A DNA stretch of 64,000 nucleotides from Candidatus Omnitrophota bacterium. GTDB taxonomy: Bacteria > Omnitrophota > Gorgyraeia > Duberdicusellales > 4484-171. This document shows positions 1 to 64,000 of the stretch, one piece after another. The notes under the pieces were generated by a model. It was not told the DNA's origin and did no database searches. It saw only the letters and a list, made by a program, of their open reading frames with translations. The position numbers and the translations under genes are program-made. Each line of letters starts with the position of its first letter. The first letter of the stretch is position 1. The stretch spans positions 198,554-262,553 of the forward strand of contig JBAWWL010000002.1 in assembly GCA_037146775.1 (NCBI GenBank), in the 5' to 3' direction.

Positions 1-1
1 T

Positions 2-1375
2 AAAGTATTAAAACAAAAAGAAAAAGATTATATTTTCCTGGAATTAACCCGCTCAATCTGCCCAGTATGTAAGAAAACTATTGATGCGCAGATCCGGGTT
101 AGGGATGAGAAAGTATTCATGTTCAAACGCTGTTTTGAGCATGGCGAATTTGAATCGCTTATTTCTTCGGATATCAATCTATACAAACACAGTCTCTCTT
201 TTAACAAGCCGGGAAAAGCCCCGCAGGAATACGGAACCGAGGTAGCCCGGGGTTGTCCGGATGATTGCGGAATCTGCCCTGACCATCAGCAACATACTTG
301 CATTGCGCTTTTAGAGATAACCGACGGCTGTAACCTGTGTTGTGGCAGTTGCTATGCTAAAGCTACCGGTAGTGCATTTCTTGATCTTACGACCATAGAT
401 TTTATGCTCAACCAATACGTTCGTTATGAAGGGCATCCCGAAGTTTTACAGATCAGCGGAGGAGAACCAACGCTGCATCCGCAATTATTCAATATAATCG
501 AATTAGCTCATTCCAAAAAAATCCGCCACGTGATGGTTAACACTAATGGTATTAGATTAGCCGAGGATGAAAGTTTTGCCAGAGAACTCTCGCACCAAGA
601 TATCGAATTGTATCTTCAGTTTGATGGTTTTGCGCCGAAGGCCTATGAGTTTTTAAGAGGCAGTACGGCAGTCTTACCGTTAAAACAAAAGGCTTTAGAG
701 GTTATCGCCAAATACAATATCCCTGCGACCTTGGTGGTTACTTTGGTCAAAGATCTCAATGACCAGCAGATAGGCCAGGTTATTGATTTCGCCATAAAAA
801 ACAGGTTTGTAAAAGGAGTAACTTTTCAGCCGATTATCTACCTAAACGATAGCGTGAGATTTGATCCTATGGATAGATTGACACTTCCCGATATCGTTAA
901 GGCTATAGAAAGCCAAACCAAATCTTTATTTAAGATATCTGATTTTATCCCTTTGCCTTGCTCGTATCCTACCTGCTGCAGCCTTACCTATGCTTTTCTT
1001 AAAGACGGCGCCGTGACTCCCATAACCAGAAAGGTTGATGTCGAGAAATACCTGGATTATTTCTGTAACAGAATCATTACCAGTCCCGCAGCTTTGCTTA
1101 GGAAGTCTTTAGAAAATTTGTGGTCTGCTTCGGCTACGCTCAACGCGCAACAGGTATTAAAGGATTTTACTTGTGTGTGCGGCTTGCCTTTTACGCCGGG
1201 CATATTGGACGAACTAAAGAACAATGTGTTCAGAATAGTGGTTAAACCTTTTATGGACGCGTATACTTTTGATTATAAAAGAGCGATGAAATGCTGTGTC
1301 CATGTGTTGCGTCCTAACGGCAAGCTGATTCCTTTCTGTGTGTATAACAATATATATCGCACTAAAGGGCTATGA
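2..1375 (+). CDS. Radical SAM enzyme with an N-terminal Cys-rich (zinc-ribbon/ferredoxin-like) region; 5' end truncated by the window edge
   Basis: The frame is open from position 2. CxxxCxxC is present (C-NLC-C-GS-C in ITDGCNLCCGSCYA), as is GGEPTLHP. The N-terminus has CPVC...C..H and CPDDCGICPDHQQHTC cysteine clusters. It overlaps the next gene by 4 bp. Confidence 0.6.
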   Translation, partial: KVLKQKEKDYIFLELTRSICPVCKKTIDAQIRVRDEKVFMFKRCFEHGEFESLISSDINLYKHSLSFNKPGKAPQEYGTEVARGCPDDCGICPDHQQHTCIALLEITDGCNLCCGSCYAKATGSAFLDLTTIDFMLNQYVRYEGHPEVLQISGGEPTLHPQLFNIIELAHSKKIRHVMVNTNGIRLAEDESFARELSHQDIELYLQFDGFAPKAYEFLRGSTAVLPLKQKALEVIAKYNIPATLVVTLVKDLNDQQIGQVIDFAIKNRFVKGVTFQPIIYLNDSVRFDPMDRLTLPDIVKAIESQTKSLFKISDFIPLPCSYPTCCSLTYAFLKDGAVTPITRKVDVEKYLDYFCNRIITSPAALLRKSLENLWSASATLNAQQVLKDFTCVCGLPFTPGILDELKNNVFRIVVKPFMDAYTFDYKRAMKCCVHVLRPNGKLIPFCVYNNIYRTKGL

Positions 1376-2241
1376 ACAAAATGCTTATAAGTTTTTTTGA
1401 ATTCTTCGTTGTCTTAAGCGTTATGTTTTTGATATTTTCTTTTCTTTCTCACCTTATCATGAGAAAAATATCTTTTAGGGAGTGGTTTTTGTTCTTACAC
1501 AACAAAATCTATGGGTTAGGGAATGTGGCGTCATCGCTTATCGGAGCAGTGACTCCTTTTTGTGTCTGCACCACTATACCGATATTCACCGGCATGATAC
1601 AAATGGGAATTAAAACTAATATCGCAATATCGTTTTTATTTTCTTCCCCGCTGATTAGTGTGTCGGCGGCAGTGCTCCTGTATTTCTTGTTTGGGATAAA
1701 ATTTTCTGTTTATTACATTGTTGCCGCGCTTATTTTCTCCGTGGTTGGGGGTTTACTGGTAGGCTGGTTGCGGCTCGATGACGCAATAAGCGAAGAATTA
1801 AAAAACAATACTGTTACCGGGCCAAAAAACGCCAATATATATCGTAACGCCGCCAGCTCTTCTTTTCGTTTATTTAGAGACCTTTTTATTCCTTTGGCGC
1901 TGGGAGCAATTATTGCGGGGTTCATCCATAATTATGTACCGGTTAAAGCGATCGAGGCTATAAACGCGTATCCTTTATGGATAACTATTCCTTTAGTAGC
2001 TTGTATTGGTTTTCCCATATACTCCAACATTATGGTGTTGGCGCCGATTTGTTTTGCATTAGCCAACAAAGGAATGAATCAAGGCGCAGTTATGACTTTT
2101 ATGATGTCGGGAGCAGGAATCAGTTTTCCTACCGTGATAGTATTAAGAAGTTTGTTGAAGACCAGGCTTTTTATATATTATGTGTTTTACACATTCATTT
2201 CTTATTGCATGATCGGTTTTATTTTTAACCTATTACGATAA
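1372..2241 (+). CDS. DUF318 / ArsP-family permease
   Basis: Polytopic membrane protein with a TPFCVCTTIP motif resembling the conserved TPFcSC motif of ArsP/DUF318 permeases. ATGA start overlap with the upstream radical SAM gene. Confidence 0.5.
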   Translation: MNKMLISFFEFFVVLSVMFLIFSFLSHLIMRKISFREWFLFLHNKIYGLGNVASSLIGAVTPFCVCTTIPIFTGMIQMGIKTNIAISFLFSSPLISVSAAVLLYFLFGIKFSVYYIVAALIFSVVGGLLVGWLRLDDAISEELKNNTVTGPKNANIYRNAASSSFRLFRDLFIPLALGAIIAGFIHNYVPVKAIEAINAYPLWITIPLVACIGFPIYSNIMVLAPICFALANKGMNQGAVMTFMMSGAGISFPTVIVLRSLLKTRLFIYYVFYTFISYCMIGFIFNLLR

Positions 2242-2243
2242 TT

Positions 2244-2783
2244 ATGTTTGAAGCATTGAAAAGATTATTTGCCCGGAAATACGAAAAGCCCAAAGGGATA
2301 CTTTTGTACGCAAGTGTGCAGGAAGTTATCCAGACCCAGAAAATGTTAGAGACCGAAGGGTTTCAGGTAAGGCTGGTGGCGCCGCCTCCGGAAGTAAGGC
2401 TGGGCTGTGATTTGGCTATTGAGTTTAATCTTATTGAGCAGGAGGCCATAGAAACCACAATAAAAAATGAAAAAAGCACTCCCTACAGAATAGTTTCAAC
2501 GAAAGAAATGCTTCCGGATATTCTTAAGCGTTCTTTAATCGTCGACATTGACGGGTATGTGATGTGTAAAGCCGGGAATATGAAGATTACCATAGATAAA
2601 AGAGAACATCGAATCGTAAATATTTCCGGAGGCGGCTGTCCCGATATCCCTTATGTCGCCGAACAGCTGCATAACCAAAGGATTGAAGAGGCGAAGAATC
2701 CCATTGAAATAGGAAATAGCCTTTGTTCGTATCTGCTGCAGATAGCTTTTGACTCGTTAAAGAAAAAGGTGATAAGCAAATGA
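2244..2783 (+). CDS. Hypothetical protein; the N-terminal ~90 aa resemble DUF3343 (small putative S/Se-carrier-like proteins found next to YedE/YeeE)
   Basis: Genomic context with a YeeE/YedE gene two genes downstream. Weak similarity judged by eye only. Confidence 0.25.
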   Translation: MFEALKRLFARKYEKPKGILLYASVQEVIQTQKMLETEGFQVRLVAPPPEVRLGCDLAIEFNLIEQEAIETTIKNEKSTPYRIVSTKEMLPDILKRSLIVDIDGYVMCKAGNMKITIDKREHRIVNISGGGCPDIPYVAEQLHNQRIEEAKNPIEIGNSLCSYLLQIAFDSLKKKVISK

Positions 2784-3634
2784 TTGTGCTAGTAGGCACG
2801 GTTCCCTATAAAACTGGTTTGTATGTGGGTAAGGCCGCTATCCAAGGCGGGGTTTTGCAGATAGGTAGCGGTTCTTTTTCTATTGAGCGAGGAACTGCGG
2901 CAATGGCAGCTTCGTGCGTGCAGGTGTGCAGTTTTTATAATACAGAGATGCCTTTATGTATTTTTGGAGGAGATATTTCCGACGGAAAAGGAACGGACTT
3001 GATGTTTCAAGAAGTAAATACCAATATCGATGCCTACAAGCCCGATCTGGTTACGCTGCATTATATGTTTCCGAAAGTTAAGTATGGTCAGCCGTTTATA
3101 AATAAAATTGAATCTTTGCAAAAAAAACCACAACTTATAGCTGACGCCGGCGGCATGTATTTGATGAAAACCATCAATAAGGCGCATTTTTTTGATGTGT
3201 TTACTCCGGATTGGGGAGAGTTGTATTTTTTAGCCGACGAATTTGCGCCGCACCCCTTATACGTAAGGAGCGAATTACTCGAGAAAAATGTTTCCTTGCA
3301 ATCTTTGGTGGATGCCGCTTACAAAAAGAATAATACTGCTAAAACCACTATCGTTAAGGGTGTCGTAGATCATCTGTATGCTGATAATATTAAAATAAAG
3401 GAGCTTTCCCAGCCCAACATCCCGGCAATGGAAGCGATAGGCGGTACCGGAGATACTATTACCGGTATGCTTTCTGCGTTAAGGTATATGGGATGCTCCG
3501 ACGCGGATTACAAGGCGCTTACGATAAATCGTCTTATTGGCGAAGAAATCAAATGTAGTCCGGCAACCCAAATAGCCGAATTTATAACAGCGATTCCGAA
3601 AGTTTTAGCTCAGTATGAAAAAAAGATATCTTAG
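2780..3634 (+). CDS. Hypothetical protein with a GGTGDTITGML motif reminiscent of YjeF_C / ribokinase-fold carbohydrate kinases
   Basis: AIGGTGDTITGMLSALRYMG resembles the GGsGDvLaG nucleotide-binding loop. 4-bp overlap with the upstream gene. Confidence 0.25.
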   Translation: MIVLVGTVPYKTGLYVGKAAIQGGVLQIGSGSFSIERGTAAMAASCVQVCSFYNTEMPLCIFGGDISDGKGTDLMFQEVNTNIDAYKPDLVTLHYMFPKVKYGQPFINKIESLQKKPQLIADAGGMYLMKTINKAHFFDVFTPDWGELYFLADEFAPHPLYVRSELLEKNVSLQSLVDAAYKKNNTAKTTIVKGVVDHLYADNIKIKELSQPNIPAMEAIGGTGDTITGMLSALRYMGCSDADYKALTINRLIGEEIKCSPATQIAEFITAIPKVLAQYEKKIS

Positions 3635-4736
3635 ACATTGGTCGTTTCTGGCTACAGGCCCGCTGCTTTCTTTTTTGCTTATTTTGTTTTGGTTCTTTAA
3701 TCAAAATTATTTATCGCAAACAAAAGGGCCTGTCGTGTTGCTGTTGGAAAATCCGCTCATAACCTTTGGCTTGATTATTTTTGGCGCTTTTGTCAGCGCT
3801 TTTATCTTTGGGGAATACAGTATTAAAACCCCGGTTACTTACGAGCCTTTGATTTTTTCATTCATAGGAGGAATATGGATGGGCTGCGGAGCGGTTATCG
3901 CGGCCATGTCTACTCATTCCATTGTGTTGTTTAATTTAGCGGGGATATTTAACCTCACGGCATTTATGATTACTAAAGGCTGGATCTATGCCGCGAGCAT
4001 GATTGTAGGAGGATTCGCAGGGTCAAAAGTATTTTCTTTCCTTATTTTGAAGACTGGCCATCTTAAAAAAGATTTTTTTATTCCGCCCGCATTGATGCTT
4101 AGAAAAAACCAAAAAATTATTTTCTTTGTATTGCTTGGTTTGTTTATTCTTTTTATTTCTGCTGTGGTTTTCTTCTCGGTGCTTACCGCCCAGGAGAAGG
4201 CAGGTTTCCTTTTCGCCGTTATACTGCTTTTTTTGTTCGGCATACTTGTTGAGCGAGGTACTATTTGTATGTCGAGCATGCTAAAAGAGTGGTTCCTCGC
4301 GCATTCTGCTTATGTCTGGCGCAGCGTATTATTTACTGTTATGTGTTTGGCGATTCTTTATCAGGTAGGGCTAAAATTATTTGCGTTTGAGCCGATACAA
4401 TTAGAAAGACATATCCAGAATGTAAGTTTACTCGTGGGAGGGTCTTTTCTTATGGGTTTCGGATTCATATTTGCCGATGGATGCTTCATCGGCAGTTTAT
4501 GGAAAGCCGGGCAGGGCAATATTATAAACATTGTTGGTATTCTGGGAACGTTAATAGGGATAGGGGCGTCAAAGATGGCCGCTAAATTTATCATCATCAA
4601 GCAGCCAGCCGTTCTCGGCCCACAAATTACCAACTATCTTAATATTATTATTCACCCTTTTGTGTTTATTGCCCTCTTGTGGGTTCTGGGCATATTATCG
4701 TTGATAATTTTTAGGCAGAAACACTATCGTTATTGA
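3615..4736 (+). CDS. YeeE/YedE-family (thiosulfate/sulfur-compound) transporter
   Basis: Two-repeat membrane protein with conserved Gly/Cys motifs (FIGGIWMGCGAVIAAMS and FIFADGCFIGSLWKAG), as in YeeE/YedE. Confidence 0.55.
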   Translation: MKKRYLRHWSFLATGPLLSFLLILFWFFNQNYLSQTKGPVVLLLENPLITFGLIIFGAFVSAFIFGEYSIKTPVTYEPLIFSFIGGIWMGCGAVIAAMSTHSIVLFNLAGIFNLTAFMITKGWIYAASMIVGGFAGSKVFSFLILKTGHLKKDFFIPPALMLRKNQKIIFFVLLGLFILFISAVVFFSVLTAQEKAGFLFAVILLFLFGILVERGTICMSSMLKEWFLAHSAYVWRSVLFTVMCLAILYQVGLKLFAFEPIQLERHIQNVSLLVGGSFLMGFGFIFADGCFIGSLWKAGQGNIINIVGILGTLIGIGASKMAAKFIIIKQPAVLGPQITNYLNIIIHPFVFIALLWVLGILSLIIFRQKHYRY

Positions 4737-4777
4737 ACTGCGTGTGATATCGTATTCTTATAGCAAGGAGGTTTGAA

Positions 4778-5521
4778 ATGATCGTTTCCGGACTTAAAGC
4801 TTTTCTGACAACGCTGGAGCACTTTTTATTAGCCGCCTGCCTTTATATTTTTGCCATAGTAACCACCGGTTTAGCGCTTTTCCCCAGCGTATTGTTCATA
4901 CATTACGTATGGACACACACTCTTGGCTATTATTTTATTGTGCGTTTATTGCTGATTTGCTTCAGTCTGGCGGCAGCTTATTTTGTATATGGTTTCAGCT
5001 TGATCTTAATAGTCGGTTTTTTAAGGACCGCGTTAAGGCTAAATCTCAAAGAAGGGGAGTATCATGTAACTTCAATGGGCATGATGAAATGGATGTTTGT
5101 TAACGCACTTTATATACTGGTAGCAATTACTTTTATGGATTTTATTCTCCTTACGCCTTTTGCGGCATTTTTCTTTCGCATTATGGGAGCCAAGGTTGGA
5201 CGCAACGTCCAAATCAATTCTAAAAATTGTGCAGATGTATCTTTACTTGAGATTGGCGACAATACCGTTATCGGCGGCCACGCCACAGTGATCTGTCATT
5301 CTTTTGAGCGTGGCAGGTTGATATTACGCAGAGTAAAGATTGGCAAAAATGTGGTTATAGGGCTAAACTCGGTAATTTTGCCTGGCGCCGATATCGGAGA
5401 CGGCTCCTTTATTACCGCAGGCGCGGTGCTGGGCAAAAATAAACAAGTTGAGCCGCATAGCGTTTATGCGGGAGTTCCTGCTGAATCGACAAAAGAAAGA
5501 AGAGAGCACGACAAACAATGA
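4778..5521 (+). CDS. Membrane-anchored hexapeptide-repeat (left-handed beta-helix) acyltransferase
   Basis: N-terminal TM helices followed by hexapeptide repeats (IGDNTVIGGHATV, IGKNVVIGLNSVI, IGDGSFITAGAVLG). Confidence 0.5.
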   Translation: MIVSGLKAFLTTLEHFLLAACLYIFAIVTTGLALFPSVLFIHYVWTHTLGYYFIVRLLLICFSLAAAYFVYGFSLILIVGFLRTALRLNLKEGEYHVTSMGMMKWMFVNALYILVAITFMDFILLTPFAAFFFRIMGAKVGRNVQINSKNCADVSLLEIGDNTVIGGHATVICHSFERGRLILRRVKIGKNVVIGLNSVILPGADIGDGSFITAGAVLGKNKQVEPHSVYAGVPAESTKERREHDKQ

Positions 5522-7230
5522 AAAAAAGAGTAAGTTTAAAAACCATCACTATTATTGACATCATGGAGGCCATAAATAAAAACTATGGCGATATTACTGC
5601 CGTGCAGATGAAAGAAAAAGACGGAACATTTAGAAAGATCTCTTATGTGGAATTAGGCAGGAGAACGGTTGACGTTTCTTCCCATCTTATTAAGTTGGGT
5701 ATAGGCAAGGGCGACAGGGTTGCAATATATTCAGAGAACAGGCCGGAATGGCCTGTGGCTTTTTTTGGAGCTATTTCTGCCGCGGCCATAGTTGTGCCTA
5801 TAGATAGCAAATTGAGCGAAGCCGAAGTGCGGTTTATTTTAAGCAATAGCCAGGCTAAGTGCATATTTGTTGGCGGAAAATATCTAAGCGTTATCGATAC
5901 CATAAAGACGGGCTTACCGGATTTAAAATATATCGTTACCTTAGATAGCAGTAGCCGGCAAGATATCATTAAGTTGGAAGATTTAAAGCTGGTAAGCGAA
6001 GAAAACAAGAATCGTCCTTTGCACGAAGAGGATACCGCGCTCATAATCTATACCTCCGGTACTACCGGCGTAGCCAAAGGGGTTGAACTTACGTACCGCA
6101 ATCTTATGTTTCAGGTGAGGTGTTTGAGCGAAATAATAGATTACAAGATTCAGGACCAATTTCTTTCCATTTTACCCTTAAACCACACGCTCGAATTAAC
6201 CGGCGGGCTCATCGCTCCGTTGTATGCCGGAGGATGTATCACGTATTGCGATAGCCTAAAGCCCACACATATGCTTTCTTTGATGCAGCACACGCATACC
6301 GTTATGATGATTTGTGTGCCCCTGGTCATCAAAATGCTGCACGAGGGTATTATGGGCCAGATTGCCAAGATGTCTTCTTATAAACAGAAAATATTTAACC
6401 GGTTGTTATGTGTGTCCAAATGGTTATTAAAATATAATATCAGGGTAGGACGTATATTATTTTTTGGGCTGCACAAGCAATTTGGCGGACGGCTGCGTGG
6501 TTTTGTAAGCGGAGGTGCTCCGTTAGATAAAGAAGTCGAGATAAATTTTAACGCCCTGGGTTTCCGGGTATTGCAGGGCTATGGGCTTACCGAAACATCG
6601 CCGGTCATAGCAGTCAACACATACAAAGTTTACAGGTTTGGTTCCGTAGGAAAGCCTTTGCCGGGCGCCCAGGTAAGTATAGTAAAAGAAAATAGTACGT
6701 CGCAGGAAGGCGAAATTATCACCAAGGGAGATCATATAATGAAGGGTTATTTTCAAAATGCCGACAAAACCGTCGAAGTTATCAAAGACGGATGGCTGCA
6801 TACCGGAGATATCGGCCACTTGGATAGAGACGGTTTTCTTTATATAACAGGCAGAATAAGAAATCTTATTGTGCTTGGTGCGGGCAAGAAAGTATTTCCG
6901 GAAGAAGTCGAGCAGGTGATGTCGCAAAGCCCGTTCATAAAAGAAATCTGTGTTTTGAGCAGGATTGCTACGAAAGGTTTACGCAAGGGATGTGAGGAGG
7001 TTTACGCTGTTATCGTCCCAAATCTGGATGCATTTGGAAAACTTGAGCGTGCGAATGAGCAGACAATCAAGGAGGCAATCGCCCAAGAGCTTTCCCGTCT
7101 TGGCGGAAATTTAGCAGAATACAAGCGAATAATGGATTTCGATGTGTGGGATGGGGAGTTGCCAAAAACAGCCACCAAGAAGGTTAAAAGACAAGTTTTG
7201 CTCGAAATGATTAACAAATCCGTAACTTGA
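5518..7230 (+). CDS. AMP-dependent acyl-CoA synthetase/ligase (long-chain fatty-acid-CoA ligase-like)
   Basis: AMP-binding signature IYTSGTTGVAKGV, a GYGLTETS motif and a C-terminal lid domain. 4-bp overlap with the upstream gene. Confidence 0.8.
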   Translation: MKKRVSLKTITIIDIMEAINKNYGDITAVQMKEKDGTFRKISYVELGRRTVDVSSHLIKLGIGKGDRVAIYSENRPEWPVAFFGAISAAAIVVPIDSKLSEAEVRFILSNSQAKCIFVGGKYLSVIDTIKTGLPDLKYIVTLDSSSRQDIIKLEDLKLVSEENKNRPLHEEDTALIIYTSGTTGVAKGVELTYRNLMFQVRCLSEIIDYKIQDQFLSILPLNHTLELTGGLIAPLYAGGCITYCDSLKPTHMLSLMQHTHTVMMICVPLVIKMLHEGIMGQIAKMSSYKQKIFNRLLCVSKWLLKYNIRVGRILFFGLHKQFGGRLRGFVSGGAPLDKEVEINFNALGFRVLQGYGLTETSPVIAVNTYKVYRFGSVGKPLPGAQVSIVKENSTSQEGEIITKGDHIMKGYFQNADKTVEVIKDGWLHTGDIGHLDRDGFLYITGRIRNLIVLGAGKKVFPEEVEQVMSQSPFIKEICVLSRIATKGLRKGCEEVYAVIVPNLDAFGKLERANEQTIKEAIAQELSRLGGNLAEYKRIMDFDVWDGELPKTATKKVKRQVLLEMINKSVT

Positions 7231-7379
7231 AAATTACCACTTTTGTAAAAGACAAAAATCAATAACATAATGTTATTCTGTATACAGAGGATTATCCAGA
7301 TGATATAATTTTGTTTACGAATCACGTTCCTCGGCCCACGAGAATTAATTTTTAAGACCAGGTAGGAGGGAGAACATAG

Positions 7380-8435
7380 ATGCCTAAAATAGGTATTCTT
7401 ACGAATCGTTCAGATACGTCTTACGTTTTCATGCACAGTGTGTACGACTTTGAAGATTGCATTGTGAAGGCCACGGGGGGCGAATTAGTTTACGTTCCGC
7501 CGAGAAAGTACGATCTTGTGAACAAATGTAAACGCAAAGTTAAATTAGACGGTGTTCGCCTAAAAGATTCCTATGATGTGTTGTTTTGCGTGAGCCTTAA
7601 TTTTGGCACGGCCCTGGAAGATGTTCTTAACTGGCGTGACCGCTGCAAGTACTGTATATGCTATATTTACGATACCTGGCCGAATATTACTAAATATGAT
7701 GAGGCAGCTATACGCCGTACTCTGAAGCATGTTGACCTATTGTGTTTTTCTTTCCCGGAATCTATCAGTTATTTTAAAATCTTACTTAACCCTCTTCCTT
7801 TCTGGGTTCCCCAGGCTATCAATCCGGACAGATTCTACTATGTTCCCAAGCTTGATCGCGGGGTCGGTGTGTATATGTTTGGCAGACAACCGCAAGGTGT
7901 CTTTGAGAAAGTGAAATCTTACTGTATGAGCCGTAATTTTTTGATGATGCAGCATAATAGGTTGCCTTTCCCCGAAGGAAAAGTGTTGGATTGGGAAGAT
8001 GCCTACACTATGCATGCCCAGCTGCTGTTGCACGCGAAAGTTACTTTAAACTGGACAATGCAGTTAACCCATCCTTCGAGAATAATTTCTTCGACCACCA
8101 CGAGGTGGTTTGAGCCGGCTGCCACCGGCTGTTTGGTGATAGGCAACGAGCCCAGCGATGGAGAGTTCCAAAAGCTTTTTCCTATCCCCGGATTTGTCCG
8201 CAAAGTAGATAACGATTTTGGAAACCTAACTGCGCTCATAGAAGAAGCGATCCAGGATAAAGACAGCGAAGATCTTCGCAGACAATTGGCTGAGCATACC
8301 AGAAACCATCATACGTGGTATCATCGAATTGCGCGTATGCTTAACAGGGCTAAGTTAAGCCATTTGCTCAAGTCCGAATATCAGAAATATCTGACAGAAG
8401 ATGGCTTGGGAAATATAGCCGGCCCCCAAGATTAA
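7380..8435 (+). CDS. Putative glycosyltransferase (CgeB-like GT-B C-terminal domain)
   Basis: Strong SD (AGGAGGGAG) upstream. The C-terminal TRWFEPAATGCLVIGN resembles the Glyco_trans_1_2 (CgeB) motif. Confidence 0.3.
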   Translation: MPKIGILTNRSDTSYVFMHSVYDFEDCIVKATGGELVYVPPRKYDLVNKCKRKVKLDGVRLKDSYDVLFCVSLNFGTALEDVLNWRDRCKYCICYIYDTWPNITKYDEAAIRRTLKHVDLLCFSFPESISYFKILLNPLPFWVPQAINPDRFYYVPKLDRGVGVYMFGRQPQGVFEKVKSYCMSRNFLMMQHNRLPFPEGKVLDWEDAYTMHAQLLLHAKVTLNWTMQLTHPSRIISSTTTRWFEPAATGCLVIGNEPSDGEFQKLFPIPGFVRKVDNDFGNLTALIEEAIQDKDSEDLRRQLAEHTRNHHTWYHRIARMLNRAKLSHLLKSEYQKYLTEDGLGNIAGPQD

Positions 8436-8453
8436 AAAGCATCAATTTTTAAA

Positions 8454-9161
8454 ATGAAAATACGTACCATGAAAGTCTTTTTTTCGTTAAGTATTTTCTT
8501 GGCCTGTTTTTTATGGCCCGGTTATCTCGTGGCCCAGGACGCCGCAGAGAAGATTGTGTATGAGGTATCTCCGCTTTTAGGAGTCTCGGAATATCAGGAC
8601 ATGGGCTTGGTTGATTTTCATGGACGGCGGGTGAACCTGACAATTTTCTATACCAATGTAGCAGGCTTAAAAGATACGGAAAAAATCTACAGCGATCCCA
8701 AGACTAACCTGCCGCTGTGGGTAGAGCGGGATGTCTCTTTGTGGTTGAGGAGGGAATATCTGACCGAAGAGTACGTTTCCTCTGAAAACCGATTAACCAT
8801 AACCAAATTTGTAAGAGGTAAAGAAATAGCAAAATATTCATATCAGGGAAAAGGCCCGATACATAACGCAATACTTCTTCCCTTTGTACTGCGCAAGATG
8901 CCCGAATTGAAACCCGGTTGGTCGTGTAAGATAAGGTTCCCCAATGAATTTACGGTAAAGTTCGTTGGCATAGAGGATGTGAGTGTTCCTGCGGGAAAAT
9001 TTAAAGCCTATCATATTACCAGCACGCCGCATCAATTCGAGATTTGGATCAGCGCCGATAAAGAGCGGTTGCCGGTGAAAATAAAAGGCATCGGAGTATT
9101 TTCTTATACTTTGGCGATGAAACAGCGTATTGTTGGAACGAAAGAGGGGCAGGCGCGTTGA
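8454..9161 (+). CDS. Secreted hypothetical protein (signal peptide)
   Basis: N-terminal signal peptide MKIRTMKVFFSLSIFLACFLWPGYLVAQD. No recognisable catalytic motif. Confidence 0.3.
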   Translation: MKIRTMKVFFSLSIFLACFLWPGYLVAQDAAEKIVYEVSPLLGVSEYQDMGLVDFHGRRVNLTIFYTNVAGLKDTEKIYSDPKTNLPLWVERDVSLWLRREYLTEEYVSSENRLTITKFVRGKEIAKYSYQGKGPIHNAILLPFVLRKMPELKPGWSCKIRFPNEFTVKFVGIEDVSVPAGKFKAYHITSTPHQFEIWISADKERLPVKIKGIGVFSYTLAMKQRIVGTKEGQAR

Positions 9162-9631
9162 AATGGAAGTTTAAGAAAATTCTTGTCCGATTGTTCAAGT
9201 TGAATAATACGCCGCAGGAAATTGCACTGGGAACCGCGATAGGAGTTTTTATCGCCATTCTGCCGGTTTACGGGCTGCATACCGTGATGGTCATTGTTGC
9301 TGCTATCCTGGTCAGGCCAGCCAATAAAATCGCTATTCTTTTAGGAACGAACATTTCTTTACCCCCGACCGTTCCTTTTATAACCTGGGCAGGCTATGAA
9401 ATCGGTAGGCTTATCTTAAAGGGTAATTACGAACCCTTGGCCTGGTCGGATTTCAAAAATATAACATTCAAAAATATCTCCAGCCACTATAAACCGCTAT
9501 TTTTAGGCAGCGTAATTCTAGGGATTATCTGTGCGATTGTATTTTACTTTCTCATCTTTTTTTTAGTGCGGAAGATAAAAAACAGAAAGAAGCATGCCCG
9601 AAGAACCAAAAATACATATCAGAAAGTTTGA
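9158..9631 (+). CDS. DUF2062 family membrane protein
   Basis: The N-terminus with TPQEIALGTAIGVFIAILPVYGLHT is the hallmark of DUF2062. Confidence 0.5.
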   Translation: MKWKFKKILVRLFKLNNTPQEIALGTAIGVFIAILPVYGLHTVMVIVAAILVRPANKIAILLGTNISLPPTVPFITWAGYEIGRLILKGNYEPLAWSDFKNITFKNISSHYKPLFLGSVILGIICAIVFYFLIFFLVRKIKNRKKHARRTKNTYQKV

Positions 9632-10247
9632 AGTAAAAGACCGCCAAGTCGTCAGGTCTATCATCCATGATGCTGCGCTTATGGGAGATTCTGCCTCGCT
9701 GTTTTTCGAAGGAAGGGAGATTATCAGCGATGCGCTTAGCCTGTACTTCACCGATTACGAGCCGGAGTCTTGTTTTGTCGCCGAGGTTAACTCGGTTGTC
9801 GCCGGCTGCTTAATTGGTGCGAAAAATAAAACTGTTTCGGAAAAAGTCATTGCCGTAAAAATTTCTCCTCGTTTATTTTGGAAAGCCTTGAATATGGGCG
9901 CTTTCTTACAGAAGAAAAATATTATTTTTATCTTTCGCTGTGTGTCCGGATTATTTACCGACGGCCTGAAGACTCCGGATGTGACCAAAGAATATCCGGC
10001 TACCTTGCATATCAATATAAAAAAAGAATTCCGCGGCCTTCACGTTGGTTCAAACCTGATGGGCGCTTTCCTGGAGTATCTTAAAGAAAATAAAATTTCC
10101 GGTGTGCATTTAGCTACGATGTCCGATGCGGCGGCGAACTTTTTCTCTAAACATGGTTTTGAGTTGCTTTATAAAGGTAAGAGATCTTATTTTCGGCACA
10201 TATTGCACAGAGATGTGCCTCTTTATCTGTACGGCAAGAAGCTATAA
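9594..10247 (+). CDS. GNAT-family N-acetyltransferase
   Basis: The N-terminal IRKFEVKD start and an acetyl-CoA-binding-like region (LHINIKKEFRGLHVGSNLMGAFLEYLKENKISGVHLAT). Confidence 0.4.
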   Translation: MPEEPKIHIRKFEVKDRQVVRSIIHDAALMGDSASLFFEGREIISDALSLYFTDYEPESCFVAEVNSVVAGCLIGAKNKTVSEKVIAVKISPRLFWKALNMGAFLQKKNIIFIFRCVSGLFTDGLKTPDVTKEYPATLHINIKKEFRGLHVGSNLMGAFLEYLKENKISGVHLATMSDAAANFFSKHGFELLYKGKRSYFRHILHRDVPLYLYGKKL

Positions 10248-10274
10248 AATTTTCAAACATAAAAAGATGCGTTT

Positions 10275-11405
10275 ATGAAAATATCCAGGTTAGCTTTTTG
10301 TGCGGTTATAATAGCTTTGGTATTATACGCGTCTGTTGTTAACGTTAGCGTGCAATGTCCAGTTGTCTCCCGGATGGCTATGCCAAAGGGCTCGGAAATT
10401 TTAAAGGTCAAGCCGGCTCAAGTATGCAAATTTCTATCTTTTTCAACTATTGTCTACGCTCAAGAAACAGGAATAAATCAGGAAGAAGCTTTTCTTAAAA
10501 AGATGCCGCAGGATATTTTAGAAAGAATCGCCGAAAAGGGCCGGCCCGACGTAAGGGGTATGCTTGATCGTAATCGTCAAGGCTGGTTGCATCCCAGATT
10601 CCAGATGCCTGCGGCATTGTATCTTATTGTTGCTGCGTCTCAAGGTTCAGAGAGCCGCGCCAATGACGCCTGGCGGGCAATCGACGCGGTATTTGAGCGT
10701 CAAACAGAAGCGGGGAATTTTCAGCTTGGCTCTTTCAACGGGAAAAAGCCGGGCAGAATGGATGATTTATCCGGAGTTTCTTTTTGGCTCAACAGCCTTT
10801 GCCATGCTATTTTAGTGGTTCAGCAAAGCGACATGGCTGCGGCTTTTGATGAACGCATTAAAGTGTTGATGCCGAAGATCAAGAAAACAGCATATTGGCT
10901 GGCTGACGGATGCGACGAGCTTAAGAGCTATGACGTTCAGGCGGCAAATCGTCTTTTTCATGATGCGAATGCTTTCGGCTTTTCCGGGCTCTTGCTTAAT
11001 GACGAAAATCTTAAAAGTATAGGTAGAGATTTTTTGGAAGCAGGCTTAAAACTTCAACGTGAAGACGGCGTGTTTATGGAGAAGGGAGGGCATGATTCCG
11101 GTTACCAAGCGGTTTCTCTTATGTTGTTGCAATCCTATGCCATATATTTTCCGGAAGAAAGACTCAACCAGGCTATAGAACGGGGTATTAAGTGGGAGTT
11201 AAGCCGCGTAAAAGATAACGGCGAAATAGAAGTCGCAGGCAACACACGTACCGGATTAGGGCAGGAAGAATTCTTTGGAAAAATTAAAGATGTTAGTTAT
11301 GAATCGGCAGTCTTGGCATTTTTATATTATGCCGGCCGCACCGGCAGCCAAGATACAACCGCTACGGCAGAACGGATATATAAGTATGTTACACTGAAAA
11401 GATAG
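10275..11405 (+). CDS. Secreted hypothetical protein
   Basis: Signal peptide. No motif assigned. Confidence 0.3.
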   Translation: MKISRLAFCAVIIALVLYASVVNVSVQCPVVSRMAMPKGSEILKVKPAQVCKFLSFSTIVYAQETGINQEEAFLKKMPQDILERIAEKGRPDVRGMLDRNRQGWLHPRFQMPAALYLIVAASQGSESRANDAWRAIDAVFERQTEAGNFQLGSFNGKKPGRMDDLSGVSFWLNSLCHAILVVQQSDMAAAFDERIKVLMPKIKKTAYWLADGCDELKSYDVQAANRLFHDANAFGFSGLLLNDENLKSIGRDFLEAGLKLQREDGVFMEKGGHDSGYQAVSLMLLQSYAIYFPEERLNQAIERGIKWELSRVKDNGEIEVAGNTRTGLGQEEFFGKIKDVSYESAVLAFLYYAGRTGSQDTTATAERIYKYVTLKR

Positions 11406-11530
11406 GCACGGCTTTCAGTGGTGAAACGCTTTTAGCTTCCAATCAGTTGTCCGATTTCTAGCCCGCAACAACAGAAATAATTAGACCGCAAGATAGCCAG
11501 GATAAACCTTTCTTCTGGCCGTAAATATTC

Positions 11531-11559
11531 TTGCTATCACCACGCATCCTGGATATAAT
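11531..11559 (+). promoter_or_regulatory. Sigma70-like promoter (TTGCTA-17 nt-TATAAT) feeding a ~230-nt leader before the DUF4126 gene
   Basis: TTGCTA at 11531-11536, a 17-nt spacer, TATAAT at 11554-11559. Confidence 0.35.
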
Positions 11560-11794
11560 TAATTTATAAGTGCAGAGAGTAAGTATTTTTAGAAAAGTAT
11601 TTTGTTATTGTTCGATATCGTAGGGAGAGGAATTTGACCGCAAACTCCAGCGTACGTAACGGTAAAGAGTTTATCAAAATTGCTGCTTTTTCCATCAGCC
11701 CCGTGCGGAATTTCAAAATTTTAATTTCTAACCATAGGATAAGCGTGTTTCCAAAATTACGTTTCTGCCTTAAAGCCGGTTGGCGAGGTCTGTG

Positions 11795-12403
11795 ATGGAT
11801 GTGTTGAGCTCTGTCGGTGTTTTGTTGGGTAGCTCCTGGGCATCAGGCATCAATCTTTACATGACCGTCGCCGGTTTAGGTATCGCCCAGCGCATGCATT
11901 GGATTAATTTGCCCGGAGAGATGAATGTACTGGGTAACCCTTTGATTATTCTGGTGGCAGCAGCCATGTATGTGGTGGAATTTGTGGCAGATAAGATCCC
12001 TTTATTCGATTCAGTCTGGGATAGTGTACATACTTTTATCCGTCCTGTCGGCGCAGCAGCCCTTGGTTACATGGCTACTTCTAATATCGGCCCGGCGGCC
12101 CAGATTCCTGTCGCCTTGGTTAGCGGAGCGGTATCGCTTGACGCACATTTAACTAAAGCTACCTCGCGCGTCGCAGTTAACAGCACGATTCCCCTGGGAG
12201 TTAACTCGGTGGTCAGCCTCGGCGAAGACGCTTTTGTTTTAGGCGTACTTTATCTGATTATTAAGCACCCCGTTATTGCCGCGATATCGGTTATTCTCTT
12301 CATTATATTTTCTATCTGGTTTTTAATCATGATGTTTAAATTTTTAAAGAAAGTATTGCGTTTCATCTTCAGGTCAGGCGAGAAACCATATCAACCCGCA
12401 TGA
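11795..12403 (+). CDS. DUF4126 family membrane protein
   Basis: MDVLSSVGVLLGSSWASGINLYMTVAGLGIA... is typical of DUF4126. The ATG at 11795 is preferred over the TTG at 11780. Confidence 0.5.
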   Translation: MDVLSSVGVLLGSSWASGINLYMTVAGLGIAQRMHWINLPGEMNVLGNPLIILVAAAMYVVEFVADKIPLFDSVWDSVHTFIRPVGAAALGYMATSNIGPAAQIPVALVSGAVSLDAHLTKATSRVAVNSTIPLGVNSVVSLGEDAFVLGVLYLIIKHPVIAAISVILFIIFSIWFLIMMFKFLKKVLRFIFRSGEKPYQPA

Positions 12404-13347
12404 GAAAATATATTTTGACTGTGACGTTGAATCCCGCCATAGATAAGACCGCCAGAGTAGATCGTCTTCGATTGGGCCGTGACCACAGGGAAGAGGAACT
12501 GCATGTAAGTGCCGGCGGTAAAGGGGTCAATGTTTCTCGTTCGCTGGCTATATTAGGAGAGCCTACTTTAGCCACAGGTATTGTGGGGGGCCATACCGGC
12601 AAGTACCTGATCGCGCAATTAACAAAAGAAGGCATTAGAAATGATTTCCTCGAAACCGAAGGCGAGACCAGGGTAAATCTTACCGTTATTGATTCTTCTT
12701 CGTACGCTATTACCCGTATTATAGAGCGCGGCGTGCCGGTTACGCAGAAGATATTCGCGGCGTTTAAAGAGAAATACAAAAAACTTGTGCAACGAGCGAG
12801 CTATGTTGTTTTCTGCGGGGCTAACGCGTATGGTTTAGACGATAGAGCCTACGGTGAGCTTATCGCCATCGCGCATCGAGCGGATGTGGCGACAGCTCTG
12901 GATACACGCGGTGAATCTTTAATAGCCGGCCTTGCGTCGAAGCCTTTTATGGTAAAGCCTAATATTGAAGAAGCCGGATATATCGTGGGCGAAAAGCTTA
13001 CTACTCTTTCAAAAATAAAGAAAGCAGCGCGCTCTATAGCGGAGCAAGGTGTGCAGATAGTGCTTATCACTATGGGCTCAAGGGGTGCGCTGGCTTATAA
13101 TGGGAAAGAGGTGATATATGCTGCTCCCGGAGCTCTGACTTGTGTTAACCATGTCGGCTGCGGAGACGCTTTTCTCGCGGGGTTCATATCTTCACACAAA
13201 AGTCGGCTGTCTTTTAAGGATTCGCTCCGGAGGGCAGTAGCTGTTGGCTCAGCCAGCGCTTTGACTAAACAGCCCGGAGATTTTCGGATGAATGATGCTA
13301 AAGAAATTTTTGCCAAAATAAGAGTAAATACGCGGTTGTGTGCGTAA
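12400..13347 (+). CDS. PfkB-family sugar kinase, 1-phosphofructokinase/tagatose-6-P kinase-like
   Basis: N-terminal TVTLNPAIDKT, GGKGVNVS, and C-terminal GCGDAFLAGF anion-hole/ATP motif. Confidence 0.75.
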   Translation: MRKYILTVTLNPAIDKTARVDRLRLGRDHREEELHVSAGGKGVNVSRSLAILGEPTLATGIVGGHTGKYLIAQLTKEGIRNDFLETEGETRVNLTVIDSSSYAITRIIERGVPVTQKIFAAFKEKYKKLVQRASYVVFCGANAYGLDDRAYGELIAIAHRADVATALDTRGESLIAGLASKPFMVKPNIEEAGYIVGEKLTTLSKIKKAARSIAEQGVQIVLITMGSRGALAYNGKEVIYAAPGALTCVNHVGCGDAFLAGFISSHKSRLSFKDSLRRAVAVGSASALTKQPGDFRMNDAKEIFAKIRVNTRLCA

Positions 13348-13397
13348 TGTTTTGTGGCAAATTTTTTAGAAGATTGTTTCTGTAAAAAGAGGTTTTT

Positions 13398-14189
13398 ATG
13401 AGAAATTTTAGAAAAACCACGCAGCCTATTTTTGTATTATTTCTTATTTTGGTTTTAATTTCAATTTTTCTATGGCAGTTATCCCGGGAAAATAACAGGG
13501 ATATTCTTTATCAGGTTTCCATGATCGGCGCTCTAATGAAAGGCGGCTACGACACAGCGGCAGATATAAAAACACTAAAGAGCCATGGGGATTTTGGGAT
13601 AGGTACGTTTGATGCTCTTGATGGAGAAATGGTCGCCTTAGCCGGAAATTTTTACCAAGTCAGATCTGATGGCAGCGTTCATGTGGTGCTTGATGCTGCC
13701 AAAACCCCCTTTGCTTTAGTTACCTTTTTTGACGTTGACAGAAAAACCGTATTAGATAAACCGCTTGATTTGGAAAACATGAAAAAGTTTATCGACGGCC
13801 TTCTTCCTACCAAAAATATTCCCTATGCAATTAAAATCGAGGGCAGGTTTGATCACGTTAAAACCCGTAGCGTCCCGCGCCAGGAAAAACCCTATCGTGG
13901 CCTGAATGAGGCAGTTAACGAGCAGTCTGTTTTTGAATTATCTAACGTCGAGGGTGTTGTTGTTGGTTTTATAATCCCCGGTTATATGCAGGGGCTGCAT
14001 CCTTGCGGATACCACTTACATTTTTTAAGCGCAGACAGAAGATTCGGGGGTCACCTCCTGGAAGCAAAGCTTGCCCGCGGCGTTGTCAGTATCGATGATA
14101 CGTATCAGTATCACGTTACGCTGCCGAAAAATAACCAGTTTTCGCAGCTTGACCTTTCTGTCACCGACGCAGCTGCAGTAGAAAAATAG
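13398..14189 (+). CDS. Alpha-acetolactate decarboxylase
   Basis: QVSMIGALMKGGYDT..GDFGIGTFDALDGEMVAL signature of the ALDC family. Confidence 0.8.
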   Translation: MRNFRKTTQPIFVLFLILVLISIFLWQLSRENNRDILYQVSMIGALMKGGYDTAADIKTLKSHGDFGIGTFDALDGEMVALAGNFYQVRSDGSVHVVLDAAKTPFALVTFFDVDRKTVLDKPLDLENMKKFIDGLLPTKNIPYAIKIEGRFDHVKTRSVPRQEKPYRGLNEAVNEQSVFELSNVEGVVVGFIIPGYMQGLHPCGYHLHFLSADRRFGGHLLEAKLARGVVSIDDTYQYHVTLPKNNQFSQLDLSVTDAAAVEK

Positions 14190-14226
14190 ATTTTTCTTAT
14201 TAGAATTTTTTCATTAAGCTTAATTT

Positions 14227-15048
14227 ATGTGCGTTAAATCTCGGATATATCTTACTGCTTTATTAGTCTTGGTAATGGGTTGTGCAACTCTACCTAATGC
14301 CGGTCAGTTTGCCCAGTCCCATGGATTTGAGAAAAAATACCTCAAAACAACGCACTTTAGCCTCGCGTCTCAATACCGTTTCGCTAAAGTCGGTGAGCCT
14401 ATTACTATTTATATCGAAGGCGATGGCTGCGCCTGGGTTAACCGCAATCAGGTATCAAGCGACCCTACTCCTAAGAATCAATTAGTCTTAGCGCTTGCTG
14501 CGATAGACCCCGCAAGCAACGTAGCTTATCTGGCCAGGCCAGGGCAATATCCTGAATCCGGAAAGCCGGATTGCGCTTTAACCTACTGGACTGATAAACG
14601 TTTTTCGGAAGAGGTGGTTAGCTCGATGAACGAGGCTATAGATCAGCTTGCGTTCCGTGTTCAGGCAAATAAAATAAATCTTGTGGGGTATTCGGGAGGA
14701 GCGGCAGTGGCTGTTCTGATAGCTTCAAGGCGTAACGACGTTATAAGTTTGCGGACCATAGCGGGTAACCTCGATCCCAACGCCCTAAACCGTTATCATA
14801 AGGTGAGTGAACTTAAAAATGCGCTTAATCCTATGGATGTGGCAGAAAAAGTAAAAAATATACCACAACGTCACTTTGTAGGCTCACAGGATAAGATTGT
14901 ACCTGTTTTTATCGCGGAATCTTTTGTGAAGCGTATGGGCGAAAAAAATATACTGCTTGTTATCGTGGTCGATGGTGCTACCCATGCAACGGGCTGGCTC
15001 AAGCAATGGAAAAAACTTCTCGATTATCCTCTTGGAGAAGCGTGGTAG
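14227..15048 (+). CDS. Lipoprotein, alpha/beta-hydrolase fold
   Basis: Lipobox LVMGC. GxSxG nucleophile elbow (GYSGGAAVAV). Confidence 0.45.
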   Translation: MCVKSRIYLTALLVLVMGCATLPNAGQFAQSHGFEKKYLKTTHFSLASQYRFAKVGEPITIYIEGDGCAWVNRNQVSSDPTPKNQLVLALAAIDPASNVAYLARPGQYPESGKPDCALTYWTDKRFSEEVVSSMNEAIDQLAFRVQANKINLVGYSGGAAVAVLIASRRNDVISLRTIAGNLDPNALNRYHKVSELKNALNPMDVAEKVKNIPQRHFVGSQDKIVPVFIAESFVKRMGEKNILLVIVVDGATHATGWLKQWKKLLDYPLGEAW

Positions 15049-15194
15049 TCGCAGGGTCGTTATCCGGAGATTTCTATTTTGACATCTTTCTAATTCCGCA
15101 GTAAAGTAGATAATATATAGCTTTTTTAAACTAAGCTTTCCACGATAGGCAGACAAAGCTAAGCATTTAAACAAATCATAAAGGAGATTGCCAG

Positions 15195-16235
15195 ATGACA
15201 GCAAAGGAAAAATTAGATTTATCCGCCATCGCCGAAGAAGAGCTTTTGAAGCTGCGCGTAAAAGACTTGCCTTTAAGTATAGAGGGTACCTGGCTTGCCG
15301 ATTGCGTTCAGCAGTTTTACCAGGAACTAGAATCAAAAGGTATAAAATTTAAGCCTGTTTGTTATCTGGCTGATGAATGGTTTGCTCCTGATCAAGAGCC
15401 GGAAATCAGCATACCGTTCTTTTTGGCCCACCCCGCGCTTATAAAACTTGAAAAGAAAATGATGCGTGAGGCTGAAGGAGAAACCAAGTCTTGGTGTATG
15501 CAGCTTTTACGCCATGAAGCCGGACACGCTATCAACTATGCGTATAAATTATATCAATTACCGGAATGGAAAAAAATATTCGGCCAGTTTTCCAAAGAGT
15601 ATGGAGATGCGTACAGGTTTCGGCCTTACAGTAAGAGTTTTGTCAGGCATTTGGAAAAGTATTATGCACAATGCCATCCCGACGAGGATTTTGCCGAAAC
15701 CTTTGCGGTGTGGCTTACTCCGGGTTTGGATTGGCAAAATCAGTATAAAGGCTGGAAGGCTTTAGGTAAGCTCCAGTATGTTGACAGAATTGTGCAGGAA
15801 ATTAAAGACAAGCCGCCTCTGGTTAAAAAAGGCCAAAAATACCGCAAGGCGTCTTTGTTGAAACTTACCTTGGCGAATTATTATAAAAAGAAAAAACATA
15901 TTTATGCCGAAGATTTTCCTGATTTTCACGACAGCAACCTCACCAAGATATTTTTTGATCAGCATAAGGATGATACGAAACTTCCCTATGCTTACAGCAT
16001 AATCAAAAAGTATAAAGATACAATCGGCGATAACGTTTCAATCTGGACCGGAGAAAAAAAATTCATCATAAACGATTTGCTCGAGACATTGATCGCAAGG
16101 TGCAGGCATCTCGGTTTGTTGAATCCGATTTCTGAGCAGCAGGCAATACTTAAGGTTTCGGTTTACGTTACCGCGCTGATAATGAACTATGTGCATACCG
16201 GAAGATTTTTGAGGAAAGAATGGAAAAGAAGTTAA
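15195..16235 (+). CDS. Putative zinc-dependent metallopeptidase-like protein (HExxH)
   Basis: HEAGHAINYAY motif. No other assignable features. Confidence 0.35.
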   Translation: MTAKEKLDLSAIAEEELLKLRVKDLPLSIEGTWLADCVQQFYQELESKGIKFKPVCYLADEWFAPDQEPEISIPFFLAHPALIKLEKKMMREAEGETKSWCMQLLRHEAGHAINYAYKLYQLPEWKKIFGQFSKEYGDAYRFRPYSKSFVRHLEKYYAQCHPDEDFAETFAVWLTPGLDWQNQYKGWKALGKLQYVDRIVQEIKDKPPLVKKGQKYRKASLLKLTLANYYKKKKHIYAEDFPDFHDSNLTKIFFDQHKDDTKLPYAYSIIKKYKDTIGDNVSIWTGEKKFIINDLLETLIARCRHLGLLNPISEQQAILKVSVYVTALIMNYVHTGRFLRKEWKRS

Positions 16236-17242
16236 AAGTCCTCTTGGTTTTTGACTGTCCTTATCATACCGAGCGCGGTTATGACTTTGCCAAGGAATTC
16301 AAAGAACCGGATTGGGATACCCAGCTTAATGTGTACGAGGCGCTCAAAGAAAACGGCCACGAGGTAAGCTTGCTTGGGGTGCACGACGATACCATCGTAT
16401 TGGTTGAAGAAATACGCCAGAATAAACCCGACGTGGTGTTTAATATTATGGAGGGATTTAGAAAAAAAACCAATCTTGAAAGAAATGCTGCCTGGTTGCT
16501 TGAGATGCTGAATCTTCCTTTCACTGGCGCAGGAGCGAGCGCGCTTCTTATTTGTAACGATAAAGCTATCAGTAAAAAGATCTTAAGTTTTCATAAAATA
16601 CGCGTGCCGAATTTCCATACTTTTTATCGAAACAGAAAAGTAAAGCCCATCAAGCGGCCTAAGCTGCCTTTGATTGTTAAGCCTTTATGTGAAGAGGCTT
16701 CTGTGGGTATATCACAGGCGTCGGTGGTAGACAGCACGGAGGCCTGTGTTGAGAGGATAAAATTCATTCATGAAAAAAATAACATGGATGCTATTGTGGA
16801 AGAATATATTGCCGGAAGAGAATTCTACGTAAGTGTGGTAGGCAATAAAATGCTTGAAGTTTTGCCCATACGGGAAATGAAATTCGGCGAGATCGCCGAA
16901 CCGGAAAGTAGAATTGCCACCTACAAGGCAAAGTGGGACAATGATTACCGCAAAAAATGGGGGATACAAAATGTTTTTGCCAATAACATGCCTGAAGGGT
17001 TAGAAAAAAAGCTTACGCATATTTGCAAAACTGCCTACCGGGCGTTACAACTGAATTCTTATGCCCGCTTTGATGTGAGAGTTACCGCTGACGGGCGTAT
17101 TTATGTTTTAGAGGCCAACGCCAATCCTTGTCTGGCTAAAGATGATGAGATAGCCCAGTCTGCGGAGAAAAGCGGCACCCCCTACAATAAACTCATCCAG
17201 AAAATAGTCTCCCTCGCGTTAAATAATATCGATAATGCGTAA
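16220..17242 (+). CDS. ATP-grasp enzyme of the D-alanine-D-alanine ligase family
   Basis: A Ddl-like N-terminal domain and an ATP-grasp C-terminus (FDVRVTADGRIYVLEANANPCL). Confidence 0.55.
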   Translation: MEKKLKVLLVFDCPYHTERGYDFAKEFKEPDWDTQLNVYEALKENGHEVSLLGVHDDTIVLVEEIRQNKPDVVFNIMEGFRKKTNLERNAAWLLEMLNLPFTGAGASALLICNDKAISKKILSFHKIRVPNFHTFYRNRKVKPIKRPKLPLIVKPLCEEASVGISQASVVDSTEACVERIKFIHEKNNMDAIVEEYIAGREFYVSVVGNKMLEVLPIREMKFGEIAEPESRIATYKAKWDNDYRKKWGIQNVFANNMPEGLEKKLTHICKTAYRALQLNSYARFDVRVTADGRIYVLEANANPCLAKDDEIAQSAEKSGTPYNKLIQKIVSLALNNIDNA

Positions 17243-17374
17243 TCCCTGATGTGTGCATACAATCTCTTTGCGTGAGAATATTTTTTTCAAAAAGCGGTGT
17301 TTATGGCGCAGGTATTACGCGCGGGGTTATTGCGGCGAATTTTTCTGTTACGTGTATTTAAAGAAATATAATAT

Positions 17375-18382
17375 ATGGAGATGAACCAACCAGGTAGTAA
17401 TAATCGAGACGGGCAGATGATGATTAAGGGTTTTGTAACGCCCGAAAAAGCTAAATTACAGGCAGAAACGCTGGCGAATAGTCTTCGTAAGAGGCTCAAG
17501 CATTTATCTAAACGCTTCAAGCGTGAGGGGATTGATTGTTTTAGGCTTTATGATTGGGATAGTCCGGATATTCGTGTGGTTGTTGACTGGTATGCGGGGC
17601 ATATAGTTGTTGCGGAGTACGAGCGTACCCAAACCGGCCCCGAATATCTGCCTCAGATGGCTCTTGCGGCGGCAGAAGCTCTGTGCGTTTCGCCGGACAA
17701 GGTTCATATTAAGCGCCGGCATACAAATATCGAGCACGGCCCCCGTTATACGAGGATGGATTCTCGTGGACAACGTTTCGTAGTACGCGAAAGGAATCTG
17801 CGGTTTTGGGTAAATATGAGCGATTTTCTCGATACCGGTCTTTTTTCCGATCATCGCGATACACGTGTTATTATCGGTAAACTTGCCCAGGGTAAAGATT
17901 TCTTAAATTTATTTGCGTATACGGGAACGTTTACATGTGCGGCAGCGTCAGGCGGAGCGCGGACAACCGTGACCGTTGATCGTTCTAAGACTTACATTGA
18001 TTGGGCTAAAGAAAATCTTTTGTTAAACGGACTTTCGGGAGAACAGCATACATTCACTCAGTCGGACGTAATGAAGTATGTATCGAATGCGTTTGGCCAT
18101 ACGCGGCGTTTCACTTTGGCGTTTATTGACCCGCCATCTTTTTTTAAAGACCAGAATGCGCGGGTATCATTTGATATAAACCGCGACCATCCCGCATTGC
18201 TTCGCAATGTTGTAAAACTTATGAAGCCGGGTTCCGATGTATTTTTCTCGACAAATCACCAGCGTTTCCAGCCTCGCTTTAATGAAATTACGGTGAAAGA
18301 AATCATTGCCTTGACTCCTAAAACAATACCCGAAGATTATCGTAATCGCGGTATTCATGCGTGTTGGCACATGAAAGTATAA
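17375..18382 (+). CDS. Class I SAM-dependent RNA methyltransferase (RlmI/RlmK-like)
   Basis: NLFAYTGTFTCAAASGGA (motif I), the FIDPPSF (DPP) motif, and the usual domain order of RlmI/RlmK/YccW enzymes. Confidence 0.5.
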   Translation: MEMNQPGSNNRDGQMMIKGFVTPEKAKLQAETLANSLRKRLKHLSKRFKREGIDCFRLYDWDSPDIRVVVDWYAGHIVVAEYERTQTGPEYLPQMALAAAEALCVSPDKVHIKRRHTNIEHGPRYTRMDSRGQRFVVRERNLRFWVNMSDFLDTGLFSDHRDTRVIIGKLAQGKDFLNLFAYTGTFTCAAASGGARTTVTVDRSKTYIDWAKENLLLNGLSGEQHTFTQSDVMKYVSNAFGHTRRFTLAFIDPPSFFKDQNARVSFDINRDHPALLRNVVKLMKPGSDVFFSTNHQRFQPRFNEITVKEIIALTPKTIPEDYRNRGIHACWHMKV

Positions 18383-18457
18383 TGATTGGCAGATTCAGTT
18401 TACAAATAAAAATTTGCAGGGGGTTGAGAGCCGGTATCAACAAAAGAGGAGGAGAGG

Positions 18458-18898
18458 ATGAATAGGATAATTCTTTTTCCACTCGGTATTTTTTTGATGG
18501 CGTGTATGTCTTTGCAGGTATTGGGCAAGGCAATGCCCGTGGCAGATCTTGTCGAAGAGTACGGCCTTGGCGATACCAATAAAGTGACTGTGAGCGCGGT
18601 TGTATTGATTACGAAATTAAAAAACGTCGAAAAACCGCACGTGATCGAGATAGACAAGAATGATATACCTTTACTGTTGGCTGCCTTGCATAAAGTATCT
18701 TTTGAGCAAGGCGTTTACCACAAATGTTTAGGCGATTACAATGTCAGTTTTTATAGCGAGAAAGGCACACATATTTTAAATCTCGGCCATAAAACCATGA
18801 TTCAAACACAAAAGGGGATATACCATCTTGGCGATGATTTCGTAGCGATAATGAAAAAATATTTACCGCAATACTATTTAGATAAGGAGGCAAAATGA
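18458..18898 (+). CDS. Secreted hypothetical protein
   Basis: Signal peptide. SD GAGGAGAGG upstream. Confidence 0.3.
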   Translation: MNRIILFPLGIFLMACMSLQVLGKAMPVADLVEEYGLGDTNKVTVSAVVLITKLKNVEKPHVIEIDKNDIPLLLAALHKVSFEQGVYHKCLGDYNVSFYSEKGTHILNLGHKTMIQTQKGIYHLGDDFVAIMKKYLPQYYLDKEAK

Positions 18899-19320
18899 AA
18901 CGAGTAACCAAGGCGGCCCTTGTAATAAGTTTTGTCGTAGTGTTAAGTTTGCCTGTCTATGCGCGCAGTTTCATAGGTATAGGCACAGTAGGTATTTTTG
19001 AGCCGCAGATAGAGCCGGAATTACTTGCTCCTGTTACTGAAGAGGTTGATCTTTCCGGGAAAGATTCACTCGAGTTCAAATGGTTGCGCCGGTCATTGAT
19101 AGGCGTTGACCATTATGATTTTAGATTGTACAAAGGATATGATATGTATGGTTCGAATTTAATTCTTCAAGAAAAAGTACCGTACAATGCAGGCTCAATC
19201 AAGGTCAAGGCAGATTTATTTGAGATAGATCAAGTGTATACCTGGTCTCTGGTGCGCGTTGCGGATAACGGCAATAAAAGCGAGAAGAGTTTCTACTCAT
19301 TTAGGGTAGCGAAGAAATAA
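18895..19320 (+). CDS. Secreted hypothetical protein
   Basis: Signal peptide ending in the AxA-like site VYARS. 4-bp overlap with the upstream gene. Confidence 0.3.
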   Translation: MKRVTKAALVISFVVVLSLPVYARSFIGIGTVGIFEPQIEPELLAPVTEEVDLSGKDSLEFKWLRRSLIGVDHYDFRLYKGYDMYGSNLILQEKVPYNAGSIKVKADLFEIDQVYTWSLVRVADNGNKSEKSFYSFRVAKK

Positions 19321-19351
19321 GAATAAAATACGGAGCAGTTGAAATTGCTCC

Positions 19352-19474
19352 GGGTAGTTAAAGGGGTCAGACCCATAATTAAAGGGGTCAGATCTTCAGA
19401 TGTCAGATAAATTGCGGAAGGTAGTTAAAGTAATTAAAGGGGTCAGACCTTCAGATGTCAGATAAATTGCGGAA
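19352..19474 (+). repeat. Tandem (~57-bp unit x2, first copy shortened) REP-like element containing the 30-nt core AAAGGGGTCAGACCTTCAGATGTCAGATAAATTG
   Basis: Core copies at 19358-19374 (partial), 19381-19417 (one mismatch) and 19436-19472. The same core recurs at 24280-24313 (+) and 29981-30008 (-). It contains the small palindrome GGTCaGACC. Confidence 0.6.
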
Positions 19475-19500
19475 AGGTAATGTTTTCCTAGGTAGTTCTT

Positions 19501-19529
19501 TTGACAGATTTTCCATTTCGCGGTATATT
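19501..19529 (+). promoter_or_regulatory. Sigma70-like promoter TTGACA-17-TATATT directly downstream of the REP-like repeats
   Basis: TTGACA at 19501-19506, a 17-nt spacer, TATATT at 19524-19529, about 8 nt before the ATG at 19538. Confidence 0.35.
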
Positions 19530-19537
19530 TAAGAATC

Positions 19538-19876
19538 ATGAATGGATCCAAACATCAGTGGTTGCGCGCGTTTGTCCTGGGCGCTATGCTTAGCTTCCTG
19601 CTAATAATTGCTATAATTCTTTTGTGGCGGGTACGTACAAGCGGTTTTGCATTTACAGGTACAGGCATAAAACATTTCGGCGAATTGTTTCAGGGAAACC
19701 TACTCCTGCATATTTTTCTTGGTTTTTTTATTTCAGTTTTTAGCTCCACCATTTTTGTTTATTTTCTGGGCTGGTTTATTATAATTAGTATAGGAAAGTA
19801 TATTGTGAGGTCCTCGCAAAGATGTTGTGGGTTAAATTTATGGCTTACTATCACACGATTTCTACGTATCCTTTAA
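19538..19876 (+). CDS. Small hypothetical membrane protein (doubtful)
   Basis: The ORF follows a good promoter but has no SD and no similarity I can recognise. Confidence 0.2.
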   Translation: MNGSKHQWLRAFVLGAMLSFLLIIAIILLWRVRTSGFAFTGTGIKHFGELFQGNLLLHIFLGFFISVFSSTIFVYFLGWFIIISIGKYIVRSSQRCCGLNLWLTITRFLRIL

Positions 19877-19889
19877 GGATAAGTAGCTT

Positions 19890-20369
19890 ATGAAACGTGA
19901 TTATCGTTATTTAAAAGAAATTGCAGAGAAAGGTGTCTTCAAAGAAGGCCAGGAGGTAGAGGCAGTGGTATATGCTTTTACTGACTTAGGCGTCAAGGTT
20001 GCAATTAATGATATGTATAGCGGGCTTGCTTACAAAAATGAAATTTTTGACGATCTCGACTGTGGCCAACAGCTAAAGGCCTTTATAAAATGTATAAGAG
20101 AAGACGGTAGGATTGATGTTTCGCTGCGGCCGCGGGAAGGAAAGCAAGTTTTGGATACGGCAGGGAAAATTCTCAAATTGCTTAATGAAGCGGGTGGGCG
20201 ATTATCATTTAATGATAAGAGTTCCCCCGAGGATATTAAAAAGCACTTTCAAACAAGTAAGAAAGTTTTTAAAAAAGCAATCGGAGTGCTCTATAAACAG
20301 CGCAGAATAAAAATCACAACCACCGGCATTGAAATGGTTCCTGCGAGTAATTGTGATCGGCAAAAATGA
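19890..20369 (+). CDS. S1-like RNA-binding domain plus C-terminal winged-helix protein (short CvfB/YitL-like)
   Basis: The C-terminal SKKVFKKAIGVLYKQRRIKI resembles the CvfB winged helix. N-terminal S1-like beta-barrel region. Confidence 0.4.
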   Translation: MKRDYRYLKEIAEKGVFKEGQEVEAVVYAFTDLGVKVAINDMYSGLAYKNEIFDDLDCGQQLKAFIKCIREDGRIDVSLRPREGKQVLDTAGKILKLLNEAGGRLSFNDKSSPEDIKKHFQTSKKVFKKAIGVLYKQRRIKITTTGIEMVPASNCDRQK

Positions 20370-20427
20370 TATTGAACGTCTATGCAGGAAAGATTAAAAC
20401 CCCGTTGCGTACAGCGAGGCAAAGTGA

Positions 20428-21159
20428 ATGGATATGCCAGAAGATCAAGCTCATCTAGGCGGTTATTTTAAAGGGGATCCGAATGCGTGGTGTCCGGATC
20501 TTTGGAATCTTGTGCATGATAAGCTGCATGTGAAATCGGTTTTGGATGTCGGCTGTGGCATAGGACGCTCTACGGCTTATTTTAAAAAGATAGGTTGTGA
20601 AGTGTTGGGGGTTGACGGCAGCCCCGAAGCCAAGCACGAAAGTCTGATCCCGGAGTTTCATATAGTCCATGATTTTACCAAAGGCCCCTTTATCCCGCCC
20701 AAAAAATATGACTTGATTTGGTCCTGCGAATTTGTAGAACACGTGGAAGAGCCATGTCTGGATAATATCCTTCAAACATTTGGCAGTAGTAACAAATATA
20801 TAATGATGACGCATGCGCAGCCGGGGCAAATGGGTTATCATCATGTGAATTGTCGGTCCGGAGTGTATTGGATAACAAAATTATATAAAATCGGATTTAA
20901 GATCGATTTTTGTTTAACAAAGGAAGCCAGGAAGGTGGCCGGCCATGGTTATTTTAAAAAAGACGGTTTAGTCTTTATCAGGCAGCAAGGCGCGACGGGA
21001 TCAGTTCCTGTGGTTTTTTATGTGTCAGTATTATTGCACCAGTGTATCTGGTATATGCAATATATTATTAGTTTCTGTAAAGAAAAAGGGTTCCCGGAGA
21101 CAATAAGAAAATTATACGGTAGGTTGTTGAGGGTAGGTTTTCTATGTTCCCAAAAGTAG
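20428..21159 (+). CDS. Class I SAM-dependent methyltransferase
   Basis: Motif I VLDVGCGIGRST and an acidic residue after beta-2 (VLGVDGS). Confidence 0.55.
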   Translation: MDMPEDQAHLGGYFKGDPNAWCPDLWNLVHDKLHVKSVLDVGCGIGRSTAYFKKIGCEVLGVDGSPEAKHESLIPEFHIVHDFTKGPFIPPKKYDLIWSCEFVEHVEEPCLDNILQTFGSSNKYIMMTHAQPGQMGYHHVNCRSGVYWITKLYKIGFKIDFCLTKEARKVAGHGYFKKDGLVFIRQQGATGSVPVVFYVSVLLHQCIWYMQYIISFCKEKGFPETIRKLYGRLLRVGFLCSQK

Positions 21160-22823
21160 CGGTTATCATCCTTAATTATAACGGTAAAGACGATACCTTG
21201 GAATGCTTGGAGTCCGTTGATAAGATCGATTATCCCCATCTTGAAGTGGTTGTCGCGGATAACGGTTCGGCCGATGGATCCCTCGAGGCTATCCGCCATA
21301 AATTTCCGCAAACAAAAAACATTGCTCATAACGTAAATTTAGGATATGCCGAAGGAAATAACCGTGCAATTCTTGATGCGGTGTCACGGGGCGCCGAGTA
21401 CATTCTTCTTTTAAATAATGATGTCGTTGTCGATGCGGGAATCGTCGGTTATTTGATGCACGCGATAGAAAAGTTGCCTCAAGCAGCGTTTCTAAGCCCG
21501 AAAATATATTATTTTGCAGAGCCAAATAGAATTTGGTTTGCCGGTGGGTACTGGTCATCTAGGTGCGCTAATATTATTTCATCGGGATACCAACAAATAG
21601 ATGATTGCGTCAGTTGGGAGGAAACCAAAGAAACGGAATTTGTATTTGGCTGCGCCATGTTTTTTAAGGCCGATATTATCAAACATATTAATTTAATGTC
21701 TTCGGAATATTTCTTGGTGTGGGAGGAAAGCGATTGGTGCATGCGGGCCAGAAAGTTAGGATATAAGTGTTATATTGTGCCGGCGGCCAAAGCCTGGCAC
21801 AAGATTGAAGCTTCTTTCCGGAAGGCATCCGATGGGCTCTTACGGTATTATTTTTGGAATAGAAATCGGCTGCTTTGGATGGAACGAAATATTTCATGGT
21901 CAGAAAGACTATATGTTTTATCGGTAATTGTTATACCCCAAATATTTAAAAATTTCGTTGGACTGTTTGACTTTCAAGCCTGGTCGCTGAGGCGGCTACG
22001 TTGTAAGGTTTATATGTGTGCGGTACATGACTATGTATTTCGCAGATTCGGCGATGCTCCGGGTGAGCTTTACAAGATGCTAAAAAACTTTATTGCCCAG
22101 AAGCCCGAAACTTTGATTATTATAACACCTACATATCCGCGTGCTAATCGGATTGCTTGTCTCGATCGATGTGCAAATGTTTTTAAAAAAGTTGATGAAT
22201 TATTATGGATTGTTATCGAGGACGGAGCTGCCTTGAATGAGGAAGTTACGCAGCTGCTTAAACAAAGCGGCATCAACCATATATATCTGCATTTTGGTCC
22301 GACGCGTTGTTGGGGCAATGAACAACGTAATCATGCTCTGGAATATATCAGAGATAATAACATAAAAGGTATTGTGTACCTGGCCGATGACGATAACTAT
22401 TATGATCCTCGTTTGTTTACCGAGATTAGAAAAACAAAAAAAGTTTCCATTTTTCCTGTCGGTAATCTCGGTCCCAATGGTATAGAACGGCCGGTTATCT
22501 CGGGCGGAAAAATAATTGGCTGGGATGCCCATTGGCTAGACCGTAAGTTCCCCGTTGATATGGCTGGTTTTGCATTTAACGCTGATATACTGCAAGGTTT
22601 AGAAGGACAACCTTGGAATTATTGTCCAGCAGATAAAAGACGCGGCGGGGAAAGTGAGTTCCTGGAGCGGCTGGTTGCTACAAGCGATGAATTGGAGGTG
22701 CTGTGCGACTCATGTACAAGGTGCTATGCGTGGCATAATTTACCGCTTGACGTGAATCCACTATGGGCTGTTATTCATGCGCGATTATGGAAATTTCTGA
22801 AGCGCATGATTTCTAAGATGTGA
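21144..22823 (+). CDS. Bidomain glycosyltransferase: N-terminal GT2 (GT-A) fused to a C-terminal GT43-like (beta-1,3-glucuronyltransferase-like) domain
   Basis: GT2 signature: VAVIILNYNGKDDTLECLESV..VVVADNGSADGS. The C-terminal half has IIITPTYPRANR, WIVIEDG and VYLADDDNYYDPRLFTEIR, which closely mirror the GT43 motifs (I.VVTPTY.R, WIVVED, FADDDNTYS..LF). Confidence 0.6.
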   Translation: MFPKVAVIILNYNGKDDTLECLESVDKIDYPHLEVVVADNGSADGSLEAIRHKFPQTKNIAHNVNLGYAEGNNRAILDAVSRGAEYILLLNNDVVVDAGIVGYLMHAIEKLPQAAFLSPKIYYFAEPNRIWFAGGYWSSRCANIISSGYQQIDDCVSWEETKETEFVFGCAMFFKADIIKHINLMSSEYFLVWEESDWCMRARKLGYKCYIVPAAKAWHKIEASFRKASDGLLRYYFWNRNRLLWMERNISWSERLYVLSVIVIPQIFKNFVGLFDFQAWSLRRLRCKVYMCAVHDYVFRRFGDAPGELYKMLKNFIAQKPETLIIITPTYPRANRIACLDRCANVFKKVDELLWIVIEDGAALNEEVTQLLKQSGINHIYLHFGPTRCWGNEQRNHALEYIRDNNIKGIVYLADDDNYYDPRLFTEIRKTKKVSIFPVGNLGPNGIERPVISGGKIIGWDAHWLDRKFPVDMAGFAFNADILQGLEGQPWNYCPADKRRGGESEFLERLVATSDELEVLCDSCTRCYAWHNLPLDVNPLWAVIHARLWKFLKRMISKM

Positions 22824-22904
22824 AAATGGATAGCAGGACGAAACCACGCGAAAAAATCATAAACGATACCGTCTTTGTTAAATTATATACAAAAATAGAT
22901 TGAA

Positions 22905-24309
22905 ATGGCAAGAATATTATTGATTTCAGTATATGATATTAATGCAGAGGGGTTGAGAAGCCTATCTGCTCTGTTGAAGAGTAAAGGACATCAACCGTAT
23001 ATCGTATTCCTTAAGCGATACGGAAAAAGCGGCTCTTTTGTCTTTAATTGGCGAGGTCAAGCCTGAGCTTATCGGTATTTCAGTAACAACGCCGTTAAGA
23101 AAAAAGGCAGTCGAAATATCGCTATTGATAAAGAACATATATGCTATACCGATTGTTTGGGGAGGTCCAGATCCAACTATAAGCGCACAAGATTGCTTAG
23201 CGTATTGTGACTTCGTATGTGTCGGTGAGGGAGAAAAAACTATTATTGATATTGCTTCGGCGCTTGATGTAAAGGATGACATCAAGAAAGTGAATAATAT
23301 CGCGTATATGGCAGCTGATAGATGTGTTCGAAATCCTCTGAATCCTTTGGTAATCGATTTAGATAGTCTTCCTTTTAAAGATATAGATAAGGATAATAAG
23401 TTTTTGATAGAAGATAATATGTTGATAAGAAATTTCCATGAAGTAAGCAACACATTAAATTATAAATATCATCTGATAGGTGCGCGAGGGTGCCCCTATG
23501 GCTGTTCGTATTGTTGCGAAGATTTCTATAAAAAATTGTACGATAAACAAGTTTTTTTAAGAAGAAGGTCTGTTTCTCACATAATACAAGAATTAGAAGA
23601 AGCAAAGATAATACGCTACAAATTTGTTCAATTTGAAGATGAAGTTTTTTCTTATGACTATGATTGGTTATTGGAATTTAAAGATAGGTATAAAAGCGAG
23701 ATTAACCTTCCATTCACATGTTATATTTATCCAAATAAAAATATCGAAAGGCAATTGAAAATTTTGAAAGAAACAGGTCTCACTCGCACATGCTTGGCAT
23801 TGCAATCAGGTAGTGGTAGGATAAACAAACAAATATTTAATAGAGTTTTCGATAGAGAACTTTTTATAAAAACAGCTAGGTTGCTGAAATCAATGGATAT
23901 AGAGTATTACGTTGATGTTATAACGTTTAATCCTTTCGAGACAGAGGAAGACCTGCGGTTAACCTTGGACGTTCTCAATGAACTGCCGAGGCCATTCTGG
24001 TTGTGTATTAACAAGCTATATGTTCTCAAAGGTACAAAAATATATACTTTGCTTAAAGATTATAAAAAAACAATAAAGAGTGCGATTCCGGAAAGACTTT
24101 TTACCTACTACAGCCTTCTATTTTGGCGGACAACAGAGTATCATAAAAACCTGGTCAAGTTTATATATGCGATAAGAATATTTAAGTATTTTCCAGCTTT
24201 GTTTAATTATACATCAAAAATATATTCCTGTATTCGTAATCCCAGAGATATTCCTAAAAGAATAAAACGAAAGTTCATCAAAGGGGTCAGACCTTCAGAT
24301 GTCAGATAA
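22905..24309 (+). pseudogene. B12-binding radical SAM enzyme interrupted by a +1 frameshift in a T-run (~23036-23039), with its C-terminus replaced by a REP-like repeat
   Basis: The ATG at 22905 encodes MARILLISVYDINAEGLRSLSALLKSKGHQPYIVFL..., a typical B12-binding-domain start, and stops at 23055. Frame +1 from TTG 23038 continues with ..KPELIGISVTT.. and the radical SAM CPYGCSYC motif. The last 9 codons (KGVRPSDVR*) are encoded by the 30-nt repeat at 24280-24309. Confidence 0.5.
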
Positions 24310-24313
24310 ATTG
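24280..24313 (+). repeat. REP-like 30-nt element copy (AAAGGGGTCAGACCTTCAGATGTCAGATAAATTG) immediately upstream of the transposase gene
   Basis: Exact match to the core at 19436-19472. Lies 32 bp upstream of the transposase (RAYT-like) start. Confidence 0.6.
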
Positions 24314-24344
24314 ACAAAGCATTAACAAATGTTATCATACGTTC

Positions 24345-25289
24345 ATGGCAAGACCTTATAGAATCCAAGGTGAAAATTGTCTTTACCATATAACCAGCCG
24401 CGGCGATGACCGCAAGAAAATTTTTATCAGCGAAGTAGACTACACAAAATTCCTCGAATATTTAAAGTCAGCTCAAGCAAAATTCAAATTTTATCTTTAC
24501 GCCTATTGTTTGATGGACAATCATTACCATCTTTTCCTGGAAACCGCTCAGGCTAATCTTTCAAGGATAATGCAATATATCAATACTTCCTATACTGTGT
24601 ATTACAACGTAAAACGTAAGAAATGCGGGCATTTGTTTCAGGGGAGGTATAAATCTATCCTGGTGGAGGCAGACAGTTATTTTCTCGAATTAACCCGCTA
24701 CATTCACTTAAATCCAGTCAGGGCTAAAATAGTTACTGATCCGGAAGCATACAGGTGGTCGAGCTATAACGAATATATCAAAAAAACAAAAGATAACCGT
24801 ATAGACAAAGAACAGCTACGCAAATATTATAAGCTATCTTGTGGTAGCTATAAAACATTTATACTTGATGGCATAAATAAAGAAGAATCGCCTCTTAGTA
24901 ACTTATATGCCGGCTGCATCCTGGGAAAAGAAAAATTCATCAAAGATACGCTTGCTGCTTTAAAAATTACTGTCGAGAGCAAAGATTTTTCTCATAAGAA
25001 GACACTCAGTGGTGTAGATCCAAAAATAATAATTCAAGAAGTTGCTGACTATTACAAAAAAGAGCCCGAGGTGTTATATAAAGCCGCAAAGAAACCTGTG
25101 TTGGCAAAAAAGATAGCAGTATATTTATTGAAAAAATTAACCGGTTTAACCAATAAAGAAATAGGTGATATGTTTGGTATAGGATATTCTGGGGTAAGTT
25201 GGATTGCCCAGAACGTTGAGGGAATAATAAGCCGAGACACTAAGGTAAAAGAAGACATCGCGAGACTTATCTTACGTCTGAAGGCCTGA
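24345..25289 (+). CDS. HUH (Y1) transposase of the IS200/IS605-TnpA/RAYT type with a C-terminal DnaA-domain-IV-like HTH
   Basis: HUH motif in CLMDNHYHLFLE. The N-terminal MARPYRIQGENCLYHITSRG is typical of TnpA_IS200/RAYT. The C-terminal KIAVYLLKKLTGLTNKEIGDMFGIGYSGVS resembles the DnaA C-terminal HTH. Confidence 0.65.
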   Translation: MARPYRIQGENCLYHITSRGDDRKKIFISEVDYTKFLEYLKSAQAKFKFYLYAYCLMDNHYHLFLETAQANLSRIMQYINTSYTVYYNVKRKKCGHLFQGRYKSILVEADSYFLELTRYIHLNPVRAKIVTDPEAYRWSSYNEYIKKTKDNRIDKEQLRKYYKLSCGSYKTFILDGINKEESPLSNLYAGCILGKEKFIKDTLAALKITVESKDFSHKKTLSGVDPKIIIQEVADYYKKEPEVLYKAAKKPVLAKKIAVYLLKKLTGLTNKEIGDMFGIGYSGVSWIAQNVEGIISRDTKVKEDIARLILRLKA

Positions 25290-25321
25290 TCCCGCGGGTG
25301 CAAACTTTTCAATAACAACTC

Positions 25322-26305
25322 ATGTCTAAAAGAATTAAGAATTTATTAAAAAAAATCATAAGGAGCAATCCTGCGGTATTTAATTTTTATAGTTCCATCT
25401 ATCGTAAAATAAACCCCTTACAAGTTGAGTATGGATGGGGAGCATTGCCAAAATTAGTAATGATTGAACCTACAAACGTTTGTAATTTTTCTTGCGTTAT
25501 GTGTCCAGGCAAATTAATGAAACGCAAGCGCGGTTTTATGGAATTAAAACTATTCAAGTTGGTCCTTGATAAGGTCCAGGAAGCAGGAATTTCTCACATT
25601 ATCCTTCATACTGTAGGAGAGCCCTTAATGCACCCAAAATTTTTAGAAATGCTGAAGCTTTCTGTTTTGTGTCCTACGATTAAAAAAGTAGAATTCTACA
25701 CAAACGGGTCATTATTGGATGAAACATATATGAAAGAGATATTGAATATGAAGATATGCAGAGTTTATGTTTCATTCAGCGGCTGGGATAAGAAAAGTTA
25801 CGAAACGAGATATTGCGGCGGAGTGTTTGAAGATATAGTTAAGAAGCTAACAATGTTTAATCAAATGATACGTGCTTACGGGGCACCCTTGCAAACACTT
25901 ATGATAAGCGGGCTGGTGGATGAAGAATGGGAAAAAGAGAAAGTAATAATTTTTTTAAAAAATATCGGCTTGGAAACCAGTCAAGTCAGTCTTTTGCATC
26001 CTTTCAATTGGATTGGTTTTATTTTGAACAGCTATAACTGTAGCATTGACGGGCACGACAATACTAAAAGTAAACAGCGAGCCTGTTATTTTATCCGTGA
26101 TAACCCCGGCATTTTGCATGATGGTAAAGTAACAGCATGTGGTTGCCATGATATTAATGGCGAGCTTCTTATCGGCGATATTCAAAAACAAAGTATATCG
26201 GAAATCAGGAAAGGAGCATATTTTAAAGAAATTGTATGTAAACTTAAGCAAGGGAATTTGGGCGGTCTGGTTTGTCACAAGTGTGACGCTGTTGAAAGAT
26301 GGTGA
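25322..26305 (+). CDS. Radical SAM enzyme with a C-terminal SPASM/twitch-like Cys cluster
   Basis: CNFSCVMC (CxxxCxxC). Glycine-rich GEPLMHP. C-terminal cysteines ACGCHD...CHKCD. Confidence 0.7.
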   Translation: MSKRIKNLLKKIIRSNPAVFNFYSSIYRKINPLQVEYGWGALPKLVMIEPTNVCNFSCVMCPGKLMKRKRGFMELKLFKLVLDKVQEAGISHIILHTVGEPLMHPKFLEMLKLSVLCPTIKKVEFYTNGSLLDETYMKEILNMKICRVYVSFSGWDKKSYETRYCGGVFEDIVKKLTMFNQMIRAYGAPLQTLMISGLVDEEWEKEKVIIFLKNIGLETSQVSLLHPFNWIGFILNSYNCSIDGHDNTKSKQRACYFIRDNPGILHDGKVTACGCHDINGELLIGDIQKQSISEIRKGAYFKEIVCKLKQGNLGGLVCHKCDAVERW

Positions 26306-26461
26306 TAGCCAGGGTTAGCGGAATTATGGGTAAGCAAATATTAAAGGGATTTATGTATCCCGAAAATCTACCGCTTTTGATATACCGATGGATGTGAATC
26401 TGTGGAGGATTACAAGGGTTCGACGTAGCTGGCCACCAGAGAGATTGAAAAGGAGAAGGCG

Positions 26462-27967
26462 ATGAAAGTAACATTAATTTACCCAAATATAAATAATATT
26501 CCGAGTTATAGTTTTGGATTGGGCATTATTGCCGCTTACTTGAAGCAAAACGGCCACAAGGTCCAGGGGTTCTATATAGATTCAGAGACAGAAGAAGATA
26601 TCGACTTGGTGAATATTGAAAAACAGATAAAGAAATTCAATCCAGGGTTAATAGGATTTTCATCTGTCTCCAACCAATATAACTTTGTAAAACTGATCGC
26701 AAGGCACTTAAAGCGTAGTGGCATAAATGCGAAGATTATCGTTGGGGGGGCTCATCCCACGATTGCTCCCGAGGAAGTTATAAAAGAAAATTTTATTGAT
26801 ATGGTTTGTGTGGGCGAAGGAGAAGACGCAATCCTCGAATTAGTTAATAAATTAGACAAAAAAGAGGATATCTCGAATGTAAGAAATATTTGGTTAAAGA
26901 AGGGTGATAGAGTATTAAGAAATGGCTTAAGGCCTTTGATTAAAGATCTAGGGAGGCTGCCTTTCGCCGACAGAAATTTATTTGATTTCAGAAATATTTT
27001 AGAAAAAAGGAGAGGTTGGGTCAATATTTTAGTTAGCCGCGGTTGCCCATTTCAGTGCAGTTATTGTATTAACCATTATCTTGGAAAGATAAATAAAGAA
27101 AAATTCACAATTAGGATGAGGCCGATTGATCATGTTTTGTCAGAAATTGCTGAGATTGAGAAAGGGCAGGAAATAAAAATGGTTAACTTTGCCGACGATG
27201 CCTTTACGGTCAACAAAGAATGGACATTGAAATTTTGTAAAGAATATCCTAAAAAGTTTAAAAAATACCCTTTTGCGTGTAATGCGAGGACAACCAACTT
27301 TGATGAAACATTAGCATGTGCTCTGAAAAAAGCCGGATGTGCTGAAGTTAAGATGGGTCTTGAGTCCGGTTCAGGAAGGGTAAGAGAGGAGATTTTGAAT
27401 AGATCTATGACGAATGGACAGATTGAAAAAGCATTTAGTGTAGCAAAAAAATTTGGGATAAGAACATGGGCATTCAATATGATTGGAATACCTACGGAAA
27501 CAAAAAATGAATTATTAGAAACAATTAAGTTAAATGCTAAGATAAGACCCTACATATTATGGTGCTCCATACTATTTCCATATAAAGGTACAAAGCTTTA
27601 TGAGCGGTGTCTTAAAGAAGGGATAATTGATAAAAATAAACAATTTAAATATACTTCCTATTTTAACGGAACAATATTAAAATTGAAAGATTTCACCGAG
27701 GCCGATATTGTGAGATATAAAACAATGTTTAGGTGGTATGTTGATGCCTACAGTAATATTGAGGTTGCGCCCCTTTACAAAGGGCTTGTAAGTTTGTTCG
27801 AGGCCTTACCAAGTAAAATGTGGATGACTAAAGAAGCCCAGAAATTATTCAAGGAGCTAGATGGTAATGTCGATGATTTATTAAAAATATTAAAAAAAGA
27901 ACATTATAGTTCAAGGGGTCATCTTTATTTAAATTTTTCTGCGGCAACGAATTGGGAGTTGCCCTAG
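26462..27967 (+). CDS. B12-binding radical SAM enzyme (class B radical SAM family)
   Basis: N-terminal B12-binding domain (MKVTLIYPN..GLGIIAAYLKQNGHKV..GFSSVSNQ). Radical SAM VSRGCPFQCSYC. Confidence 0.75.
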   Translation: MKVTLIYPNINNIPSYSFGLGIIAAYLKQNGHKVQGFYIDSETEEDIDLVNIEKQIKKFNPGLIGFSSVSNQYNFVKLIARHLKRSGINAKIIVGGAHPTIAPEEVIKENFIDMVCVGEGEDAILELVNKLDKKEDISNVRNIWLKKGDRVLRNGLRPLIKDLGRLPFADRNLFDFRNILEKRRGWVNILVSRGCPFQCSYCINHYLGKINKEKFTIRMRPIDHVLSEIAEIEKGQEIKMVNFADDAFTVNKEWTLKFCKEYPKKFKKYPFACNARTTNFDETLACALKKAGCAEVKMGLESGSGRVREEILNRSMTNGQIEKAFSVAKKFGIRTWAFNMIGIPTETKNELLETIKLNAKIRPYILWCSILFPYKGTKLYERCLKEGIIDKNKQFKYTSYFNGTILKLKDFTEADIVRYKTMFRWYVDAYSNIEVAPLYKGLVSLFEALPSKMWMTKEAQKLFKELDGNVDDLLKILKKEHYSSRGHLYLNFSAATNWELP

Positions 27968-28173
27968 TTTTCTGTCGTTTAGAGACCAAGATTTTCTTGT
28001 TGAAATAGAAGTAGATGCAGTGGGTATAATCTAAAAGAATCGAAATCTTGCAAAAATGTGCTTAAGAAAGTCTGTATCCGGGCATCCGGCCGGTGATTGA
28101 TTGTAATGGCGCAAGATGATTAGTCTATCTGCAGCCGATTGCAAAAAATAAAGTTATAAAAGAAAAAAGGGAG

Positions 28174-29838
28174 ATGTCTATGCAAAAAAACCGTAAGTCC
28201 ACCGTTGCTACCTATCTTATAAAGCGTCTTGAGCAAGCAGGGCTAAAGCATATCTTTGGTGTCCCGGGAGATTATGTGCTCACGTTTTTTGATTATCTTG
28301 AAAAGAGCAATCTGAAGGTGGTTTGTAATTGTAATGAACTGAACGCCGGCTACGCGGCTGATGCTTACGGACGGTTAAGCGGCCTATCGGCTGTTTGCGT
28401 TACATATGGCGTAGGTGGGTTTAGTCTTTTTAACGCGGTTGTGGGCGCATTTGCAGAGCGTATACCACTTGTTGTTATAAGCGGAGCACCAAGGATTTTC
28501 GAACGGGCTCATCATCACCTGTTGCACCATACTACCGGCGACATAAATCTTCAGTACAGCATGTACGAAAAAGTAACCGTTGCCTCATGTGTGTTGACCA
28601 ATCCAGAACAAGCTCCCGCCCAAATTGATAAGACTATTGAGGCTTGTTTGAAGTTTAAGCGTCCGGTTTATATCGAAGTCCCTATTGATATTGTTCATTG
28701 TGCGTGTCCAGAACCGGGGTCGTTTGCTATGGATACAATTATCACAAGCGATAGGCCATCTCTTGACGAAGCCGTTTCCGAGGCAGTCACGTTACTCCAG
28801 GAGGCCGCACAGCCGGTGATTCTTGCTGGCGTCGAGACTCATCGTTTTAGAATTCAGCGCCAACTGCAAAATCTTATAGAGCATAGCGGGTATCCATTTG
28901 CTTCGTCGTTATTAGGAAAAACGGTCCTCCCCGAAGAGCATCCGCAATTTGTAGGTGTGTATGGAGGGGTTGCCAGCTGGGAAAGTGCGCGTAAAATAGT
29001 TCAGCGGGCAGATATTATTTTGTGTTTGGGTACGATCATGACTGATATAGAAATAGGAGGATGTAAACCTTTGCTTGATCCCGGCCGGATGATCATCGCT
29101 AATTCCGACAAGGTCCGCATTAAACACCATGTGTATAATCACATAAGTCTCAAGGATTTTATGGTCGGCTTGAAGAGTAAGCTAAAAAAAGGTAAAGTCG
29201 TTAAAGTTTCAAATTCTTACCATCCGTCCAGCGCACTGAAAACGGAATATAAGGTGCAGTCCGGACAGAAAATTACGGTGAAGCGTTTTTATCAAAGGAT
29301 GAATAGTTTCATAGACAGGAAATCGATTGTACTTGGGGAATCGGGAGATTCTTTATTTAATGTAGCAAGCCTCTTTTTACCGAAAGGAGCATCTTGTATT
29401 GATCAGGCGTTTTATCTTTCTATCGGTTATACTGTGCCCGGTACGCTTGGTGCCGGCCTTGCCGCCCCGGATTCGAGGGTAATAACTTTTGTGGGAGACG
29501 GCGCGTTCCAGATGACTGCCCAGGAAGTGTCCACGATTATCAGAGAGAAGTTAAATCCTATTATTTTTGTTATGAATAACGATGGGTATACCATTGAGCG
29601 TGTCATGGTTGATGGCGCCTTTAACGATATTCAGATGTGGAAGTATTCCGAACTGCCAACTGTTTTTGGCGGCGGGTGGGGGTGTGTTGTCAAAACAGAA
29701 GATGATCTTGAAGCTGCTTTATTGGAAGCAAGGCGGCGCAAAAACGAGTTCGCGCTTATCGAGGTGCGGTTGGATAAATTTGATTGTTCTGAGGCCGTAC
29801 GAATGTATGGTATAAAATACAAAGCAGCAAAGCAGTAA
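28174..29838 (+). CDS. Thiamine-diphosphate-dependent 2-keto-acid decarboxylase (pyruvate/indolepyruvate decarboxylase family)
   Basis: N-terminal GVPGDYVLTFFD (PYR domain). C-terminal TPP motif GDGAFQMTAQE...NNDGYTIER. No FAD-binding middle domain typical of acetolactate synthase. Confidence 0.75.
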   Translation: MSMQKNRKSTVATYLIKRLEQAGLKHIFGVPGDYVLTFFDYLEKSNLKVVCNCNELNAGYAADAYGRLSGLSAVCVTYGVGGFSLFNAVVGAFAERIPLVVISGAPRIFERAHHHLLHHTTGDINLQYSMYEKVTVASCVLTNPEQAPAQIDKTIEACLKFKRPVYIEVPIDIVHCACPEPGSFAMDTIITSDRPSLDEAVSEAVTLLQEAAQPVILAGVETHRFRIQRQLQNLIEHSGYPFASSLLGKTVLPEEHPQFVGVYGGVASWESARKIVQRADIILCLGTIMTDIEIGGCKPLLDPGRMIIANSDKVRIKHHVYNHISLKDFMVGLKSKLKKGKVVKVSNSYHPSSALKTEYKVQSGQKITVKRFYQRMNSFIDRKSIVLGESGDSLFNVASLFLPKGASCIDQAFYLSIGYTVPGTLGAGLAAPDSRVITFVGDGAFQMTAQEVSTIIREKLNPIIFVMNNDGYTIERVMVDGAFNDIQMWKYSELPTVFGGGWGCVVKTEDDLEAALLEARRRKNEFALIEVRLDKFDCSEAVRMYGIKYKAAKQ

Positions 29839-29980
29839 ACAGATAAAGACAGTAATTGAAAATCAGGAAGGAATTGCTGCCGAAGAATGATCTTAATTTA
29901 TCAAGAAATAATGAATAATTGGTCGGCTGTTACGCGTGGCGAGCCAATGCAACAGCATGGAAAATAAAGGCGTTTTAGGG

Positions 29981-30008
29981 TTTATCTGACATCTGAAGGT
30001 CTGACCCC
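29981..30008 (-). repeat. REP-like 30-nt element copy in inverted orientation
   Basis: TTTATCTGACATCTGAAGGTCTGACCCC is the reverse complement of the core GGGGTCAGACCTTCAGATGTCAGATAAA. Confidence 0.6.
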
Positions 30009-30042
30009 AAAGCCAAAGTAGGACACTAGTGAAAGTAGGAAG

Positions 30043-31089
30043 ATGATGTATAAAGCAAAAATGAGTGATTATAAACCGCGAGTTGAGAAAGGTGGCCAAA
30101 GACTTGGTGCGCCTTTCTTCGCGAGAATAGCGGTATTTTTAATCATAGGATTGGCATTAAGTATGGCTGTCTCCGGTCTTTATAAAAATCAGCGTCACGG
30201 AAAGGTTCGGCATACCATAGGCCGTAACTCGGAGAGAACTTTTGTATCGCCGGGACCTCGTCATAGAGAACAAAATGCACAATCCCTGCATCTGGCCGCG
30301 AAATCTTTAATAAATCAGGGCAGGTATCAAGAAGCAGAACGCCAAGCCCAAAAAGCTTTAAGCATTGATAACAGGTTTTACCGGGCATACATGGATTTAG
30401 GCGTTGTTTATTCAAGCTACGGCGATTATATAAAAGCAGAGAAAGCATTTAAGTCAGCGCTTGAATTTGTCGGTAATGATATTTTCGATCTTGAGATTAT
30501 TTACGCAGATTTTGGTCTGCTTTACTATGTTGAAAAAAGATTCGATGAAGCATGGGAATATTTGCGCAAAGCTTACGAAAGGAAAAATTATCTGGGGAAA
30601 AACTTTTGGGCTGATCACCGATTGATATATGTCGTCAAAAACGACAAAAACAAATTTATCGAACAGGCGATGAACGATAAAAAGCTTCCCCGCGAAATAT
30701 ATCAAAGGAAACAAAGAGTGAGCGCTTTTTTGGGAAGAAATAACGATGCAGCAATACGAGATTGTGAACAATTTATAACCGATAACCCCGGCTCCGTGTA
30801 TACGTATGTATTCCGCTCGATCATCGTAACGGCGCTGGAGAGAAAACAGGAGTATGAAAAAGCGCTTGATGAGCTCAGGTTGGTCGAGGCAGCAAATGTG
30901 CCGCCACACTATATTCCCTGGATAAAACATACCTATGCGTATATATACGATGCGAAAGGGGAAAAGCAAAGGGCCATTGATTATTTAAAAGATATTATTG
31001 CACATCATCCTGATTATGAATCGTTAGATAGAGTCAAAGAGAGATTGCATGAGTTGGAGGGTGAACATGGAGTCAAAAAAACCGACTAG
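30043..31089 (+). CDS. TPR-repeat protein with an N-terminal transmembrane anchor
   Basis: TM helix (AVFLIIGLALSMAVSGL) followed by several TPR-like units (AYMDLGVVYSSYGDYIKAEKAFKSALE...). Confidence 0.5.
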   Translation: MMYKAKMSDYKPRVEKGGQRLGAPFFARIAVFLIIGLALSMAVSGLYKNQRHGKVRHTIGRNSERTFVSPGPRHREQNAQSLHLAAKSLINQGRYQEAERQAQKALSIDNRFYRAYMDLGVVYSSYGDYIKAEKAFKSALEFVGNDIFDLEIIYADFGLLYYVEKRFDEAWEYLRKAYERKNYLGKNFWADHRLIYVVKNDKNKFIEQAMNDKKLPREIYQRKQRVSAFLGRNNDAAIRDCEQFITDNPGSVYTYVFRSIIVTALERKQEYEKALDELRLVEAANVPPHYIPWIKHTYAYIYDAKGEKQRAIDYLKDIIAHHPDYESLDRVKERLHELEGEHGVKKTD

Positions 31090-32182
31090 CCTGAAAGTCG
31101 CAGGCATAGCTGCAATTGTCTATGGCCTGGTTGTTGCCTGGTTAATCTTTGGTTTTATGTCGGGAGAAAGAGGACACGCTTCTTATGTACACTTTGCGCC
31201 GCTGGTGGCACTTTATATTATTGGGGGTATAGAGATATTATTTGTACGGAATTGGGCGAGAAAACTTCTGGTTTGGTCTTTTCCGATTTCCGTTTTTTTG
31301 CTGCTCATATTTTGTTTCGGCAGTGCGGGAATTACAAAAGGTTTAGCGCTTTTTGCCTTAGCCATGTTTGTGGTATGCATAAATCCTTTATTGGTTGGTC
31401 CGCCAGTAGTATTTTTAATCTATTTTTCCCGAAAGCAGGTGAAAAAAATTTTTCTTCAACAGAAACAAAATGCACCAACAACACAAAAACAATTACCTAC
31501 CACAGAAATCGCATTAATTGTATTAGTGAGCGCAGGAACGTATCTTTTCTTTTCTTCGATGCATTCAGCAGTTGTTGAACACGATCTTTGCAGGTTACGC
31601 GCTTCTGACTTTAGGCCGGCAGAGTTCCCCGGTGATTATAGGGTTATCGAGGTTATAGACGGCAAGACCCTGAAACTTTCAAACGGCGAGACCGTAAGTC
31701 TTGCAGGTGTTATGGCCCCCATGATCAAACTGAGAGGAGAAAAGAGAATGGGCCAAGATTTGGATCAGGTAGTTCGCATGGGCCGCGAATCAAAAAGGTT
31801 TGTCGAGGAATTGATAAAAGGTAAGAAAGTTAGTTTATCCTATGAAGATAAAAAACGAGATGACAATGGATATTTGTTAACTAAGGTGTATATCGTCGGG
31901 TTTACCAAAGATGAGATAGTAAAACTAATCGGCCGCGGCACCGTATCTTATGAATGTCTTATTGATGACAGTATGGATACATCCGGATTAAGCAGAAAAG
32001 AAAAATTGCAACATGCCAGTTTTCGGGTCGATCTCAACAACACCATATTAAGCTCAGGCTATGCCGTTACCTCAAGTGATGCTTCTGAGGAACAAAAGTC
32101 TTACTCCCAACAAGCGTGTGAGGACAAAATAGGATTATGGAAAAGAAACGACCTTGAGAGTATCATTTATGGAAAAAAATAG
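31049..32182 (+). CDS. Polytopic membrane protein with a C-terminal thermonuclease (SNase)-like domain
   Basis: About four N-terminal TM helices. VIEVIDGKTLKLSNGETVSLAGVMAP resembles the SNase motif (V.DGDT..v....vRL.GIDAPE). Confidence 0.4.
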   Translation: MSWRVNMESKKPTSLKVAGIAAIVYGLVVAWLIFGFMSGERGHASYVHFAPLVALYIIGGIEILFVRNWARKLLVWSFPISVFLLLIFCFGSAGITKGLALFALAMFVVCINPLLVGPPVVFLIYFSRKQVKKIFLQQKQNAPTTQKQLPTTEIALIVLVSAGTYLFFSSMHSAVVEHDLCRLRASDFRPAEFPGDYRVIEVIDGKTLKLSNGETVSLAGVMAPMIKLRGEKRMGQDLDQVVRMGRESKRFVEELIKGKKVSLSYEDKKRDDNGYLLTKVYIVGFTKDEIVKLIGRGTVSYECLIDDSMDTSGLSRKEKLQHASFRVDLNNTILSSGYAVTSSDASEEQKSYSQQACEDKIGLWKRNDLESIIYGKK

Positions 32183-32438
32183 CGATACTGCCCACGCCGC
32201 TCACTTTCATTACCCTTGCGAATGGGAATATCGGATTATCGGCCCTAGCGAACAGGCGCTTAAGTCCGCAGTATCGCAGATTTTCTGTACCAAGAAATGC
32301 GATTTGTCCTTTTCGCACAAAAGCAGTACCGGAAAATATATTTCTCTGATACTGAAAACAGTTGTTGAAAGCGAAAATGAGCGTAACAATATTTATATTG
32401 CATTACGTAAACACGCGGCCATAAAGAGCGTGCTATAA
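32154..32438 (+). CDS. DUF493 / YbeD-family small protein
   Basis: FHYPCEWEYRIIGPS and the C-terminal ...GKYISLILKTVVESENERNNIYIALRKHAAIKSVL align well by eye with E. coli YbeD (LEFPTPFTYKVMG ... [35 protein letters not shown]). Confidence 0.5.
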   Translation: MRVSFMEKNSDTAHAAHFHYPCEWEYRIIGPSEQALKSAVSQIFCTKKCDLSFSHKSSTGKYISLILKTVVESENERNNIYIALRKHAAIKSVL

Positions 32439-32481
32439 AAATATTTATAGTTAACGATAGTAATACATAGGGAGGTATCGT

Positions 32482-33723
32482 ATGAAACATTCTTTTGGAG
32501 TTAAGCAATTTAGCTCAGGCTCCTGCTATTCTTATATTATTTCATCAGAAAACCAAGCCTTAATCATTGACCCGCATATCAGTTTATTTACAGAATATAG
32601 CGGCTATTTGAAAAAAAATAAATTACAACCCGTGTACGTTCTTGATACCCATACCCACGCAGACCATTTTTCTCTCGCCGCAGTGTTAAAGAAAGAATTT
32701 AAAGTTCCGGTATTAATGTATCAGAAGGCCATCTCAGAGGTAGTTAGCCGGCGCCTCAACGACAACGAAGAAATCAAGCTTGGGGCAGGTAGTTTCAAAG
32801 TTTTATACTCCCCGGGCCACACCGACGATTCCGTAAGTATCTATTGCACAGGTATGTTATTTACCGGTGATGTGCTTTTGATCGGCAGTGTCGGCCGGAC
32901 AGACTTCCAAAACGGTTCCCCTGAATCTATGTGTGATACTCTAGAGAGGTTAAAAACTTTGCCGCAAGAGACAATACTATACCCCGGTCACGATTATCAT
33001 GGTATGCGTTCTTCTGTATTGCGCAAAGAGAAGGAAATCAATCCTTTCTTGCGTGAGACAAATAGAGAAGCGTTTGTCAAAAATATGCGCGCTAAAATTA
33101 TACCTAAACCATTCAATATCGATAATATCGTTCGCGTAAACCAGAAAGGCGAGGCCGTATCCTTAGAGATGATCTCGCCTCGCAACGCGCAAGAGTTGCG
33201 CGTCAAAGATGCAAGTGTAAAGTTTTTGGATGTACGCTCTGCATTGGAATTTACTCAAGTTCATATTAAAGATTCCGTGAATGTCCCCATTGATCTGCTC
33301 ACGGCAAAATTAAACGAACTTTCTAACCAAAAGCAAACCTATATTGTATTCTGCCGTACCGGCAACCGTTCTCCTATGGCCGCGGACATGCTTATGCAGT
33401 CGGGGATCCATCCGGTAAAAATAATGAGCGGCGGCATTACCCGTTGGCAAAAAGAAAAACTGCCTGTCATAAAAGGAGAAGGCGGGATGTCCTTAGAACG
33501 GCAAGTACGAGCTATTGCGGGAAGCCTGGTCTTGCTTGGAATACTATTGTCTTGGTTTATCCACCCCTGGTTTATTGGTATTTCTATTTTTGTTGCCTGT
33601 GGGCTTATGTATGCGGGATTAACCGATAATTGTTTGATGGGAATGTTACTGATGAAACTTCCTTACAACAAAAAATTATACAAAACAAAATTAGGCGGCG
33701 GAACATGTTCCGTGGGTAACTAA
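32482..33723 (+). CDS. Fusion of a metallo-beta-lactamase-fold persulfide-dioxygenase-like domain, a rhodanese domain and a C-terminal DUF2892 (YgaP-like) TM domain
   Basis: LDTHTHADH metal-binding motif. Rhodanese active-site loop CRTGNRS. Two C-terminal TM helices with a conserved Cys (FVACGLMYAGLTDNC). Confidence 0.65.
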   Translation: MKHSFGVKQFSSGSCYSYIISSENQALIIDPHISLFTEYSGYLKKNKLQPVYVLDTHTHADHFSLAAVLKKEFKVPVLMYQKAISEVVSRRLNDNEEIKLGAGSFKVLYSPGHTDDSVSIYCTGMLFTGDVLLIGSVGRTDFQNGSPESMCDTLERLKTLPQETILYPGHDYHGMRSSVLRKEKEINPFLRETNREAFVKNMRAKIIPKPFNIDNIVRVNQKGEAVSLEMISPRNAQELRVKDASVKFLDVRSALEFTQVHIKDSVNVPIDLLTAKLNELSNQKQTYIVFCRTGNRSPMAADMLMQSGIHPVKIMSGGITRWQKEKLPVIKGEGGMSLERQVRAIAGSLVLLGILLSWFIHPWFIGISIFVACGLMYAGLTDNCLMGMLLMKLPYNKKLYKTKLGGGTCSVGN

Positions 33724-33761
33724 AAAATGTAATAACGTGATTCGAGAATCATTTACGCGCT

Positions 33762-34055
33762 ATGCCGGTATACATAATAATCGAAATCAAGATCAAAGAT
33801 AAAAAACCGTATCTTAAGTACATTGCGCAGGTCCGTTCTATAGTGGAGAAATATAAAGGCCGTTACCTGGTGCGAGGCGGCAAGATTACCCCGCTTTTTA
33901 ATAGTTGGAATCCTGAGAGGATCATTGTTATTGAATTTCCTTCCAGCCAGGACGTGAGCTGCTGGTTGAACTCCCCGGAATATAAAGCGATCGCTGGATT
34001 ACGGCAAGATTCTACCGTAACTAAAGCGATTATGGTTGAAGGCTGCGATAGGTAG
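33762..34055 (+). CDS. DUF1330 family protein
   Basis: MPVYIIIEIKIKD...YLVRGG is typical of the DUF1330 family, which has a dimeric alpha/beta-barrel fold. Confidence 0.5.
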   Translation: MPVYIIIEIKIKDKKPYLKYIAQVRSIVEKYKGRYLVRGGKITPLFNSWNPERIIVIEFPSSQDVSCWLNSPEYKAIAGLRQDSTVTKAIMVEGCDR

Positions 34056-34145
34056 GCATTTTCAGGCAGCTGCAAGTTTGATTGTATTTTTTCTTTCTCG
34101 CAGTACAATATATTCGTAAAGGGAGCCGGCAATAAGGAGGAGAAT

Positions 34146-34493
34146 ATGAAATGTCCGATGTATGTTGATTATACACGAGGGTGTCTTGAAAAAATAGACT
34201 TCCTGCCGCAGAATACTCTTGCCTATTGTGAAACAGCCAAGCACAAAGAATGCCCATTTTATAGAACTTTAAATAACGTAGGTTTGTGCTGCGAATATAT
34301 TCGAACATGCGCCGCCTATAAGCATTTTGGTATACATGATTTTGAACAGTTTGTAAAAACAGCGAAAGAGTATTGTCTTTCCGAAAACAATCTTAAGTGT
34401 GAACGGTTTAAGCTTAAGAAAGCCGGTAAAACCGTTTCGGAAGTGCTGCTCCCGGACGGAAATACCATAGAAAAGAGGCGCAGGCAAGATTAG
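34146..34493 (+). CDS. Small Cys-rich hypothetical protein
   Basis: Ten cysteines in 115 aa (CPMYVDYTRGC...CETAKHKECPFY...LCCEYIRTC). SD AGGAGGAG upstream. Confidence 0.3.
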   Translation: MKCPMYVDYTRGCLEKIDFLPQNTLAYCETAKHKECPFYRTLNNVGLCCEYIRTCAAYKHFGIHDFEQFVKTAKEYCLSENNLKCERFKLKKAGKTVSEVLLPDGNTIEKRRRQD

Positions 34494-34781
34494 AAAGTAT
34501 TCTTCTTCGGCTCATCCGCACGCAGCATATTCTTCCACAAAAGAATTACTTCCCAGAAAGAAACCGCTCATTTCTCGAAACTTTCAGTAGAAAAATCGAA
34601 GTAGTTCAAGATATTCCATGATCGCTAGTTGCATTTTTCTGTCTTCTATTTTATAATTTATATATTTGCAAGACTAAGAAAGTACGTAGTATATAGTACA
34701 GCGTATATAGTATGGAATTGATTGTGTATCTTCGCGATATACGATATACGATGTACTCCTTTTGTTAAGTAAGGTAAAAAA

Positions 34782-36206
34782 ATGACTAAAAATCAAATCT
34801 GGATTCTTGGCGGGGTCGCTTTCTACATGCTTGCGATGCTGCTTATTGGATACTGGGCAAGCAAAAGGGTGAAGAACGCCAGAGATTATATAGTTGCCGG
34901 CGGAAGGCTTGGCTGGATGCTTTCTGTCGGTACTATCTTTGCGACATGGTTTGGCGCGGAAACCTGCATGGGTTCTTCCGGTACTGCTTTTAAAAAAGGA
35001 ATCCTTGGTGTCATCGTCGATCCTTTCGGTGCAGGGCTTTGTCTTATCATATCGGGGTTATTCTTCGCGAAATATTTTCGCAAGCTAAACATCGAAACAA
35101 TCGTTGATTATTTCGAAATGCGTTACGGCAAGCGTGTATCTTGGTTTTTGGGGCTTATTTATATCCCTGTATATTTAGGCTGGATAGGTGCACAACTTCT
35201 TGCTTTTGGTTATATCCTGAATTCACTTACCGGACTTTCTCTCGTGATTTCTATTTTGATTTCGACGGCAGTAGTTATCATCTATACGTATTCCGGCGGC
35301 ATGTGGGCGGATACTATGACTGATTTATTCCAAGGCATCTTGCTCATTGTCGGGCTTCTGATTCTATTTCCGATTTTAATAAAAGACATAGGTGGGTTGG
35401 CGTTTGCGAAAGCAAACACACCCCGGGAATTTCTATATTTTTATCCGCATAGTACCTCAAGGCTTGATTGGTTAAATTATTTTCAGGCGTGGATCATTGT
35501 CGGATTAGGGTCTTTACCGGCGCAGGATCTGTTCCAGCGTACCATGGCGGCGAAGAGTGCAAAAGTAGCCAAGTGGGCGTCAATCCTTTCGGGAGTTTTA
35601 TATATCGTTATCGGTCTTATGCCGGTATTTCTTGGCATATTCGGCCGGCTGGCGTTTAAAGAAAGCTCAGGAGAAAATATACTTATCGAATTATCGTTGC
35701 GTTATCTTTCCGCGCCACTGGTGGCTTTGATGGTGGGCGCGCTTTTATCTGCCATCATGAGCAGTGCGGACAGCGCGCTCCTGGCACCCGCGAGTATCAT
35801 CGGGCACAATATCATCCCTTCCTTGAAACCAGACGCGAGCGAAGAGTTGCAGCTTAAATGGTGCAAACTGGGCGTGCCGCTTTTAGCTGTGCTTTCTCTT
35901 GCGCTTGCGCTTTATTTCAAAAATATCTATAAACTTTGCCAGGAATCATGGGGAGTGCTGCTTGTTGGTCTTGTCGCACCGATGATTGCAGGCGTTTATT
36001 GGAAGAAAGCAAATACTCAAGGCGCTATAGCCGGAGCAATAGGCGGCGTGGTGGCATGGATACTGTTTAAAATTTTTACTCCGGAAAATTTTCCGCATAA
36101 TTTATTTGGATTTGCCGTTTCCTGCGCCGTACTATGCGTTGTCAGTCTGCTCACACAAAAGACAAAAAGTTTACTTGAGGTAACAGAAAAAAGCGTGTTG
36201 CGGTGA
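34782..36206 (+). CDS. Sodium:solute symporter family (SSF) transporter
   Basis: The N-terminal ...DYIVAGGRLGWMLSVGTIFATWFGAETCMGSSG and 13 predicted TM helices are typical of SSF. Confidence 0.7.
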   Translation: MTKNQIWILGGVAFYMLAMLLIGYWASKRVKNARDYIVAGGRLGWMLSVGTIFATWFGAETCMGSSGTAFKKGILGVIVDPFGAGLCLIISGLFFAKYFRKLNIETIVDYFEMRYGKRVSWFLGLIYIPVYLGWIGAQLLAFGYILNSLTGLSLVISILISTAVVIIYTYSGGMWADTMTDLFQGILLIVGLLILFPILIKDIGGLAFAKANTPREFLYFYPHSTSRLDWLNYFQAWIIVGLGSLPAQDLFQRTMAAKSAKVAKWASILSGVLYIVIGLMPVFLGIFGRLAFKESSGENILIELSLRYLSAPLVALMVGALLSAIMSSADSALLAPASIIGHNIIPSLKPDASEELQLKWCKLGVPLLAVLSLALALYFKNIYKLCQESWGVLLVGLVAPMIAGVYWKKANTQGAIAGAIGGVVAWILFKIFTPENFPHNLFGFAVSCAVLCVVSLLTQKTKSLLEVTEKSVLR

Positions 36207-36394
36207 TCTCGGAATAATCATTCTTTTGATTACTGGCTAATGAGATTGATTCCTATACTTGGCCTCTATTTTATGGTAATATTATTGATGTAGCAACACC
36301 GCTTGAAATCTAAAAATCCTTTAAGTTTAATCGAAGCATAAAAATTACCGGCCTCTAGGCCCGGGAAATCCATACTAAAAAAATAAAGGCAGGC

Positions 36395-37522
36395 ATGTCC
36401 TCAGAAAAAATTATCTTTGACTATTCCACGCCAAAAACATTGCATCTTAAATTGCAGGGTGATTGGCGGATTACTTCAGGTCTTCCGGCAGTTACACGCA
36501 TTACTTCCGAGCTCAAAGTTCGCAAAGACATCAGCCAGATTACTTTCGATATGTTACAGATGCAGGAGTGGGATAGCGGGTTTGTGTCTTTCCTGTTACA
36601 GCTGTTTAGGGAATGCGAACATAAGAATATTCATATTGCTCGCGAGGGGCTTTCCCAGGGAGCGCAAAAACTGCTTACTCTCGCGTTGGTGGTGCATGAA
36701 AAAAACCTATCTCGTCAAAAAACTCGTGAGCCTTTTTTCGGAAGGGTCACGGATCGTGTTACAAAGACGGAAGAAAATATACGCTTCTTGCTTCATTTTT
36801 TAGGTGAGATTGCTGTTTCTTTTGGCCGCCTGCTGGTGGGTAAAGCTTATTTTCGTTGGGATGAATTTGTTTATATCGTGCAGAGATGCGGAATTGACGC
36901 GCTGCCCTTAGTTTCTTTGATTAGTATGTTGGTGGGCATGATTCTTGCTTTTATCGGAGCCATACAGCTCAAATTATTTGGGGTTCAGATTTTTATCGCT
37001 GACATCGTTGGAATTGCCGCGGTACGCGTAATGGGGGCGGTTATGACCGGTATTCTTATGTCAGGCCGTACCGGAGCTTCGTTCGCGGCGGAGCTCGGGA
37101 TTATGCAGGTGAACGAAGAAATCGACGCGCTTAAAACTTTAGGAGTTTCTCCGATTGATTTTTTAGTCCTGCCGCGTATCTTGGCTTTAGTTGTCATGAT
37201 GCCGCTTTTAACTCTCTATGCCGATCTGATGGGTATCGTGGGCGGTTTTGTTGTCAGTACCGGTATGCTTGGCCTTAATCCGGTAGAATATTTAACGCAC
37301 ACTCATGATGCAATAAAGATCAGTTATCTGTGGGTGGGGCTTGTGCATAGTTTTGTTTTTGGCATCATTATCGCGATTACCGGATGCCTTCGCGGAATTA
37401 AATGTGAGCGTAATGCTGCTGCAGTGGGAGAAGCGACCACCTCGGCGGTGGTTTCCGGGATTACCGCCATAGTGATTGCTACTGCAATTATTACCTTTGT
37501 GTGCCAGGTTTTAGGAGTGTAG
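36395..37522 (+). CDS. MlaE-family ABC permease with an N-terminal STAS (MlaB-like) domain fused
   Basis: An N-terminal ~120 aa STAS-like region. The C-terminal part is an MlaE/YrbE-type permease (DUF140). Confidence 0.65.
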   Translation: MSSEKIIFDYSTPKTLHLKLQGDWRITSGLPAVTRITSELKVRKDISQITFDMLQMQEWDSGFVSFLLQLFRECEHKNIHIAREGLSQGAQKLLTLALVVHEKNLSRQKTREPFFGRVTDRVTKTEENIRFLLHFLGEIAVSFGRLLVGKAYFRWDEFVYIVQRCGIDALPLVSLISMLVGMILAFIGAIQLKLFGVQIFIADIVGIAAVRVMGAVMTGILMSGRTGASFAAELGIMQVNEEIDALKTLGVSPIDFLVLPRILALVVMMPLLTLYADLMGIVGGFVVSTGMLGLNPVEYLTHTHDAIKISYLWVGLVHSFVFGIIIAITGCLRGIKCERNAAAVGEATTSAVVSGITAIVIATAIITFVCQVLGV

Positions 37523-38293
37523 TTGATGGAAGCGACACCGATTATCCAAGTGACTAATCTTGATTTAAGCTACGATGATTATGTAGTGATGCGTAATCTT
37601 TCTTTTTCTGTGTATAGTGGCGACATTTTTATTGTTATGGGCGCAAGCGGCTGCGGCAAGAGCACGTTACTGAAAGCTCTTATTGGGCTTCAGGCTCCAG
37701 TCGGAGGAGAGGTTTTGTACAGCGGCAAGAATTTTTGGCAAGTGCAAGAGCAGGAACAACTGGCTATTATGCGCCGCTTCGGAGTCCTGTATCAAGGCGG
37801 TGCGCTGTGGAGTTCTTTGACTTTGGCCGAGAATGTTGCGCTTCCTCTACGGCTATACTCACATTTATCTTCCGAGCAAATACGGGAAGTGGTGGCGTTG
37901 AAGCTTTCGCTGGTAGGGCTTGGAGGTTACGAAGATTTTTATCCTTCAGACATAAGCGGAGGCATGCGTAAACGTGCCGGCCTTGCGCGGGCCATCGCGC
38001 TTGATCCGGATATCATATTTTTTGATGAGCCATCGGCCGGCCTTGATCCGGTAAGTGCGCGCCTTTTGGATGATTTGATTTTGCAGCTTAGGGACACCCT
38101 AGGCGCGACAATCGTGATTGTCACACATGAGCTCGCCAGTATTTTTACCGTGGGTAATAACGCGATATTTCTTGATGCGGAAAGTAAGACCATGATTGCT
38201 TCCGGCAATCCAAGGGATTTATTGGCTCATTCCAAAGATCCCAGGGTCATTCAGTTCTTAACCAGAGGAGAGAAACAAGGAGTTGGAAGATGA
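37523..38293 (+). CDS. MlaF-like ABC transporter ATP-binding protein
   Basis: Walker A GASGCGKST, signature ISGGMRKRAGLARA, Walker B IIFFDEPSAGLD. 1-bp gap after the MlaE gene. Confidence 0.8.
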   Translation: MMEATPIIQVTNLDLSYDDYVVMRNLSFSVYSGDIFIVMGASGCGKSTLLKALIGLQAPVGGEVLYSGKNFWQVQEQEQLAIMRRFGVLYQGGALWSSLTLAENVALPLRLYSHLSSEQIREVVALKLSLVGLGGYEDFYPSDISGGMRKRAGLARAIALDPDIIFFDEPSAGLDPVSARLLDDLILQLRDTLGATIVIVTHELASIFTVGNNAIFLDAESKTMIASGNPRDLLAHSKDPRVIQFLTRGEKQGVGR

Positions 38294-38994
38294 GTAGAAA
38301 AGCGAACAAAACGGCGATAGGTATGTTTGTGGTAGGGGCGACAGCGCTGCTTGTCGTAGCCATCTTGGCTTTTGGTTCAGGAGCGTTTTTAAAAAAGTCC
38401 GATAAGTATGTTTTATTTTTTGACGGCTCTATCCAGGGCCTGTCTGTGGGCGCGCCGGTAATCTTCCGGGGAGTCAAGATCGGCAATGTTGCCGAAATTA
38501 GCCTGCTGTATGACCCGAAGAGCAAAGAAATCTTAATTCCTGTAGTTGTGGATGTGGAGCTTGCCCGCGTGAAAGGCGCTCCCGAGACATTCGGTTACGC
38601 CAGTTACGAGCAATTCATCCAGGAGGGCCTGCGTGGCCGGCTTGAGGTGGAGAATTTTATCACCGGTCAACTTATGCTTTCTTTTGATTTTTATCCGGAT
38701 AGGCCGGCAAAAATATACGATATTGAAACCGCATATCCGGAGTTGCCCGCGCTTCCTATATCGCCGGATATTTTTAAAGTCATGCGGGATATTCCTATCA
38801 AAGAAATTTCGGATAATTTAGAGCAAGTTGTCGCGGGGATCAATAAATTGATCAGCTCGGACGGTTTTTACGGAGTTAACAGCACGCTTCAGGAAGTTTC
38901 TCAGACCGCGCGTTCTTTGCGTTTGTTCGTGGAATATCTCGAGCAGCATCCGGAAGCATTTTTGAAAGGGAAACCAAATTCTAAAGGAGAGTAA
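38290..38994 (+). CDS. MlaD/PqiB-like MCE-domain protein
   Basis: N-terminal TM anchor then an MCE domain (FDGSIQGLSVGAPVIFRGVKIGNVAEISL). Confidence 0.7.
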   Translation: MSRKANKTAIGMFVVGATALLVVAILAFGSGAFLKKSDKYVLFFDGSIQGLSVGAPVIFRGVKIGNVAEISLLYDPKSKEILIPVVVDVELARVKGAPETFGYASYEQFIQEGLRGRLEVENFITGQLMLSFDFYPDRPAKIYDIETAYPELPALPISPDIFKVMRDIPIKEISDNLEQVVAGINKLISSDGFYGVNSTLQEVSQTARSLRLFVEYLEQHPEAFLKGKPNSKGE

Positions 38995-38995
38995 T

Positions 38996-39655
38996 ATGAA
39001 GCAGAAAAGTTTTGTTTTTTGTGCGGGTGTAGTTTGTGTATTTTTTGTTTTGGCCTTGTATGGATGTATCTCTGTTGCTAATAGTCAAACGCCGCGATTT
39101 TATACGCTTCGTGCCATCGCTGACGACCAAGTAAGTAAAAAATTCAACATTTCTTCCCAAGTGATTATCGGTATAGGCCCGGTCGAAATTCCGGAATATC
39201 TTAATCGGCCGCACATGGTGACTCAGAATAAAGACCGGACGCTTAACTTTGCTCAGTTTGATCGCTGGGGAGAGTCTCTCGACCTTGCTTTCAAGCGCCT
39301 GGTTCACGAAGACTTAAGTGCCATGATCGGTGGAGCAACCTTACAGATGTTTCCCTGGAGTTTTGCTATTCCGGTCAAATATCAGGTGGTTGTGAGTGTC
39401 ATGCAATTAGAAAGCGCGCTTGATAAGGACCTGTTCTTTGTAGCGCAATGGTCGATTATCGATTTGGAAAGAAAAGAAATGGTTTTTACCAAAAGGTCAC
39501 AGTTTCGTCAAGCTATTAACCCCCATTCGTACGCTGGTTTAGCCCAAGCGCTCAGTGAGGTGTGTGTATCGCTTAGTAGTGAGATTGCCGAGGAGCTTGC
39601 TTCGCAAGCAGTTAACACTAATACCAGGAAAAAGAACCCTGCATCCAGAAGATAA
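38996..39655 (+). CDS. Lipoprotein, probable ABC-transport auxiliary component (PqiC/DUF330-like)
   Basis: Lipobox LYGC. Position directly after the MCE gene. Confidence 0.45.
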   Translation: MKQKSFVFCAGVVCVFFVLALYGCISVANSQTPRFYTLRAIADDQVSKKFNISSQVIIGIGPVEIPEYLNRPHMVTQNKDRTLNFAQFDRWGESLDLAFKRLVHEDLSAMIGGATLQMFPWSFAIPVKYQVVVSVMQLESALDKDLFFVAQWSIIDLERKEMVFTKRSQFRQAINPHSYAGLAQALSEVCVSLSSEIAEELASQAVNTNTRKKNPASRR

Positions 39656-39732
39656 GTTTATTTTTTCTTCAAGATAGATGCGTGCTGGCCTTATATATAG
39701 GAAAGAGAAATATTAGCCATTCCCGCCAAAAG

Positions 39733-40575
39733 ATGTTAAAGCGATACATATCAAAAAAAATAATCCAGACTTTACTGCTGTCTTGTATCTGTGGCATTCT
39801 TTGTATCTCCCAGGTACTCGCCGGTGATATTGTTATCTACGGAGATAGCCAGTTTAGTAATGATGCCCAGCGTAAAGTAGTAAGAGCTATCCTAGAATGC
39901 AAGCCCGCAATAGTTTTCCGGGTAGGGGATCTTACGGCAGACGGTCGCAGCCTAAAACAATGGGAAACCTTTCATAAAATCAATGATAAGCTTATACAAA
40001 GTAGCGAATACTTCCCCGCGCTTGGCAATCACGAATATAATTCTGCGCTCTATTTTAGTAATTTTAATCTAGCGCTTGATAAACGGTGGTATTCAGTCCA
40101 GCGCCAAGGCATCCATTTCATTGTCTTAGATAGCAATTCCAGCCTCGATAAAGATTCAGAGCAATACAAGTGGTTAGAGCGAGACTTAAGCAACGTCGGG
40201 AAAGATATCAAATTTCGTATTGCGCTCTTTCATCATCCGTTATTTGATACCGGCTGGCACAAGGAAGACGAGAAAGGGCTAAAGCCTGTTCTTATTCCTT
40301 TATTCGAGAAGTATGGTGTGTCTGTAGTGTTTTCCGGCCATGATCATAATTATCAGCGCTTTAGATATAATGGCATCTTTTATATTATTACCGGCGGAGG
40401 AGGAGCACCTCTTTATGGCCGCCTGCGTAAGAGTTCGTATCTTGAGAAATTCGCTCTCGCATATCATTTTTGTCTGTTGTCTGTAACAGATAATGTGCTG
40501 AAGATTAAAGTGCTTGATACTAAACTGCAAGTTCTTGACGAATTTGATATCAAAGAGAAAGTATATAGTCGATAG
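39733..40575 (+). CDS. Secreted calcineurin-like metallophosphoesterase
   Basis: GDLTADG, GNHEY and FSGHDHNYQR metallophosphoesterase motifs. The ATG at 39733 gives a signal peptide and is preferred over the GTG at 39682. The last codons overlap a GTATATAGT repeat array. Confidence 0.65.
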   Translation: MLKRYISKKIIQTLLLSCICGILCISQVLAGDIVIYGDSQFSNDAQRKVVRAILECKPAIVFRVGDLTADGRSLKQWETFHKINDKLIQSSEYFPALGNHEYNSALYFSNFNLALDKRWYSVQRQGIHFIVLDSNSSLDKDSEQYKWLERDLSNVGKDIKFRIALFHHPLFDTGWHKEDEKGLKPVLIPLFEKYGVSVVFSGHDHNYQRFRYNGIFYIITGGGGAPLYGRLRKSSYLEKFALAYHFCLLSVTDNVLKIKVLDTKLQVLDEFDIKEKVYSR

Positions 40576-40685
40576 TATATAGTCGTGAGTATTGAGTACT
40601 GAGTATATAGTGGGGGAAGGACGTATATAGTATAGAGTACATAGTATATCGTAAACAAACTGGGCGGAGGGTAACGGGGAACTCG

Positions 40686-40764
40686 GTGGACGGTTGCGGT
40701 TACTCGCCTCGATTTGCTCGGCGAAGCGGGCGAAGCTCGTCTCGGTTACGTCTAACGGTAACGT
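40686..40764 (+). repeat. GC-rich ~80-bp element, left copy of an inverted pair bracketing 40.7-45.6 kb
   Basis: ACGGTTGCGGTTACTCGCCTCGATTTGCTCGGCGAAGCGGGCGAAGCTCGTCTCGGTTACGTCTAACGGTAACG is ~90% identical to the reverse complement of 45532-45615. Confidence 0.55.
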
Positions 40765-41065
40765 TTTATAATAAACTCTAAACCAAAATATTTCAAACTC
40801 AAAACACTATTGTTTAGGATTTTGAATTTATGATTTTGGATTTGTTTAGGATTTAGTCCTTCGACTTCGCTCAGGACTAATGGCGAGCACAGTCGAACCA
40901 TTAGAGTTTTCCACCTCCATAATGCACTTATTATGGTGGATCCGCCTAAGTTTTAACGGTGGCGGAAGTGTTTAGGGTTTATTTACCACAACCTCACGAC
41001 TACATACTCTATACTACATACGACATATTATCTCCCTACTGCAATGCTTGACAAGATAATCTGTT

Positions 41066-41644
41066 ATGGTACTTTATTACCATAAACATGGTGACAATAT
41101 GATATCCTTACGTTCAAAAGTGGCAATAAAATTACTGGACTACTATTTTCTTAATCCGGATACTCATGCGTACATCAATGAATTGGCCAGGACATTAGAG
41201 CTTGATCCTAAAAATACCGAAACTAAACTTAAGGAATTTGAGAAAGAAGGCCTTTTTAAAAGCGAATTCCGCGGAAAAGAAAGATATTTCTTTCTCGCAA
41301 AGGATAACCCCGTTTTGGAGCATTACCGCCAGATTTTTCTAAAGACCTATGGTATAGAAAAGAGGCTTCAAGATATGCTGCGGGGGATTAAGGGGCTTAC
41401 GGAAGCATATCTATTCGGTTCATATGCAAGTAACAAGATGAACTCTTCAAGCGATATTGATATCCTAGCTATTGGCACGCACTCTGTTTTAGAATTGCAA
41501 AGATTCATCGCAAAATTGCAGAAAGATGTCGGTAGAGAATTCAATGTAACGAATTTAAACCTAAAGGAATTCGAGGCAAAGAAAAAATGTAAAAACCCTT
41601 TTATAAATAGCGTTTTTAAAACTAAGACTATAAGGCTTATATGA
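41066..41644 (+). CDS. Nucleotidyltransferase (MNT-type antitoxin-like) with an N-terminal winged-helix region
   Basis: The GS...SDIDIL nucleotidyltransferase motif (LFGSYASNKMNSSSDIDILAIG). 4-bp overlap with the downstream HEPN gene. Confidence 0.6.
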   Translation: MVLYYHKHGDNMISLRSKVAIKLLDYYFLNPDTHAYINELARTLELDPKNTETKLKEFEKEGLFKSEFRGKERYFFLAKDNPVLEHYRQIFLKTYGIEKRLQDMLRGIKGLTEAYLFGSYASNKMNSSSDIDILAIGTHSVLELQRFIAKLQKDVGREFNVTNLNLKEFEAKKKCKNPFINSVFKTKTIRLI

Positions 41645-42039
41645 TTAATTTTGAAAGTCAATACTTTCAGAAACTGGCATTTAAAAAGGAGCAAATTGAC
41701 CAATTCGTAAGGTCCGCCCTTCATGATCTTAAGATAGCTCAAAATTCGGATATTGTGGATGTTATCTTTAAGTTCAGTTACGATGCGCTCATAAAATTAG
41801 GTATTGCGCTCATTGCTAAGAAAGGGTACAAAATAAGGAGCACAATCGGTCATCATGTTAAGATACTTGAGAAACTGAGCCAAATACTTGGAGAAGAGGA
41901 TGTCCTCGTGCTTGGCAATAAGATGAGACAGGAACGTAATGTTAATCTTTATGATGGCGGTTTCTTTATTGGAGAGAAAGACAGCCGCGAATATTTGGAT
42001 TTTGTAAAGAAAGTTTTTAAGAAAGCAAGCATAGAATAG
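41641..42039 (+). CDS. HEPN-domain protein (toxin partner of the MNT)
   Basis: Rx4H motif (KIRSTIGHH). All-alpha HEPN-sized protein coupled to the MNT gene. Confidence 0.6.
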   Translation: MINFESQYFQKLAFKKEQIDQFVRSALHDLKIAQNSDIVDVIFKFSYDALIKLGIALIAKKGYKIRSTIGHHVKILEKLSQILGEEDVLVLGNKMRQERNVNLYDGGFFIGEKDSREYLDFVKKVFKKASIE

Positions 42040-42060
42040 TTAGCAAGCACCAACAAGCAT

Positions 42061-42290
42061 TCTTTAATTTTTCTCCCCTTACTATGTACGACATACTCTG
42101 TACTACATACTTTTTTATGTTTAATTTTTCTCCCTCCCATTATCTTTTCCCCGGTTTCAATTTTTAATATTTAATTTTTCTTTTACTCTATACTCATTAC
42201 TCAATGCTCACGACTACATACTATGTACTACATACTCCATGCTACCCATTATTGCCTAATAACCTACCAACATAATAACCTATCAACCAT
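42061..42290 (+). repeat. G-depleted degenerate short-repeat array (TACTACATAC / CCTA(A/C)CAACAT units)
   Basis: ctatgtacgacatactctgtactacatac...cacgactacatactatgtactacatactccatgctacccattattgcctaataacctaccaacataataacctatcaacc. Related arrays occur at 40981-41015, 45340-45480, 45621-45700 and 51170-51250, and on the opposite strand at 34681-34760 and 40561-40655. Confidence 0.5.
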
Positions 42291-42308
42291 TCCAGCTTTC
42301 ATGTTCTC

Positions 42309-42337
42309 TTGACAAAAAGCTACCGTTTATTTACAAT
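42309..42337 (+). promoter_or_regulatory. Sigma70-like promoter TTGACA-17-TACAAT upstream of the P-type ATPase with a ~250-nt structured leader
   Basis: TTGACA at 42309-42314 and TACAAT at 42332-42337. The leader contains hairpins, e.g. GGAACTG-13 nt-CAGTTCC at 42382-42408. Confidence 0.4.
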
Positions 42338-42585
42338 AAACTCCAACAAGGAAGAACAGGTTCTCATGCCGGGTCATTAAATGGAACTGCTGCGTTTCGT
42401 AACAGTTCCTAAATTGGCAGTAGCTTCATGCTACGGGACTTCCTTCAGTTTCAGGTGCCCGGTTTATATATGAGAACAAGTTTTTCCTTTTTATTTTTTA
42501 TCCGCCTTGGTGTAGAAAACTGCAGATATTCATCTTAGCTTTTGCTTGGTGAAGCGGATAAGTTCGTGGAGTTTCATTTAAGTTA

Positions 42586-45177
<2,592 letters not shown>

Positions 45178-45531
45178 AAGAGTGCTTAATATAATAACTA
45201 AAATGGAGTATGCTCCATTATGGTAATACTAATATGGAGGGTGTTTTTACGGGCACTGTGGTCCGGGAAAATAATTTAAGTAGAGGATAGCTGTCCCAAC
45301 CTTTTCTGCATATCAATTCGCTAATCCTTTAACCCTTCCTGTCCTTATATATCCATTTTTAATATTTGATATTTAATATTTAATTTTTCTCCCCCCTTCT
45401 TGCCTAATAACCTATCAACATACCAACCTATCAACCTATATCCTTTTCCCCCCCCTGCTATGTACTACATACGCCATACTACATACGATCTTTCTTTATG
45501 TTTCGCACACGTCATCCGTTATGATGTATGA

Positions 45532-45615
45532 GCCGTTGCCGCTAAACGTAACCGATACGAGCTTCGCCTGCTTCGCCGAGGGAATCGAGGCGAGTAACCG
45601 TAACCGTTCGCCAAG
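45532..45615 (-). repeat. GC-rich ~80-bp element, right (inverted) copy
   Basis: Its reverse complement GCTTGGCGAACGGTTACGGTTACTCGCCTCGATTCCCTCGGCGAAGCAGGCGAAGCTCGTATCGGTTACGTTTAGCGGCAACGG matches 40686-40764. Confidence 0.55.
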
Positions 45616-45919
45616 CTTGCCTACTATGTAATCTATACTCCGTACTACCCATTATTGCCTACTAACCTATCAACATACTCACCTATTAACCATTATAGTT
45701 AATTCATAAAAAAACTATTGACATCTTTTTATATAATGTTAAATTAAAGTAACGGTTTTTTTTAATGAGGCAGCAACTTTTCAAGCCTATAGGCAAAGAA
45801 AAATTGCTTAGCCGAATTAATCCGACGAGGCTGCTAAAATTATGGTAGAGGATTTTAGCGTATGTAAGTCCGAGTCGGGATATGTACAGAAATTATATTA
45901 AGGATAAAAAAGGAGGGGT

Positions 45920-46534
45920 GTGATGATAAAGGGTAATTTAAGGATTGGTTTTGTTTTCTTGTTTGCTTTACTTCTTACCGTAAGCGCTGTGTATGCAGAA
46001 ATTAATCTTTCCACTTCCGGCGGAAAGTTAGGTATTAAAGCCGCAGGTAAAACTACTAATTTAGATAGTAATACCACTGAAACCACCGTTTCCGATTCAT
46101 CAGGAGCAAAAGTTGATATAAATTATAATGCCGCAGAAGGTACTGCTAGTTTAGCTTCTAGCACAGGCACCGCCACCCTCACGTATAATATCGCAAAAAT
46201 ATTTTTAGATAACGGTGAATCTGCTGACGTAGGCCCTACCGGCCCATACGGAAGTTTTTATATTACCAATACTTCAGGTGAGGGAAAGATTGTTGTAATA
46301 TTCCCCGACAACTCGAAAATCACCATGCCTCCAAGTGCGAAAGTTTCTCTCACTTTTCTTGCTGACGACAATTTTAATTTAAAAGTATTAGAGGGAACGG
46401 TTGAATATGTTGACGCGAAAGGTAACGCGCAGATGCTAACGCCAAACTCTCCTGCGATATTCGTAAAGGGTTTCGGCCAGGTTCCTGGCTGGCGTAGCAT
46501 TGAACCTGACAGGTTACATCCTGCAACCCCATAG
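45920..46534 (+). CDS. Secreted Thr/Ser/Gly-rich hypothetical protein
   Basis: Signal peptide. SD AAGGAGGGG upstream. First gene of the glycan locus. Confidence 0.3.
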   Translation: MMIKGNLRIGFVFLFALLLTVSAVYAEINLSTSGGKLGIKAAGKTTNLDSNTTETTVSDSSGAKVDINYNAAEGTASLASSTGTATLTYNIAKIFLDNGESADVGPTGPYGSFYITNTSGEGKIVVIFPDNSKITMPPSAKVSLTFLADDNFNLKVLEGTVEYVDAKGNAQMLTPNSPAIFVKGFGQVPGWRSIEPDRLHPATP

Positions 46535-46600
46535 TTTATTATTTTGTAATTTGAATTTTGTTATTTGTCATTACCAAAGAGGAGGATGAACGTGGAAAAG

Positions 46601-47764
46601 ATGAAGTTAAGTAAATGTTTTATCGTAGTGGCTGTTTTATTATTGCTCGTTGCGCCTTATGCCCGTGCAGAATTTATGGTTAAGCCTGTTAGGGGCACTC
46701 TGCTGGTTTCTGAAGGCATGCTTTATAATAGTAACCCTGGCTATGCTGATGTTGGTGCCCGCGAACATGACTGGGCAAACCAGATGTCTGCAGGGTTATC
46801 TCTTGAAGTTCCTTTTGGCCAGATCCATAAATACACCCTTAATTCAAACACCACATGGATTAAATATTTTACCAATCATAAGTTTAACCAAGTTAATAAT
46901 AATCTTACTCATTCTGTGGATTTTACTTTTAACCGCTGGGCGTTGAATATTCATCAGAATTTTGATGCTAGCTCTGTGCCTGATACTAACGAAATGCCTA
47001 TTGTTTCAAAAGAACTTCTTCGTAAACGTATAAATGCTCCTGGTTTTGCTGTCAGGGGAGATTTAGGTAAACTTAAATTATCCGGCGGTTTTGATTACCA
47101 AGATTATGATACAAACGATGAATATAAAATATTACAGAGAAAAACTTATACACCTTACCTAGAAGGTGCCATGCAGATAACCCCGCTTCTTGATGGTTTT
47201 ATGCGTTATACCTATACTCGCACAATTCGAGCTGAGAATGTGTTAAACAATAGCCATGGTAATGATGTCAAGGTTGGTTTACGTGGAAACTTAACCCCTT
47301 ATCTTACCGGTGAAGTAGGGATTGGCTATGACTGGACTGATTTTAGTCAATCTGGTACTACCGGTGATCAAAGTAATTATCATGGTCTTGTTTACTCAGG
47401 AGGCCTTACTAATCGCCTGTCAAAACACACCACACAAAAGATTTCTTTCTCGCTTGAACCGGAACAAGGTTACAGCGATGCTAACTACTATAAGTGTTGG
47501 ACCACAGAATATATGCTTTCCCATACTTTAAATACCAAAGTTGACGTGAACGCTTCTGTGGGGTATATTCTTAGCAATGAGTCAGGACATGCTTACGATA
47601 TGGAAAAGTCAAATATTTGGCAGTTTGGCACCGGCTTTAATTATCATTTGGCCAAAAATTCAGATTTAGTAGTGGGTTATAATTTTAGTGATAAAAGTTC
47701 TAACAGGCCCGGTAAAAATTACAAACAACACGCTCTCTCTACGAGCGTAAATTACCGATTCTAA
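46601..47764 (+). CDS. Outer-membrane beta-barrel protein
   Basis: Signal peptide, alternating amphipathic beta-strand pattern and a C-terminal ...VNYRF with terminal Phe. Start at ATG 46601 or GTG 46592, after AGGAGG. Confidence 0.5.
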   Translation: MKLSKCFIVVAVLLLLVAPYARAEFMVKPVRGTLLVSEGMLYNSNPGYADVGAREHDWANQMSAGLSLEVPFGQIHKYTLNSNTTWIKYFTNHKFNQVNNNLTHSVDFTFNRWALNIHQNFDASSVPDTNEMPIVSKELLRKRINAPGFAVRGDLGKLKLSGGFDYQDYDTNDEYKILQRKTYTPYLEGAMQITPLLDGFMRYTYTRTIRAENVLNNSHGNDVKVGLRGNLTPYLTGEVGIGYDWTDFSQSGTTGDQSNYHGLVYSGGLTNRLSKHTTQKISFSLEPEQGYSDANYYKCWTTEYMLSHTLNTKVDVNASVGYILSNESGHAYDMEKSNIWQFGTGFNYHLAKNSDLVVGYNFSDKSSNRPGKNYKQHALSTSVNYRF

Positions 47765-47851
47765 ACCCGATTCGGAGTATATGCAGAAAACGCCACTGGA
47801 TATGTTTGTGGCATCTACTTGTCTTCGTTTCGATTAAACTAATAAAAACTA

Positions 47852-48529
47852 ATGCAAGGTTTCTACTACGTGAGAGATTTTTGTTTGAAAATTTTTACCT
47901 ACCTTTTTCTAGGAATAATAGTTCTATATAGTTTAACTTATTTCCTGCCTATTTCTGTTTTTGCCCAAGCTGAGCAAAAACCCAGCCAGGTTATCGCAAA
48001 AGGCGATAAGCTAACCATAAAAGTTTTAGAGCAAGAAGATTTAAACGGAGCATATACAGTTTCTTCCGAGGGTGCAATAGAATTCCCTCTTATCAATGAA
48101 CGCATTCCTGCCGTAGGTCTTACTTATGATGAGCTCGCCCAAAAAATCAAAGAAAAGTTAGAAGAAAAATATTTCTATAAAGCGACAGTCATTGTTTCTG
48201 CTTTTACCGGCGAAGAAATTCGTACTAACAATGCATCTTCTGTTGGAGGAGTTATATATGTATATGGAATGGTGGGTAATCCTGGCGCAATTAATATTCC
48301 GGAAGGAGAAGTGCTGACGGTAAGTAAAGTACTTATTCGTTGTGGCGGATTTAAGGATTTTGCTAATAAAGGAAGAATAAAACTTATTAGAAAATCTCAA
48401 GCAACCGGTAAAGCTCAGATTACTTATCTGAACATGGTAGATATTATAGATAAAGGAAAAGTCGAAAAAGATATTGTAGTACGCGATGGCGATTTAATCG
48501 TAGTTCCTGAGAAATTTTTTAATTTTTAA
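47852..48529 (+). CDS. Polysaccharide export protein (Wza/GumB-like Poly_export + SLBB)
   Basis: IAKGDKLTIKVLEQEDLNGAYTVSSEGAIEFPLI (Poly_export). C-terminal RDGDLIVVPE. Confidence 0.6.
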   Translation: MQGFYYVRDFCLKIFTYLFLGIIVLYSLTYFLPISVFAQAEQKPSQVIAKGDKLTIKVLEQEDLNGAYTVSSEGAIEFPLINERIPAVGLTYDELAQKIKEKLEEKYFYKATVIVSAFTGEEIRTNNASSVGGVIYVYGMVGNPGAINIPEGEVLTVSKVLIRCGGFKDFANKGRIKLIRKSQATGKAQITYLNMVDIIDKGKVEKDIVVRDGDLIVVPEKFFNF

Positions 48530-48551
48530 TTATATTTAATAAAAATTTAAT

Positions 48552-50825
48552 ATGCATTTGCCAGAAGATAATATACTTATAAGTAAGATTGATTTTAAAC
48601 AATATTTAGAAATACTTCTTAACCGCAAAGACGTATTTATTATTTCTGTATTAGTGTGTTTGATTGTGGGGACAGGTTTTGTTTTGGCAACGAAGCCAAC
48701 CTATCGAGCATCGGCGCAACTGCAGGTTAATACCGGCGTTAACATGCCCATTGCTTCTTCTGTTTATCGAGATAGGCCCGAAGATTACTACTATCTTTCT
48801 AACCAAATAGAGCTTTTACAGGGCAAAACCCTGAAAGATAATGTGTTGAGCGCTCTTTCGTCGTGGGTAGATAAGGTTCCAAAGAAATTTTTGGAACCAA
48901 AGCTTAAAGTTGAAACCGCACGTGGTAATGTTATCTCTATATTGGCAGATAGCCCTTATAAGGAATACGCCTTAGCTTATGTTGAAACGTTGATGAAGGA
49001 ATATATGACCTTTAAGACAGGGCAAAAGGAAAAAAGTTCAAGCTTTGCTCTTTCAAATCTTACAAAGCAGGCCAGCCAGTTAAATGATAAGATTACCGGT
49101 ATGCAGAAAGAAATTCTTAAATTTAAAGAACAGCATAATGATATTTTACTTGATGATTATGGTAACTTTTCAAACAGTTATCTCATGACTTTGACTCGGA
49201 AACAATCCGAGATAAGGTCAGAGATGATTTTAATTGAAAAGAAGATCCAGGCGTTAGAAGGGAGCGAAGATCCTTCTTTCTGGATTTCTGTCATTGATGA
49301 TATACAGCGTGGTACCGTGACGCCGACTATTTCAAAGGAGGCTCAGCCGGAAGCAACGCTTAGTTCCATGCCGAGTACCAACTCTAAATTTTACGGTCAA
49401 GGTAAAACCGGAACCCCCAGTCAGTCGGTTAATAGCATTCAAGTTGAACAACTTCCTTTTGTTTTTATTCTTGAAAAAGAACAAAGTAAATATTGGCAAG
49501 ACTTAAAAGTTCGTTACGGAAAATTAAAATCCGAATATGCTCGGATAGCGAAGCTATATAAGCCCGAGCATCCTTACTTAAAACAGGTATCCGATGACTT
49601 AAGTACAGTAAAGCGAGACATGGCATCAGAAGTTGGCTCATTACTTGAGAAATTTAAGGCAAAATATGAAGGGCTAAAACTCGAAGAGCAAGCCGTAGAT
49701 GAAGAGTTAAAACGTTGGCAATCCACATCCCTAACTTCGTCTTCAGTGGTAAACCAATTTTCGGCGCTTAAAGATGAAGAACTCAGGTTGAAGAAATTAT
49801 ATCAGGCGCTTGTGGACAGGATAGAAGAAATATCAGTAACCTCTGATTTTGGTCTTGAAACTGTCCAGATAGTTCAGAACCCGCGGGTTGATCGGCTTCC
49901 TTTTAAAAAACTATTTAATCTCTTAATGGTTATTGTTGTAAGTTTCATGGGTGGATGCGGAGTCGTTTTTGCGGTCGAGTATTTAGATGATTCAATAAAA
50001 TCTTCCGATGATTTAAGAAAATATACAGGATTGGCTGCCCTCGGTATGGTTAATGCTATAGATTGGAATCAGGGTGATGTTGCAGGACACAAAATTACAT
50101 TTTTAAAGGATAGTCATGTTGTGGAGGCGTACCGCTCTATACGTACTAATATTCTTTTAGCCAAGCCCGAAAGCGTTCTTAAAACTATCTTAATTACGAG
50201 TGCGGTTCCATCAGAGGGTAAAACTACCTCTTCGGTGAATACTGCTATAGTGTTAGCGCAAAGTGGGCTTAAAGTACTTTTGATTGACGCGGATATGCGG
50301 CGTCCTACTATCCATAAGGTTTTTAGTCTCAAAGATAAAAATGGATTATCCGCTGTTCTTGCAGAAACTGAGTCATTTGATAGTTGTGTGCAAAAAACTG
50401 ATGTGGAGAATCTGGATTTGTTGCCGGCAGGCCATATTGTGAGTGATCCTCCTAAACTACTTCACGCGAGCAAAATAAAAGAATTATTCCAAGCTCTTTG
50501 TAAGCGCTACGATAGAATAATTATTGACAGTGCCCCTGTGCTAACCGTTACCGATAGTGTTATCTTGAGCGATCTAGTTGATGGAATAATATTTGTTGTT
50601 TATGGTGGTAAAACCTCAAGGCTTGCTCTTATTAGGGCAAAAGAAGTATTGTTAACAAATTCTACTAAAATATTTGGCACAATTATCAATAATCTATCGA
50701 TTAAGAAAATGTCTGGTTATTACTATTCGTATTATGGGTATAAATATAAATACCACTATGGTTACGGTAAAGAGAATTCTTCGAGCAAAAAAGAAGATAA
50801 AAAGACCGAAGAGGTAATATTGTAA
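48552..50825 (+). CDS. Polysaccharide co-polymerase / BY-kinase (Wzc/GumC-like)
   Basis: N-terminal Wzz-type domain with two TM segments, a coiled-coil periplasmic region, a C-terminal P-loop (SEGKTTSSVNTAIVLAQSGLKVLLIDADMRRP) and a C-terminal Tyr cluster YYYSYYGYKYKYHYGYG. Confidence 0.75.
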   Translation: MHLPEDNILISKIDFKQYLEILLNRKDVFIISVLVCLIVGTGFVLATKPTYRASAQLQVNTGVNMPIASSVYRDRPEDYYYLSNQIELLQGKTLKDNVLSALSSWVDKVPKKFLEPKLKVETARGNVISILADSPYKEYALAYVETLMKEYMTFKTGQKEKSSSFALSNLTKQASQLNDKITGMQKEILKFKEQHNDILLDDYGNFSNSYLMTLTRKQSEIRSEMILIEKKIQALEGSEDPSFWISVIDDIQRGTVTPTISKEAQPEATLSSMPSTNSKFYGQGKTGTPSQSVNSIQVEQLPFVFILEKEQSKYWQDLKVRYGKLKSEYARIAKLYKPEHPYLKQVSDDLSTVKRDMASEVGSLLEKFKAKYEGLKLEEQAVDEELKRWQSTSLTSSSVVNQFSALKDEELRLKKLYQALVDRIEEISVTSDFGLETVQIVQNPRVDRLPFKKLFNLLMVIVVSFMGGCGVVFAVEYLDDSIKSSDDLRKYTGLAALGMVNAIDWNQGDVAGHKITFLKDSHVVEAYRSIRTNILLAKPESVLKTILITSAVPSEGKTTSSVNTAIVLAQSGLKVLLIDADMRRPTIHKVFSLKDKNGLSAVLAETESFDSCVQKTDVENLDLLPAGHIVSDPPKLLHASKIKELFQALCKRYDRIIIDSAPVLTVTDSVILSDLVDGIIFVVYGGKTSRLALIRAKEVLLTNSTKIFGTIINNLSIKKMSGYYYSYYGYKYKYHYGYGKENSSSKKEDKKTEEVIL

Positions 50826-50830
50826 ACTGT

Positions 50831-53533
50831 GTGGTGTGCAGAGAAGATTTCAATCAATCCTCACGTAAATCCAATTCTTTCATATTTAAAATCACCTTAT
50901 TCAGTGCTATTCTTCTAATTCCACTTGTTGCCTCTACTGAATATCTTTGGGCAATCAGCTTCATCATTCTTTTAGGAAGTATTACCTTATTGGTGATTGC
51001 CTTGGATATTTTTCATTCCAAGCGCATTGAATTTATTCCAACCTTCATTCTTCCCCTTATTTTATTTTTACTCATCTATTTTCTCATCACCCTAATATCT
51101 CTCCCAGCCTTTATTTTGCAATTTCTCTCCCTCCGTGCCTTCGCTATCTATAGCAACTATTTGCCCCCCGCTTCGCCTACCAACCTACCAACATCTTTGT
51201 ATACCAACATACCAACATATCAACCTACTAACCTATTTACCCTTTATCCTATTAGCCTATACCCACACAATACGCTCGTAGGCTTAGGTGTAGCACTATC
51301 TTTTTTCGCCATATTTCTATTCCTCATTAATAATCTCGACAGTTTTCGTTTAAGGATAAAGATAGTAAAAACAATTATTTTTTCTGCTACTCTCGTAACT
51401 TGCTTAGGAATTATTAATATGCTAATTCAGAATAAAAAATTGTTCTGGTTTATAGATATAATATCCGGTACACCCACAGGCCCTTTTATTAATACCATTC
51501 ACTTCGCCTCATTCGTGGCGCTCTATATACCTTTGGTATTGGGCATATGGGTTGGTAAAATTGATTTTCATATAAAAGATTGTAAATTCGGCAAAGCTAA
51601 GTCAATGCTCTATAAGTTCATAATATTTATAAAAAATTCAATTATCTATTTACTCCCGGCTTTGTTGATGATATTCGCTTTATTTAAGTCGCTTTCCCGC
51701 GGAGCAATGTTAGCTTTTTGTACTTCAATGTTTATCTTTGTATTGCTTATAGCTTTTAAATCAAAAACTCGTCTACGCGCTATCATTCTTCTAGTTTTTA
51801 CTTTTTCGTTTTTAGCTTTGACTTTCTATGTCGACTCGTTTAATATCAAATCCAAAATATTGTCATTAACCAATAGTCAAGGCGAAAACGCCATATTCAA
51901 CCAAGATATAACAGAAAGAATTTCTACACTTAAACACCCGTTGCAAACCGATAGTGCAAAGACGCGTTTTAGTGTTTGGCGTGATACTCTTAAGATATTT
52001 TCTGATTTTCCGTTATTTGGCACAGGCCTAAATACTTTTAGCATTATTTTTCCTAAATATAAGACTATCTATGGTTCTGGAAAAATGTTTTTTACTCACT
52101 CCGAGAATGATTATGTTGAAACTCTATCTGAAGTTGGTTTATTAGGTATAATACCAATATTATTAATCTTGATAATCTTTTTAAGAAACACATTCATAAA
52201 TTTTAAATTAGAAACCGACTCTCTAAAAATTGGTATTATTTCTGGTGGCATCGCTTCCGTTTTTGCGCTTCTTTTTTGCGCATTAACCGATTTTTCTTTC
52301 CATATCCCTTCTGTTAGTTTTATTTTTATGCTTATCTGTTTCGTAATTTGGCCAAAGACAAAAAAAAGAAAAATTATCTCATTTAATGATATGGTGGGCA
52401 GGAAGAAACCTATAGCTATTGTGGTATTGCTATTTTTAGTGGCAATATTTATGTTTATATTTTCTGTTCAACTATTATTAGGCGAAATATATTTCTATAA
52501 ATTTAATTATTCTCAAGATAGCTTTCAGGTTAAACAAAACTATATTAAAAAAGCTGTCTTTTTTAATAATGGTAATGCGGAATATAGGTACTCTTTAGGA
52601 AAAATTTATTTTGATCAAGCGACTTTGCTAAGGAATAAAGATGAAGCTGCAGCTTTAGAGCTTATCAAACAGGCGAAAACAGAATTTGAAAAAGCGATAA
52701 TTTTGCAACCTACTCATTGGAAGTACCATTTTTTTAACGGCTCAGCTGAACTTATTCTTGTTTCTTCTCGGGTCAAGGGCTATTCTTTTAACAATGCTGA
52801 ATCTTCCTTTGAAAAAGCCTTAAGTCTAAATCCTACAGAATACGATATATACGGTTATTTAGCTAATTACTATTTGCCTTTTGATTCAGAAAAAGCATTT
52901 AAGTATTATCGTAAGCTTATCATGCTTAGGCCATATTATTTAGGTAGTATATTAGATACTATTTGGAAAATAAACAATAATCCTGACTTTATCCGAGAAG
53001 CCATTCCCAGTACTCCAAGGTTAATAGCGCAATACGCTGATTTTTTAAAATCTAAAGGTATCAATTCTGCTAAATTCTATAAAGAATCTGCTTTTCTCGC
53101 GTCTCCTTCCGCAAAAAATAAAGAAGACCAACTTGCTATCGCCCAAAAGCTCGCTCTTTCCAATGGTTTCAAGGACGCTTTTGATTATTTCCTTGATTCT
53201 TTACAGTCAAGTAGCTTTTTCCAAAAGAATAAAGAACAATTTATCATCCCGACATATTCTAGTGAACAACTTATAAAAGAAGAGGAGAATGTCAGCACAT
53301 TACAAAAAACACTTTCTCCCGACGATCCTCAGCTAACATATAAATTAGCCCTTTTCCATTATCAGCTAAAGGACTATAATAAAGCTTCTGAATACTTTAT
53401 GAAATTACTAAAAATCTCTCCCAACAACCCCTTTCTGCGCTTCCACCTCGCTATGGCATTGTATAAGAGGGGAGAGCATAAAGAGGCGTACGAGGAGCTC
53501 AGGCAGGCTATTACTTTGATTAATGACAGATGA
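50831..53533 (+). CDS. O-antigen ligase/polymerase-like (Wzy_C) polytopic membrane protein with a C-terminal TPR domain; start uncertain
   Basis: Many TM helices then a TPR-like C-terminus (YFMKLLKISPNNPFLRFHLAMALYKRGEHKEAYEEL). The first ~140 codons include a repeat-derived low-complexity stretch (PTNLPTSLYTNIPTYQPTNL) encoded by the CCAACMTA array at 51170-51250. Confidence 0.55.
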   Translation: MVCREDFNQSSRKSNSFIFKITLFSAILLIPLVASTEYLWAISFIILLGSITLLVIALDIFHSKRIEFIPTFILPLILFLLIYFLITLISLPAFILQFLSLRAFAIYSNYLPPASPTNLPTSLYTNIPTYQPTNLFTLYPISLYPHNTLVGLGVALSFFAIFLFLINNLDSFRLRIKIVKTIIFSATLVTCLGIINMLIQNKKLFWFIDIISGTPTGPFINTIHFASFVALYIPLVLGIWVGKIDFHIKDCKFGKAKSMLYKFIIFIKNSIIYLLPALLMIFALFKSLSRGAMLAFCTSMFIFVLLIAFKSKTRLRAIILLVFTFSFLALTFYVDSFNIKSKILSLTNSQGENAIFNQDITERISTLKHPLQTDSAKTRFSVWRDTLKIFSDFPLFGTGLNTFSIIFPKYKTIYGSGKMFFTHSENDYVETLSEVGLLGIIPILLILIIFLRNTFINFKLETDSLKIGIISGGIASVFALLFCALTDFSFHIPSVSFIFMLICFVIWPKTKKRKIISFNDMVGRKKPIAIVVLLFLVAIFMFIFSVQLLLGEIYFYKFNYSQDSFQVKQNYIKKAVFFNNGNAEYRYSLGKIYFDQATLLRNKDEAAALELIKQAKTEFEKAIILQPTHWKYHFFNGSAELILVSSRVKGYSFNNAESSFEKALSLNPTEYDIYGYLANYYLPFDSEKAFKYYRKLIMLRPYYLGSILDTIWKINNNPDFIREAIPSTPRLIAQYADFLKSKGINSAKFYKESAFLASPSAKNKEDQLAIAQKLALSNGFKDAFDYFLDSLQSSSFFQKNKEQFIIPTYSSEQLIKEEENVSTLQKTLSPDDPQLTYKLALFHYQLKDYNKASEYFMKLLKISPNNPFLRFHLAMALYKRGEHKEAYEELRQAITLINDR

Positions 53534-53542
53534 CAAGATATA

Positions 53543-53566
53543 CAATGACAAATTACAAAGCTCAAA
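53543..53566 (+). repeat. Left arm of a ~24-bp inverted repeat bracketing 4HB gene 1 (partner at ~54016-54039)
   Basis: AATGACAAATTACAAAGCTCAAAT versus the reverse complement of downstream ATTTGAATTTTGTACTTTGTCATT (21/24). Additional ATGACAA copies upstream and TTTGTCAT copies downstream. Confidence 0.5.
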
Positions 53567-53615
53567 TGACAAATAATATCAGACTAACAAAAGTCACTTA
53601 ATAACAAAGGTCAAA

Positions 53616-53987
53616 ATGGAAATGACAAAAGGTATAGTTGGAGATAATAAATTTGACCTTGAAGGTAGAACGTTGATTTTTGCTAAAAATTGCATTGATT
53701 TGTGTAAAATGTTGATGTGCGACACTATAAACAGGGAATTAATAAGCCAGCTTGTAAGGGCTTCTGGCTCAGTAGGTGCAAACTATCGAGAAGCGAACGA
53801 AGCTCTAACAAAAAAAGATTTTTTCCACCGCATTGGAATATGCAGAAAAGAGGCTAAGGAAAGCAAATACTGGTTAGAATTATTGTCACATACTAATCCA
53901 AAGCTTTCTAATAAAATTGAGGTATTAGCTGACGAAGCATTGCAATTAGCGCGTATTTTCTCAGCTATAGTAAAAAAACGCGTCTAG
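53616..53987 (+). CDS. Four-helix-bundle protein (PF05635/TIGR02436 family: 23S rRNA IVS protein / DGR Avd-like)
   Basis: QLVRASGSVGANYREA..KKDF...CRKEAKESKYWLELL matches the family consensus. It is paralogous to 55638-56003 and 57310-57711. Confidence 0.65.
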   Translation: MEMTKGIVGDNKFDLEGRTLIFAKNCIDLCKMLMCDTINRELISQLVRASGSVGANYREANEALTKKDFFHRIGICRKEAKESKYWLELLSHTNPKLSNKIEVLADEALQLARIFSAIVKKRV

Positions 53988-54127
53988 TTTTTCCTTTCGT
54001 ACTTTTTTGTTATTTGAATTTTGTACTTTGTCATTAACCAATATTTGACATTTGAATTTTGTAATTTGTTCTTAGTTCATTTGTCCTTTGTGCTTTGTCA
54101 TTTGTCATTTTAACCGTAGGTTAACCC

Positions 54128-55519
54128 ATGTTCATAAGTAGTCGTAAATCGTTTCTCACCGGCAAGTCCAAGCTTATCTTCATCGATATTCTGGCTCTGT
54201 GTCTTTCTGTTTATTTAGCAACTATTATTCGAATTGGCTGGGAAGACGCAAATCGTTATATCAGCTTAAAGCTCTTGCCTCTTGGTTTCGGTATTTTTAT
54301 CTTTCTTACCTTATTTTATCTTCATGGTTTATATGAACTGCATTTTTTTGATACTTACTTAAAGCTTATCTCACGAGTAATATCTGCAGTTCTCCTTGGT
54401 ATTTTAATCTATACTTTTATTTTTTATGCTGTATTTACGTTTGCTATAGGTAGAGGTGTATTTACCTTAATGGCATTGCTCATCGCTACATTTGTTTTTT
54501 TCCCCAGAATATTTTATATCTCGGTTGCCAAAAGAAATATTTTAGGTGAAAAAGTAATTATAGTAGGTACTGGTGAAGCAGCTTTTGACATCATCAATAT
54601 TATAGATAAGCACCCCACTTGTCCTTATAGAATAATCGGTGTTATTAGTGAAAAAGAAAAAGAAACTATCTCTAGCTTTGGGCACCATCAACTTATGGGT
54701 TCCATTGATGATATTGATCAAATCGCCGAGCAAAATAAAATTGACACAATCATAATTACAACTCTAGAGCCAAGGCGTTCCAAAATATTAAAACATTTAA
54801 GAGTATGTCGTTATCATGGTGTGCGTATTATCGATAGTGTTTCTTTATATGAAGAGATTGAGGGTAGAGTTCCTCTGCAATATATAGATGATGAATGGCT
54901 ATTTTCTTCCAACATGAATTATTCTAACTTTCACATCAAAAAATTAAAAAGGTTAATGGATATTATTGGTTCTTCGATTGGTATTATTCTCGTTTTCCCT
55001 TTATGCCTTGTCGTGAGTATTCTTATCAAGTTTGATTCAATCGGGCCTATTTTCTATCGACAAAAAAGATTAAGTCGAGATGGCAGGATTTTTCGCTTGC
55101 TCAAATTTCGCTCAATGATTCATCGTGCCGAGCGAGGATTGGGCGGTCCGGTGTGGTCACAAACAAATGATAACCGTATCACTCGAGTGGGTAAATGGAT
55201 GCGTAAAACTAGAATTGATGAAATTCCCCAGCTTATTAATGTGTTTTTAGGCCACATGAGTCTAGTGGGTCCTCGACCTGAACGCCCCGCTTTTATTAAA
55301 GAACTATCTGAAAAAATTCCCTTTTACTTAGAAAGGCTTTACGTTCAACCTGGCTTAACCGGCTGGGCGCAAATTAACTATCCTTATACCGCTACAATAG
55401 AGGAGTCAAGAATAAAACTGCAATACGATTTATACTACATCAAACACGTCTCCTTTTTGTTAGACTGCCTTATTCTATTGAAAACCATCAAAATCGTCCT
55501 TCTCAGCCGCGGCCGTTAG
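54128..55519 (+). CDS. Undecaprenyl-phosphate sugar phosphotransferase (WbaP/WcaJ-type priming glycosyltransferase)
   Basis: Five TM helices, then a C-terminal bacterial sugar transferase domain ([25 protein letters not shown]...[21 protein letters not shown]). Confidence 0.8.
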
Positions 55520-55602
55520 CTATTTACCCATATAAACCCTGTCTTATTTCCGACGTGGATTGTATTGACGCATTGTGATATGTTATGATATAATTAAAAC
55601 TT

Positions 55603-55616
55603 AAAAGTAAAAAGTC
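55603..55616 (+). repeat. Left arm of a 14-bp inverted repeat bracketing 4HB gene 2 (partner at ~56022-56036), with further TTTTAACTTTT / TTTACCTTTTTCGTTTTAAC tandem copies downstream to 56180
   Basis: TTAAAAGTAAAAAG upstream. CTTTTTACTTTTAA downstream. Confidence 0.45.
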
Positions 55617-55637
55617 AAAACTAAAAATATAAGTTAA

Positions 55638-56003
55638 ATGGAGAATAAAGTTTACGATTTAAAGAAACGTACGTATGTGTTTGCTTTAGATGTTATTAGG
55701 TTTCTTGAAAGTTTACCAAAGGATTATATTTCTATTGTTATCGGGAAACAGTTGTTACGCTCAGCAACTTCTGTGGGAGCGAATGTGGTCGAGGCGCAGG
55801 CTTCTAGCTCCAAGAAGGATTTTATAAATTTCTATAATTATTCATTAAAATCCGCAAACGAAACAATATTCTGGCTAAGTTTACTTAAGGATGCAAATAG
55901 AGATCCTAATCAGAAAATACCTCTTCTTCTAAGCGAAACACAGCAGCTCTCAAAAATTCTTGCTGCAAGCATTCTGACAATGAAAGGAAAGAGAAAGCCT
56001 TGA
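55638..56003 (+). CDS. Four-helix-bundle protein (PF05635 family), paralogue 2
   Basis: QLLRSATSVGANVVEAQ..SKKDF..NETIFWLSLL. Confidence 0.65.
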   Translation: MENKVYDLKKRTYVFALDVIRFLESLPKDYISIVIGKQLLRSATSVGANVVEAQASSSKKDFINFYNYSLKSANETIFWLSLLKDANRDPNQKIPLLLSETQQLSKILAASILTMKGKRKP

Positions 56004-56182
56004 ATTTAAATTTTCGCTCTAACTTTTTACTTTTAACTTATTTTATTCAGTGGATTACTTTTTCGCGTTTTGATTTTTAACTTTTACCTTTATTTCGTTT
56101 TACCTTTTTCGTTTTAACTTTTAACGTTTCTGTTCAAAGTATTCACTTTTACCTTTTTCGTTTTAACTTTTAACTTAATAAT

Positions 56183-56419
56183 ATGACCGTCAACGATAAT
56201 GAAATCTACACCTTAGAAGAAGCTCAGTCTATATTAAAGATCAGTCGCTCCACCCTATTGCGTCTTATCAAGAAAGGTCTAATTAAAACCGCAAAAGTCG
56301 GCCGTCAATATCGAATCTGGGGTAATGAAATTCTGCACATCATGTCCCCATCTTTAGAAGGCAAAGTCCGTAAAGAGTATAGGAAAAGTAGGGAATGGTT
56401 GTATAAAGGCATAAGTTGA
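56183..56419 (+). CDS. Excisionase-family / MerR-like helix-turn-helix DNA-binding protein
   Basis: YTLEEAQSILKISRSTLLRLIKKGLIKTAKVGRQYRI matches the excisionase-family DNA-binding domain pattern. Confidence 0.5.
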   Translation: MTVNDNEIYTLEEAQSILKISRSTLLRLIKKGLIKTAKVGRQYRIWGNEILHIMSPSLEGKVRKEYRKSREWLYKGIS

Positions 56420-56452
56420 TAGGCCTTATGTTTTTAGGCATAGGAGGTTAAT

Positions 56453-57286
56453 TTGGACAACACTTCGCAAAAAACTATTGTTATCGAAGCAGGCCGGACG
56501 AGGGGATTATATTGGAGAGATCTTTGGCATTATCGTGCATTATTTTATTTCTTATCTTGGCGGGACATTCTTGTCAGGTATAAACAAACAGTTATTGGTA
56601 TTGCTTGGAGCGTTATCAGGCCATTGCTTACCATGGTTGTCTTCACTTTTGTATTCAGCAAATTAGCGAAATTTCCTTCTGAAGGCGTTCCATATCCTAT
56701 CCTGGTCTTTACCGCTATGCTTCCTTGGCAATTTTTTGCGAATGCTCTTAGCGAAAGCAGTAATTCCCTTATTACTAACGCTAATATGCTTACCAAAGTT
56801 TATTTTCCGCGGCTCATCGTTCCCGTAAGCACCATTATCGTTTGTCTAGTTGATTTTATTATATCATTGTTACTTCTTGTTGTGCTTATGGTGATATATA
56901 AGTTTACCCCTTCTTTAAATATTTTAATACTGCCACTATTTCTTCTTCTGTTGCTGATTTTTTCTCTTGGTCTAGGTCTTTATATATCAGCATTAAATGT
57001 AAAGTATAGAGATTTCCGTTACGTCGTTCCTTTTATCGTCCAGTTCGGACTTTATATTTCACCCGTTGGTTTTAGCTCAAGCGTTGTTCCTGATAAGTGG
57101 AAATTATTTTATTATTTGAATCCAATGGTAGGAATAATTGATAGTTTCAGATGGGCAATCCTTGGAGAGAGTGTTCATATCTATTGGCCGGGATTTATCC
57201 TTTCTATTATCTTATCTGTAGTTATTTTCATTTTTGGTTTACTGTATTTTCGTAAAACCGAACGCACGTTTGCTGATATTATATAA
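56453..57286 (+). CDS. ABC-2 type polysaccharide export permease (Wzm/KpsM-like)
   Basis: GLYWRDLWHYRALFYFLSWRDILVRYKQTVIGIAWSVIRPLL and six TM helices. Confidence 0.7.
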   Translation: MDNTSQKTIVIEAGRTRGLYWRDLWHYRALFYFLSWRDILVRYKQTVIGIAWSVIRPLLTMVVFTFVFSKLAKFPSEGVPYPILVFTAMLPWQFFANALSESSNSLITNANMLTKVYFPRLIVPVSTIIVCLVDFIISLLLLVVLMVIYKFTPSLNILILPLFLLLLLIFSLGLGLYISALNVKYRDFRYVVPFIVQFGLYISPVGFSSSVVPDKWKLFYYLNPMVGIIDSFRWAILGESVHIYWPGFILSIILSVVIFIFGLLYFRKTERTFADII

Positions 57287-57300
57287 TGAATTCTTTGTTA

Positions 57301-57326
57301 TAGTTACCAATGTCCAATGAGCTAAT
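57301..57326 (+). repeat. Left arm of a ~25-bp inverted repeat bracketing 4HB gene 3 (partner at ~57757-57781)
   Basis: CAATGTCCAATGAGCTAATGACGAAT versus the reverse complement of downstream ATTCGTCATTCGGATTTGGACATTG, which is CAATGTCCAAATCCGAATGACGAAT. Confidence 0.55.
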
Positions 57327-57711
57327 GACGAATAAAATATCAATGATTCAAGCCAACAATAGTAAATACGATTTACGTGAGCGAACAGCAAAGTTTGGCG
57401 AAAATGTCATTAATTTTGCTAAAAGAATTCCAGAGTCTACTATAAACCGGCCCTTGATAAGTCAGTTAGTAAGAGCGGCTACAAGCGTGGGCGCAAATTA
57501 CTGCGAAGCAGATGATGCTACCACTAAGAAGGATTTCCTATACAGAATTGCTGTGTGCAGAAAGGAGTCTAAAGAGTCCAAGCATTGGTTGCGGATGGTA
57601 ACGATGGCTATTCCGGCGTTGAAGGATGAAGCGAATTTGTTATCTAATGAAGCGCAGGAATTGAATCTTATTTTTTCTGCGATTATCAATAAAGGAAAAG
57701 CTAAATCTTGA
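57310..57711 (+). CDS. Four-helix-bundle protein (PF05635 family), paralogue 3
   Basis: QLVRAATSVGANYCEA..KKDF..CRKESKESKHWLRMV. Confidence 0.65.
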   Translation: MSNELMTNKISMIQANNSKYDLRERTAKFGENVINFAKRIPESTINRPLISQLVRAATSVGANYCEADDATTKKDFLYRIAVCRKESKESKHWLRMVTMAIPALKDEANLLSNEAQELNLIFSAIINKGKAKS

Positions 57712-57810
57712 TAGGCTAATTTGTCATTTTGACTTGTTCATTGGGATTTCAGTATAGTTCATTCGTCATTCGGATTTGGACATTGTGATTTTAGTTTAGA
57801 CTTTAAGTTT

Positions 57811-59070
57811 ATGAGTACGGTCATCAAAGTCGAAAATCTAGGCAAAAGATACGTTATAAGTCACCAAGAGCAACAGCGCTATCGGACTCTTCGTGATGTT
57901 GTTACTAATAAGTTTAAATCATTCGGCAAGAAGACGGCTTCGACCAAAGAGGAAATATGGGCGCTCAAAAATGTTTCGTTTGAAGTAAAGCAAGGAGAAA
58001 GAGTTGGCATTATCGGAAGGAACGGCGCGGGTAAATCCACTCTGTTAAAGCTATTAAGCAGAATAACCGAACCAACGAAAGGTAAGATTGGGCTGTGCGG
58101 CCGTGTGGGGAGCCTTCTTGAGGTTGGCACCGGTTTTCATCCTGAGTTGACCGGGAGGGAGAATATATATCTTAATGGCGCCATCCTAGGTATGTCAAAA
58201 TCGGACATACGCAAGAAATTTGATGATATTGTTGCTTTCGCGGAAATTGATAAATTTCTTGATACGCCAGTTAAGCGGTATTCGTCAGGAATGTATGTCC
58301 GGCTTGCCTTTGCCGTTGCTGCCCACTTGGAACCAGAGATTCTTTTGGTGGATGAAGTTCTTGCCGTTGGTGACGTCTCATTCCAGAAGAAATGTTTAGG
58401 AAAAATGGAGGATGTGTCTCAAGAGGGCCGGACCCTCCTATTTGTAAGCCACGATCTGGTGGCGGTCAGAAAACTTTGTAAAAGAACTATCCTTTTATGT
58501 GATGGAAAAATAGAGAAAGATGGTTTTACCGACAGCGCTATTGATGCATATTTGAATTATTCCAGGAACGCGACAGAAGGATTGTATTGCTGGAATGAGC
58601 CTGCGGGTCGTCAGAAAGTTTGGCCTGTGCAATTAGAGATATTAGATGAATCGATGAATCGAATATCCAATATTCCTTTCGATAGTGCTGTAACCATAGC
58701 GCTAAGAATTAAAGTGTATGAAGCGTTTAGCTTCCAGGTGAGCCTTCGCATCACTAACAATCTTGCGATTCCCATCTTTTCTACTGAGCCAAGTCAAGAG
58801 CTTATGTTTTATAATCGCGGTTATTATAATTTCTCTCTTAAGTTGCCGTTCGCTTTATTGTCGCCAGGTTATTATCGTGTTGCGTTGGGTATCCATGATC
58901 CAGGAACAGAGGTATTTTTTTTCGAAGAGCAGATATTGTCGTGGCAAGTAATCGAGACGGGTACAAATATGGCAAAATACAAGAAATATCATGAAACAGG
59001 AGTAATTATTGTTGATATTCCCTGGGAAATAATTTATAACAAACAGGATGGCAAAATTGAACCGTGTTAA
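57811..59070 (+). CDS. Polysaccharide ABC exporter ATP-binding protein (Wzt-like) with a C-terminal glycan-binding domain, copy 1
   Basis: Walker A GRNGAGKST, signature YSSGMYVRLAFA, Walker B LLVDEVLAVGD, plus a ~200-aa beta-rich C-terminal extension (Wzt_C-like). Confidence 0.8.
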   Translation: MSTVIKVENLGKRYVISHQEQQRYRTLRDVVTNKFKSFGKKTASTKEEIWALKNVSFEVKQGERVGIIGRNGAGKSTLLKLLSRITEPTKGKIGLCGRVGSLLEVGTGFHPELTGRENIYLNGAILGMSKSDIRKKFDDIVAFAEIDKFLDTPVKRYSSGMYVRLAFAVAAHLEPEILLVDEVLAVGDVSFQKKCLGKMEDVSQEGRTLLFVSHDLVAVRKLCKRTILLCDGKIEKDGFTDSAIDAYLNYSRNATEGLYCWNEPAGRQKVWPVQLEILDESMNRISNIPFDSAVTIALRIKVYEAFSFQVSLRITNNLAIPIFSTEPSQELMFYNRGYYNFSLKLPFALLSPGYYRVALGIHDPGTEVFFFEEQILSWQVIETGTNMAKYKKYHETGVIIVDIPWEIIYNKQDGKIEPC

Positions 59071-59145
59071 GTATATCTGCATTCCTCTGTGTTCCAATGT
59101 ATCTGTGTTTAATAAATCTGCGCCAATCTGTGTTTTAAAAAAGGT

Positions 59146-60390
59146 ATGTCAGTAGTCATCAAAGTCGAAAATCTAGGCAAAAGATACGTTATAAGTCACC
59201 AAGAGCAACAGCGCTATCGGACTCTTCGTGATGTTGTTACTAATAAGTTTAAATCATTCGGCAAGAAGACGGCTTCGACCAAAGAGGAAATATGGGCGCT
59301 CAAAAATGTTTCGTTTGAAGTAAAGCAAGGAGAAAGAGTTGGCATTATCGGAAGGAACGGCGCGGGTAAATCCACTCTGTTAAAGCTATTAAGCAGAATA
59401 ACCGAACCAACGAAAGGTAAGATTGGGCTGTGCGGCCGTGTGGGGAGCCTTCTTGAGGTTGGCACCGGTTTTCATCCTGAGTTGACCGGGAGGGAGAATA
59501 TATATCTTAATGGCGCCATCCTAGGTATGTCAAAATCGGACATACGCAAGAAATTTGATGATATTGTTGCTTTCGCGGAAATTGATAAATTTCTTGATAC
59601 GCCAGTTAAGCGGTATTCGTCAGGAATGTATGTCCGGCTTGCCTTTGCCGTTGCTGCCCACTTGGAACCAGAGATTCTTTTGGTGGATGAAGTTCTTGCC
59701 GTTGGTGACGTCTCATTCCAGAAGAAATGTTTAGGAAAAATGGAGGATGTGGCGAGGCAGGGAATGACCGTTATTTTCGTAAGCCATAATATGGGAGCAA
59801 TTGAGAATTTATGCCAACGTACTATATTGATTGACGCCGGAGCGGTGAAAAGGGACGATGATACATCGACAACGATTGCGTTATATTTAGAAAATATTTC
59901 TACGAATATTTCAACTGTGTCGCTGTTGGAGCGTAAAGATCGCTCAGGATCAGGAATCGTTAAATTCTCTGATTTTCGAATAGAAGATTTGCTGGGTAAT
60001 TCGTTGAATGTTGTTCATAGTGGGCAAGATATTGTCTTTATTTTTGATTTTGCCTCGACAAATTCCGCAAACTCGCTTAACGTAGATGTCGGTTTTGGTG
60101 TTTTTTCTCCCATGGGTCAACTTCTTTTTGTTCTTTATAGTAGCTATACTGGAGAAGAATTTAAAGAGCTTGCCATACAAGGGAGTTTTTGTTGCAGAGT
60201 TAATAAATTACCATTGATACCTGGACGGTATAGAGTAGGGGCACGAATTGTGGTGGGGCAGGATGAGTCTGATTGGCCGGCCGACGGTATCGGTTATTTC
60301 GATGTTGAGGCTGGTGATTTTTACGGTACAGGGAGTATGGGGTTTGGCCAGTGTCCGATATTAGTTGACGGTTCGTGGTTTTTGAAATAA
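59146..60390 (+). CDS. Wzt-like ABC ATP-binding protein, copy 2 (5' 610 bp identical to copy 1, different C-terminal domain)
   Basis: Nucleotides 59152-59762 are identical to 57817-58427. Divergence begins after ...KKCLGKMEDV. Distinct C-terminal beta-rich domain. Confidence 0.8.
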   Translation: MSVVIKVENLGKRYVISHQEQQRYRTLRDVVTNKFKSFGKKTASTKEEIWALKNVSFEVKQGERVGIIGRNGAGKSTLLKLLSRITEPTKGKIGLCGRVGSLLEVGTGFHPELTGRENIYLNGAILGMSKSDIRKKFDDIVAFAEIDKFLDTPVKRYSSGMYVRLAFAVAAHLEPEILLVDEVLAVGDVSFQKKCLGKMEDVARQGMTVIFVSHNMGAIENLCQRTILIDAGAVKRDDDTSTTIALYLENISTNISTVSLLERKDRSGSGIVKFSDFRIEDLLGNSLNVVHSGQDIVFIFDFASTNSANSLNVDVGFGVFSPMGQLLFVLYSSYTGEEFKELAIQGSFCCRVNKLPLIPGRYRVGARIVVGQDESDWPADGIGYFDVEAGDFYGTGSMGFGQCPILVDGSWFLK

Positions 60391-61079
60391 ACACAAATTG
60401 TGTTATGGTAATACTTGGTGTTTTAAGGAAAAAAATTACAAAGATATGGCGCAATATTTTAAAGCATATCCCGTTTACCACTTTGAATAGTTTTGGCAAA
60501 GCTTATTCGAAGATAAGCCCTATTAAGGGATTTCTTACTCCAGGGCAGGAAGAATGGATGTTTACAGTAGCGAAGAGACTTCCTCCATCAGCGAATATTT
60601 TAGAAATTGGTTGTTATCTTGGTCGGTCGACCGCGAGTTTTGCTTCAGGATGTGTTGGTACCAATAAGCGGGTTTATTCTATTGATATTTTTGGCGGTTT
60701 GTATCAGGATGTGATTAATGACTCTGACCTTAGGGAGGCATTTGGTTCTGATTTCTTTGAGAAATGGCGGCGCAACATGAAAGATGCGGGGGTCGCGGAT
60801 TACGTCTTACCCTTAAAGGGGGATTCAAAGAATATTGCACAGATTTGGCGTGCGCCAATACATCTTTTATTTATTGATGGCTCTCATGTTTACGACGATA
60901 TCATCGCTGATTTTAATAATTTTTTTACGTATGTCGTATCGGGTGGTATCGTCGCTTTCCATGACGTGCTTCCAGCGTGGTCAGGTGTGTATAAGGTGTG
61001 GCATGATGTTGCGAAATATCAATTGGTACGAATAGGCAATTGTGATTCGATTTGTTATGGTAGTAAACCGAGCGAATAA
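60375..61079 (+). CDS. Class I SAM-dependent methyltransferase (CmcI/TylF-like, Methyltransf_24-type)
   Basis: LEIGCYLGRSTASFASG (motif I) and the FIDGSHVYDDIIADF pattern. The start may be ATG 60405 rather than 60375. Confidence 0.55.
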   Translation: MVFEINTNCVMVILGVLRKKITKIWRNILKHIPFTTLNSFGKAYSKISPIKGFLTPGQEEWMFTVAKRLPPSANILEIGCYLGRSTASFASGCVGTNKRVYSIDIFGGLYQDVINDSDLREAFGSDFFEKWRRNMKDAGVADYVLPLKGDSKNIAQIWRAPIHLLFIDGSHVYDDIIADFNNFFTYVVSGGIVAFHDVLPAWSGVYKVWHDVAKYQLVRIGNCDSICYGSKPSE

Positions 61080-61085
61080 ATACTG

Positions 61086-61964
61086 ATGAGAAAGCGAATA
61101 GCTGCTATTTTTAGACAGGCGATGGGTGTGGCGAAGATGAAGCTATTTGTGATTGGAATTTACCTTAAAAGATTATTCAGGCGGCATGCGATTGTTGTTG
61201 AGGATGTTTATGACATTAAATTTATATATTATCCATGGGAAAAGAGGTCCTTACGCACGTTGCTTCGTAAGGAGTATTACAGGGAAGAATTTCAGGCATT
61301 GGAGAAGTTGATTCGTCCTAAAGACACAGTGTTCGATGTTGGTGCTAATGTTGGAATATTCAGTGTTTTCTTAAGTCGTTTAGCGATGGAGGGCGGGAAG
61401 GTTTTTGCTTTTGAACCTGTCCCTGAGACGTATTGGCGGTTACGTGAGAATCTTGCGCTTAACCGGTGTTTAAATGTACTGTCTATCCAGATGGCAGTTT
61501 CTGACAGAGAGGGTGTGGTGGCGATGAACATATTCCCTAAAGAATATTCAGATTGGAATACGATGGGTAAGCCTGTTATGTCCAGTCCAGAAGGCGACAT
61601 CGTTCCCTGTGAATCTACCGCCGTTACTGCTGTTACGCTAGATGATTTCTGTAAGAAAGAAAATATTGATCATATAGATTTTCTTAAGGTTGACGTAGAA
61701 GGTTTTGAAAAAAATGTATTTCTTGGCGCGCGGCAGCTTTTAAGAGAAAAGCGCATCGGTTATATTTGTTTTGAGATATCAGAAGAGCCACTTAAGGGTG
61801 CCGGCATTGCCGCCCGCGATGTGTTTGCTCTTCTTGAGAGTTATGAGTATCTTGTTTATAAATTTGATCATGCACACGATGTCTTTCAAGGGCCTATCCA
61901 TAGTTCCAGTGAGTATTATGCGAATTATTTCGCTTCATGGAAAAATTTGAATGAGGTAAGGTAA
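61086..61964 (+). CDS. FkbM-family methyltransferase
   Basis: VFDVGANVGIFSVFLS...GKVFAFEPVPETY and FLKVDVEGFE are typical of Methyltransf_21 (FkbM). Confidence 0.65.
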   Translation: MRKRIAAIFRQAMGVAKMKLFVIGIYLKRLFRRHAIVVEDVYDIKFIYYPWEKRSLRTLLRKEYYREEFQALEKLIRPKDTVFDVGANVGIFSVFLSRLAMEGGKVFAFEPVPETYWRLRENLALNRCLNVLSIQMAVSDREGVVAMNIFPKEYSDWNTMGKPVMSSPEGDIVPCESTAVTAVTLDDFCKKENIDHIDFLKVDVEGFEKNVFLGARQLLREKRIGYICFEISEEPLKGAGIAARDVFALLESYEYLVYKFDHAHDVFQGPIHSSSEYYANYFASWKNLNEVR

Positions 61965-61973
61965 CCATTTAAC

Positions 61974-64000
61974 ATGCGATTAATGTTAATATACCATCAC
62001 GGAGCGTTAAAAAGTTCGATGTTTCTTTATGACGCATTGGCAAATATTGCTGGCATTGAACTGTTTGTTGTCGTTCCAGAAAAAATAAAAGTAGATACAG
62101 TTTACGAGGCAACCGAATGGCTAACTCCAGCCCATGTGCGCAGTCATCAAAGATATGAGTTAATTTCCGTTCCATTAAAAGACCCGGCTCGGTATAATTT
62201 GGGCTTTGATAATAAAAAGATGTGGCTGGCAATTCGAGCCAAAAAGCCAGATATCATACATGTATTGGATGAACCATATTCACAATTTCTCTTTGAGACA
62301 ATTTTTCTTAAGCTGACCGCTTGTTTTCGTTCGCGGGTCATTTTTTATGGATATGACAATCTTCCCTTGCAGATTGCTGGCTTGAGATCTTCGTTACGAT
62401 GGAGATTCGTGCGTTCTCAGCTCGCTGGAGGTGTCGTTGCTAACAAAGAGGCTTTAGAGAATATTAGAAAGGAAGGATTTTCCAAGGATAAACCTCTTGA
62501 GCGCATTTTTTGGGGTGTGCCTACAGAACTATTTAAACCAATGGACAAGGAGGTATTACGCAAAGAACTATCTCTTAATCATGAATTTATAATAGGTTAT
62601 ATCGGCAGGCTCTTGTCGGAAAAGGGGATTTCAGTTTTACTGGAAGCGATGAGGCAATTGTCGCACGGTATGGTTTGTTTGATTATTGGTAATGGTGTGA
62701 TGAAGAGTGAACTTAAAGAGCGGGCTAAAGAACCTATCTTGCAGGGAAGAGTTTTAATATGTGACGCTATGGAACCGGAACGATTAGTGAAATATTTGAA
62801 TTGTATGGATGTGTTGGTTTTACCATCACTTACTACATCACAATGGAAGGAGCAATATGGGCGCGTAATTAGTGAGGCGATGGCTTGCGGTATTCCGGTG
62901 GTAGGCTCTGACTCGGGGGCTATCCCTGAAGTTATCGGTAATTGCGGTTTTGTTACTCGGGAAAACGACGCGGTAGCCTTAGCGGCCGCGATTCTAAAAA
63001 TTATTGAGGATCATGATTTACGTAAGCTGTTTATCAAGAAATCACTGGTACGTGTCGAGACGGAATTATCAACTCAAGTCATGAGCAATAAGTTTAACAT
63101 TTTTTATCAGAGTATTTTAAGGCAGCCACTATTTCGATTACACAGTATAATTTATCCGTTTCGCATTATAAAATATATCATACGTTATGTTTATCGAATT
63201 ACAGTCAACTATAGCAGGTATTTTGTGATTATGCCGATTAGGAGGTTTATCGAACGAAAATATTTCCGCGCTATCAAACGTAGCTATCGTGAGCAATGTT
63301 GGTGTGGCGGCGATATTATTCCGTTTGTATACCATGGTAGTTATAGTGTGTGTAAGATTTGTGGAACATATGTAAATCAGCACCCACCGATGCTGCACGA
63401 ATTAAAAAAGCTTTATACTTTCGATTTGTATTGGCACACAAAGCAAAGATTTAAAGGCCATCCTACAATAGAGAAACGTACCAAGTATGACCGTGTTGAC
63501 GGACGGTTGGAATATTGGTTAAATTTAATCGCACGATATGTGCCACTGGGATGTAACGTGATTGAAGTTGGGTGTGCACATGGTGCTTTGTTGGTAGAAT
63601 TAAATAAGCTGGGCTACAGATGTATTGGGATTGAACCTGATGAATGTACTGTTCAGTGGGTTAGAAAGAATACAGGATTAGATATCCGAGGGGGATTTTT
63701 CCCCCATGTCGATCTACCGCCATGCGATTTGTTTCTTGCTTTCGATGTTCTTGAACACGCTCCTGAGCCTGAAATCTTTATGCGGGGCGTCGCGCGTTTA
63801 TTAAGACCAGGTGGAACAGCTATTATCCAGGCCCCGACTGACAGAAGCGATTCCAGGCCTCCTTTTGGACGTTGTTTTAGGGATACCTTCGATGATACAG
63901 AGCACTTGTTTATTTATACCGACCAGGCAATGAAGGAGTTAGCAAAGAGATCAGGATTGTATGTTGTGAGCTTAACTGAACGATTATCGGTGCATCAAGA
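61974..64000 (+). CDS. GT4-family (GT-B) glycosyltransferase fused to a Cys4 zinc-ribbon and a C-terminal class I SAM methyltransferase; 3' end beyond window (absent from the ORF track because there is no stop)
   Basis: Manual translation from ATG 61974 is open to the window end. EAMACGIPVVGSDSGAIPEVIG (Glycos_transf_1), CWCGG...CKICG, then VIEVGCAHGALLVELNKLGYRCIGIEPDE (motif I) and FDVLEHAPEPE..LLRPGGTAII. Confidence 0.6.
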   Translation, partial: MRLMLIYHHGALKSSMFLYDALANIAGIELFVVVPEKIKVDTVYEATEWLTPAHVRSHQRYELISVPLKDPARYNLGFDNKKMWLAIRAKKPDIIHVLDEPYSQFLFETIFLKLTACFRSRVIFYGYDNLPLQIAGLRSSLRWRFVRSQLAGGVVANKEALENIRKEGFSKDKPLERIFWGVPTELFKPMDKEVLRKELSLNHEFIIGYIGRLLSEKGISVLLEAMRQLSHGMVCLIIGNGVMKSELKERAKEPILQGRVLICDAMEPERLVKYLNCMDVLVLPSLTTSQWKEQYGRVISEAMACGIPVVGSDSGAIPEVIGNCGFVTRENDAVALAAAILKIIEDHDLRKLFIKKSLVRVETELSTQVMSNKFNIFYQSILRQPLFRLHSIIYPFRIIKYIIRYVYRITVNYSRYFVIMPIRRFIERKYFRAIKRSYREQCWCGGDIIPFVYHGSYSVCKICGTYVNQHPPMLHELKKLYTFDLYWHTKQRFKGHPTIEKRTKYDRVDGRLEYWLNLIARYVPLGCNVIEVGCAHGALLVELNKLGYRCIGIEPDECTVQWVRKNTGLDIRGGFFPHVDLPPCDLFLAFDVLEHAPEPEIFMRGVARLLRPGGTAIIQAPTDRSDSRPPFGRCFRDTFDDTEHLFIYTDQAMKELAKRSGLYVVSLTERLSVHQ

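Follow-up and report, generated by a model that had tools for sequence, protein, structure and literature searches.

Several copies of a short repeat surround a Y1/HUH transposase gene and a group of radical SAM genes in DNA from Candidatus Omnitrophota, and the locus raises the question of what these repeats belong to: do they delimit a mobile cassette that carries the radical SAM genes, or do they belong to the transposase gene alone? We analyzed a 64,000-nt stretch of this genome (hereafter the window). The gene and the two inverted 28-mers beside it probably constitute a TIRtron, a unit of ~1 kb that encodes a TIRYT protein; the more distant copies are probably offspring of its terminal inverted repeat (TIR), and the unit is set in a low-GC glycan-modification gene set whose borders are not marked by repeats. 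The features of the region are as follows.

19363..19373, + strand: 11-nt repeat stub GGGGTCAGACC (exact match), opening a small tandem array
19384..19411, + strand: solo TIR-unit copy, intergenic (27/28)
19439..19466, + strand: solo TIR-unit copy in direct tandem, 55 nt past the preceding copy (28/28)
20428-21159: methyltransferase
21144-22823: GT2-GT43 fusion
22850..28150: low-GC block (GC 0.356) with three radical SAM genes and the probable TIRtron
22905..24309, + strand: B12-binding radical SAM gene 1, frameshifted; probably not part of the TIRtron
24283..24310, + strand: probable left TIR of the TIRtron (28-mer scan; same gene-relative position in 41 family loci)
24311..24338, + strand: predicted sigma-70-like promoter, TTGACA-16-TATCAT with TG, adjoining the left TIR (11/12 consensus match)
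24345..25289, + strand: probable TIRYT gene, Y1_Tnp and Bac_DnaA_C, ~315 aa (Pfam, NCBIfam, structure match)
25266..25293, - strand: probable right TIR, degenerate, 5 mismatches (23/28)
25322..26305, + strand: radical SAM/SPASM gene 2 (domain profiles); probably not part of the TIRtron
26462..27967, + strand: B12-binding radical SAM gene 3 (domain profiles); probably not part of the TIRtron
28174-29838: TPP decarboxylase-type enzyme
29981..30008, - strand: solo inverted TIR-unit copy in the intergenic space separating the TPP enzyme gene from a TPR gene (28/28)

Repeat units around the transposase gene

A preliminary description of this DNA had placed the repeat at 19.36-19.47 kb, at 24.28 kb and, inverted, at 29.98 kb, and a 28-mer scan found it at each of these places. 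Alignment of the flanks defines a sharp-edged unit of 28 nt, GGGGTCAGA[C/T]CTTCAGATGTCAGATAAA. A 34-mer is present on the forward strand at 19381-19414 (one mismatch), 19436-19469 and 24280-24313, with none expected from shuffles, and a 24-nt core is inverted at 29985-30008. When up to nine mismatches are allowed, the 28-mer has five copies in the whole 64 kb and no others (shuffles give 0-1), all within 10.7 kb and less than 5 kb from the TIRYT gene. No further copy was found in the rest of the window or in 8 kb outside it (~72 kb of the source genome in total). The core occurs in one of the species-representative genomes, as a single exact copy. The preliminary description had overlooked the fifth, degenerate inverted copy at 25266-25293.

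The copy at 24.28 kb, said to stand 32 bp before the transposase gene, ends 31-34 nt upstream of the ATG (24345), the distance differing between the 34-mer and the 28-mer, and it encodes the final eight codons and the stop of the upstream radical SAM ORF. The degenerate copy overlaps the 3' end of the TIRYT gene, covering its last seven sense codons and stop codon. Inverted copies thus lie on both sides of the Y1 gene, which they bracket as terminal inverted repeats. The decay of the right end is accounted for by coding constraint, since a perfect copy would place a TGA five codons early. In the left TIR and the solo copies the outer end reads GGGGTCAG, in the decayed right TIR GGGATCAG; both fit the published GGGGWSAS tag, a consensus taken from PMC3733652 and PMC6006769. 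Compared with the left end, the solo copies at 19.36-19.47 kb and 29.98 kb are identical at 27-28 of the 28 positions. The pair formed by 19439 on the + strand and 30008 on the - strand is inverted, matches at 28/28 and brackets the segment. These outer copies are correctly inverted for alternative ends and less degenerate than the right end next to the gene, an observation that counts against the TIRtron reading.

Classical REPs are imperfect stem-loop palindromes with a GTAG/CGTC head and tens to hundreds of dispersed copies. The 28-mer forms no hairpin (fold -0.7 kcal/mol, z=+0.8; flanked copies z -1.3 to +0.1) and carries neither a GTAG nor a CGTC head, as the unit begins with GGGG. Not being palindromic, it is not a classical REP.

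The transposase and its relatives

The product of the gene at 24345 had been recognized as a Y1/HUH transposase with a DnaA-like C-terminal HTH, and Pfam profiles bear this out, with 54.5 bits for Y1_Tnp (cut-off 23) and 33.9 bits for Bac_DnaA_C (cut-off 31.5). The DnaA-domain-IV-like HTH occupies C-terminal residues ~227-312, and residues 231-312 match DnaA domain IV (1J1V, E=4e-4); the single-sequence search returned no Y1 or RAYT chain among solved structures. Across 26 aligned members with 32-70% identity, the HUH motif (H60-Y61-H62), the catalytic Tyr119 and R101 are invariant, and Q99 and G100 of the Q-G-R motif are kept in at least 90%. The best NCBIfam match, REP_Tyr_transpos (NF047646), reaches 73.7 bits, below the RAYT cut-off of 80. 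The protein belongs to the RAYT-like branch and the repeats are its cognate repeats. This much of the earlier REP-like/RAYT label stands; in detail it fails, as the unit has neither hairpin nor GTAG/CGTC head and the protein scores below the RAYT cut-off.

The predicted -10 box lies 6 nt from the ATG and a Shine-Dalgarno sequence is absent, which suggests that the TIRYT mRNA is leaderless, the promoter's function being predicted from the consensus match. The same arrangement of promoter and left TIR is repeated in many family members.

We compared the element with a family set of 80 distant metagenomic loci (33-61% best-segment identity, most 33-47%). The inverted match exceeds the shuffle maximum in ~46 of 58 evaluable loci, and the terminal motif occurs 149 times across the family loci (3 times in shuffled loci). 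Gene-sized +/- pairs bracketing the transposase gene number 41; all of them enclose this gene alone, with cargo in 0/41. The family loci also contain six short doublets (80-250 bp), and 51 copies belong to no adjacent +/- pair. The doublets of one locus (L034) fold into perfect hairpins, and another locus (L003) holds an internally deleted unit made up of the left TIR, the last 47 codons and the right TIR. In a 69%-identical homolog the gene is likewise bracketed by inverted copies, and C-to-G changes are common to both of its ends. Family-wide, extra solo copies share the orientation of the nearer end (16 loci consistent, 2 inconsistent), a bias that comes from copies within ~200 bp; more than 1 kb away the count is 7 loci versus 3.

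Surrounding genes and competing readings

The radical SAM genes had been judged AT-rich by eye, and they do lie in a block of GC 0.356 (22.85-28.15 kb), compared with 0.427 elsewhere in 1-40.6 kb. Gene by gene, the values for the three radical SAM genes and the Y1 gene are 0.337, 0.366, 0.362 and 0.351, versus 0.40-0.45 for their neighbors (0.45 for the TPP gene). The GC changes abruptly near 22.85 and near 28.15 kb, and neither step meets a repeat. The outer repeats (19.4 and 30.0 kb) stand in normal-GC DNA, and so do the 3.4 kb and 1.9 kb just inside them. In tetranucleotide composition the block is closer to a polysaccharide locus at 45-58 kb (L1 distance 0.159) than to the remainder of the window (0.257), and its AT-richness is a compositional signature that it shares with this locus. 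The nearest available relatives (70-74% identity) have no common gene order around the flanking rRNA-methylase-like gene, synteny being scrambled.

Domain profiles agree with the earlier calls of a methyltransferase, a GT2-GT43 protein, three radical SAM proteins and a TPP enzyme. Gene 1 is frameshifted near 23.02 kb into an N-terminal fragment (22905-23066) and a main ORF (23038-24309); with conceptual repair its B12-binding domain scores 51 bits instead of 35 and the match widens to profile positions 10-118, and its C-terminus is near full length relative to homologs. Gene 2 starts 28 nt beyond the right TIR, with its CxxxCxxC motif 5' of the shorter start in the public annotation (25517). 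Genes 1 and 3 have both B12-binding and radical SAM domains. The family assignment proposed earlier was carried out, and no characterized subfamily fits these genes: all NCBIfam scores fall far short of the equivalog cut-offs, and for gene 3 the highest are those of HpnJ (131 bits, cut-off 578) and a ladderane-type model (128 bits, cut-off 360). Homologs of gene 3 neighbor glycosyltransferases, epimerases and nucleotidyltransferases in glycan clusters, which gives weak contextual support to the sugar modification suggested before as a possible role of the gene set.

It is very unlikely that classical REPs together with a RAYT mark off a radical SAM cassette, either horizontally acquired or REP-mobilized, between 19.35 and 30.0 kb, as the preliminary description had it. 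Inverted repeats do flank the segment, part of it is AT-rich, and gene 3 is phyletically sparse (~7 clusters at >=62% identity versus >100 for the neighboring rRNA-methylase-like gene). However, the unit is non-palindromic and headless, the RAYT model score is under the cut-off, and the GC steps are away from the repeats; the segment mixes genes of 0.34-0.37 GC with genes of 0.40-0.45 GC, the low-GC block itself contains one repeat and the transposase, and no conserved cassette was seen in the available relatives, whose gene order here is scrambled. We also consider it highly improbable that the TIRtron carries cargo, with the outer copies as alternative ends (24283/30008 or 19439/30008) that move radical SAM genes 2 and 3 with the TPP gene, or the whole 10.6 kb. 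The absence of cargo from all 41 family pairs, the mixed GC of the putative cargo (TPP gene 0.45, radical SAM genes 0.35) and the coding constraint on the right end all oppose such a unit, although the outer copies match the left end at 28/28, while the proximal right end does so at 23/28, and have the correct orientation. Solo copies of the family do follow the nearer end, but this tendency is the short-range one noted above.

An ordinary autonomous IS200/IS605-type insertion sequence, inserted in an operon, is extremely unlikely. The protein has a Y1_Tnp domain, but it scores only 16.3 bits with the NCBIfam IS200 model (NF033573, cut-off 55); subterminal hairpins and tnpB are absent, and terminal inverted repeats, which IS200/IS605 elements do not have, are present. 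Many homologs are on contigs of 1-1.6 kb, as is the case with multi-copy insertion sequences in short-read assemblies; flanking repeats explain such contigs equally well, and one Logan contig (L002) begins exactly at the left TIR. It is scarcely credible that the 28-mers serve as operators, or as promoter-associated sites, for a regulator coordinating the gene set, rather than being mobile DNA. Every copy is intergenic or at a gene end, and the two strongest promoter-like matches in the region are just 3' of the 19.47- and 24.31-kb copies; yet neither orientation nor spacing relative to downstream genes is consistent, the 29981 copy faces away from the TPR gene, and the family units accompany the transposase gene at both ends, form hairpin doublets and mark a deleted gene remnant.

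Proposed mechanism and comparison with known systems

For the TIRtron that we favor, the biochemistry of IS200/IS605 and RAYT proteins suggests that the HUH/Tyr domain would nick and rejoin single-stranded DNA at the GGGG-tagged ends, and cleavage sites and strand choice would be expected to follow the same precedents. The DnaA-domain-IV-like HTH may bind the TIR where it is duplex, including in the stem that two paired inverted copies form. Copies would spread locally as singles, tandems and hairpin doublets, and those at 19.36-19.47 kb and 29.98 kb would be solo and tandem offspring. Transcription from the promoter whose -35 box adjoins the left TIR would yield a leaderless transposase mRNA. 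The unit occupies the short spacer between two genes of the low-GC glycan-modification set, which comprises the methyltransferase, the GT2-GT43 gene, the three radical SAM genes and the TPP enzyme gene.

Among known systems, class B (B12-binding) radical SAM enzymes of glycan and natural-product clusters share the domains of genes 1 and 3 and the genomic context of gene 3 homologs, whereas the genes described here approach no NCBIfam equivalog threshold. IS200/IS605 elements (IS608, ISDra2) share the HUH/Tyr catalytic core and, presumably, the single-strand cut-and-join chemistry; they differ in the features given above and in the added HTH domain here. REP/REPIN-RAYT systems were reportedly described by Nunvar (2010), Bertels and Rainey (2011), Ton-Hoang (2012) and Messing (2012). 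Shared with these are a Y1 gene, probably single-copy and vertically maintained, between inverted short repeats of its own, co-variation of repeat and enzyme between genomes and, in relatives, inverted doublets folding into long hairpins. In contrast, the repeat here is no palindrome and lacks the GTAG head, the protein, at twice the length, has an added HTH domain and scores below the NCBIfam RAYT cut-off, and repeat copies are few and local (five in the ~72 kb examined).

TIRtrons and their TIRYT proteins were described by Di Nocera, De Gregorio and Rocco (2013, BMC Genomics 14:522; PMC3733652) and correspond to TnpA_REP subclass 2.1.2 as defined by Quentin et al. (2018, BMC Genomics 19:475; PMC6006769). 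According to these papers, TIRtron ends are non-palindromic, GGGGWSAS-tagged TIRs, the subclass is defined by a C-terminal HTH of the Bac_DnaA_C, HTH_23 or HTH_28 type, and TIR copies occur elsewhere as singles, dimers or groups in some of the described cases, not all. Our element agrees in its protein, a Y1 HUH transposase of the RAYT-like type that is ~315 aa long and ends in a Bac_DnaA_C-like HTH, in the tagged, non-palindromic TIRs that flank the gene (the right one overlapping its 3' end) and in the extra TIR copies, here three solo copies and the stub. It differs in that the left TIR, here and in many relatives, carries or adjoins the -35 box of a leaderless-type promoter, not described in the portion of the TIRtron literature examined, and in that the copies in the window are singles and a direct tandem, not the hairpin dimers mentioned there. 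Its TIR variant has three TCAGA motifs and its host phylum is Candidatus Omnitrophota. The element belongs to an already known kind of small transposase unit.

A non-palindromic repeat and the transposase gene that it brackets

Alignment of the repeat copies together with their flanks gave a sharp-edged unit of 28 nt, GGGGTCAGA[C/T]CTTCAGATGTCAGATAAA (TIR). The repeat noted in the preliminary description is real and far above chance: a scan of the 64 kb at up to nine mismatches recovered five copies and no others, compared with 0-1 in shuffled sequence.

Copies of the TIR in the window
19363-19373: stub of the unit, 11 nt, part of the array at 19.4 kb
19384-19411, +: solo copy, 27/28
19439-19466, +: copy exact to the unit
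24283-24310, +: left TIR of the Y1 (tyrosine transposase) gene, exact to the unit
25266-25293, -: right TIR of the Y1 gene, 5 mismatches (23/28); final Y1 codons CTTATCTTACGTCTGAAGGCCTGA, then TCCC
29981-30008, -: copy exact to the unit

Since an inverted copy lies over its last codons, the Y1 gene (24345-25289, +) is bracketed by inverted copies; the resulting unit (24283-25293) measures about 1,011 bp. In folding calculations the 28-mer alone reached -0.7 kcal/mol (z=+0.8), and the copies with flanks gave z scores from -1.3 to +0.1; having neither a fold nor a GTAG or CGTC head, the unit is therefore no REP as defined. The earlier reading, REP-like repeats with a RAYT, was right about the enzyme class and its association with repeats and wrong about the repeat type. 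Searching the window against Rfam at gathering thresholds gave no match.

Of 28 positions, the solo copies agree with the left TIR at 27-28 and the right TIR of the gene itself at only 23, an indication that the solo copies were recently copied or gene-converted; no leftovers of additional Y1 genes were found in their neighbourhood. The right TIR also seems to be constrained by the coding sequence, since with a perfect copy a TGA would come five codons early. In the 8 kb past the window end, reached via the last window protein, no TIR copies were found. The census proposed for what was then seen as a 30-nt element, run in public genomes, recovered the 22-nt TIR core in a single other Omnitrophota MAG (L003) among 185,579 species-representative genomes, a set that apparently excludes the source genome, and in none of the viral contigs searched. 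A Logan contig (L002, SRR12676968) starts exactly at the left TIR (its position 1 is window 24284), which is consistent with a k=31 assembly having broken at the 34 nt in common with 19436-19469; the same kind of break may explain the short contigs (only 1-1.6 kb) of many family members.

The tandem TIR array lies just upstream of a gene for a CvfB-like protein (19890-20369) of only 159 aa, which comprises the second domain and a winged helix; the S1-like domains usual at the N-terminus are absent. We rejected the upstream orf112 as the missing N-terminus, since it resembles a small membrane protein. Intergenic DNA at 40600-45700, 51100-51260 and 53500-56200 is full of other short-repeat families, among them an 8-nt-periodic CCTAnCAA-type array (13 registers), TACTACATAC-type units and T-rich units. 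Two 89-nt arms, 84% complementary (40682-40770 and 45527-45615), enclose nucleotidyltransferase and P-type ATPase genes.

The Y1 protein matches Y1_Tnp (54.5 bits) and Bac_DnaA_C (33.9 bits) in Pfam, both above the cut-offs. Its best NCBIfam match is the RAYT model (73.7 bits, cut-off 80), and the IS200 model scores 16.3 bits (cut-off 55). The family of HUH enzymes to which it belongs is very large, with more than 7,500 matches, nearly all of 313-316 aa. Across a 26-member alignment (32-70% identity) the HUH motif (H60-Y61-H62), Y119 in YIHLNP and R101 are invariant, and Q99 and G100 of the Q99-G100-R101 motif are at least 90% conserved; this pattern argues for a predicted active enzyme under purifying selection.

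When solved structures were searched with the single sequence, the only match was E. coli DnaA domain IV on a DnaA box (1J1V, E=4e-4, residues 231-312). The reported DnaA base contacts (D433, H434, T435 and H439; Fujikawa et al. 2003) are aligned with G, Y, S and W in the query, so that another DNA specificity is expected for the HTH. The TIR was also considered as a DnaA box, since its reverse strand TTATCTGACA resembles TTATCCACA, but the family consensus contains no such sequence and the base-contact residues differ too. Quentin et al. (PMC6006769) likewise reject the DnaA-box idea.

By analogy with IS200/IS605 TnpA and the E. coli RAYT, the HUH/Tyr core would cleave single-stranded DNA at the GGGG-tagged end or close to it and join it again, and the HTH may bind the duplex portion of the repeat, including the stem from paired inverted copies. 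When the TIRtron (the gene with its two inverted TIRs) was excised conceptually, the outcome varied with the exact boundary chosen. A TTGACA-16-TATCAT match adjoins the left TIR, with the ATG 6 nt past the -10 box and no Shine-Dalgarno; these consensus matches suggest a leaderless transposase mRNA. Many relatives have the same promoter geometry, with the -35 box within the repeat.

Relatives of the unit and their short derivatives

The source of the window is a Candidatus Omnitrophota MAG, in line with NCBI matches to its Y1, third radical SAM and RlmI-like proteins. A locus of one public assembly (L001, from GCA_964613555.1) is identical to window 14345-35289. Another Omnitrophota MAG (L004) carries a homolog 69% identical in the same layout, with the repeat variant GGGGTCAGACCTTGAGATGTGAGATGG, in which the C-to-G changes are present at both ends. 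A metagenome scan with the Y1 protein yielded 80 family loci with best-segment identities of 33-61% (most 33-47%), and for each complete gene we compared the 150 nt upstream with the stop-codon region. In the majority of evaluable loci (about 46 of 58) this revealed an inverted match that clearly exceeded the shuffle maximum. These matches nearly always begin with GGGGTCAGGTCT; the inner part varies among loci and agrees between the two ends within a locus. Across 493 kb of family loci we counted 149 occurrences of the terminal motif, compared with 3 after shuffling. Among adjacent +/- pairs, 41 have the size of the gene (900-1300 bp) and 6 are short doublets (80-250 bp); 51 copies lie outside such pairs.

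Short derivatives built from TIRs
L034 (family locus), 7463-13264: four hairpin doublets from its own TIR, 80-83 bp each, in 6 kb
L008 (family locus), 133-2704: two hairpin doublets from its own TIR, about 250 bp each
L003 (other Omnitrophota MAG), 4960-5181: TIRtron with internal deletion, about 215 bp

With perfect arms of 26-30 nt and a loop of about 25 nt, the doublets of L034 are REPIN- or MITE-like hairpins. The deleted unit of L003 retains an exact left 28-mer, some 40 nt, the final 47 codons of a homologous gene and, at the right, a variant repeat. It illustrates a way in which short derivatives can arise, and may itself be an intermediate towards MITE-like doublets.

The low-GC radical SAM block

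The preliminary gene calls between 19 and 30 kb were confirmed. They include a single 559-aa protein (21144-22823) in which GT2 is fused to a strong GT43 match (E=7.5e-52), a family best known from glucuronyl- and xylosyltransferases of animals and plants.

Radical SAM genes
22905-24309, +: gene 1 (B12-binding), frameshift near 23.02 kb; N-terminal fragment 22905-23066, main ORF from 23038
25322-26305, +: gene 2 (SPASM)
26462-27967, +: gene 3 (B12-binding)

None of the three proteins reaches an NCBIfam equivalog threshold, and none fits a characterised subfamily. Scores and cut-offs in bits are 76 and 251 for gene 1 (TIGR04013), 91 and 380 for gene 2 (tungsten-cofactor maturase), and for gene 3 131.5 and 577.6 (HpnJ), 127.7 and 360 (ladderane-type) and 127.9 and 481 (BchE). 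Conceptual repair of the gene 1 frameshift, which is either a pseudogene mutation or an assembly error, raises the B12-binding match from 35 to 51 bits over profile positions 10-118, a full B12-binding domain. We rejected truncation of gene 1 by the left TIR: homolog alignments stop about 5-25 residues from the ORF end, and the C-terminus is therefore near full length, with at most a short tail replaced. For gene 2 a start at 25322 (327 aa) is plausible, because the public start at 25517 (262 aa) falls downstream of the CxxxCxxC motif (about 25485-25505).

Composition across the segment is not uniform, and the AT-rich stretch noted by eye is borne out: GC is 0.34-0.37 in the three radical SAM genes and the Y1 gene and 0.40-0.45 in their neighbours. 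The low-GC block (22.85-28.15 kb, GC 0.356) has sharp edges, neither of which is at a repeat. At 45-58 kb the window has another, more extensive low-GC region, a locus for the export and assembly of polysaccharide (Poly_export, Wzz-kinase, Wzy_C, Bac_transf, ABC-2 and two Wzt-like ATPases) that runs on past the window with further glycosyltransferases. The tetranucleotide distance of the radical SAM block is 0.159 to this locus versus 0.257 to the rest of the window, and gene 3 homologs (52-71% identity) lie amid GT4/GT2 genes, epimerases, nucleotidyltransferases and STT3 or PMT_2 genes. The low GC thus appears to be the signature typical of variable glycan loci, which is compatible with horizontal exchange and unconnected to the repeats.

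Low-GC polysaccharide genes cover window 45900-64000 and the fetched locus L094, including a beta-barrel porin, Poly_export/SLBB, a Wzz-tyrosine-kinase type and Wzy_C-TPR; the part of L094 past the window carries GT1, GT2 and Wzy_C genes. Two neighbouring genes for Wzt-like ABC ATPases (57811-59070 and 59146-60390, Wzt_C domain in the second only) share at their 5' ends a 300-nt exact direct repeat (57820-58119 and 59155-59454).

The preliminary description saw in the segment, delimited by the repeats, a pattern consistent with a horizontally acquired or REP-mobilised cassette; these results give no support to a delimited mobile cassette. The outer copies lie 3.4 kb and 1.9 kb outside the low-GC block, in normal-GC DNA, and the block itself contains one repeat plus the transposase. 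None of the 41 gene-sized inverted pairs in the family encloses cargo, only the transposase gene. As to synteny, the nearest genomes (flanking RlmI-like gene 70-74% identical; three relatives at 72-74% inspected) had no neighbours in common with the window, which speaks neither for nor against the cassette. Searching all segment proteins against every fetched locus with tblastn showed no common gene order and no co-travel of the remaining segment genes with gene 3 homologs; scattered matches were limited to radical SAM 1/3 paralogs or homologs, weak GT2-domain matches and one hyp141 (a flanking gene).

On a different reading, the perfect outer copies would work as alternative ends (19439 + with 30008 -, or 24283 + with 30008 -), through which the TIRYT (the Y1 enzyme) would mobilise several kilobases of adjacent genes, namely the radical SAM/TPP glycan-modification set, in a process like the one-ended or read-through transposition of other HUH elements. 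Its footprint would be the orientation bias of extra family copies: excluding doublets, these are 13 '+' and 0 '-' upstream and 14 '-' and 4 '+' downstream, and 16 loci follow, and 2 break, the rule that an extra copy takes the orientation of the nearer end, which the window also obeys. This bias leaves a small probability for alternative ends. Copies no more than about 200 bp away, which are ends duplicated in tandem as in the 19.4 kb array, account for most of it; for distant copies it is not significant (7 loci versus 3), and we consider such mobilisation very unlikely. If true, it would mean that TIRYTs, known until now only to bracket themselves, can move several kilobases of neighbouring genes. 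On the glycan-locus reading, low GC in the window does not mark a repeat-bounded insertion, and in annotation TIR-type repeats should not be taken for island borders.

Relation to known TIRtron systems

According to Di Nocera et al. 2013 (PMC3733652), RAYT-like genes with terminal inverted repeats form units named TIRtrons, with the enzyme named TIRYT; many share a GGGGWSAS tag and a 3' repeat overlapping the gene, and TIR families occur as singles, dimers and groups. The classification of Quentin et al. 2018 (PMC6006769) puts these genes in TnpA_REP subclass 2.1, with a Bac_DnaA_C-like C-terminus in subgroup 2.1.2. The outer end of the window TIR, GGGGTCAG, conforms to GGGGWSAS. Every testable defining feature is present in the window element, which is therefore assigned to the known TIRtron/TIRYT kind.

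We found no experimental characterisation of a TIRYT in the literature searched. The window offers a clean Omnitrophota TIRYT, with catalytic residues intact and near-identical solo copies. Together with its relatives it provides a natural substrate set (perfect hairpin doublets, a unit with an internal deletion and tandem ends) for probing the action of a tyrosine transposase that has a DnaA-like HTH and inverted, non-palindromic ends.

Follow-up and report, generated by a model that had tools for sequence, protein, structure and literature searches.

An uninterrupted open reading frame from a Candidatus Omnitrophota genome, starting with ATG and encoding 559 residues, joins a GT2 glycosyltransferase domain to a domain of family GT43. 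We analyzed it within a 64,000-nucleotide stretch of its contig (the window; Table 1). The data establish what the two domains are, that their catalytic residues are intact, that the fusion is old and authentic and that a methyltransferase (MTase) gene is linked to it. With modest confidence, we favor a protein that would make two successive inverting transfers onto a lipid-linked surface glycan, the second of β-GlcA, with coupled methylation.

Animals use GT43 enzymes to initiate glycosaminoglycan chains and to synthesize the HNK-1 epitope; in plants, the family acts in xylan synthesis. To our knowledge, no bacterial GT43 has been characterized so far, and we found no report of one in the literature. 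A 2015 survey described the family as eukaryote-restricted, without prokaryotic members (PMC4449007). Against that view stands a real bacterial GT43 branch, which includes the present protein with all of its mapped catalytic and substrate-contact residues intact.

Table 1. Features of the GT2-GT43 gene and its upstream neighbor (nucleotide positions in the window).
Feature	Residues	Position	Strand	Evidence
Class-I SAM methyltransferase	243 in total	20428..21159	+	Pfam Methyltransf_23/11/25/12
Bidomain GT2-GT43 gene, complete	1-559	21144..22823	+	ORF, Pfam, PDB matches, recorded identical proteins
GT2 domain	1-319	21144..22100	+	PF00535, PF13641, invariant residues, AF2, Foldseek
Hydrophobic helix, GT2 C-terminal helical region, LYVLSVIVIPQIFKNFVGL	252-273	21897..21962	+	Kyte-Doolittle, model
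Fusion junction QKPET	319-323	22098..22112	+	Homologue boundaries, secondary structure, relative L005
GT43 domain (Pfam envelope 344-531)	320-559	22101..22823	+	PF03360, PDB matches, AF2, Foldseek
Motif IIITPTYPR	325-333	22116..22142	+	Match to human GlcAT-S/-P/-I
TPTY, UDP-binding motif (GlcAT-I residues around Y84)	328-331	22125..22136	+	Alignment
Motif WIVIEDG	355-361	22206..22226	+	Match to human GlcAT-S/-P/-I
Motif VYLADDDNYYDPRLFTEIR	411-429	22374..22430	+	Match to human GlcAT-S/-P/-I
DDD, Mn2+/diphosphate site (GlcAT-I D194-D196)	415-417	22386..22394	+	Alignment to 3cu0
Glu catalytic base marking GT43 (GlcAT-I E281)	E503	22650..22652	+	Alignment
His at end of acceptor subdomain	H531	22734..22736	+	Alignment; His in 66/69 bacterial members
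C-terminal helix, PLWAVIHARLWKFLKRMISK	539-558	22758..22817	+	Helix 220-239 of GT43 domain model

The C-terminal half is a GT43 domain

The C-terminal half of the protein belongs to GT43. PF03360 matches it at E = 7.5e-52 and 176.6 bits (gathering cutoff 27 bits) over profile positions 2–203 of 207, and phmmer matches it to GlcAT-S in the PDB (1.7e-39), well above what chance would give. The earlier note had read a GT2 protein fused to a GT43-like domain from three motifs and had pointed to PF03360 and structure prediction as checks; these bear it out. The three motifs are present and match human GlcAT-S, GlcAT-P and GlcAT-I column for column [TPTYxR, W(L/I)(L/V)VED and (Y/F)FADDDNTYS..LF.EMR]. 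With the AF2 model of the domain (pLDDT 96.4), the top ten Foldseek matches are all human GlcAT-S/P/I (E 1e-25 to 5e-21, TM 0.78–0.81). A higher score for some other GT-A family would have spoken against GT43, but the next family, SpsA/GT2, falls to E 2e-8 and TM 0.55.

The domain shares the fold of the human enzymes (B3GAT2, B3GAT1 and B3GAT3; PDB 2d0j, 1v82-84, 1fgg, 1kws, 3cu0; TM ~0.8) at 34–38% identity. All 16 mapped functional positions of GlcAT-I are identical in the query. In the alignment to the human enzymes, the identical residues include TPTY, E/D113, R161, DDD, the Glu base, the Gal-contacting E227/W243/R247/D252 and His308; the predicted acceptor pocket (E448, W464, R467, D472) is identical to the GlcAT-I residues that hold the terminal Gal. 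Across 69 bacterial homologues, 12 of the 16 positions are conserved at 94% or above, with DDD kept in 68–69 and Glu at the base position in all 69. The less conserved positions are the Pro of TPTY (37/69), Y84 (54/69) and R161 (Arg in 58/69, Lys in 10).

H531 aligns with a GlcAT-I residue that we take to be His308. R499 and R500 precede E503; the spacing from R499 to the Glu base, four residues, is that of Arg277 in GlcAT-I, but the human enzymes themselves differ in this loop, which makes it a poor discriminator. A Glu catalytic base in place of the usual xED Asp is a feature of the GT43 family (PMC7185993). Arg277 of GlcAT-I is essential (PMC6567438), and the GlcAT-I His is implicated in UDP-GlcA specificity in that paper's citation of Ouzzine 2002.

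Unlike the human enzymes, the query has no stem or Golgi context, is fused to GT2 and carries an additional C-terminal helix. The eukaryotic type II membrane layout (tail, transmembrane segment, stem) is absent; the GT43 domain starts at residue 320, directly after GT2, and neither an N-terminal transmembrane segment nor a signal peptide was seen in the bidomain protein. The type II layout is typical of eukaryotic GT43 proteins but is no defining trait of the family. The C-terminal helix is not present in the human catalytic domains and is found in a ~250-residue class of bacterial stand-alone GT43; it is possibly a membrane-surface anchor.

The GT2 domain and the junction

The N-terminal half matches PF00535 (1.6e-19, 70.9 bits; cutoff 23.3) and PF13641 (4e-11, 43.8 bits; cutoff 27) and is an intact GT2 domain, GlfT2/WbbL-like in subgroup. 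It retains each of the 31 residues invariant in the family, among them D39, NND93 (the 'DxD' equivalent), E194/D197 and W218-H219-K220; D39, D93, E194 and D197 are invariant across a 54-sequence alignment of the GT2 family. A profile search of the PDB gave galactofuranosyltransferase 9dtp as the best match (1.8e-15), with GlfT2 4fix at 1.2e-11. The AF2 model (pLDDT 95.7) matches GlfT2 in Foldseek with TM 0.68–0.72. These best solved relatives align over the helical C-terminal region as well as the GT-A core. GlfT2 has an N-terminal β-barrel that the query lacks, and at 14–18% identity it is too distant to indicate sugar specificity. Residues 252–273, with a Kyte-Doolittle 19-residue maximum of 1.7, form a helix in the AF2 model and are a candidate membrane-association element.

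GT2 relatives align up to about residue 321 and stand-alone GT43 proteins start at about residue 322. There is no linker: in the models, which were built separately for the two halves and hold no two-domain geometry, the final GT2 helix (residues 307–319) continues into GT43 strand β-1.

The methyltransferase and the gene neighborhood

The stop codon of the MTase gene overlaps the start of the glycosyltransferase gene by 16 nt. A relative (L005; 74% identical, on an independent metagenome contig) has a 67%-identical MTase directly upstream of its GT2 orthologue. The overlap and the kept synteny support the MTase link proposed in the earlier note, and the MTase is probably co-translated with the bidomain enzyme as part of one module. 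An MTase-GT2 fusion elsewhere (P0056) adds weak Rosetta-stone support, its MTase having no BLAST-detectable kinship to the MTase of the window.

The link to radical-SAM genes, drawn in the same note, is doubtful: their block has a GC content of 0.34–0.37 versus 0.42 and holds an IS200-like gene, and its first radical-SAM gene carries a homopolymer-associated frameshift. Promoter and terminator scans performed no better than on shuffled controls and did not define an operon. A full set of genes for polysaccharide assembly and export lies in the window at 46.5–62 kb, 24 kb away with unrelated genes between; no dedicated exporter adjoins the bidomain gene.

A proposed two-step glycosyl transfer

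In our favored reading, the protein would be a soluble or membrane-peripheral, cytoplasm-facing, bifunctional enzyme, probably non-processive. Its GlfT2/WbbL-like GT2 domain would first add a sugar, possibly of the galactose type, to serve as acceptor. The GT43 domain, judged from its residues, would then bind a UDP-sugar through TPTY, R395 and D415-D417 with Mn2+, with E503 as the predicted base, and transfer most likely GlcA in β linkage. The translationally coupled MTase probably O-methylates the product. What we infer is which sugars and acceptor are used, in which order the two transfers occur and that the enzyme is non-processive; for donor and acceptor, the assignment extrapolates from human proteins with 34–38% identity. 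The same logic of consecutive steps may be seen in an unfused relative, the closest stand-alone GT43 on a long contig (P0122; 61% identity), whose gene overlaps an upstream Fringe/GT31-family gene by 14 nt in a Wza/Wzc/Wzy_C locus. Counted against the proposal were the missing UDP-glucose dehydrogenase signature, the variable Arg277 loop, the 24-kb distance to the export locus and the single exact fusion.

The donor sugar

GlcA is the most likely donor for the second step because H531 and R499/R500 are present. The uronic-acid product suggested by the earlier note is plausible as regards the donor, since the query has the Glu base, the His that specifies the donor and, where GlcAT-I has Arg277, an Arg; the Arg277 loop is, however, poorly discriminating. 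A GT43 domain active with another sugar, whether Xyl (as in plant IRX9/IRX14-type proteins), Galf or Glc, is unlikely. In its favor, the UDP-glucose dehydrogenase catalytic motif is absent from the window and from every GT43 locus examined, and no ugd-like gene is linked. Members of another bacterial GT43 subclade (L020, L021, L022 and Luteolibacter L025) each lie beside a UDP-galactopyranose mutase (GLF) gene, and an orthologue of the GT2 domain (P0003) also lies in a GLF locus; donors may therefore vary within bacterial GT43. However, in all four GLF-adjacent proteins GV or GI precedes the Glu base instead of Arg; the query has RR there, matching Arg277 of GlcAT-I. His308 is also conserved, the GlcATs are the nearest eukaryotic relatives, and the window contains no glf gene.

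Coupling of the two activities

The earlier note had proposed that the enzyme makes a disaccharide repeat. Its two domains would then take turns as a co-polymerase of a [-X-GlcA-]n polysaccharide, like the K4 chondroitin polymerase, the Pasteurella heparosan/hyaluronan synthases and mammalian LARGE. Two intact GT-A catalytic domains in a single chain without a linker fit this arrangement, as does the fact that the closest similarity of the GT2 half is to GlfT2, which polymerizes processively. E. coli K4CP, Pasteurella PmHS2 and LARGE1 likewise have two GT domains per polypeptide, with one activity a glucuronyltransferase, as predicted for the query, and K4CP and PmHS2 are among its weak matches. 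The similarity is only that of generic GT-A folds (E ~1e-7, TM ~0.5), and the GlcA-transferring domains of these enzymes belong to GT2, GT45 or GT49, whereas the corresponding domain of the query is GT43.

L005 speaks against such a polymerase. Its GT43 half carries two stops, with AAG>TAG and GAA>TAG at the junction, and a frameshifting 1-nt deletion, and has lost invariant residues (WIVIEDG>FLIVARGG). In this comparison, omega is 0.34 for the GT43 half and ~0.10 for GT2 and the upstream MTase. The GT43 half of L005 is a pseudogene, while GT2 and MTase are under purifying selection, which points to a role for GT2 independent of GT43 and tells against obligate cooperation of the two domains as in dual-domain polymerases. 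Most bacterial GT43 domains, moreover, stand alone or are fused with tailoring enzymes and not with a polymerase domain as partner, and a dedicated exporter is not adjacent. We therefore regard alternating polymerization as improbable and prefer two successive, non-processive transfers. The fusion and its decayed relative together amount to a natural experiment on the coupling of the two activities.

Authenticity of the fusion

The fusion is real and old. The identical protein was recovered twice, from an NCBI Candidatus Omnitrophota metagenome-assembled genome (MAG) and from a Logan assembly, and L005 shares the same in-frame junction; together these show that the fusion is genuine. A metagenome scan with a junction-spanning peptide, of low sensitivity with its exact-peptide patterns, returned no further copies of the exact fusion, which is a single known instance. 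That single copy, and the homopolymer-associated frameshift in the neighboring radical-SAM gene as a sign of possible indel errors on the contig, could suggest that two separate genes were joined artificially, through assembly, sequencing or eukaryotic contamination, but this is very improbable, given that GT43 sequence continues in frame past GT2 on the independent L005 contig, that GC is even over MTase, GT2 and GT43 (0.42–0.43), that the GT43 domain nests inside a bacterial clade and that the 328 kb contig of the gene is bacterial, with Mla, Wza and Wzt genes around it.

P0082 (491 residues; Logan metagenome contig), in a locus with many GT4 and GT2 genes, has the same GT2-then-GT43 order. 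Its GT43 half is 51% identical to the query; its GT2 half is only 25% identical, which suggests an independent fusion event.

Bacterial GT43 proteins

The rarity of bacterial GT43 asserted in the earlier note applies to genomes, where a scan limited by its patterns found 17 loci among 185,579 species representatives. In metagenomes the family is not exceptional, with at least 190 clusters, mostly stand-alone, and the same MAG encodes two additional stand-alone copies (P0133 and P0191). Holders include Omnitrophota, Planctomycetota, Verrucomicrobiota, Alphaproteobacteria and Acidobacteriota. The existing Pfam model already detects this family.

Stand-alone bacterial GT43 proteins (P0121, P0122, P0133, Ca. 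Scalindua P0131 and Luteolibacter yonseiensis P0205) are 44–63% identical to the query over the whole domain, have the invariant residues in common with it and are found in surface-glycan loci; among the holders of a bacterial GT43, L. yonseiensis is the only cultured one. They differ in being separate proteins of 210–260 residues, none joined to the query's GT2 type, with the one GLF-linked subclade lacking the Arg before the Glu base.

Bacterial and animal/chytrid GT43 proteins are split with 89% bootstrap, with the query on the prokaryote-type side. Its nearest eukaryotic relatives are chytrid and animal GlcAT-S/P-like proteins, not the plant xylan enzymes. There was no sign of a viral intermediary; a viral fold library gave only generic GT-A matches (E ~1e-9, TM ~0.55). 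Two candidates were set aside: P0245 (525 residues), considered as a plant IRX14-type protein, is a Physocladia (chytrid) protein with a GlcAT-like annotation, and "GT43" in papers on phage TET and DNA glycosylation (PMC8256090, bioRxiv 2023.12.21.572611) denotes a glycosyltransferase from contig 43 rather than CAZy family 43.

The bacterial branch could shed light on how the eukaryotic enzymes arose. As a speculation that we hold to be quite improbable, bacterial GT43 might be an old prokaryotic lineage, concentrated in the PVC group and Omnitrophota, from which the proteoglycan-linker and HNK-1 glucuronyltransferases of eukaryotes descend or to which they are sister. Cell surfaces would then bear eukaryote-like GlcA-β-1,3-Gal caps, some methylated (by the MTase here) or sulfated (by P0089, a sulfotransferase-GT43 fusion), and the present fusion would combine in one protein what the animal linker pathway does in its successive GalT and GlcAT steps. 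As small, soluble, non-Golgi proteins, bacterial GT43 enzymes could serve structural and enzymatic work and the glyco-engineering of GlcA-capped glycans.

At 19 bacterial GT43 loci, most neighboring genes encode GT2, GT4, GLF or epimerases. Besides the sulfotransferase, GT43 is found fused to Methyltransf_24, O-MTase, GT34, GT90 and DUF707 domains.

GT2 and GT43 domains of the fusion

The earlier note on this DNA had described a GT2 domain fused to a GT43-type domain on the strength of three motifs, all of which are present in the reading frame (the query; see the table). This domain assignment is correct and is borne out by Pfam, phmmer and Foldseek. Pfam places GT2 at residues 3-228 (PF00535, 1.6e-19; PF13641, 4e-11) and a nearly complete GT43 profile at residues 344-531 (PF03360, E 7.5e-52; 176.6 bits against a cutoff of 27 bits); NCBIfam gave GT2 matches only, all sub-threshold. 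Among PDB sequences searched with phmmer, residues 323-538 matched the human β-1,3-glucuronyltransferases GlcAT-S (1.7e-39), GlcAT-P (2.5e-29) and GlcAT-I (about 7e-25), and the N-terminal half gave only weak GT2 matches (GlfT2, K4CP). An AlphaFold2 model of residues 320-559, with 63 homologues as input, had a pLDDT of 96.4. Its best ten Foldseek matches in the PDB were all human GT43 structures (E about 9e-25 to 5e-21, TM 0.78-0.81, identity 32-38%), with SpsA/GT2 the next family and far below (E 2e-8, TM 0.55), so no other GT-A family is a better match for the C-terminal domain.

Stand-alone GT2 proteins of ~315 residues (Omnitrophota, cyanobacteria and others) share 37-74% identity with the GT2 half, which keeps all 31 invariant residues of their family. 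Among solved structures, the family profile matches galactofuranosyltransferases best (9dtp, 1.8e-15; Mtb GlfT2, 1.2e-11). GlfT2 is also the best fit to the AlphaFold2 model of this half (pLDDT 95.7; TM 0.68-0.72, rmsd 5-6 Å), a likeness that does not fix the sugar transferred.

GlcAT-I functional positions were mapped by HMMER alignment to 3cu0 (number = chain index + 54, verified on DDD194-196) and by family-HMM alignment; all 16 are identical in the query. Twelve of the 16 are at least 94% conserved among 69 bacterial homologues; less conserved are the TPTY Pro (37/69), Y84 (54/69) and R161 (58/69 Arg, 10 Lys). We take residue 308 to be the donor-specificity His of GlcAT-I. A catalytic-base Glu replacing the xED Asp is a GT43 hallmark (PMC7185993). 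In GlcAT-I, Arg277 is essential (PMC6567438), and one His and one Arg set UDP-GlcA specificity, according to Ouzzine (2002) as relayed in PMC6567438. R499-R500 of the query lie at -4 and -3 from the base E503 and Arg277 lies at -4, but this is weak evidence because the loop differs even among the three human enzymes.

Features of the GT2-GT43 gene, its surroundings and related loci
Feature	Location	Strand	Remarks
GT2-GT43 ORF	21144-22823	+	559 aa, uninterrupted
Motif IIITPTYPR	aa 325-333		
Motif WIVIEDG	aa 355-361		
Motif VYLADDDNYYDPRLFTEIR	aa 411-429		
UDP binding	T328-P329-T330-Y331		GlcAT-I Y84 region
Aligned acidic pair	E359, D360		D360 to GlcAT-I D113
Aligned Arg	R395		GlcAT-I R161
Mn2+ site	D415-D417		GlcAT-I D194-196
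Acceptor-Gal contacts in GlcAT-I	E448, W464, R467, D472		GlcAT-I E227, W243, R247, D252
Catalytic base	E503		GlcAT-I E281
Aligned His	H531		GlcAT-I His308
Class-I methyltransferase	20428-21159	+	16-nt overlap with GT start
First B12-rSAM gene	22905-24309		after GT; split between two frames
Polysaccharide assembly and export set, complete	46565-61964		further downstream of GT
GT43 adjoining UDP-galactopyranose mutase (GLF)	L020 6001-7718; L021 6001-7790; L022 6001-7836; L025 6947-8660		loci in other genomes

Origin of the fusion

Two assemblies carry the identical protein: a Candidatus Omnitrophota MAG at NCBI, on a 328 kb contig, and a Logan assembly. Alignments of GT2 homologues end at residue ~321 and those of stand-alone GT43 proteins begin at ~322; the domains are therefore joined without a linker. 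That the fusion is real is settled by its closest relative, on JGI contig L005, where the GT2 is 74% and the upstream methyltransferase 67% identical. GT43 sequence runs on in-frame after this GT2, and the fusion is therefore older than the split of the two lineages. In L005, TAG has replaced AAG at codon 320 and GAA at codon 323; beyond these lies a 1-nt deletion, and GT43 invariants are lost (WIVIEDG to FLIVARGG, TPTYPR to TATYRA). Nei-Gojobori ω between query and L005 is 0.10 for GT2, 0.10 for the methyltransferase and 0.34 for the GT43 remnant (frame restored), where dN is 2.5 times higher; these values are rough because dS is saturated. GT43 was lost in the L005 lineage after the split, and GT2 and the methyltransferase were kept under selection. 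The fusion in the query is genuine and old, and is a single-copy member of a sparsely distributed, uncharacterised bacterial GT43 clade.

Proposed function

The adjoining methyltransferase of the earlier note overlaps the fusion gene, and L005 keeps this methyltransferase-GT2 arrangement. The best-supported reading of the sequence is that one bifunctional enzyme would extend a lipid-linked surface glycan by two inverting transfers in succession. The GT2 domain would make the first and the GT43 domain the second, adding β-GlcA; the coupled methyltransferase would finally methylate the product.

The GT43 domain may possibly use a donor other than GlcA, because no ugd gene is linked (the UDP-glucose dehydrogenase catalytic motif was not found in the window or in any GT43 locus examined). 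Donor or acceptor may also differ among bacterial subclades, since all four GLF-adjacent GT43 proteins (from Bryobacterales, an alphaproteobacterium and the cultured verrucomicrobium Luteolibacter yonseiensis, L025) have GV or GI and no Arg before the Glu base, versus RR in the query. These four may belong to a Galf-linked subclade with a function of its own; the query is of the Arg-bearing type, which fits GlcA. The reading as an alternating polymerase, which would make the disaccharide repeat suggested earlier, is weakened because the GT43 half is a pseudogene in L005 while GT2 and methyltransferase are under selection.

Other genes of the window

The radical SAM genes, mentioned earlier as neighbours, lie downstream of the fusion at ~22.9-28 kb (B12-rSAM, IS200-like gene, SPASM-rSAM, second B12-rSAM). 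GC is 0.34-0.37 in this block, versus 0.42-0.43 for methyltransferase, GT2 and GT43 and 0.41 for the window, and the block (~22900-28000) looks like an inserted island. The first B12-rSAM gene starts at ATG 22905 (MARILLISVYDINAEGLRSL...) and changes frame around 23020, in the A-run GGAAAAAGCG; its B12-binding domain is short of the first ~46 positions in the listed ORF, which begins at 23038. Either the gene is a pseudogene or the break is a homopolymer sequencing error. We left the rSAM genes out of the system because of the frameshift and the differing GC. The IS200-like Y1 transposase (24345-25289) is fused to a DnaA_C helix-turn-helix domain, and the two B12-rSAM proteins share 32% identity.

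The export set opens with a BBP2_2 porin, Wza, a Wzc-like (Wzz/tyrosine-kinase-like) protein and a 900-aa Wzy_C/O-antigen-ligase-TPR protein, followed by a WbaP-type initiating transferase, Wzm, two tandem Wzt, and Methyltransf_24 and FkbM methyltransferases. Only the second Wzt ATPase has the Wzt_C glycan-cap-binding domain. Such a gene content points to an ABC-transporter route for a chain whose end carries a methyl cap. A cluster at 1-7230 (radical SAM, ArsP-type permease, Se/S carrier-like, Sulf_transp, then hexapeptide acyltransferase and AMP-binding enzyme) suggests sulfur or selenium handling. The 64-kb window yielded neither tRNA genes nor Rfam matches; nearly all family-assigned ORFs of at least 120 aa are on the + strand, and cumulative GC skew rises near-steadily over 1-64000.

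Bacterial GT43 proteins and their loci

GT43 was considered restricted to eukaryotes by Taujale and Yin (2015) (PMC4449007); we found no later report of bacterial members in the literature searched, and CAZy may list some. The rarity in bacteria claimed earlier holds for species genomes (17 loci in 185,579, all MAGs, in a pattern-limited scan: 8 Omnitrophota, 2 Planctomycetota, 5 Alphaproteobacteria, 2 Bryobacterales, 1 Nitrospirales) but not for protein clusters, at least 190 of which match the GT43 half at E ≤ 1e-5 in a word-index search, two of them (P0133, P0191) from the query's own MAG. Almost every cluster is of stand-alone proteins 210-260 aa long, with Omnitrophota, Ca. Scalindua and Luteolibacter yonseiensis as named sources. 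Exhaustive phmmer over 1.84 billion representatives gave 1684 matches at E ≤ 1e-3; tightening the limit to 1e-10 left 784, and to 1e-30 left 103. The closest eukaryotic representatives were a chytrid (Physocladia), animal GlcAT-like proteins and a dinoflagellate transcript. A neighbour-joining tree separates prokaryote-architecture sequences plus 15 unplaced ones from an animal/chytrid group (89% bootstrap) and places the query inside the bacterial stand-alone proteins, with inner nodes lacking resolution.

Other bacterial GT43 genes also sit in glycan loci, with GT2 (11 times), GT4 (8), GLF (4) and epimerases (4) as neighbours over 19 loci. The stand-alone P0133 neighbours GT4, AsnB, methyltransferase and GT47-like genes. 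P0122, the closest stand-alone GT43 on a long contig (61% identity to the query), lies downstream of a Wza/Wzc/Wzy_C block and overlaps by 14 nt an upstream Fringe/GT31-family gene (L026 7100-8777). In animals the Gal-Gal acceptor of GlcAT-I (GT43) is the product of B3GALT6, a GT31 enzyme, so this pair mirrors consecutive animal linker steps.

GT43 is fused elsewhere to DUF707 (P0071/P0247, 549/557 aa, metagenome), sulfotransferase, GT34, GT90, O-methyltransferase, Methyltransf_24 and oxidoreductase (GFO/IDH/MocA + FAD/ALO oxidase, 988 aa). The sulfotransferase fusion (PF13469; P0089, 534 aa, metagenome) resembles the animal pairing of GlcAT with HNK-1 sulfotransferase. A second GT2-GT43 fusion, P0082, has an unrelated GT2 half (25% identical). 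Eukaryotic-type families are abundant in Omnitrophota glycan loci (L001 1-12554, GCA_964655305.1; L006 9117-16443): RGP/GT75 (UDP-arabinopyranose-mutase-like), Nucleotid_trans, DUF3405 and GLF beside the GT2 orthologue, and an Exostosin GT47/RXYLT1_C-like gene near a stand-alone GT43 paralog.

Follow-up and report, generated by a model that had tools for sequence, protein, structure and literature searches.

Inverted heptamer arrays as candidate stem-forming borders of small gene cassettes in an Omnitrophota genome

In a 64,000-nucleotide stretch of a Candidatus Omnitrophota genome (hereafter, the window; contig JBAWWL010000002.1), short G-poor repeat tracts recur beside and within genes. These tracts are degenerate tandem heptanucleotide repeats, a class of bacterial repeats already known from other phyla, and the novelty lies in their arrangement, as inverted borders around small inserts in an Omnitrophota genome. 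We consider it probable, at roughly 60%, that the paired arrays are stem-forming borders of cassettes resembling the intervening sequences (IVSs) of 23S rRNA and that the unpaired arrays are solo or duplicated blocks. This reading is favored because of the inverted pairs I2 (52 nt, 87%), I3 and I5, and because the stability of the arm duplexes greatly exceeds that of their shuffled counterparts.

Two main families of repeat units have been distinguished: H1, a 7-nt unit (AGTATAT, or ACTACAT on the opposite strand), and H4, an 8-nt unit (CCTAYCAA). Besides these, TTTAATA (H3) and TTTAGGA arrays form further 7-nt tandem units. The words described in the initial annotation are present at seven of its seven sites, and their over-representation holds: with at most one mismatch, ACTACATAC has 22 matches versus 9.25 +/- 3.06 in shuffled sequence and CCTAYCAAC has 35 versus 18.7 +/- 3.65, counts reached in none of 100 shuffles in either case. 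The view that they form a single family does not hold, since the H1 heptamer and the H4 octamer are distinct and are joined by the TTTAATA and TTTAGGA units. Exact copies of ACTACATAC number seven, all on the + strand within 40999-45486; six form three pairs with 14-nt spacing. Similarly, the reported near-absence of G on the + strand is borne out by measurement (3-6% G in the tracts versus a window mean of 22%), and at most 3 G per 80 nt are found in the 64-kb window only at 42101-42294, 45309-45486, 45629-45748 and 50847-51280. Self-similarity is maximal at 7, 14, 16 and 21 nt, with a match fraction of 0.48 at lag 7 versus 0.30 at lags 10-11, and in both Tandem Repeats Finder (TRF) analysis and lag scans, periods of 7, 14, 8 and 16 outweigh every other period; the proposed 10-11 bp periodicity is absent. 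The interval first delimited (34681-51250) does contain the sites but is too short, as the phenomenon goes on at 53522-54115, 55588-56180 and 57285-57800.

The outer pair of H1 arrays brackets an NTase/HEPN-like cassette at 41066-42039 (this and all following features are on the + strand unless stated), identified from Pfam, NCBIfam and translation. It encodes an MntA-like nucleotidyltransferase (41066-41644; Pfam NTP_transf_2/Polbeta match, weak NCBIfam MntA match) and, at 41641-42039, an ORF of 132 aa that carries the motif RSTIGH (Rx4H). Its left arm, 40560-40611, belongs to an array of 14 AGTATAT-type heptads in the G-containing orientation (40560-40657; inverted repeats I2, I3 and I5, TRF and heptad parse), and its right arm is a G-poor H1 array at 42183-42252, complementary over 52 nt at 87% (I2), with a duplex dG of -66 kcal/mol and z = -8.4. 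A further G-poor H1 array (42078-42112; TRF period 14, heptad parse) and a T-rich spacer, which holds a TTTAATA-type (H3) array as well as C-runs (42113-42182; direct repeats D5, D6 and D9), are located between the cassette and this right arm. Nested within the outer pair, the inner arm 40622-40653 pairs with a G-poor ACTACAT-type array at 40993-41034 (I3, 83% complementary; I5, 88%), closing a stem around a 340-nt gene-less insert, in which a remnant of a four-helix-bundle gene was sought and none found. The inner arm pair has a duplex z of -4.0, and the whole region a fold z of -4.25. As had been claimed for the gene at 39733-40575, the left-hand array overlaps a 3' end: the last five codons and the stop codon (KVYSR*) of a metallophosphoesterase gene, within which the contig of the nearest relative stops, lie inside it.

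All three 23S_rRNA_IVP (four-helix-bundle) genes of the window are likewise bracketed by complementary arrays. Cassette 1 (53515-54120; Pfam, fold) comprises an (AATGACA)n arm, a gene at 53616-53987 and a (TTTGTCA)n arm, and its fold (z = -4.65) is a single long stem which encloses the gene. Cassette 2 (55585-56180; Pfam, TRF) comprises an (AAAACTN)n arm, a gene at 55638-56003 and a (TTTTAAC)n arm, and cassette 3 (57285-57800; Pfam) a CCAATGTCCAATGAGCTAATGACGAAT arm, a gene (57310-57711 as listed) and a complementary ATTCGTCATT...TTGGACATTG arm. The arms repeat the lag-7, 14 and 21 signal, and the arm duplexes of the three cassettes have z values of -2.6 to -6.3 versus shuffles. Among the 59 window genes, the top two scores for flanking inverted repeats belong to two of these three genes, and the NTase/HEPN-like pair lies above both (60.3 bits versus a median of 16). 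The stems are about as stable on either strand; in the sense orientation, arm mismatches are more often G-U than A-C (54 vs 24, p = 0.0009), an excess which ordinary strand-biased mutation could also produce.

Bracketing recurs in other genomes. It is found for 13 of the 13 four-helix-bundle genes examined (three in the window and ten elsewhere), a sample made up of relatives of the window's own genes rather than drawn at random from PF05635. The nine that were scored (three from the window and six on other Omnitrophota, CPR or metagenome contigs picked on length) all reach or exceed the 95th percentile for flanking inverted repeats among 68 control genes, and the sole outlier among these controls sits between two cassettes. 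The arm units vary by cassette (AATGACA, AAAACTN, AATTTCT, TATCAGN, GTAGTAT, CCAATAA) and complementarity is retained. The gene-plus-arm unit is kept across genomes, with 73-77% protein identity and a downstream arm in common; the cassette 3 protein is 73-75% identical to those of L204 and L206, whose downstream arms are conserved. In addition, the exact H1 pattern is present at over 118 loci spread across many phyla; where a four-helix-bundle gene accompanies it, at four of 118 such loci, H1-type arrays bracket that gene in every case.

Among 118 H1-type arrays of other genomes, an inverted partner lies within 3 kb for only 19, so most are solo, and they occur in either orientation relative to neighboring genes. 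This is in line with an unlikely reading, according to which replication slippage in unconstrained intergenic DNA yields the arrays as neutral by-products, the pairs reflect inserts landing in the loops of palindromic arrays or inverted duplications, and there is no RNA or regulatory role. The degeneracy of the arrays fits as well, with block-wise amplification of units that have already mutated (ACTCCAT beside ACTACAT in L002, three block types in L114), as do the nested outer and inner arms of L204, expected from insertion into a pre-existing palindrome. Furthermore, polymerase slippage has already been proposed as the origin of heptamer excess, in a passage of PMC4692102 citing Mrazek 2007. 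However, neutral slippage leaves unexplained why 13 of 13 four-helix-bundle genes are bracketed, with complementarity across unrelated arms, and why the gene-plus-arm unit is conserved between genomes.

Several arrays of the window are unpaired. An H4 octamer array, CCTAATAA CCTACCAA CATAATAA CCTATCAA (42255-42294; D1, D3, TRF period 16), together with 42219-42254 makes up the first copy (42219-42291) of a 73-nt module, D3, whose second copy (45617-45697; H1 at 45617-45651, H4 at 45658-45697) is 86% identical to it over 73 nt (E = 2e-14). To the left of the latter lie an H3 (TTTAATA) array (45355-45389; TRF period 7, 87% matches, lag scan), an H4 array (45395-45442; TRF period 8, 92% to 42252-42288) and a G-poor H1 array (45456-45490; repeat comparison, heptad parse). 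A 19-nt block is identical at 42163-42181 and 45372-45390 (100%), 16-nt exact blocks are found too, and block order is permuted between 42.06-42.29 kb and 45.34-45.70 kb; module, exact blocks and permutation together argue for block shuffling. No inverted partner was found for the H4 or H3 arrays and the 45178-45720 region is unstructured (fold z = +0.8), so the stem model explains only part of the finding. All of these G-poor arrays, whether H4, H3 or additional H1, may derive from the same heptamer and octamer material as solo or duplicated blocks, two of which would have become the duplicated module. Another would have expanded in frame within a membrane-protein loop: an H4 array (51168-51255) is in frame, by translation, inside the 50831-53533 O-antigen-ligase-like ORF (Wzy_C domain, residues 277-442), as the claimed overlap with this coding region implied. 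It encodes about 27 residues in a loop between predicted membrane helices, and the sole homologue aligns on either side of it, with about 15 residues missing there.

The two D3 copies precede the two best promoter-like sites, consensus matches only: TTGACA-17-TACAAT at 42309-42337 (sigma-70-like, 11/12, the best of the region; 18 nt from 42291) and TTGACA-16-TAAATT with a TG extension at 45718-45745 (23 nt from 45694). This placement would suit binding-site arrays for a protein that binds single-stranded nucleic acid and covers about 7 nt (cold-shock or S1 type) or for a transcription factor, acting in Shine-Dalgarno-independent translation or promoter control, an interpretation which we regard as improbable. 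It is consistent with arrays ending 0-32 nt before the starts at 34782, 41066, 53616, 54128, 55638 and 56183, none of which has an AGGAGG-like sequence, unlike 38290, 38996 and 46565, and with 18 of 35 sense-oriented H1 arrays elsewhere having their end no more than 30 nt from a start codon. A translational role has in fact been proposed for TAACTGA repeats, and CspB is reported to bind heptamer repeats with one protein per unit (PMC4679880). Against this, unit sequences are many and occur in either orientation, which fits no single sequence-specific binder; the arrays are also found immediately 3' of stop codons and within an ORF, and no candidate regulator is encoded beside them. At the reverse-orientation site reported at 34681-34760, an array is indeed present (five GTAYATA units at 34682-34716, then four CGATATA units at 34733-34760; TRF period 7, heptad parse), but it is the weakest of all sites, and its hairpin (34682-34760), 22 nt 5' of a symporter gene start, is not significant (fold z = -0.8).

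A GC-rich core of about 75 nt is present in two copies, at 40690-40765 and, inverted, at 45532-45607 (- strand), within the inverted repeat I1 (40682-40770/45527-45615; 89 nt, 84% complementary; also 62 nt, 92%). Next to the first copy lies a self-complementary heptamer hairpin (40775-40856; TRF period 7, 6.7 copies), in which AAACTCTAAACC... pairs with (TTTAGGA)n as a local stem in the fold; the second has same-orientation H1 arrays on both sides. Small dispersed repeats or MITEs are reportedly nested in the heptamer arrays of Nostoc (Elhai et al. 2008, Genome Research), and the core, within or beside heptamer arrays and seemingly splitting one at 45.5 kb, is reminiscent of them, although only two copies are seen, without sign of recent transposition. 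It is very doubtful that the arrays derive from a miniature element mobilized by a transposase (MITE or REP-like), or from a composite transposon with the ATPase segment as its cargo, of which they would be the termini or scars. I1 does flank 40771-45526, an H1 array precedes the core in both copies, and at 45.5 kb core and spacer lie between two H1 blocks, both like 42221-42247, as if inserted. However, neither transposase nor integrase nor target-site duplication was recognized, an Rfam search gave no match, copies are scarce and have diverged (86-92%), and the arrays are tandem repeats rather than unique termini. Among the initial suggestions, mobile-element ends nonetheless come closest, in that inverted pairs do surround inserts; these inserts may be mobile.

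That the tracts are artefacts of assembly or low complexity, or contingency tracts subject to phase variation (raised earlier as assembly noise and hypervariability), is most implausible: public assemblies do break near repeats, as where a Logan contig of SRR12676968 begins at 40842 inside the heptamer hairpin, but from there this independent assembly matches the window base for base over 40842-57633 (16.8 kb, with all arrays from 42 kb on), an identity showing that the tracts are not assembler noise, while the imperfection of the arrays disfavors slippage-driven switching and the arms of one homologous cassette are identical in four Wolfebacteria samples.

Not recognized as such in the initial annotation, the arrays belong to an already described class of tandem heptanucleotide repeats, compared here through cyanobacterial STRR, GGGGAYT (Nostoc), GGGAATC (Xanthomonas) and TAACTGA (Beggiatoaceae, Cyanobacteria, Bacteroidetes). 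Heptamer over-representation, inverted heptamer pairs and indels in 7-nt steps have been documented in other bacteria (PMC4692102, PMC4679880). Shared features are head-to-tail 7-nt units, mainly intergenic and often adjoining start or stop codons, heterogeneous units with a conserved core, occasional inverted pairs and a patchy phylogenetic spread (PMC4679880, PMC4692102). In contrast, the window arrays have other units (AGTATAT/ACTACAT and others) in a new host phylum, Omnitrophota, are far more degenerate, with an 8-nt family alongside, and are systematically placed as arms around small gene cassettes, an arrangement for which no description was found in the literature searched.

The second known system is the 23S rRNA IVS with an S23p/23S_rRNA_IVP ORF (PF05635, TIGR02436), as in Leptospira, Coxiella and CPR rRNA insertions. 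In these IVSs, an S23p ORF has terminal inverted repeats which are cut by RNase III (PMC4990558), and 23S_rRNA_IVP ORFs are present in CPR rRNA insertions too (bioRxiv 10.1101/2024.02.27.582315). The window cassettes share with them an ORF of about 120 aa encoding a four-helix bundle between complementary termini which form a long stem, a GC content below that of the surroundings and a sporadic spread suggesting horizontal transfer (PMC4990558). They differ in their arms, degenerate heptamer arrays of 50-130 nt instead of a 28-bp near-perfect stem, and in that the H1-bracketed units hold the NTase/HEPN-like pair or no gene.

With the paired arrays as stem-forming borders, a mechanism can be proposed. 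Arrays are presumably created and reshaped through slipped-strand mispairing plus duplication or recombination of array blocks. Upon transcription of the operon, the two arms would pair into a long imperfect stem, by which the insert would be set apart, and possibly insulated, from the host transcript; this stem may be an RNase III substrate, as the stems of rRNA IVSs are. At the DNA level, common arrays would offer homologous sequence for the gain, loss and shuffling of inserts and blocks. The window units have the architecture of a 23S rRNA intervening sequence, an ORF with complementary termini, yet lie outside any rRNA helix, between the protein-coding genes of a polysaccharide operon.

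The degenerate short-repeat words which the initial annotation described between 34681 and 51250 are present at the sites it listed. Matches to ACTACATAC with at most one mismatch number 22, against 9.25 ± 3.06 in shuffled sequences, and those to CCTAYCAAC (≤1 mismatch) number 35, against 18.7 ± 3.65. The seven exact copies of ACTACATAC all lie on the + strand, from 40999 to 45486, and six of them form three pairs 14 nt apart. The reported depletion of G is also borne out: the + strand tracts contain 3–6% G, and stretches with no more than three G per 80 nt occur in the 64 kb only at 42101–42294, 45309–45486, 45629–45748 and 50847–51280. These tracts are not an invention of the assembler, since a separate Logan assembly of SRR12676968 is identical to the window base for base over 40842–57633; the only other assemblies come from the same population and show no difference in the arrays.

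Tandem Repeats Finder returned imperfect repeats (62–93% match) with a period of 7 or 14 nt at 34687, 40560, 40623, 40813, 40999, 42080, 42155, 42213, 45358 and 45463, and with a period of 8 or 16 nt at 42257, 45409, 45660, 51176 and 51201. Scanned by lag, the window as a whole gave arrays almost solely at these four periods. Self-similarity of seven tracts peaks at lags 7 (0.48), 14 (0.44), 16 (0.39) and 21 (0.38), against a flat profile (lag match ~0.26–0.27) in the array-free intergenic DNA of the window, and the periodicity of 10–11 bp which had been suggested as a check is absent (0.30 at lags 10–11). Of 25 intergenic regions exceeding 60 nt, ten have their best lag at 7, among them 11406–11779, a mere tie at background level; the remaining nine carry real arrays and are all located within 34.5–57.8 kb. 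Parsed in register, the arrays comprise a 7-nt family hereafter called H1 (successive units AGTATAT, AGTCGAT, AGTATAT, AGTCGTG and so on, reading ACTACAT on the other strand, with AGT/ACT conserved every 7 nt), H2 (TTTAGGA, 40775–40856, which forms its own hairpin), H3 (TTTAATA) and the octamer H4 (CCTAYCAA). An A/T-rich period-7 tract of TTTTTAA type (48513–48551) also occupies the 22 nt that separate the Wza and Wzc genes and runs into the 3' end of the former. Rfam yielded no match in the whole window at gathering thresholds, rRNA included, and only chance-level matches over 40400–46000 at E ≤ 1.

The over-representation of heptamers in bacterial genomes has been known since 2007. Heptamer repeats stand out among bacterial simple repeats, and named families include STRR in Calothrix, GGGGAYT in Nostoc, GGGAATC in Xanthomonas, where inverted pairs also occur, and TAACTGA in Beggiatoaceae, cyanobacteria and Bacteroidetes (PMC4692102, PMC4679880). 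TAACTGA repeats adjoin starts devoid of a Shine-Dalgarno sequence, and strains differ in them by indels of 7 nt. The origin and function of heptamers are unsettled; slippage of the polymerase has been proposed, as has binding by proteins of the cold-shock or S1 type (PMC4692102, PMC4679880). The arrays described here consist of head-to-tail 7-nt units and are numerous, heterogeneous in unit and mainly intergenic, one array being coding; CCTAYCAA lies outside the strict heptanucleotide definition because its period is 8. Their units (AGTATAT/ACTACAT, TTTAATA, TTTAGGA, AATGACA, AAAACTN) differ from those of STRR1-3 (CCCCAGT/TTGGTCA/CAACAGT), TAACTGA and GGGAATC. The arrays thus belong to the heptamer-repeat class and to no named family.

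The window has a GC content of ~41%, and its + strand carries nearly all genes. Across the arrays, these encode, in order, a sodium/solute symporter, MlaE, MlaF and MlaD with an auxiliary lipoprotein, a metallophosphoesterase (39733–40575), a nucleotidyltransferase with NTP_transf_2/Polbeta domains (41066–41644), a 132-aa protein with an RSTIGH motif (41641–42039), a P-type cation ATPase (42598–45177), a lipoprotein and an outer-membrane barrel, then Wza, Wzc and a Wzy/O-antigen-ligase-like protein, and last a polysaccharide cluster. Type VII MntA/HepT systems are defined by an MNT nucleotidyltransferase and a HEPN partner with an Rx4-6H motif; the nucleotidyltransferase reaches 31.9 bits with the MntA model, for a cut-off of 60, and the partner, whose RSTIGH motif is of Rx4-6H type, had no family match in Pfam or NCBIfam. 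The ATPase leader (42340–42600, + strand), downstream of a promoter-like site at 42309–42337, folds so that a long stem closes a multi-branch junction, with a U-run after it (MFE −86.8 kcal/mol, z = −5.71). It had no Rfam match and is, from this predicted fold, a candidate unclassified attenuator or riboswitch-like element. Within the GDGVNDAPAL motif of the ATPase, 44359–44382 is the break point of both public assemblies of the organism: the GCA_964613555.1 contig departs from the window sequence from 44382 on, and two Logan contigs abut there with a 24-nt overlap on which the join in the window depends. A paralogous or co-occurring ATPase has probably created a branch in the assembly graph at this point.

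Several arrays occur as inverted pairs enclosing an insert. The array at 40560–40611 is 87% complementary over 52 nt to 42185–42236, thereby bracketing the nucleotidyltransferase and its partner, and 40622–40653 pairs with 40993–41027 around a 340-nt gene-less insert which holds a GC-rich core and the H2 hairpin. The H1 arm duplexes are more stable than shuffled controls for both the nucleotidyltransferase bracket (z = −8.4) and the gene-less insert (z = −4.0), and the fold of 40540–41065 has z = −4.25. No PF05635/TIGR02436 gene is found in the H1-bracketed units, which contain the NTase/HEPN-like pair or no gene, and the gene-less inserts bear no trace of a decayed gene of this type. No significant structure was obtained for the G-poor region 45178–45720 (z = +0.8) or for the hairpin at 34.7 kb, and the H4 and H3 arrays have no inverted partners.

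Outside the interval flagged in the initial annotation, three ORFs of the four-helix-bundle family 23S_rRNA_IVP (PF05635/TIGR02436) are bracketed similarly, at 53616–53987 (arms AATGACA versus TTTGTCA), 55638–56003 (AAAACTN versus TTTTAAC) and 57310–57711 (CCAATGTCC..AATGACGAAT versus its complement). In the first of these cassettes, a single long stem encloses the entire gene (z = −4.65), and arm duplexes range from z = −2.6 to −8.4 across the bracketed units. When the 59 genes of the window were ranked by the inverted-repeat score of their flanks, the top two were two of these three genes, the score of the nucleotidyltransferase pair exceeding both. The cassettes sit between Wzy, sugar-transferase and ABC-transporter genes. 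Their Avd-like genes are paralogues (37–52% identical) interspersed in the polysaccharide cluster, with no reverse transcriptase nearby. The upstream arms extend into the annotated 5' ends of such ORFs (ATGTCCAATGAGCTAATGACGAAT...), at 53616–53640, at 57310–57345 and at 2001–2045 of L214, a locus fetched from another genome. Since AATGAC-type arms supply an ATG and a TGA in each heptad, the true starts probably lie downstream of those listed. Seven nucleotides past the downstream arm of the second cassette begins a 78-aa gene with an excisionase-type DNA-binding domain (HTH_17, 56183–56419, + strand), which lacks a Shine-Dalgarno sequence and could belong to an inserted element.

Outside diversity-generating retroelements, the PF05635 four-helix-bundle family is not known to have a role. 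In 23S rRNA genes, intervening sequences (IVSs) carry an S23p ORF of this family between complementary termini and are excised by RNase III (PMC4990558), and S23p ORFs also occur in rRNA insertions of CPR bacteria (bioRxiv 10.1101/2024.02.27.582315). The three cassettes of the window resemble rRNA IVSs in having a PF05635/TIGR02436 ORF inside stem-forming complementary termini; unlike them, they are not located in a 23S or 16S rRNA helix, and the window has no rRNA match. In the literature searched, no description was found of four-helix-bundle genes outside rRNA bracketed by heptamer arrays, which is absence of evidence only. Periodicity, composition, pairing, bracketing and recurrence in other genomes are all observed, and we read the paired arrays of this genome as the arms of IVS-like cassettes. 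Such arrays would arise by slippage and block duplication and their arms would fold in the operon transcript, where RNase III may process the stem; inserts could be gained, lost or shuffled via shared arrays. The unpaired H4 and H3 arrays, and some H1 arrays, most plausibly represent solo or duplicated blocks.

The H1 pattern recurs widely. Among the matches listed from one-genome-per-species contigs, the exact pattern ACTACATAC-N5-ACTACATAC occurs in more than 118 stretches, for a chance expectation roughly estimated at ~17 (18 specified bases, 1.2e12 positions). The hosts of these listed matches include Bacteroidales, many Patescibacteria (CPR), Omnitrophota, Planctomycetota, Gammaproteobacteria, Ignavibacteria and others, and one genome often carries several such loci. 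Nearly all listed matches sit in longer heptamer arrays, often adjoined by blocks of one-base variants (ACTCCAT, ACTACAC, ACTACCT). Such arrays take up the interval between the stop of one gene and the start of the next, and run either with or against transcription. The flanks of the listed loci contain 70 further period-7 arrays of other units, versus at most 11 for each period outside the multiples of 7. Many units across phyla (fetched loci L002–L119) have an AGT/ACT or CAGT/ACTG core, for example GAGTCAC, TAGTAAG, GTACTCT and CGTAACT; published STRR and TAACTGA units have an AGT/ACT-type core too. An inverted partner lies within 3 kb at 19 of the 118 listed loci, the G-containing (AGTATAT-type) arm coming first in 17 of the 19, and the four listed loci with a four-helix-bundle gene have it exactly between the two arms each time. 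Of the four H1 pairs in other genomes whose partners lie more than 600 nt apart, three surround ordinary housekeeping genes and are no cassettes; the fourth, at the fetched locus L094, is a four-helix-bundle cassette. Retrieval based on the metallophosphoesterase gave 80 metagenome loci, whose lone close relative (L120) ends inside that gene, before the arrays, and relatives at ≤55% identity showed neither heptamer arrays nor synteny past it.

Six further four-helix-bundle genes were picked solely on the length of their contigs: two from NCBI assemblies (one annotated Omnitrophica), one from Wolfebacteria and three from metagenome contigs. All six are embedded in operons (type II secretion E/F, Wza/Wzz, CNNM), and inverted arms of heptamer type enclose each of them. 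When scored under one scheme together with 68 control genes, these six and the three of the window (9/9) reach at least the 95th percentile of the controls, whose one outlier is a gene between two cassettes; some ordinary genes in the fetched loci L207 and L213 likewise seem bracketed because they are placed between two neighbouring cassettes. Gene-less heptamer hairpins also occur in other genomes, at 4640–4800 of L207 and 3855–4070 of L213 (after ruvB in Wolfebacteria). Arm units vary from cassette to cassette with complementarity preserved. Three genomes share a gene-plus-arm unit (73–77% protein identity, same downstream arm), and the Wolfebacteria cassette has identical arms in four samples, the aligned region upstream of its T2SSE gene showing no length variation. 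In a strand test for selection at the RNA level, arm duplex energies were much alike on both strands, and G-U mismatches outnumbered A-C ones by 54:24, an excess which mutational skew could produce. PF05635 is a very large family, to which 7,941 of the 8,000 scored candidates gave hits; no relatives of the four-helix-bundle genes were found in the viral contigs scanned.

The initial annotation offered three explanations: mobile-element ends, regulator binding sites and hypervariable tracts. The first is partly supported, in that paired arrays bracket inserts in the manner of IVS cassettes; no target-site duplication was recognised. The blocks recur in altered order at different sites. A 73-nt module of H1 and H4 occurs at 42219–42291 and 45622–45694 (86% identical), and 42.06–42.29 kb and 45.34–45.70 kb have shorter exact blocks in common, in differing order. 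The GC-rich core of ~75 nt (ACGGTTRCGGTTACTCGCCTCGATT..CTCGGCGAAGC.GGCGAAGCTCG..CGGTTACG) is present in two inverted copies, 40690–40765 and 45532–45607 (~90% identical), each preceded by an H1 array, and this pair constitutes the 89-nt inverted repeat around the ATPase segment. Neither Rfam nor the 1.5 Mb of fetched loci contained a match to the core, and a search of those loci with non-array sequence (core and H4 module) gave array-level matches only. A MITE- or REP-type element would be expected in numerous near-identical copies, each with terminal inverted repeats and a target-site duplication; module (86%) and core (~90%) have two copies each, with no further ones in the 1.5 Mb and no recognised target-site duplication, and do not match this type.

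Regulator binding is a less likely reading, kept alive by the position of the unpaired arrays just upstream of promoter-like sites and of starts without a Shine-Dalgarno sequence. The region's two best sigma-70-like matches (42309 and 45718, consensus matches only) lie close behind the 73-nt module, whose two copies end 18 and 23 nt ahead of them. The overlaps with genes noted in the initial annotation are genuine: the H1 array at 40560 forms the last five codons and the stop of the metallophosphoesterase gene, and H4 at 51168–51255 is read in frame within the Wzy-like ORF, where it falls between predicted membrane helices. The sole detectable homologue of this ORF (38% identity) aligns on both sides of the array, confirming the upstream start, and lacks ~15 residues exactly at the array, which is probably tolerated because its G-less unit gives no stop in any sense frame. 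Hypervariability, including phase variation by simple repeats, finds no support, as the arrays are imperfect (62–93%), the coding one keeps the frame and assemblies do not differ.

Beyond the paired arrays of this genome, PF05635 (Avd-like) genes with heptamer arms may be widespread IVS-like mobile cassettes which insert into heptamer-array hairpins in transcribed DNA, a broader proposal that we consider doubtful, at a probability of about one in five. Their targets would be operons and rRNA genes across Omnitrophota, CPR, Bacteroidota and other phyla, and the flagged heptamer arrays would be landing pads and left-over arms. Arm complementarity would be kept because an insertion does no harm once its stem is excised from the host transcript, and the four-helix-bundle protein may act on heptad-repeat nucleic acid. 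The window joins heptamer repeats and PF05635 genes in one recurring architecture, found also in other phyla. It offers a testable model in which stem-forming arms would let small cassettes sit in operons without harm, and a simple annotation rule for low-complexity tracts, and the assembly breaks that result from them, in uncultivated lineages.
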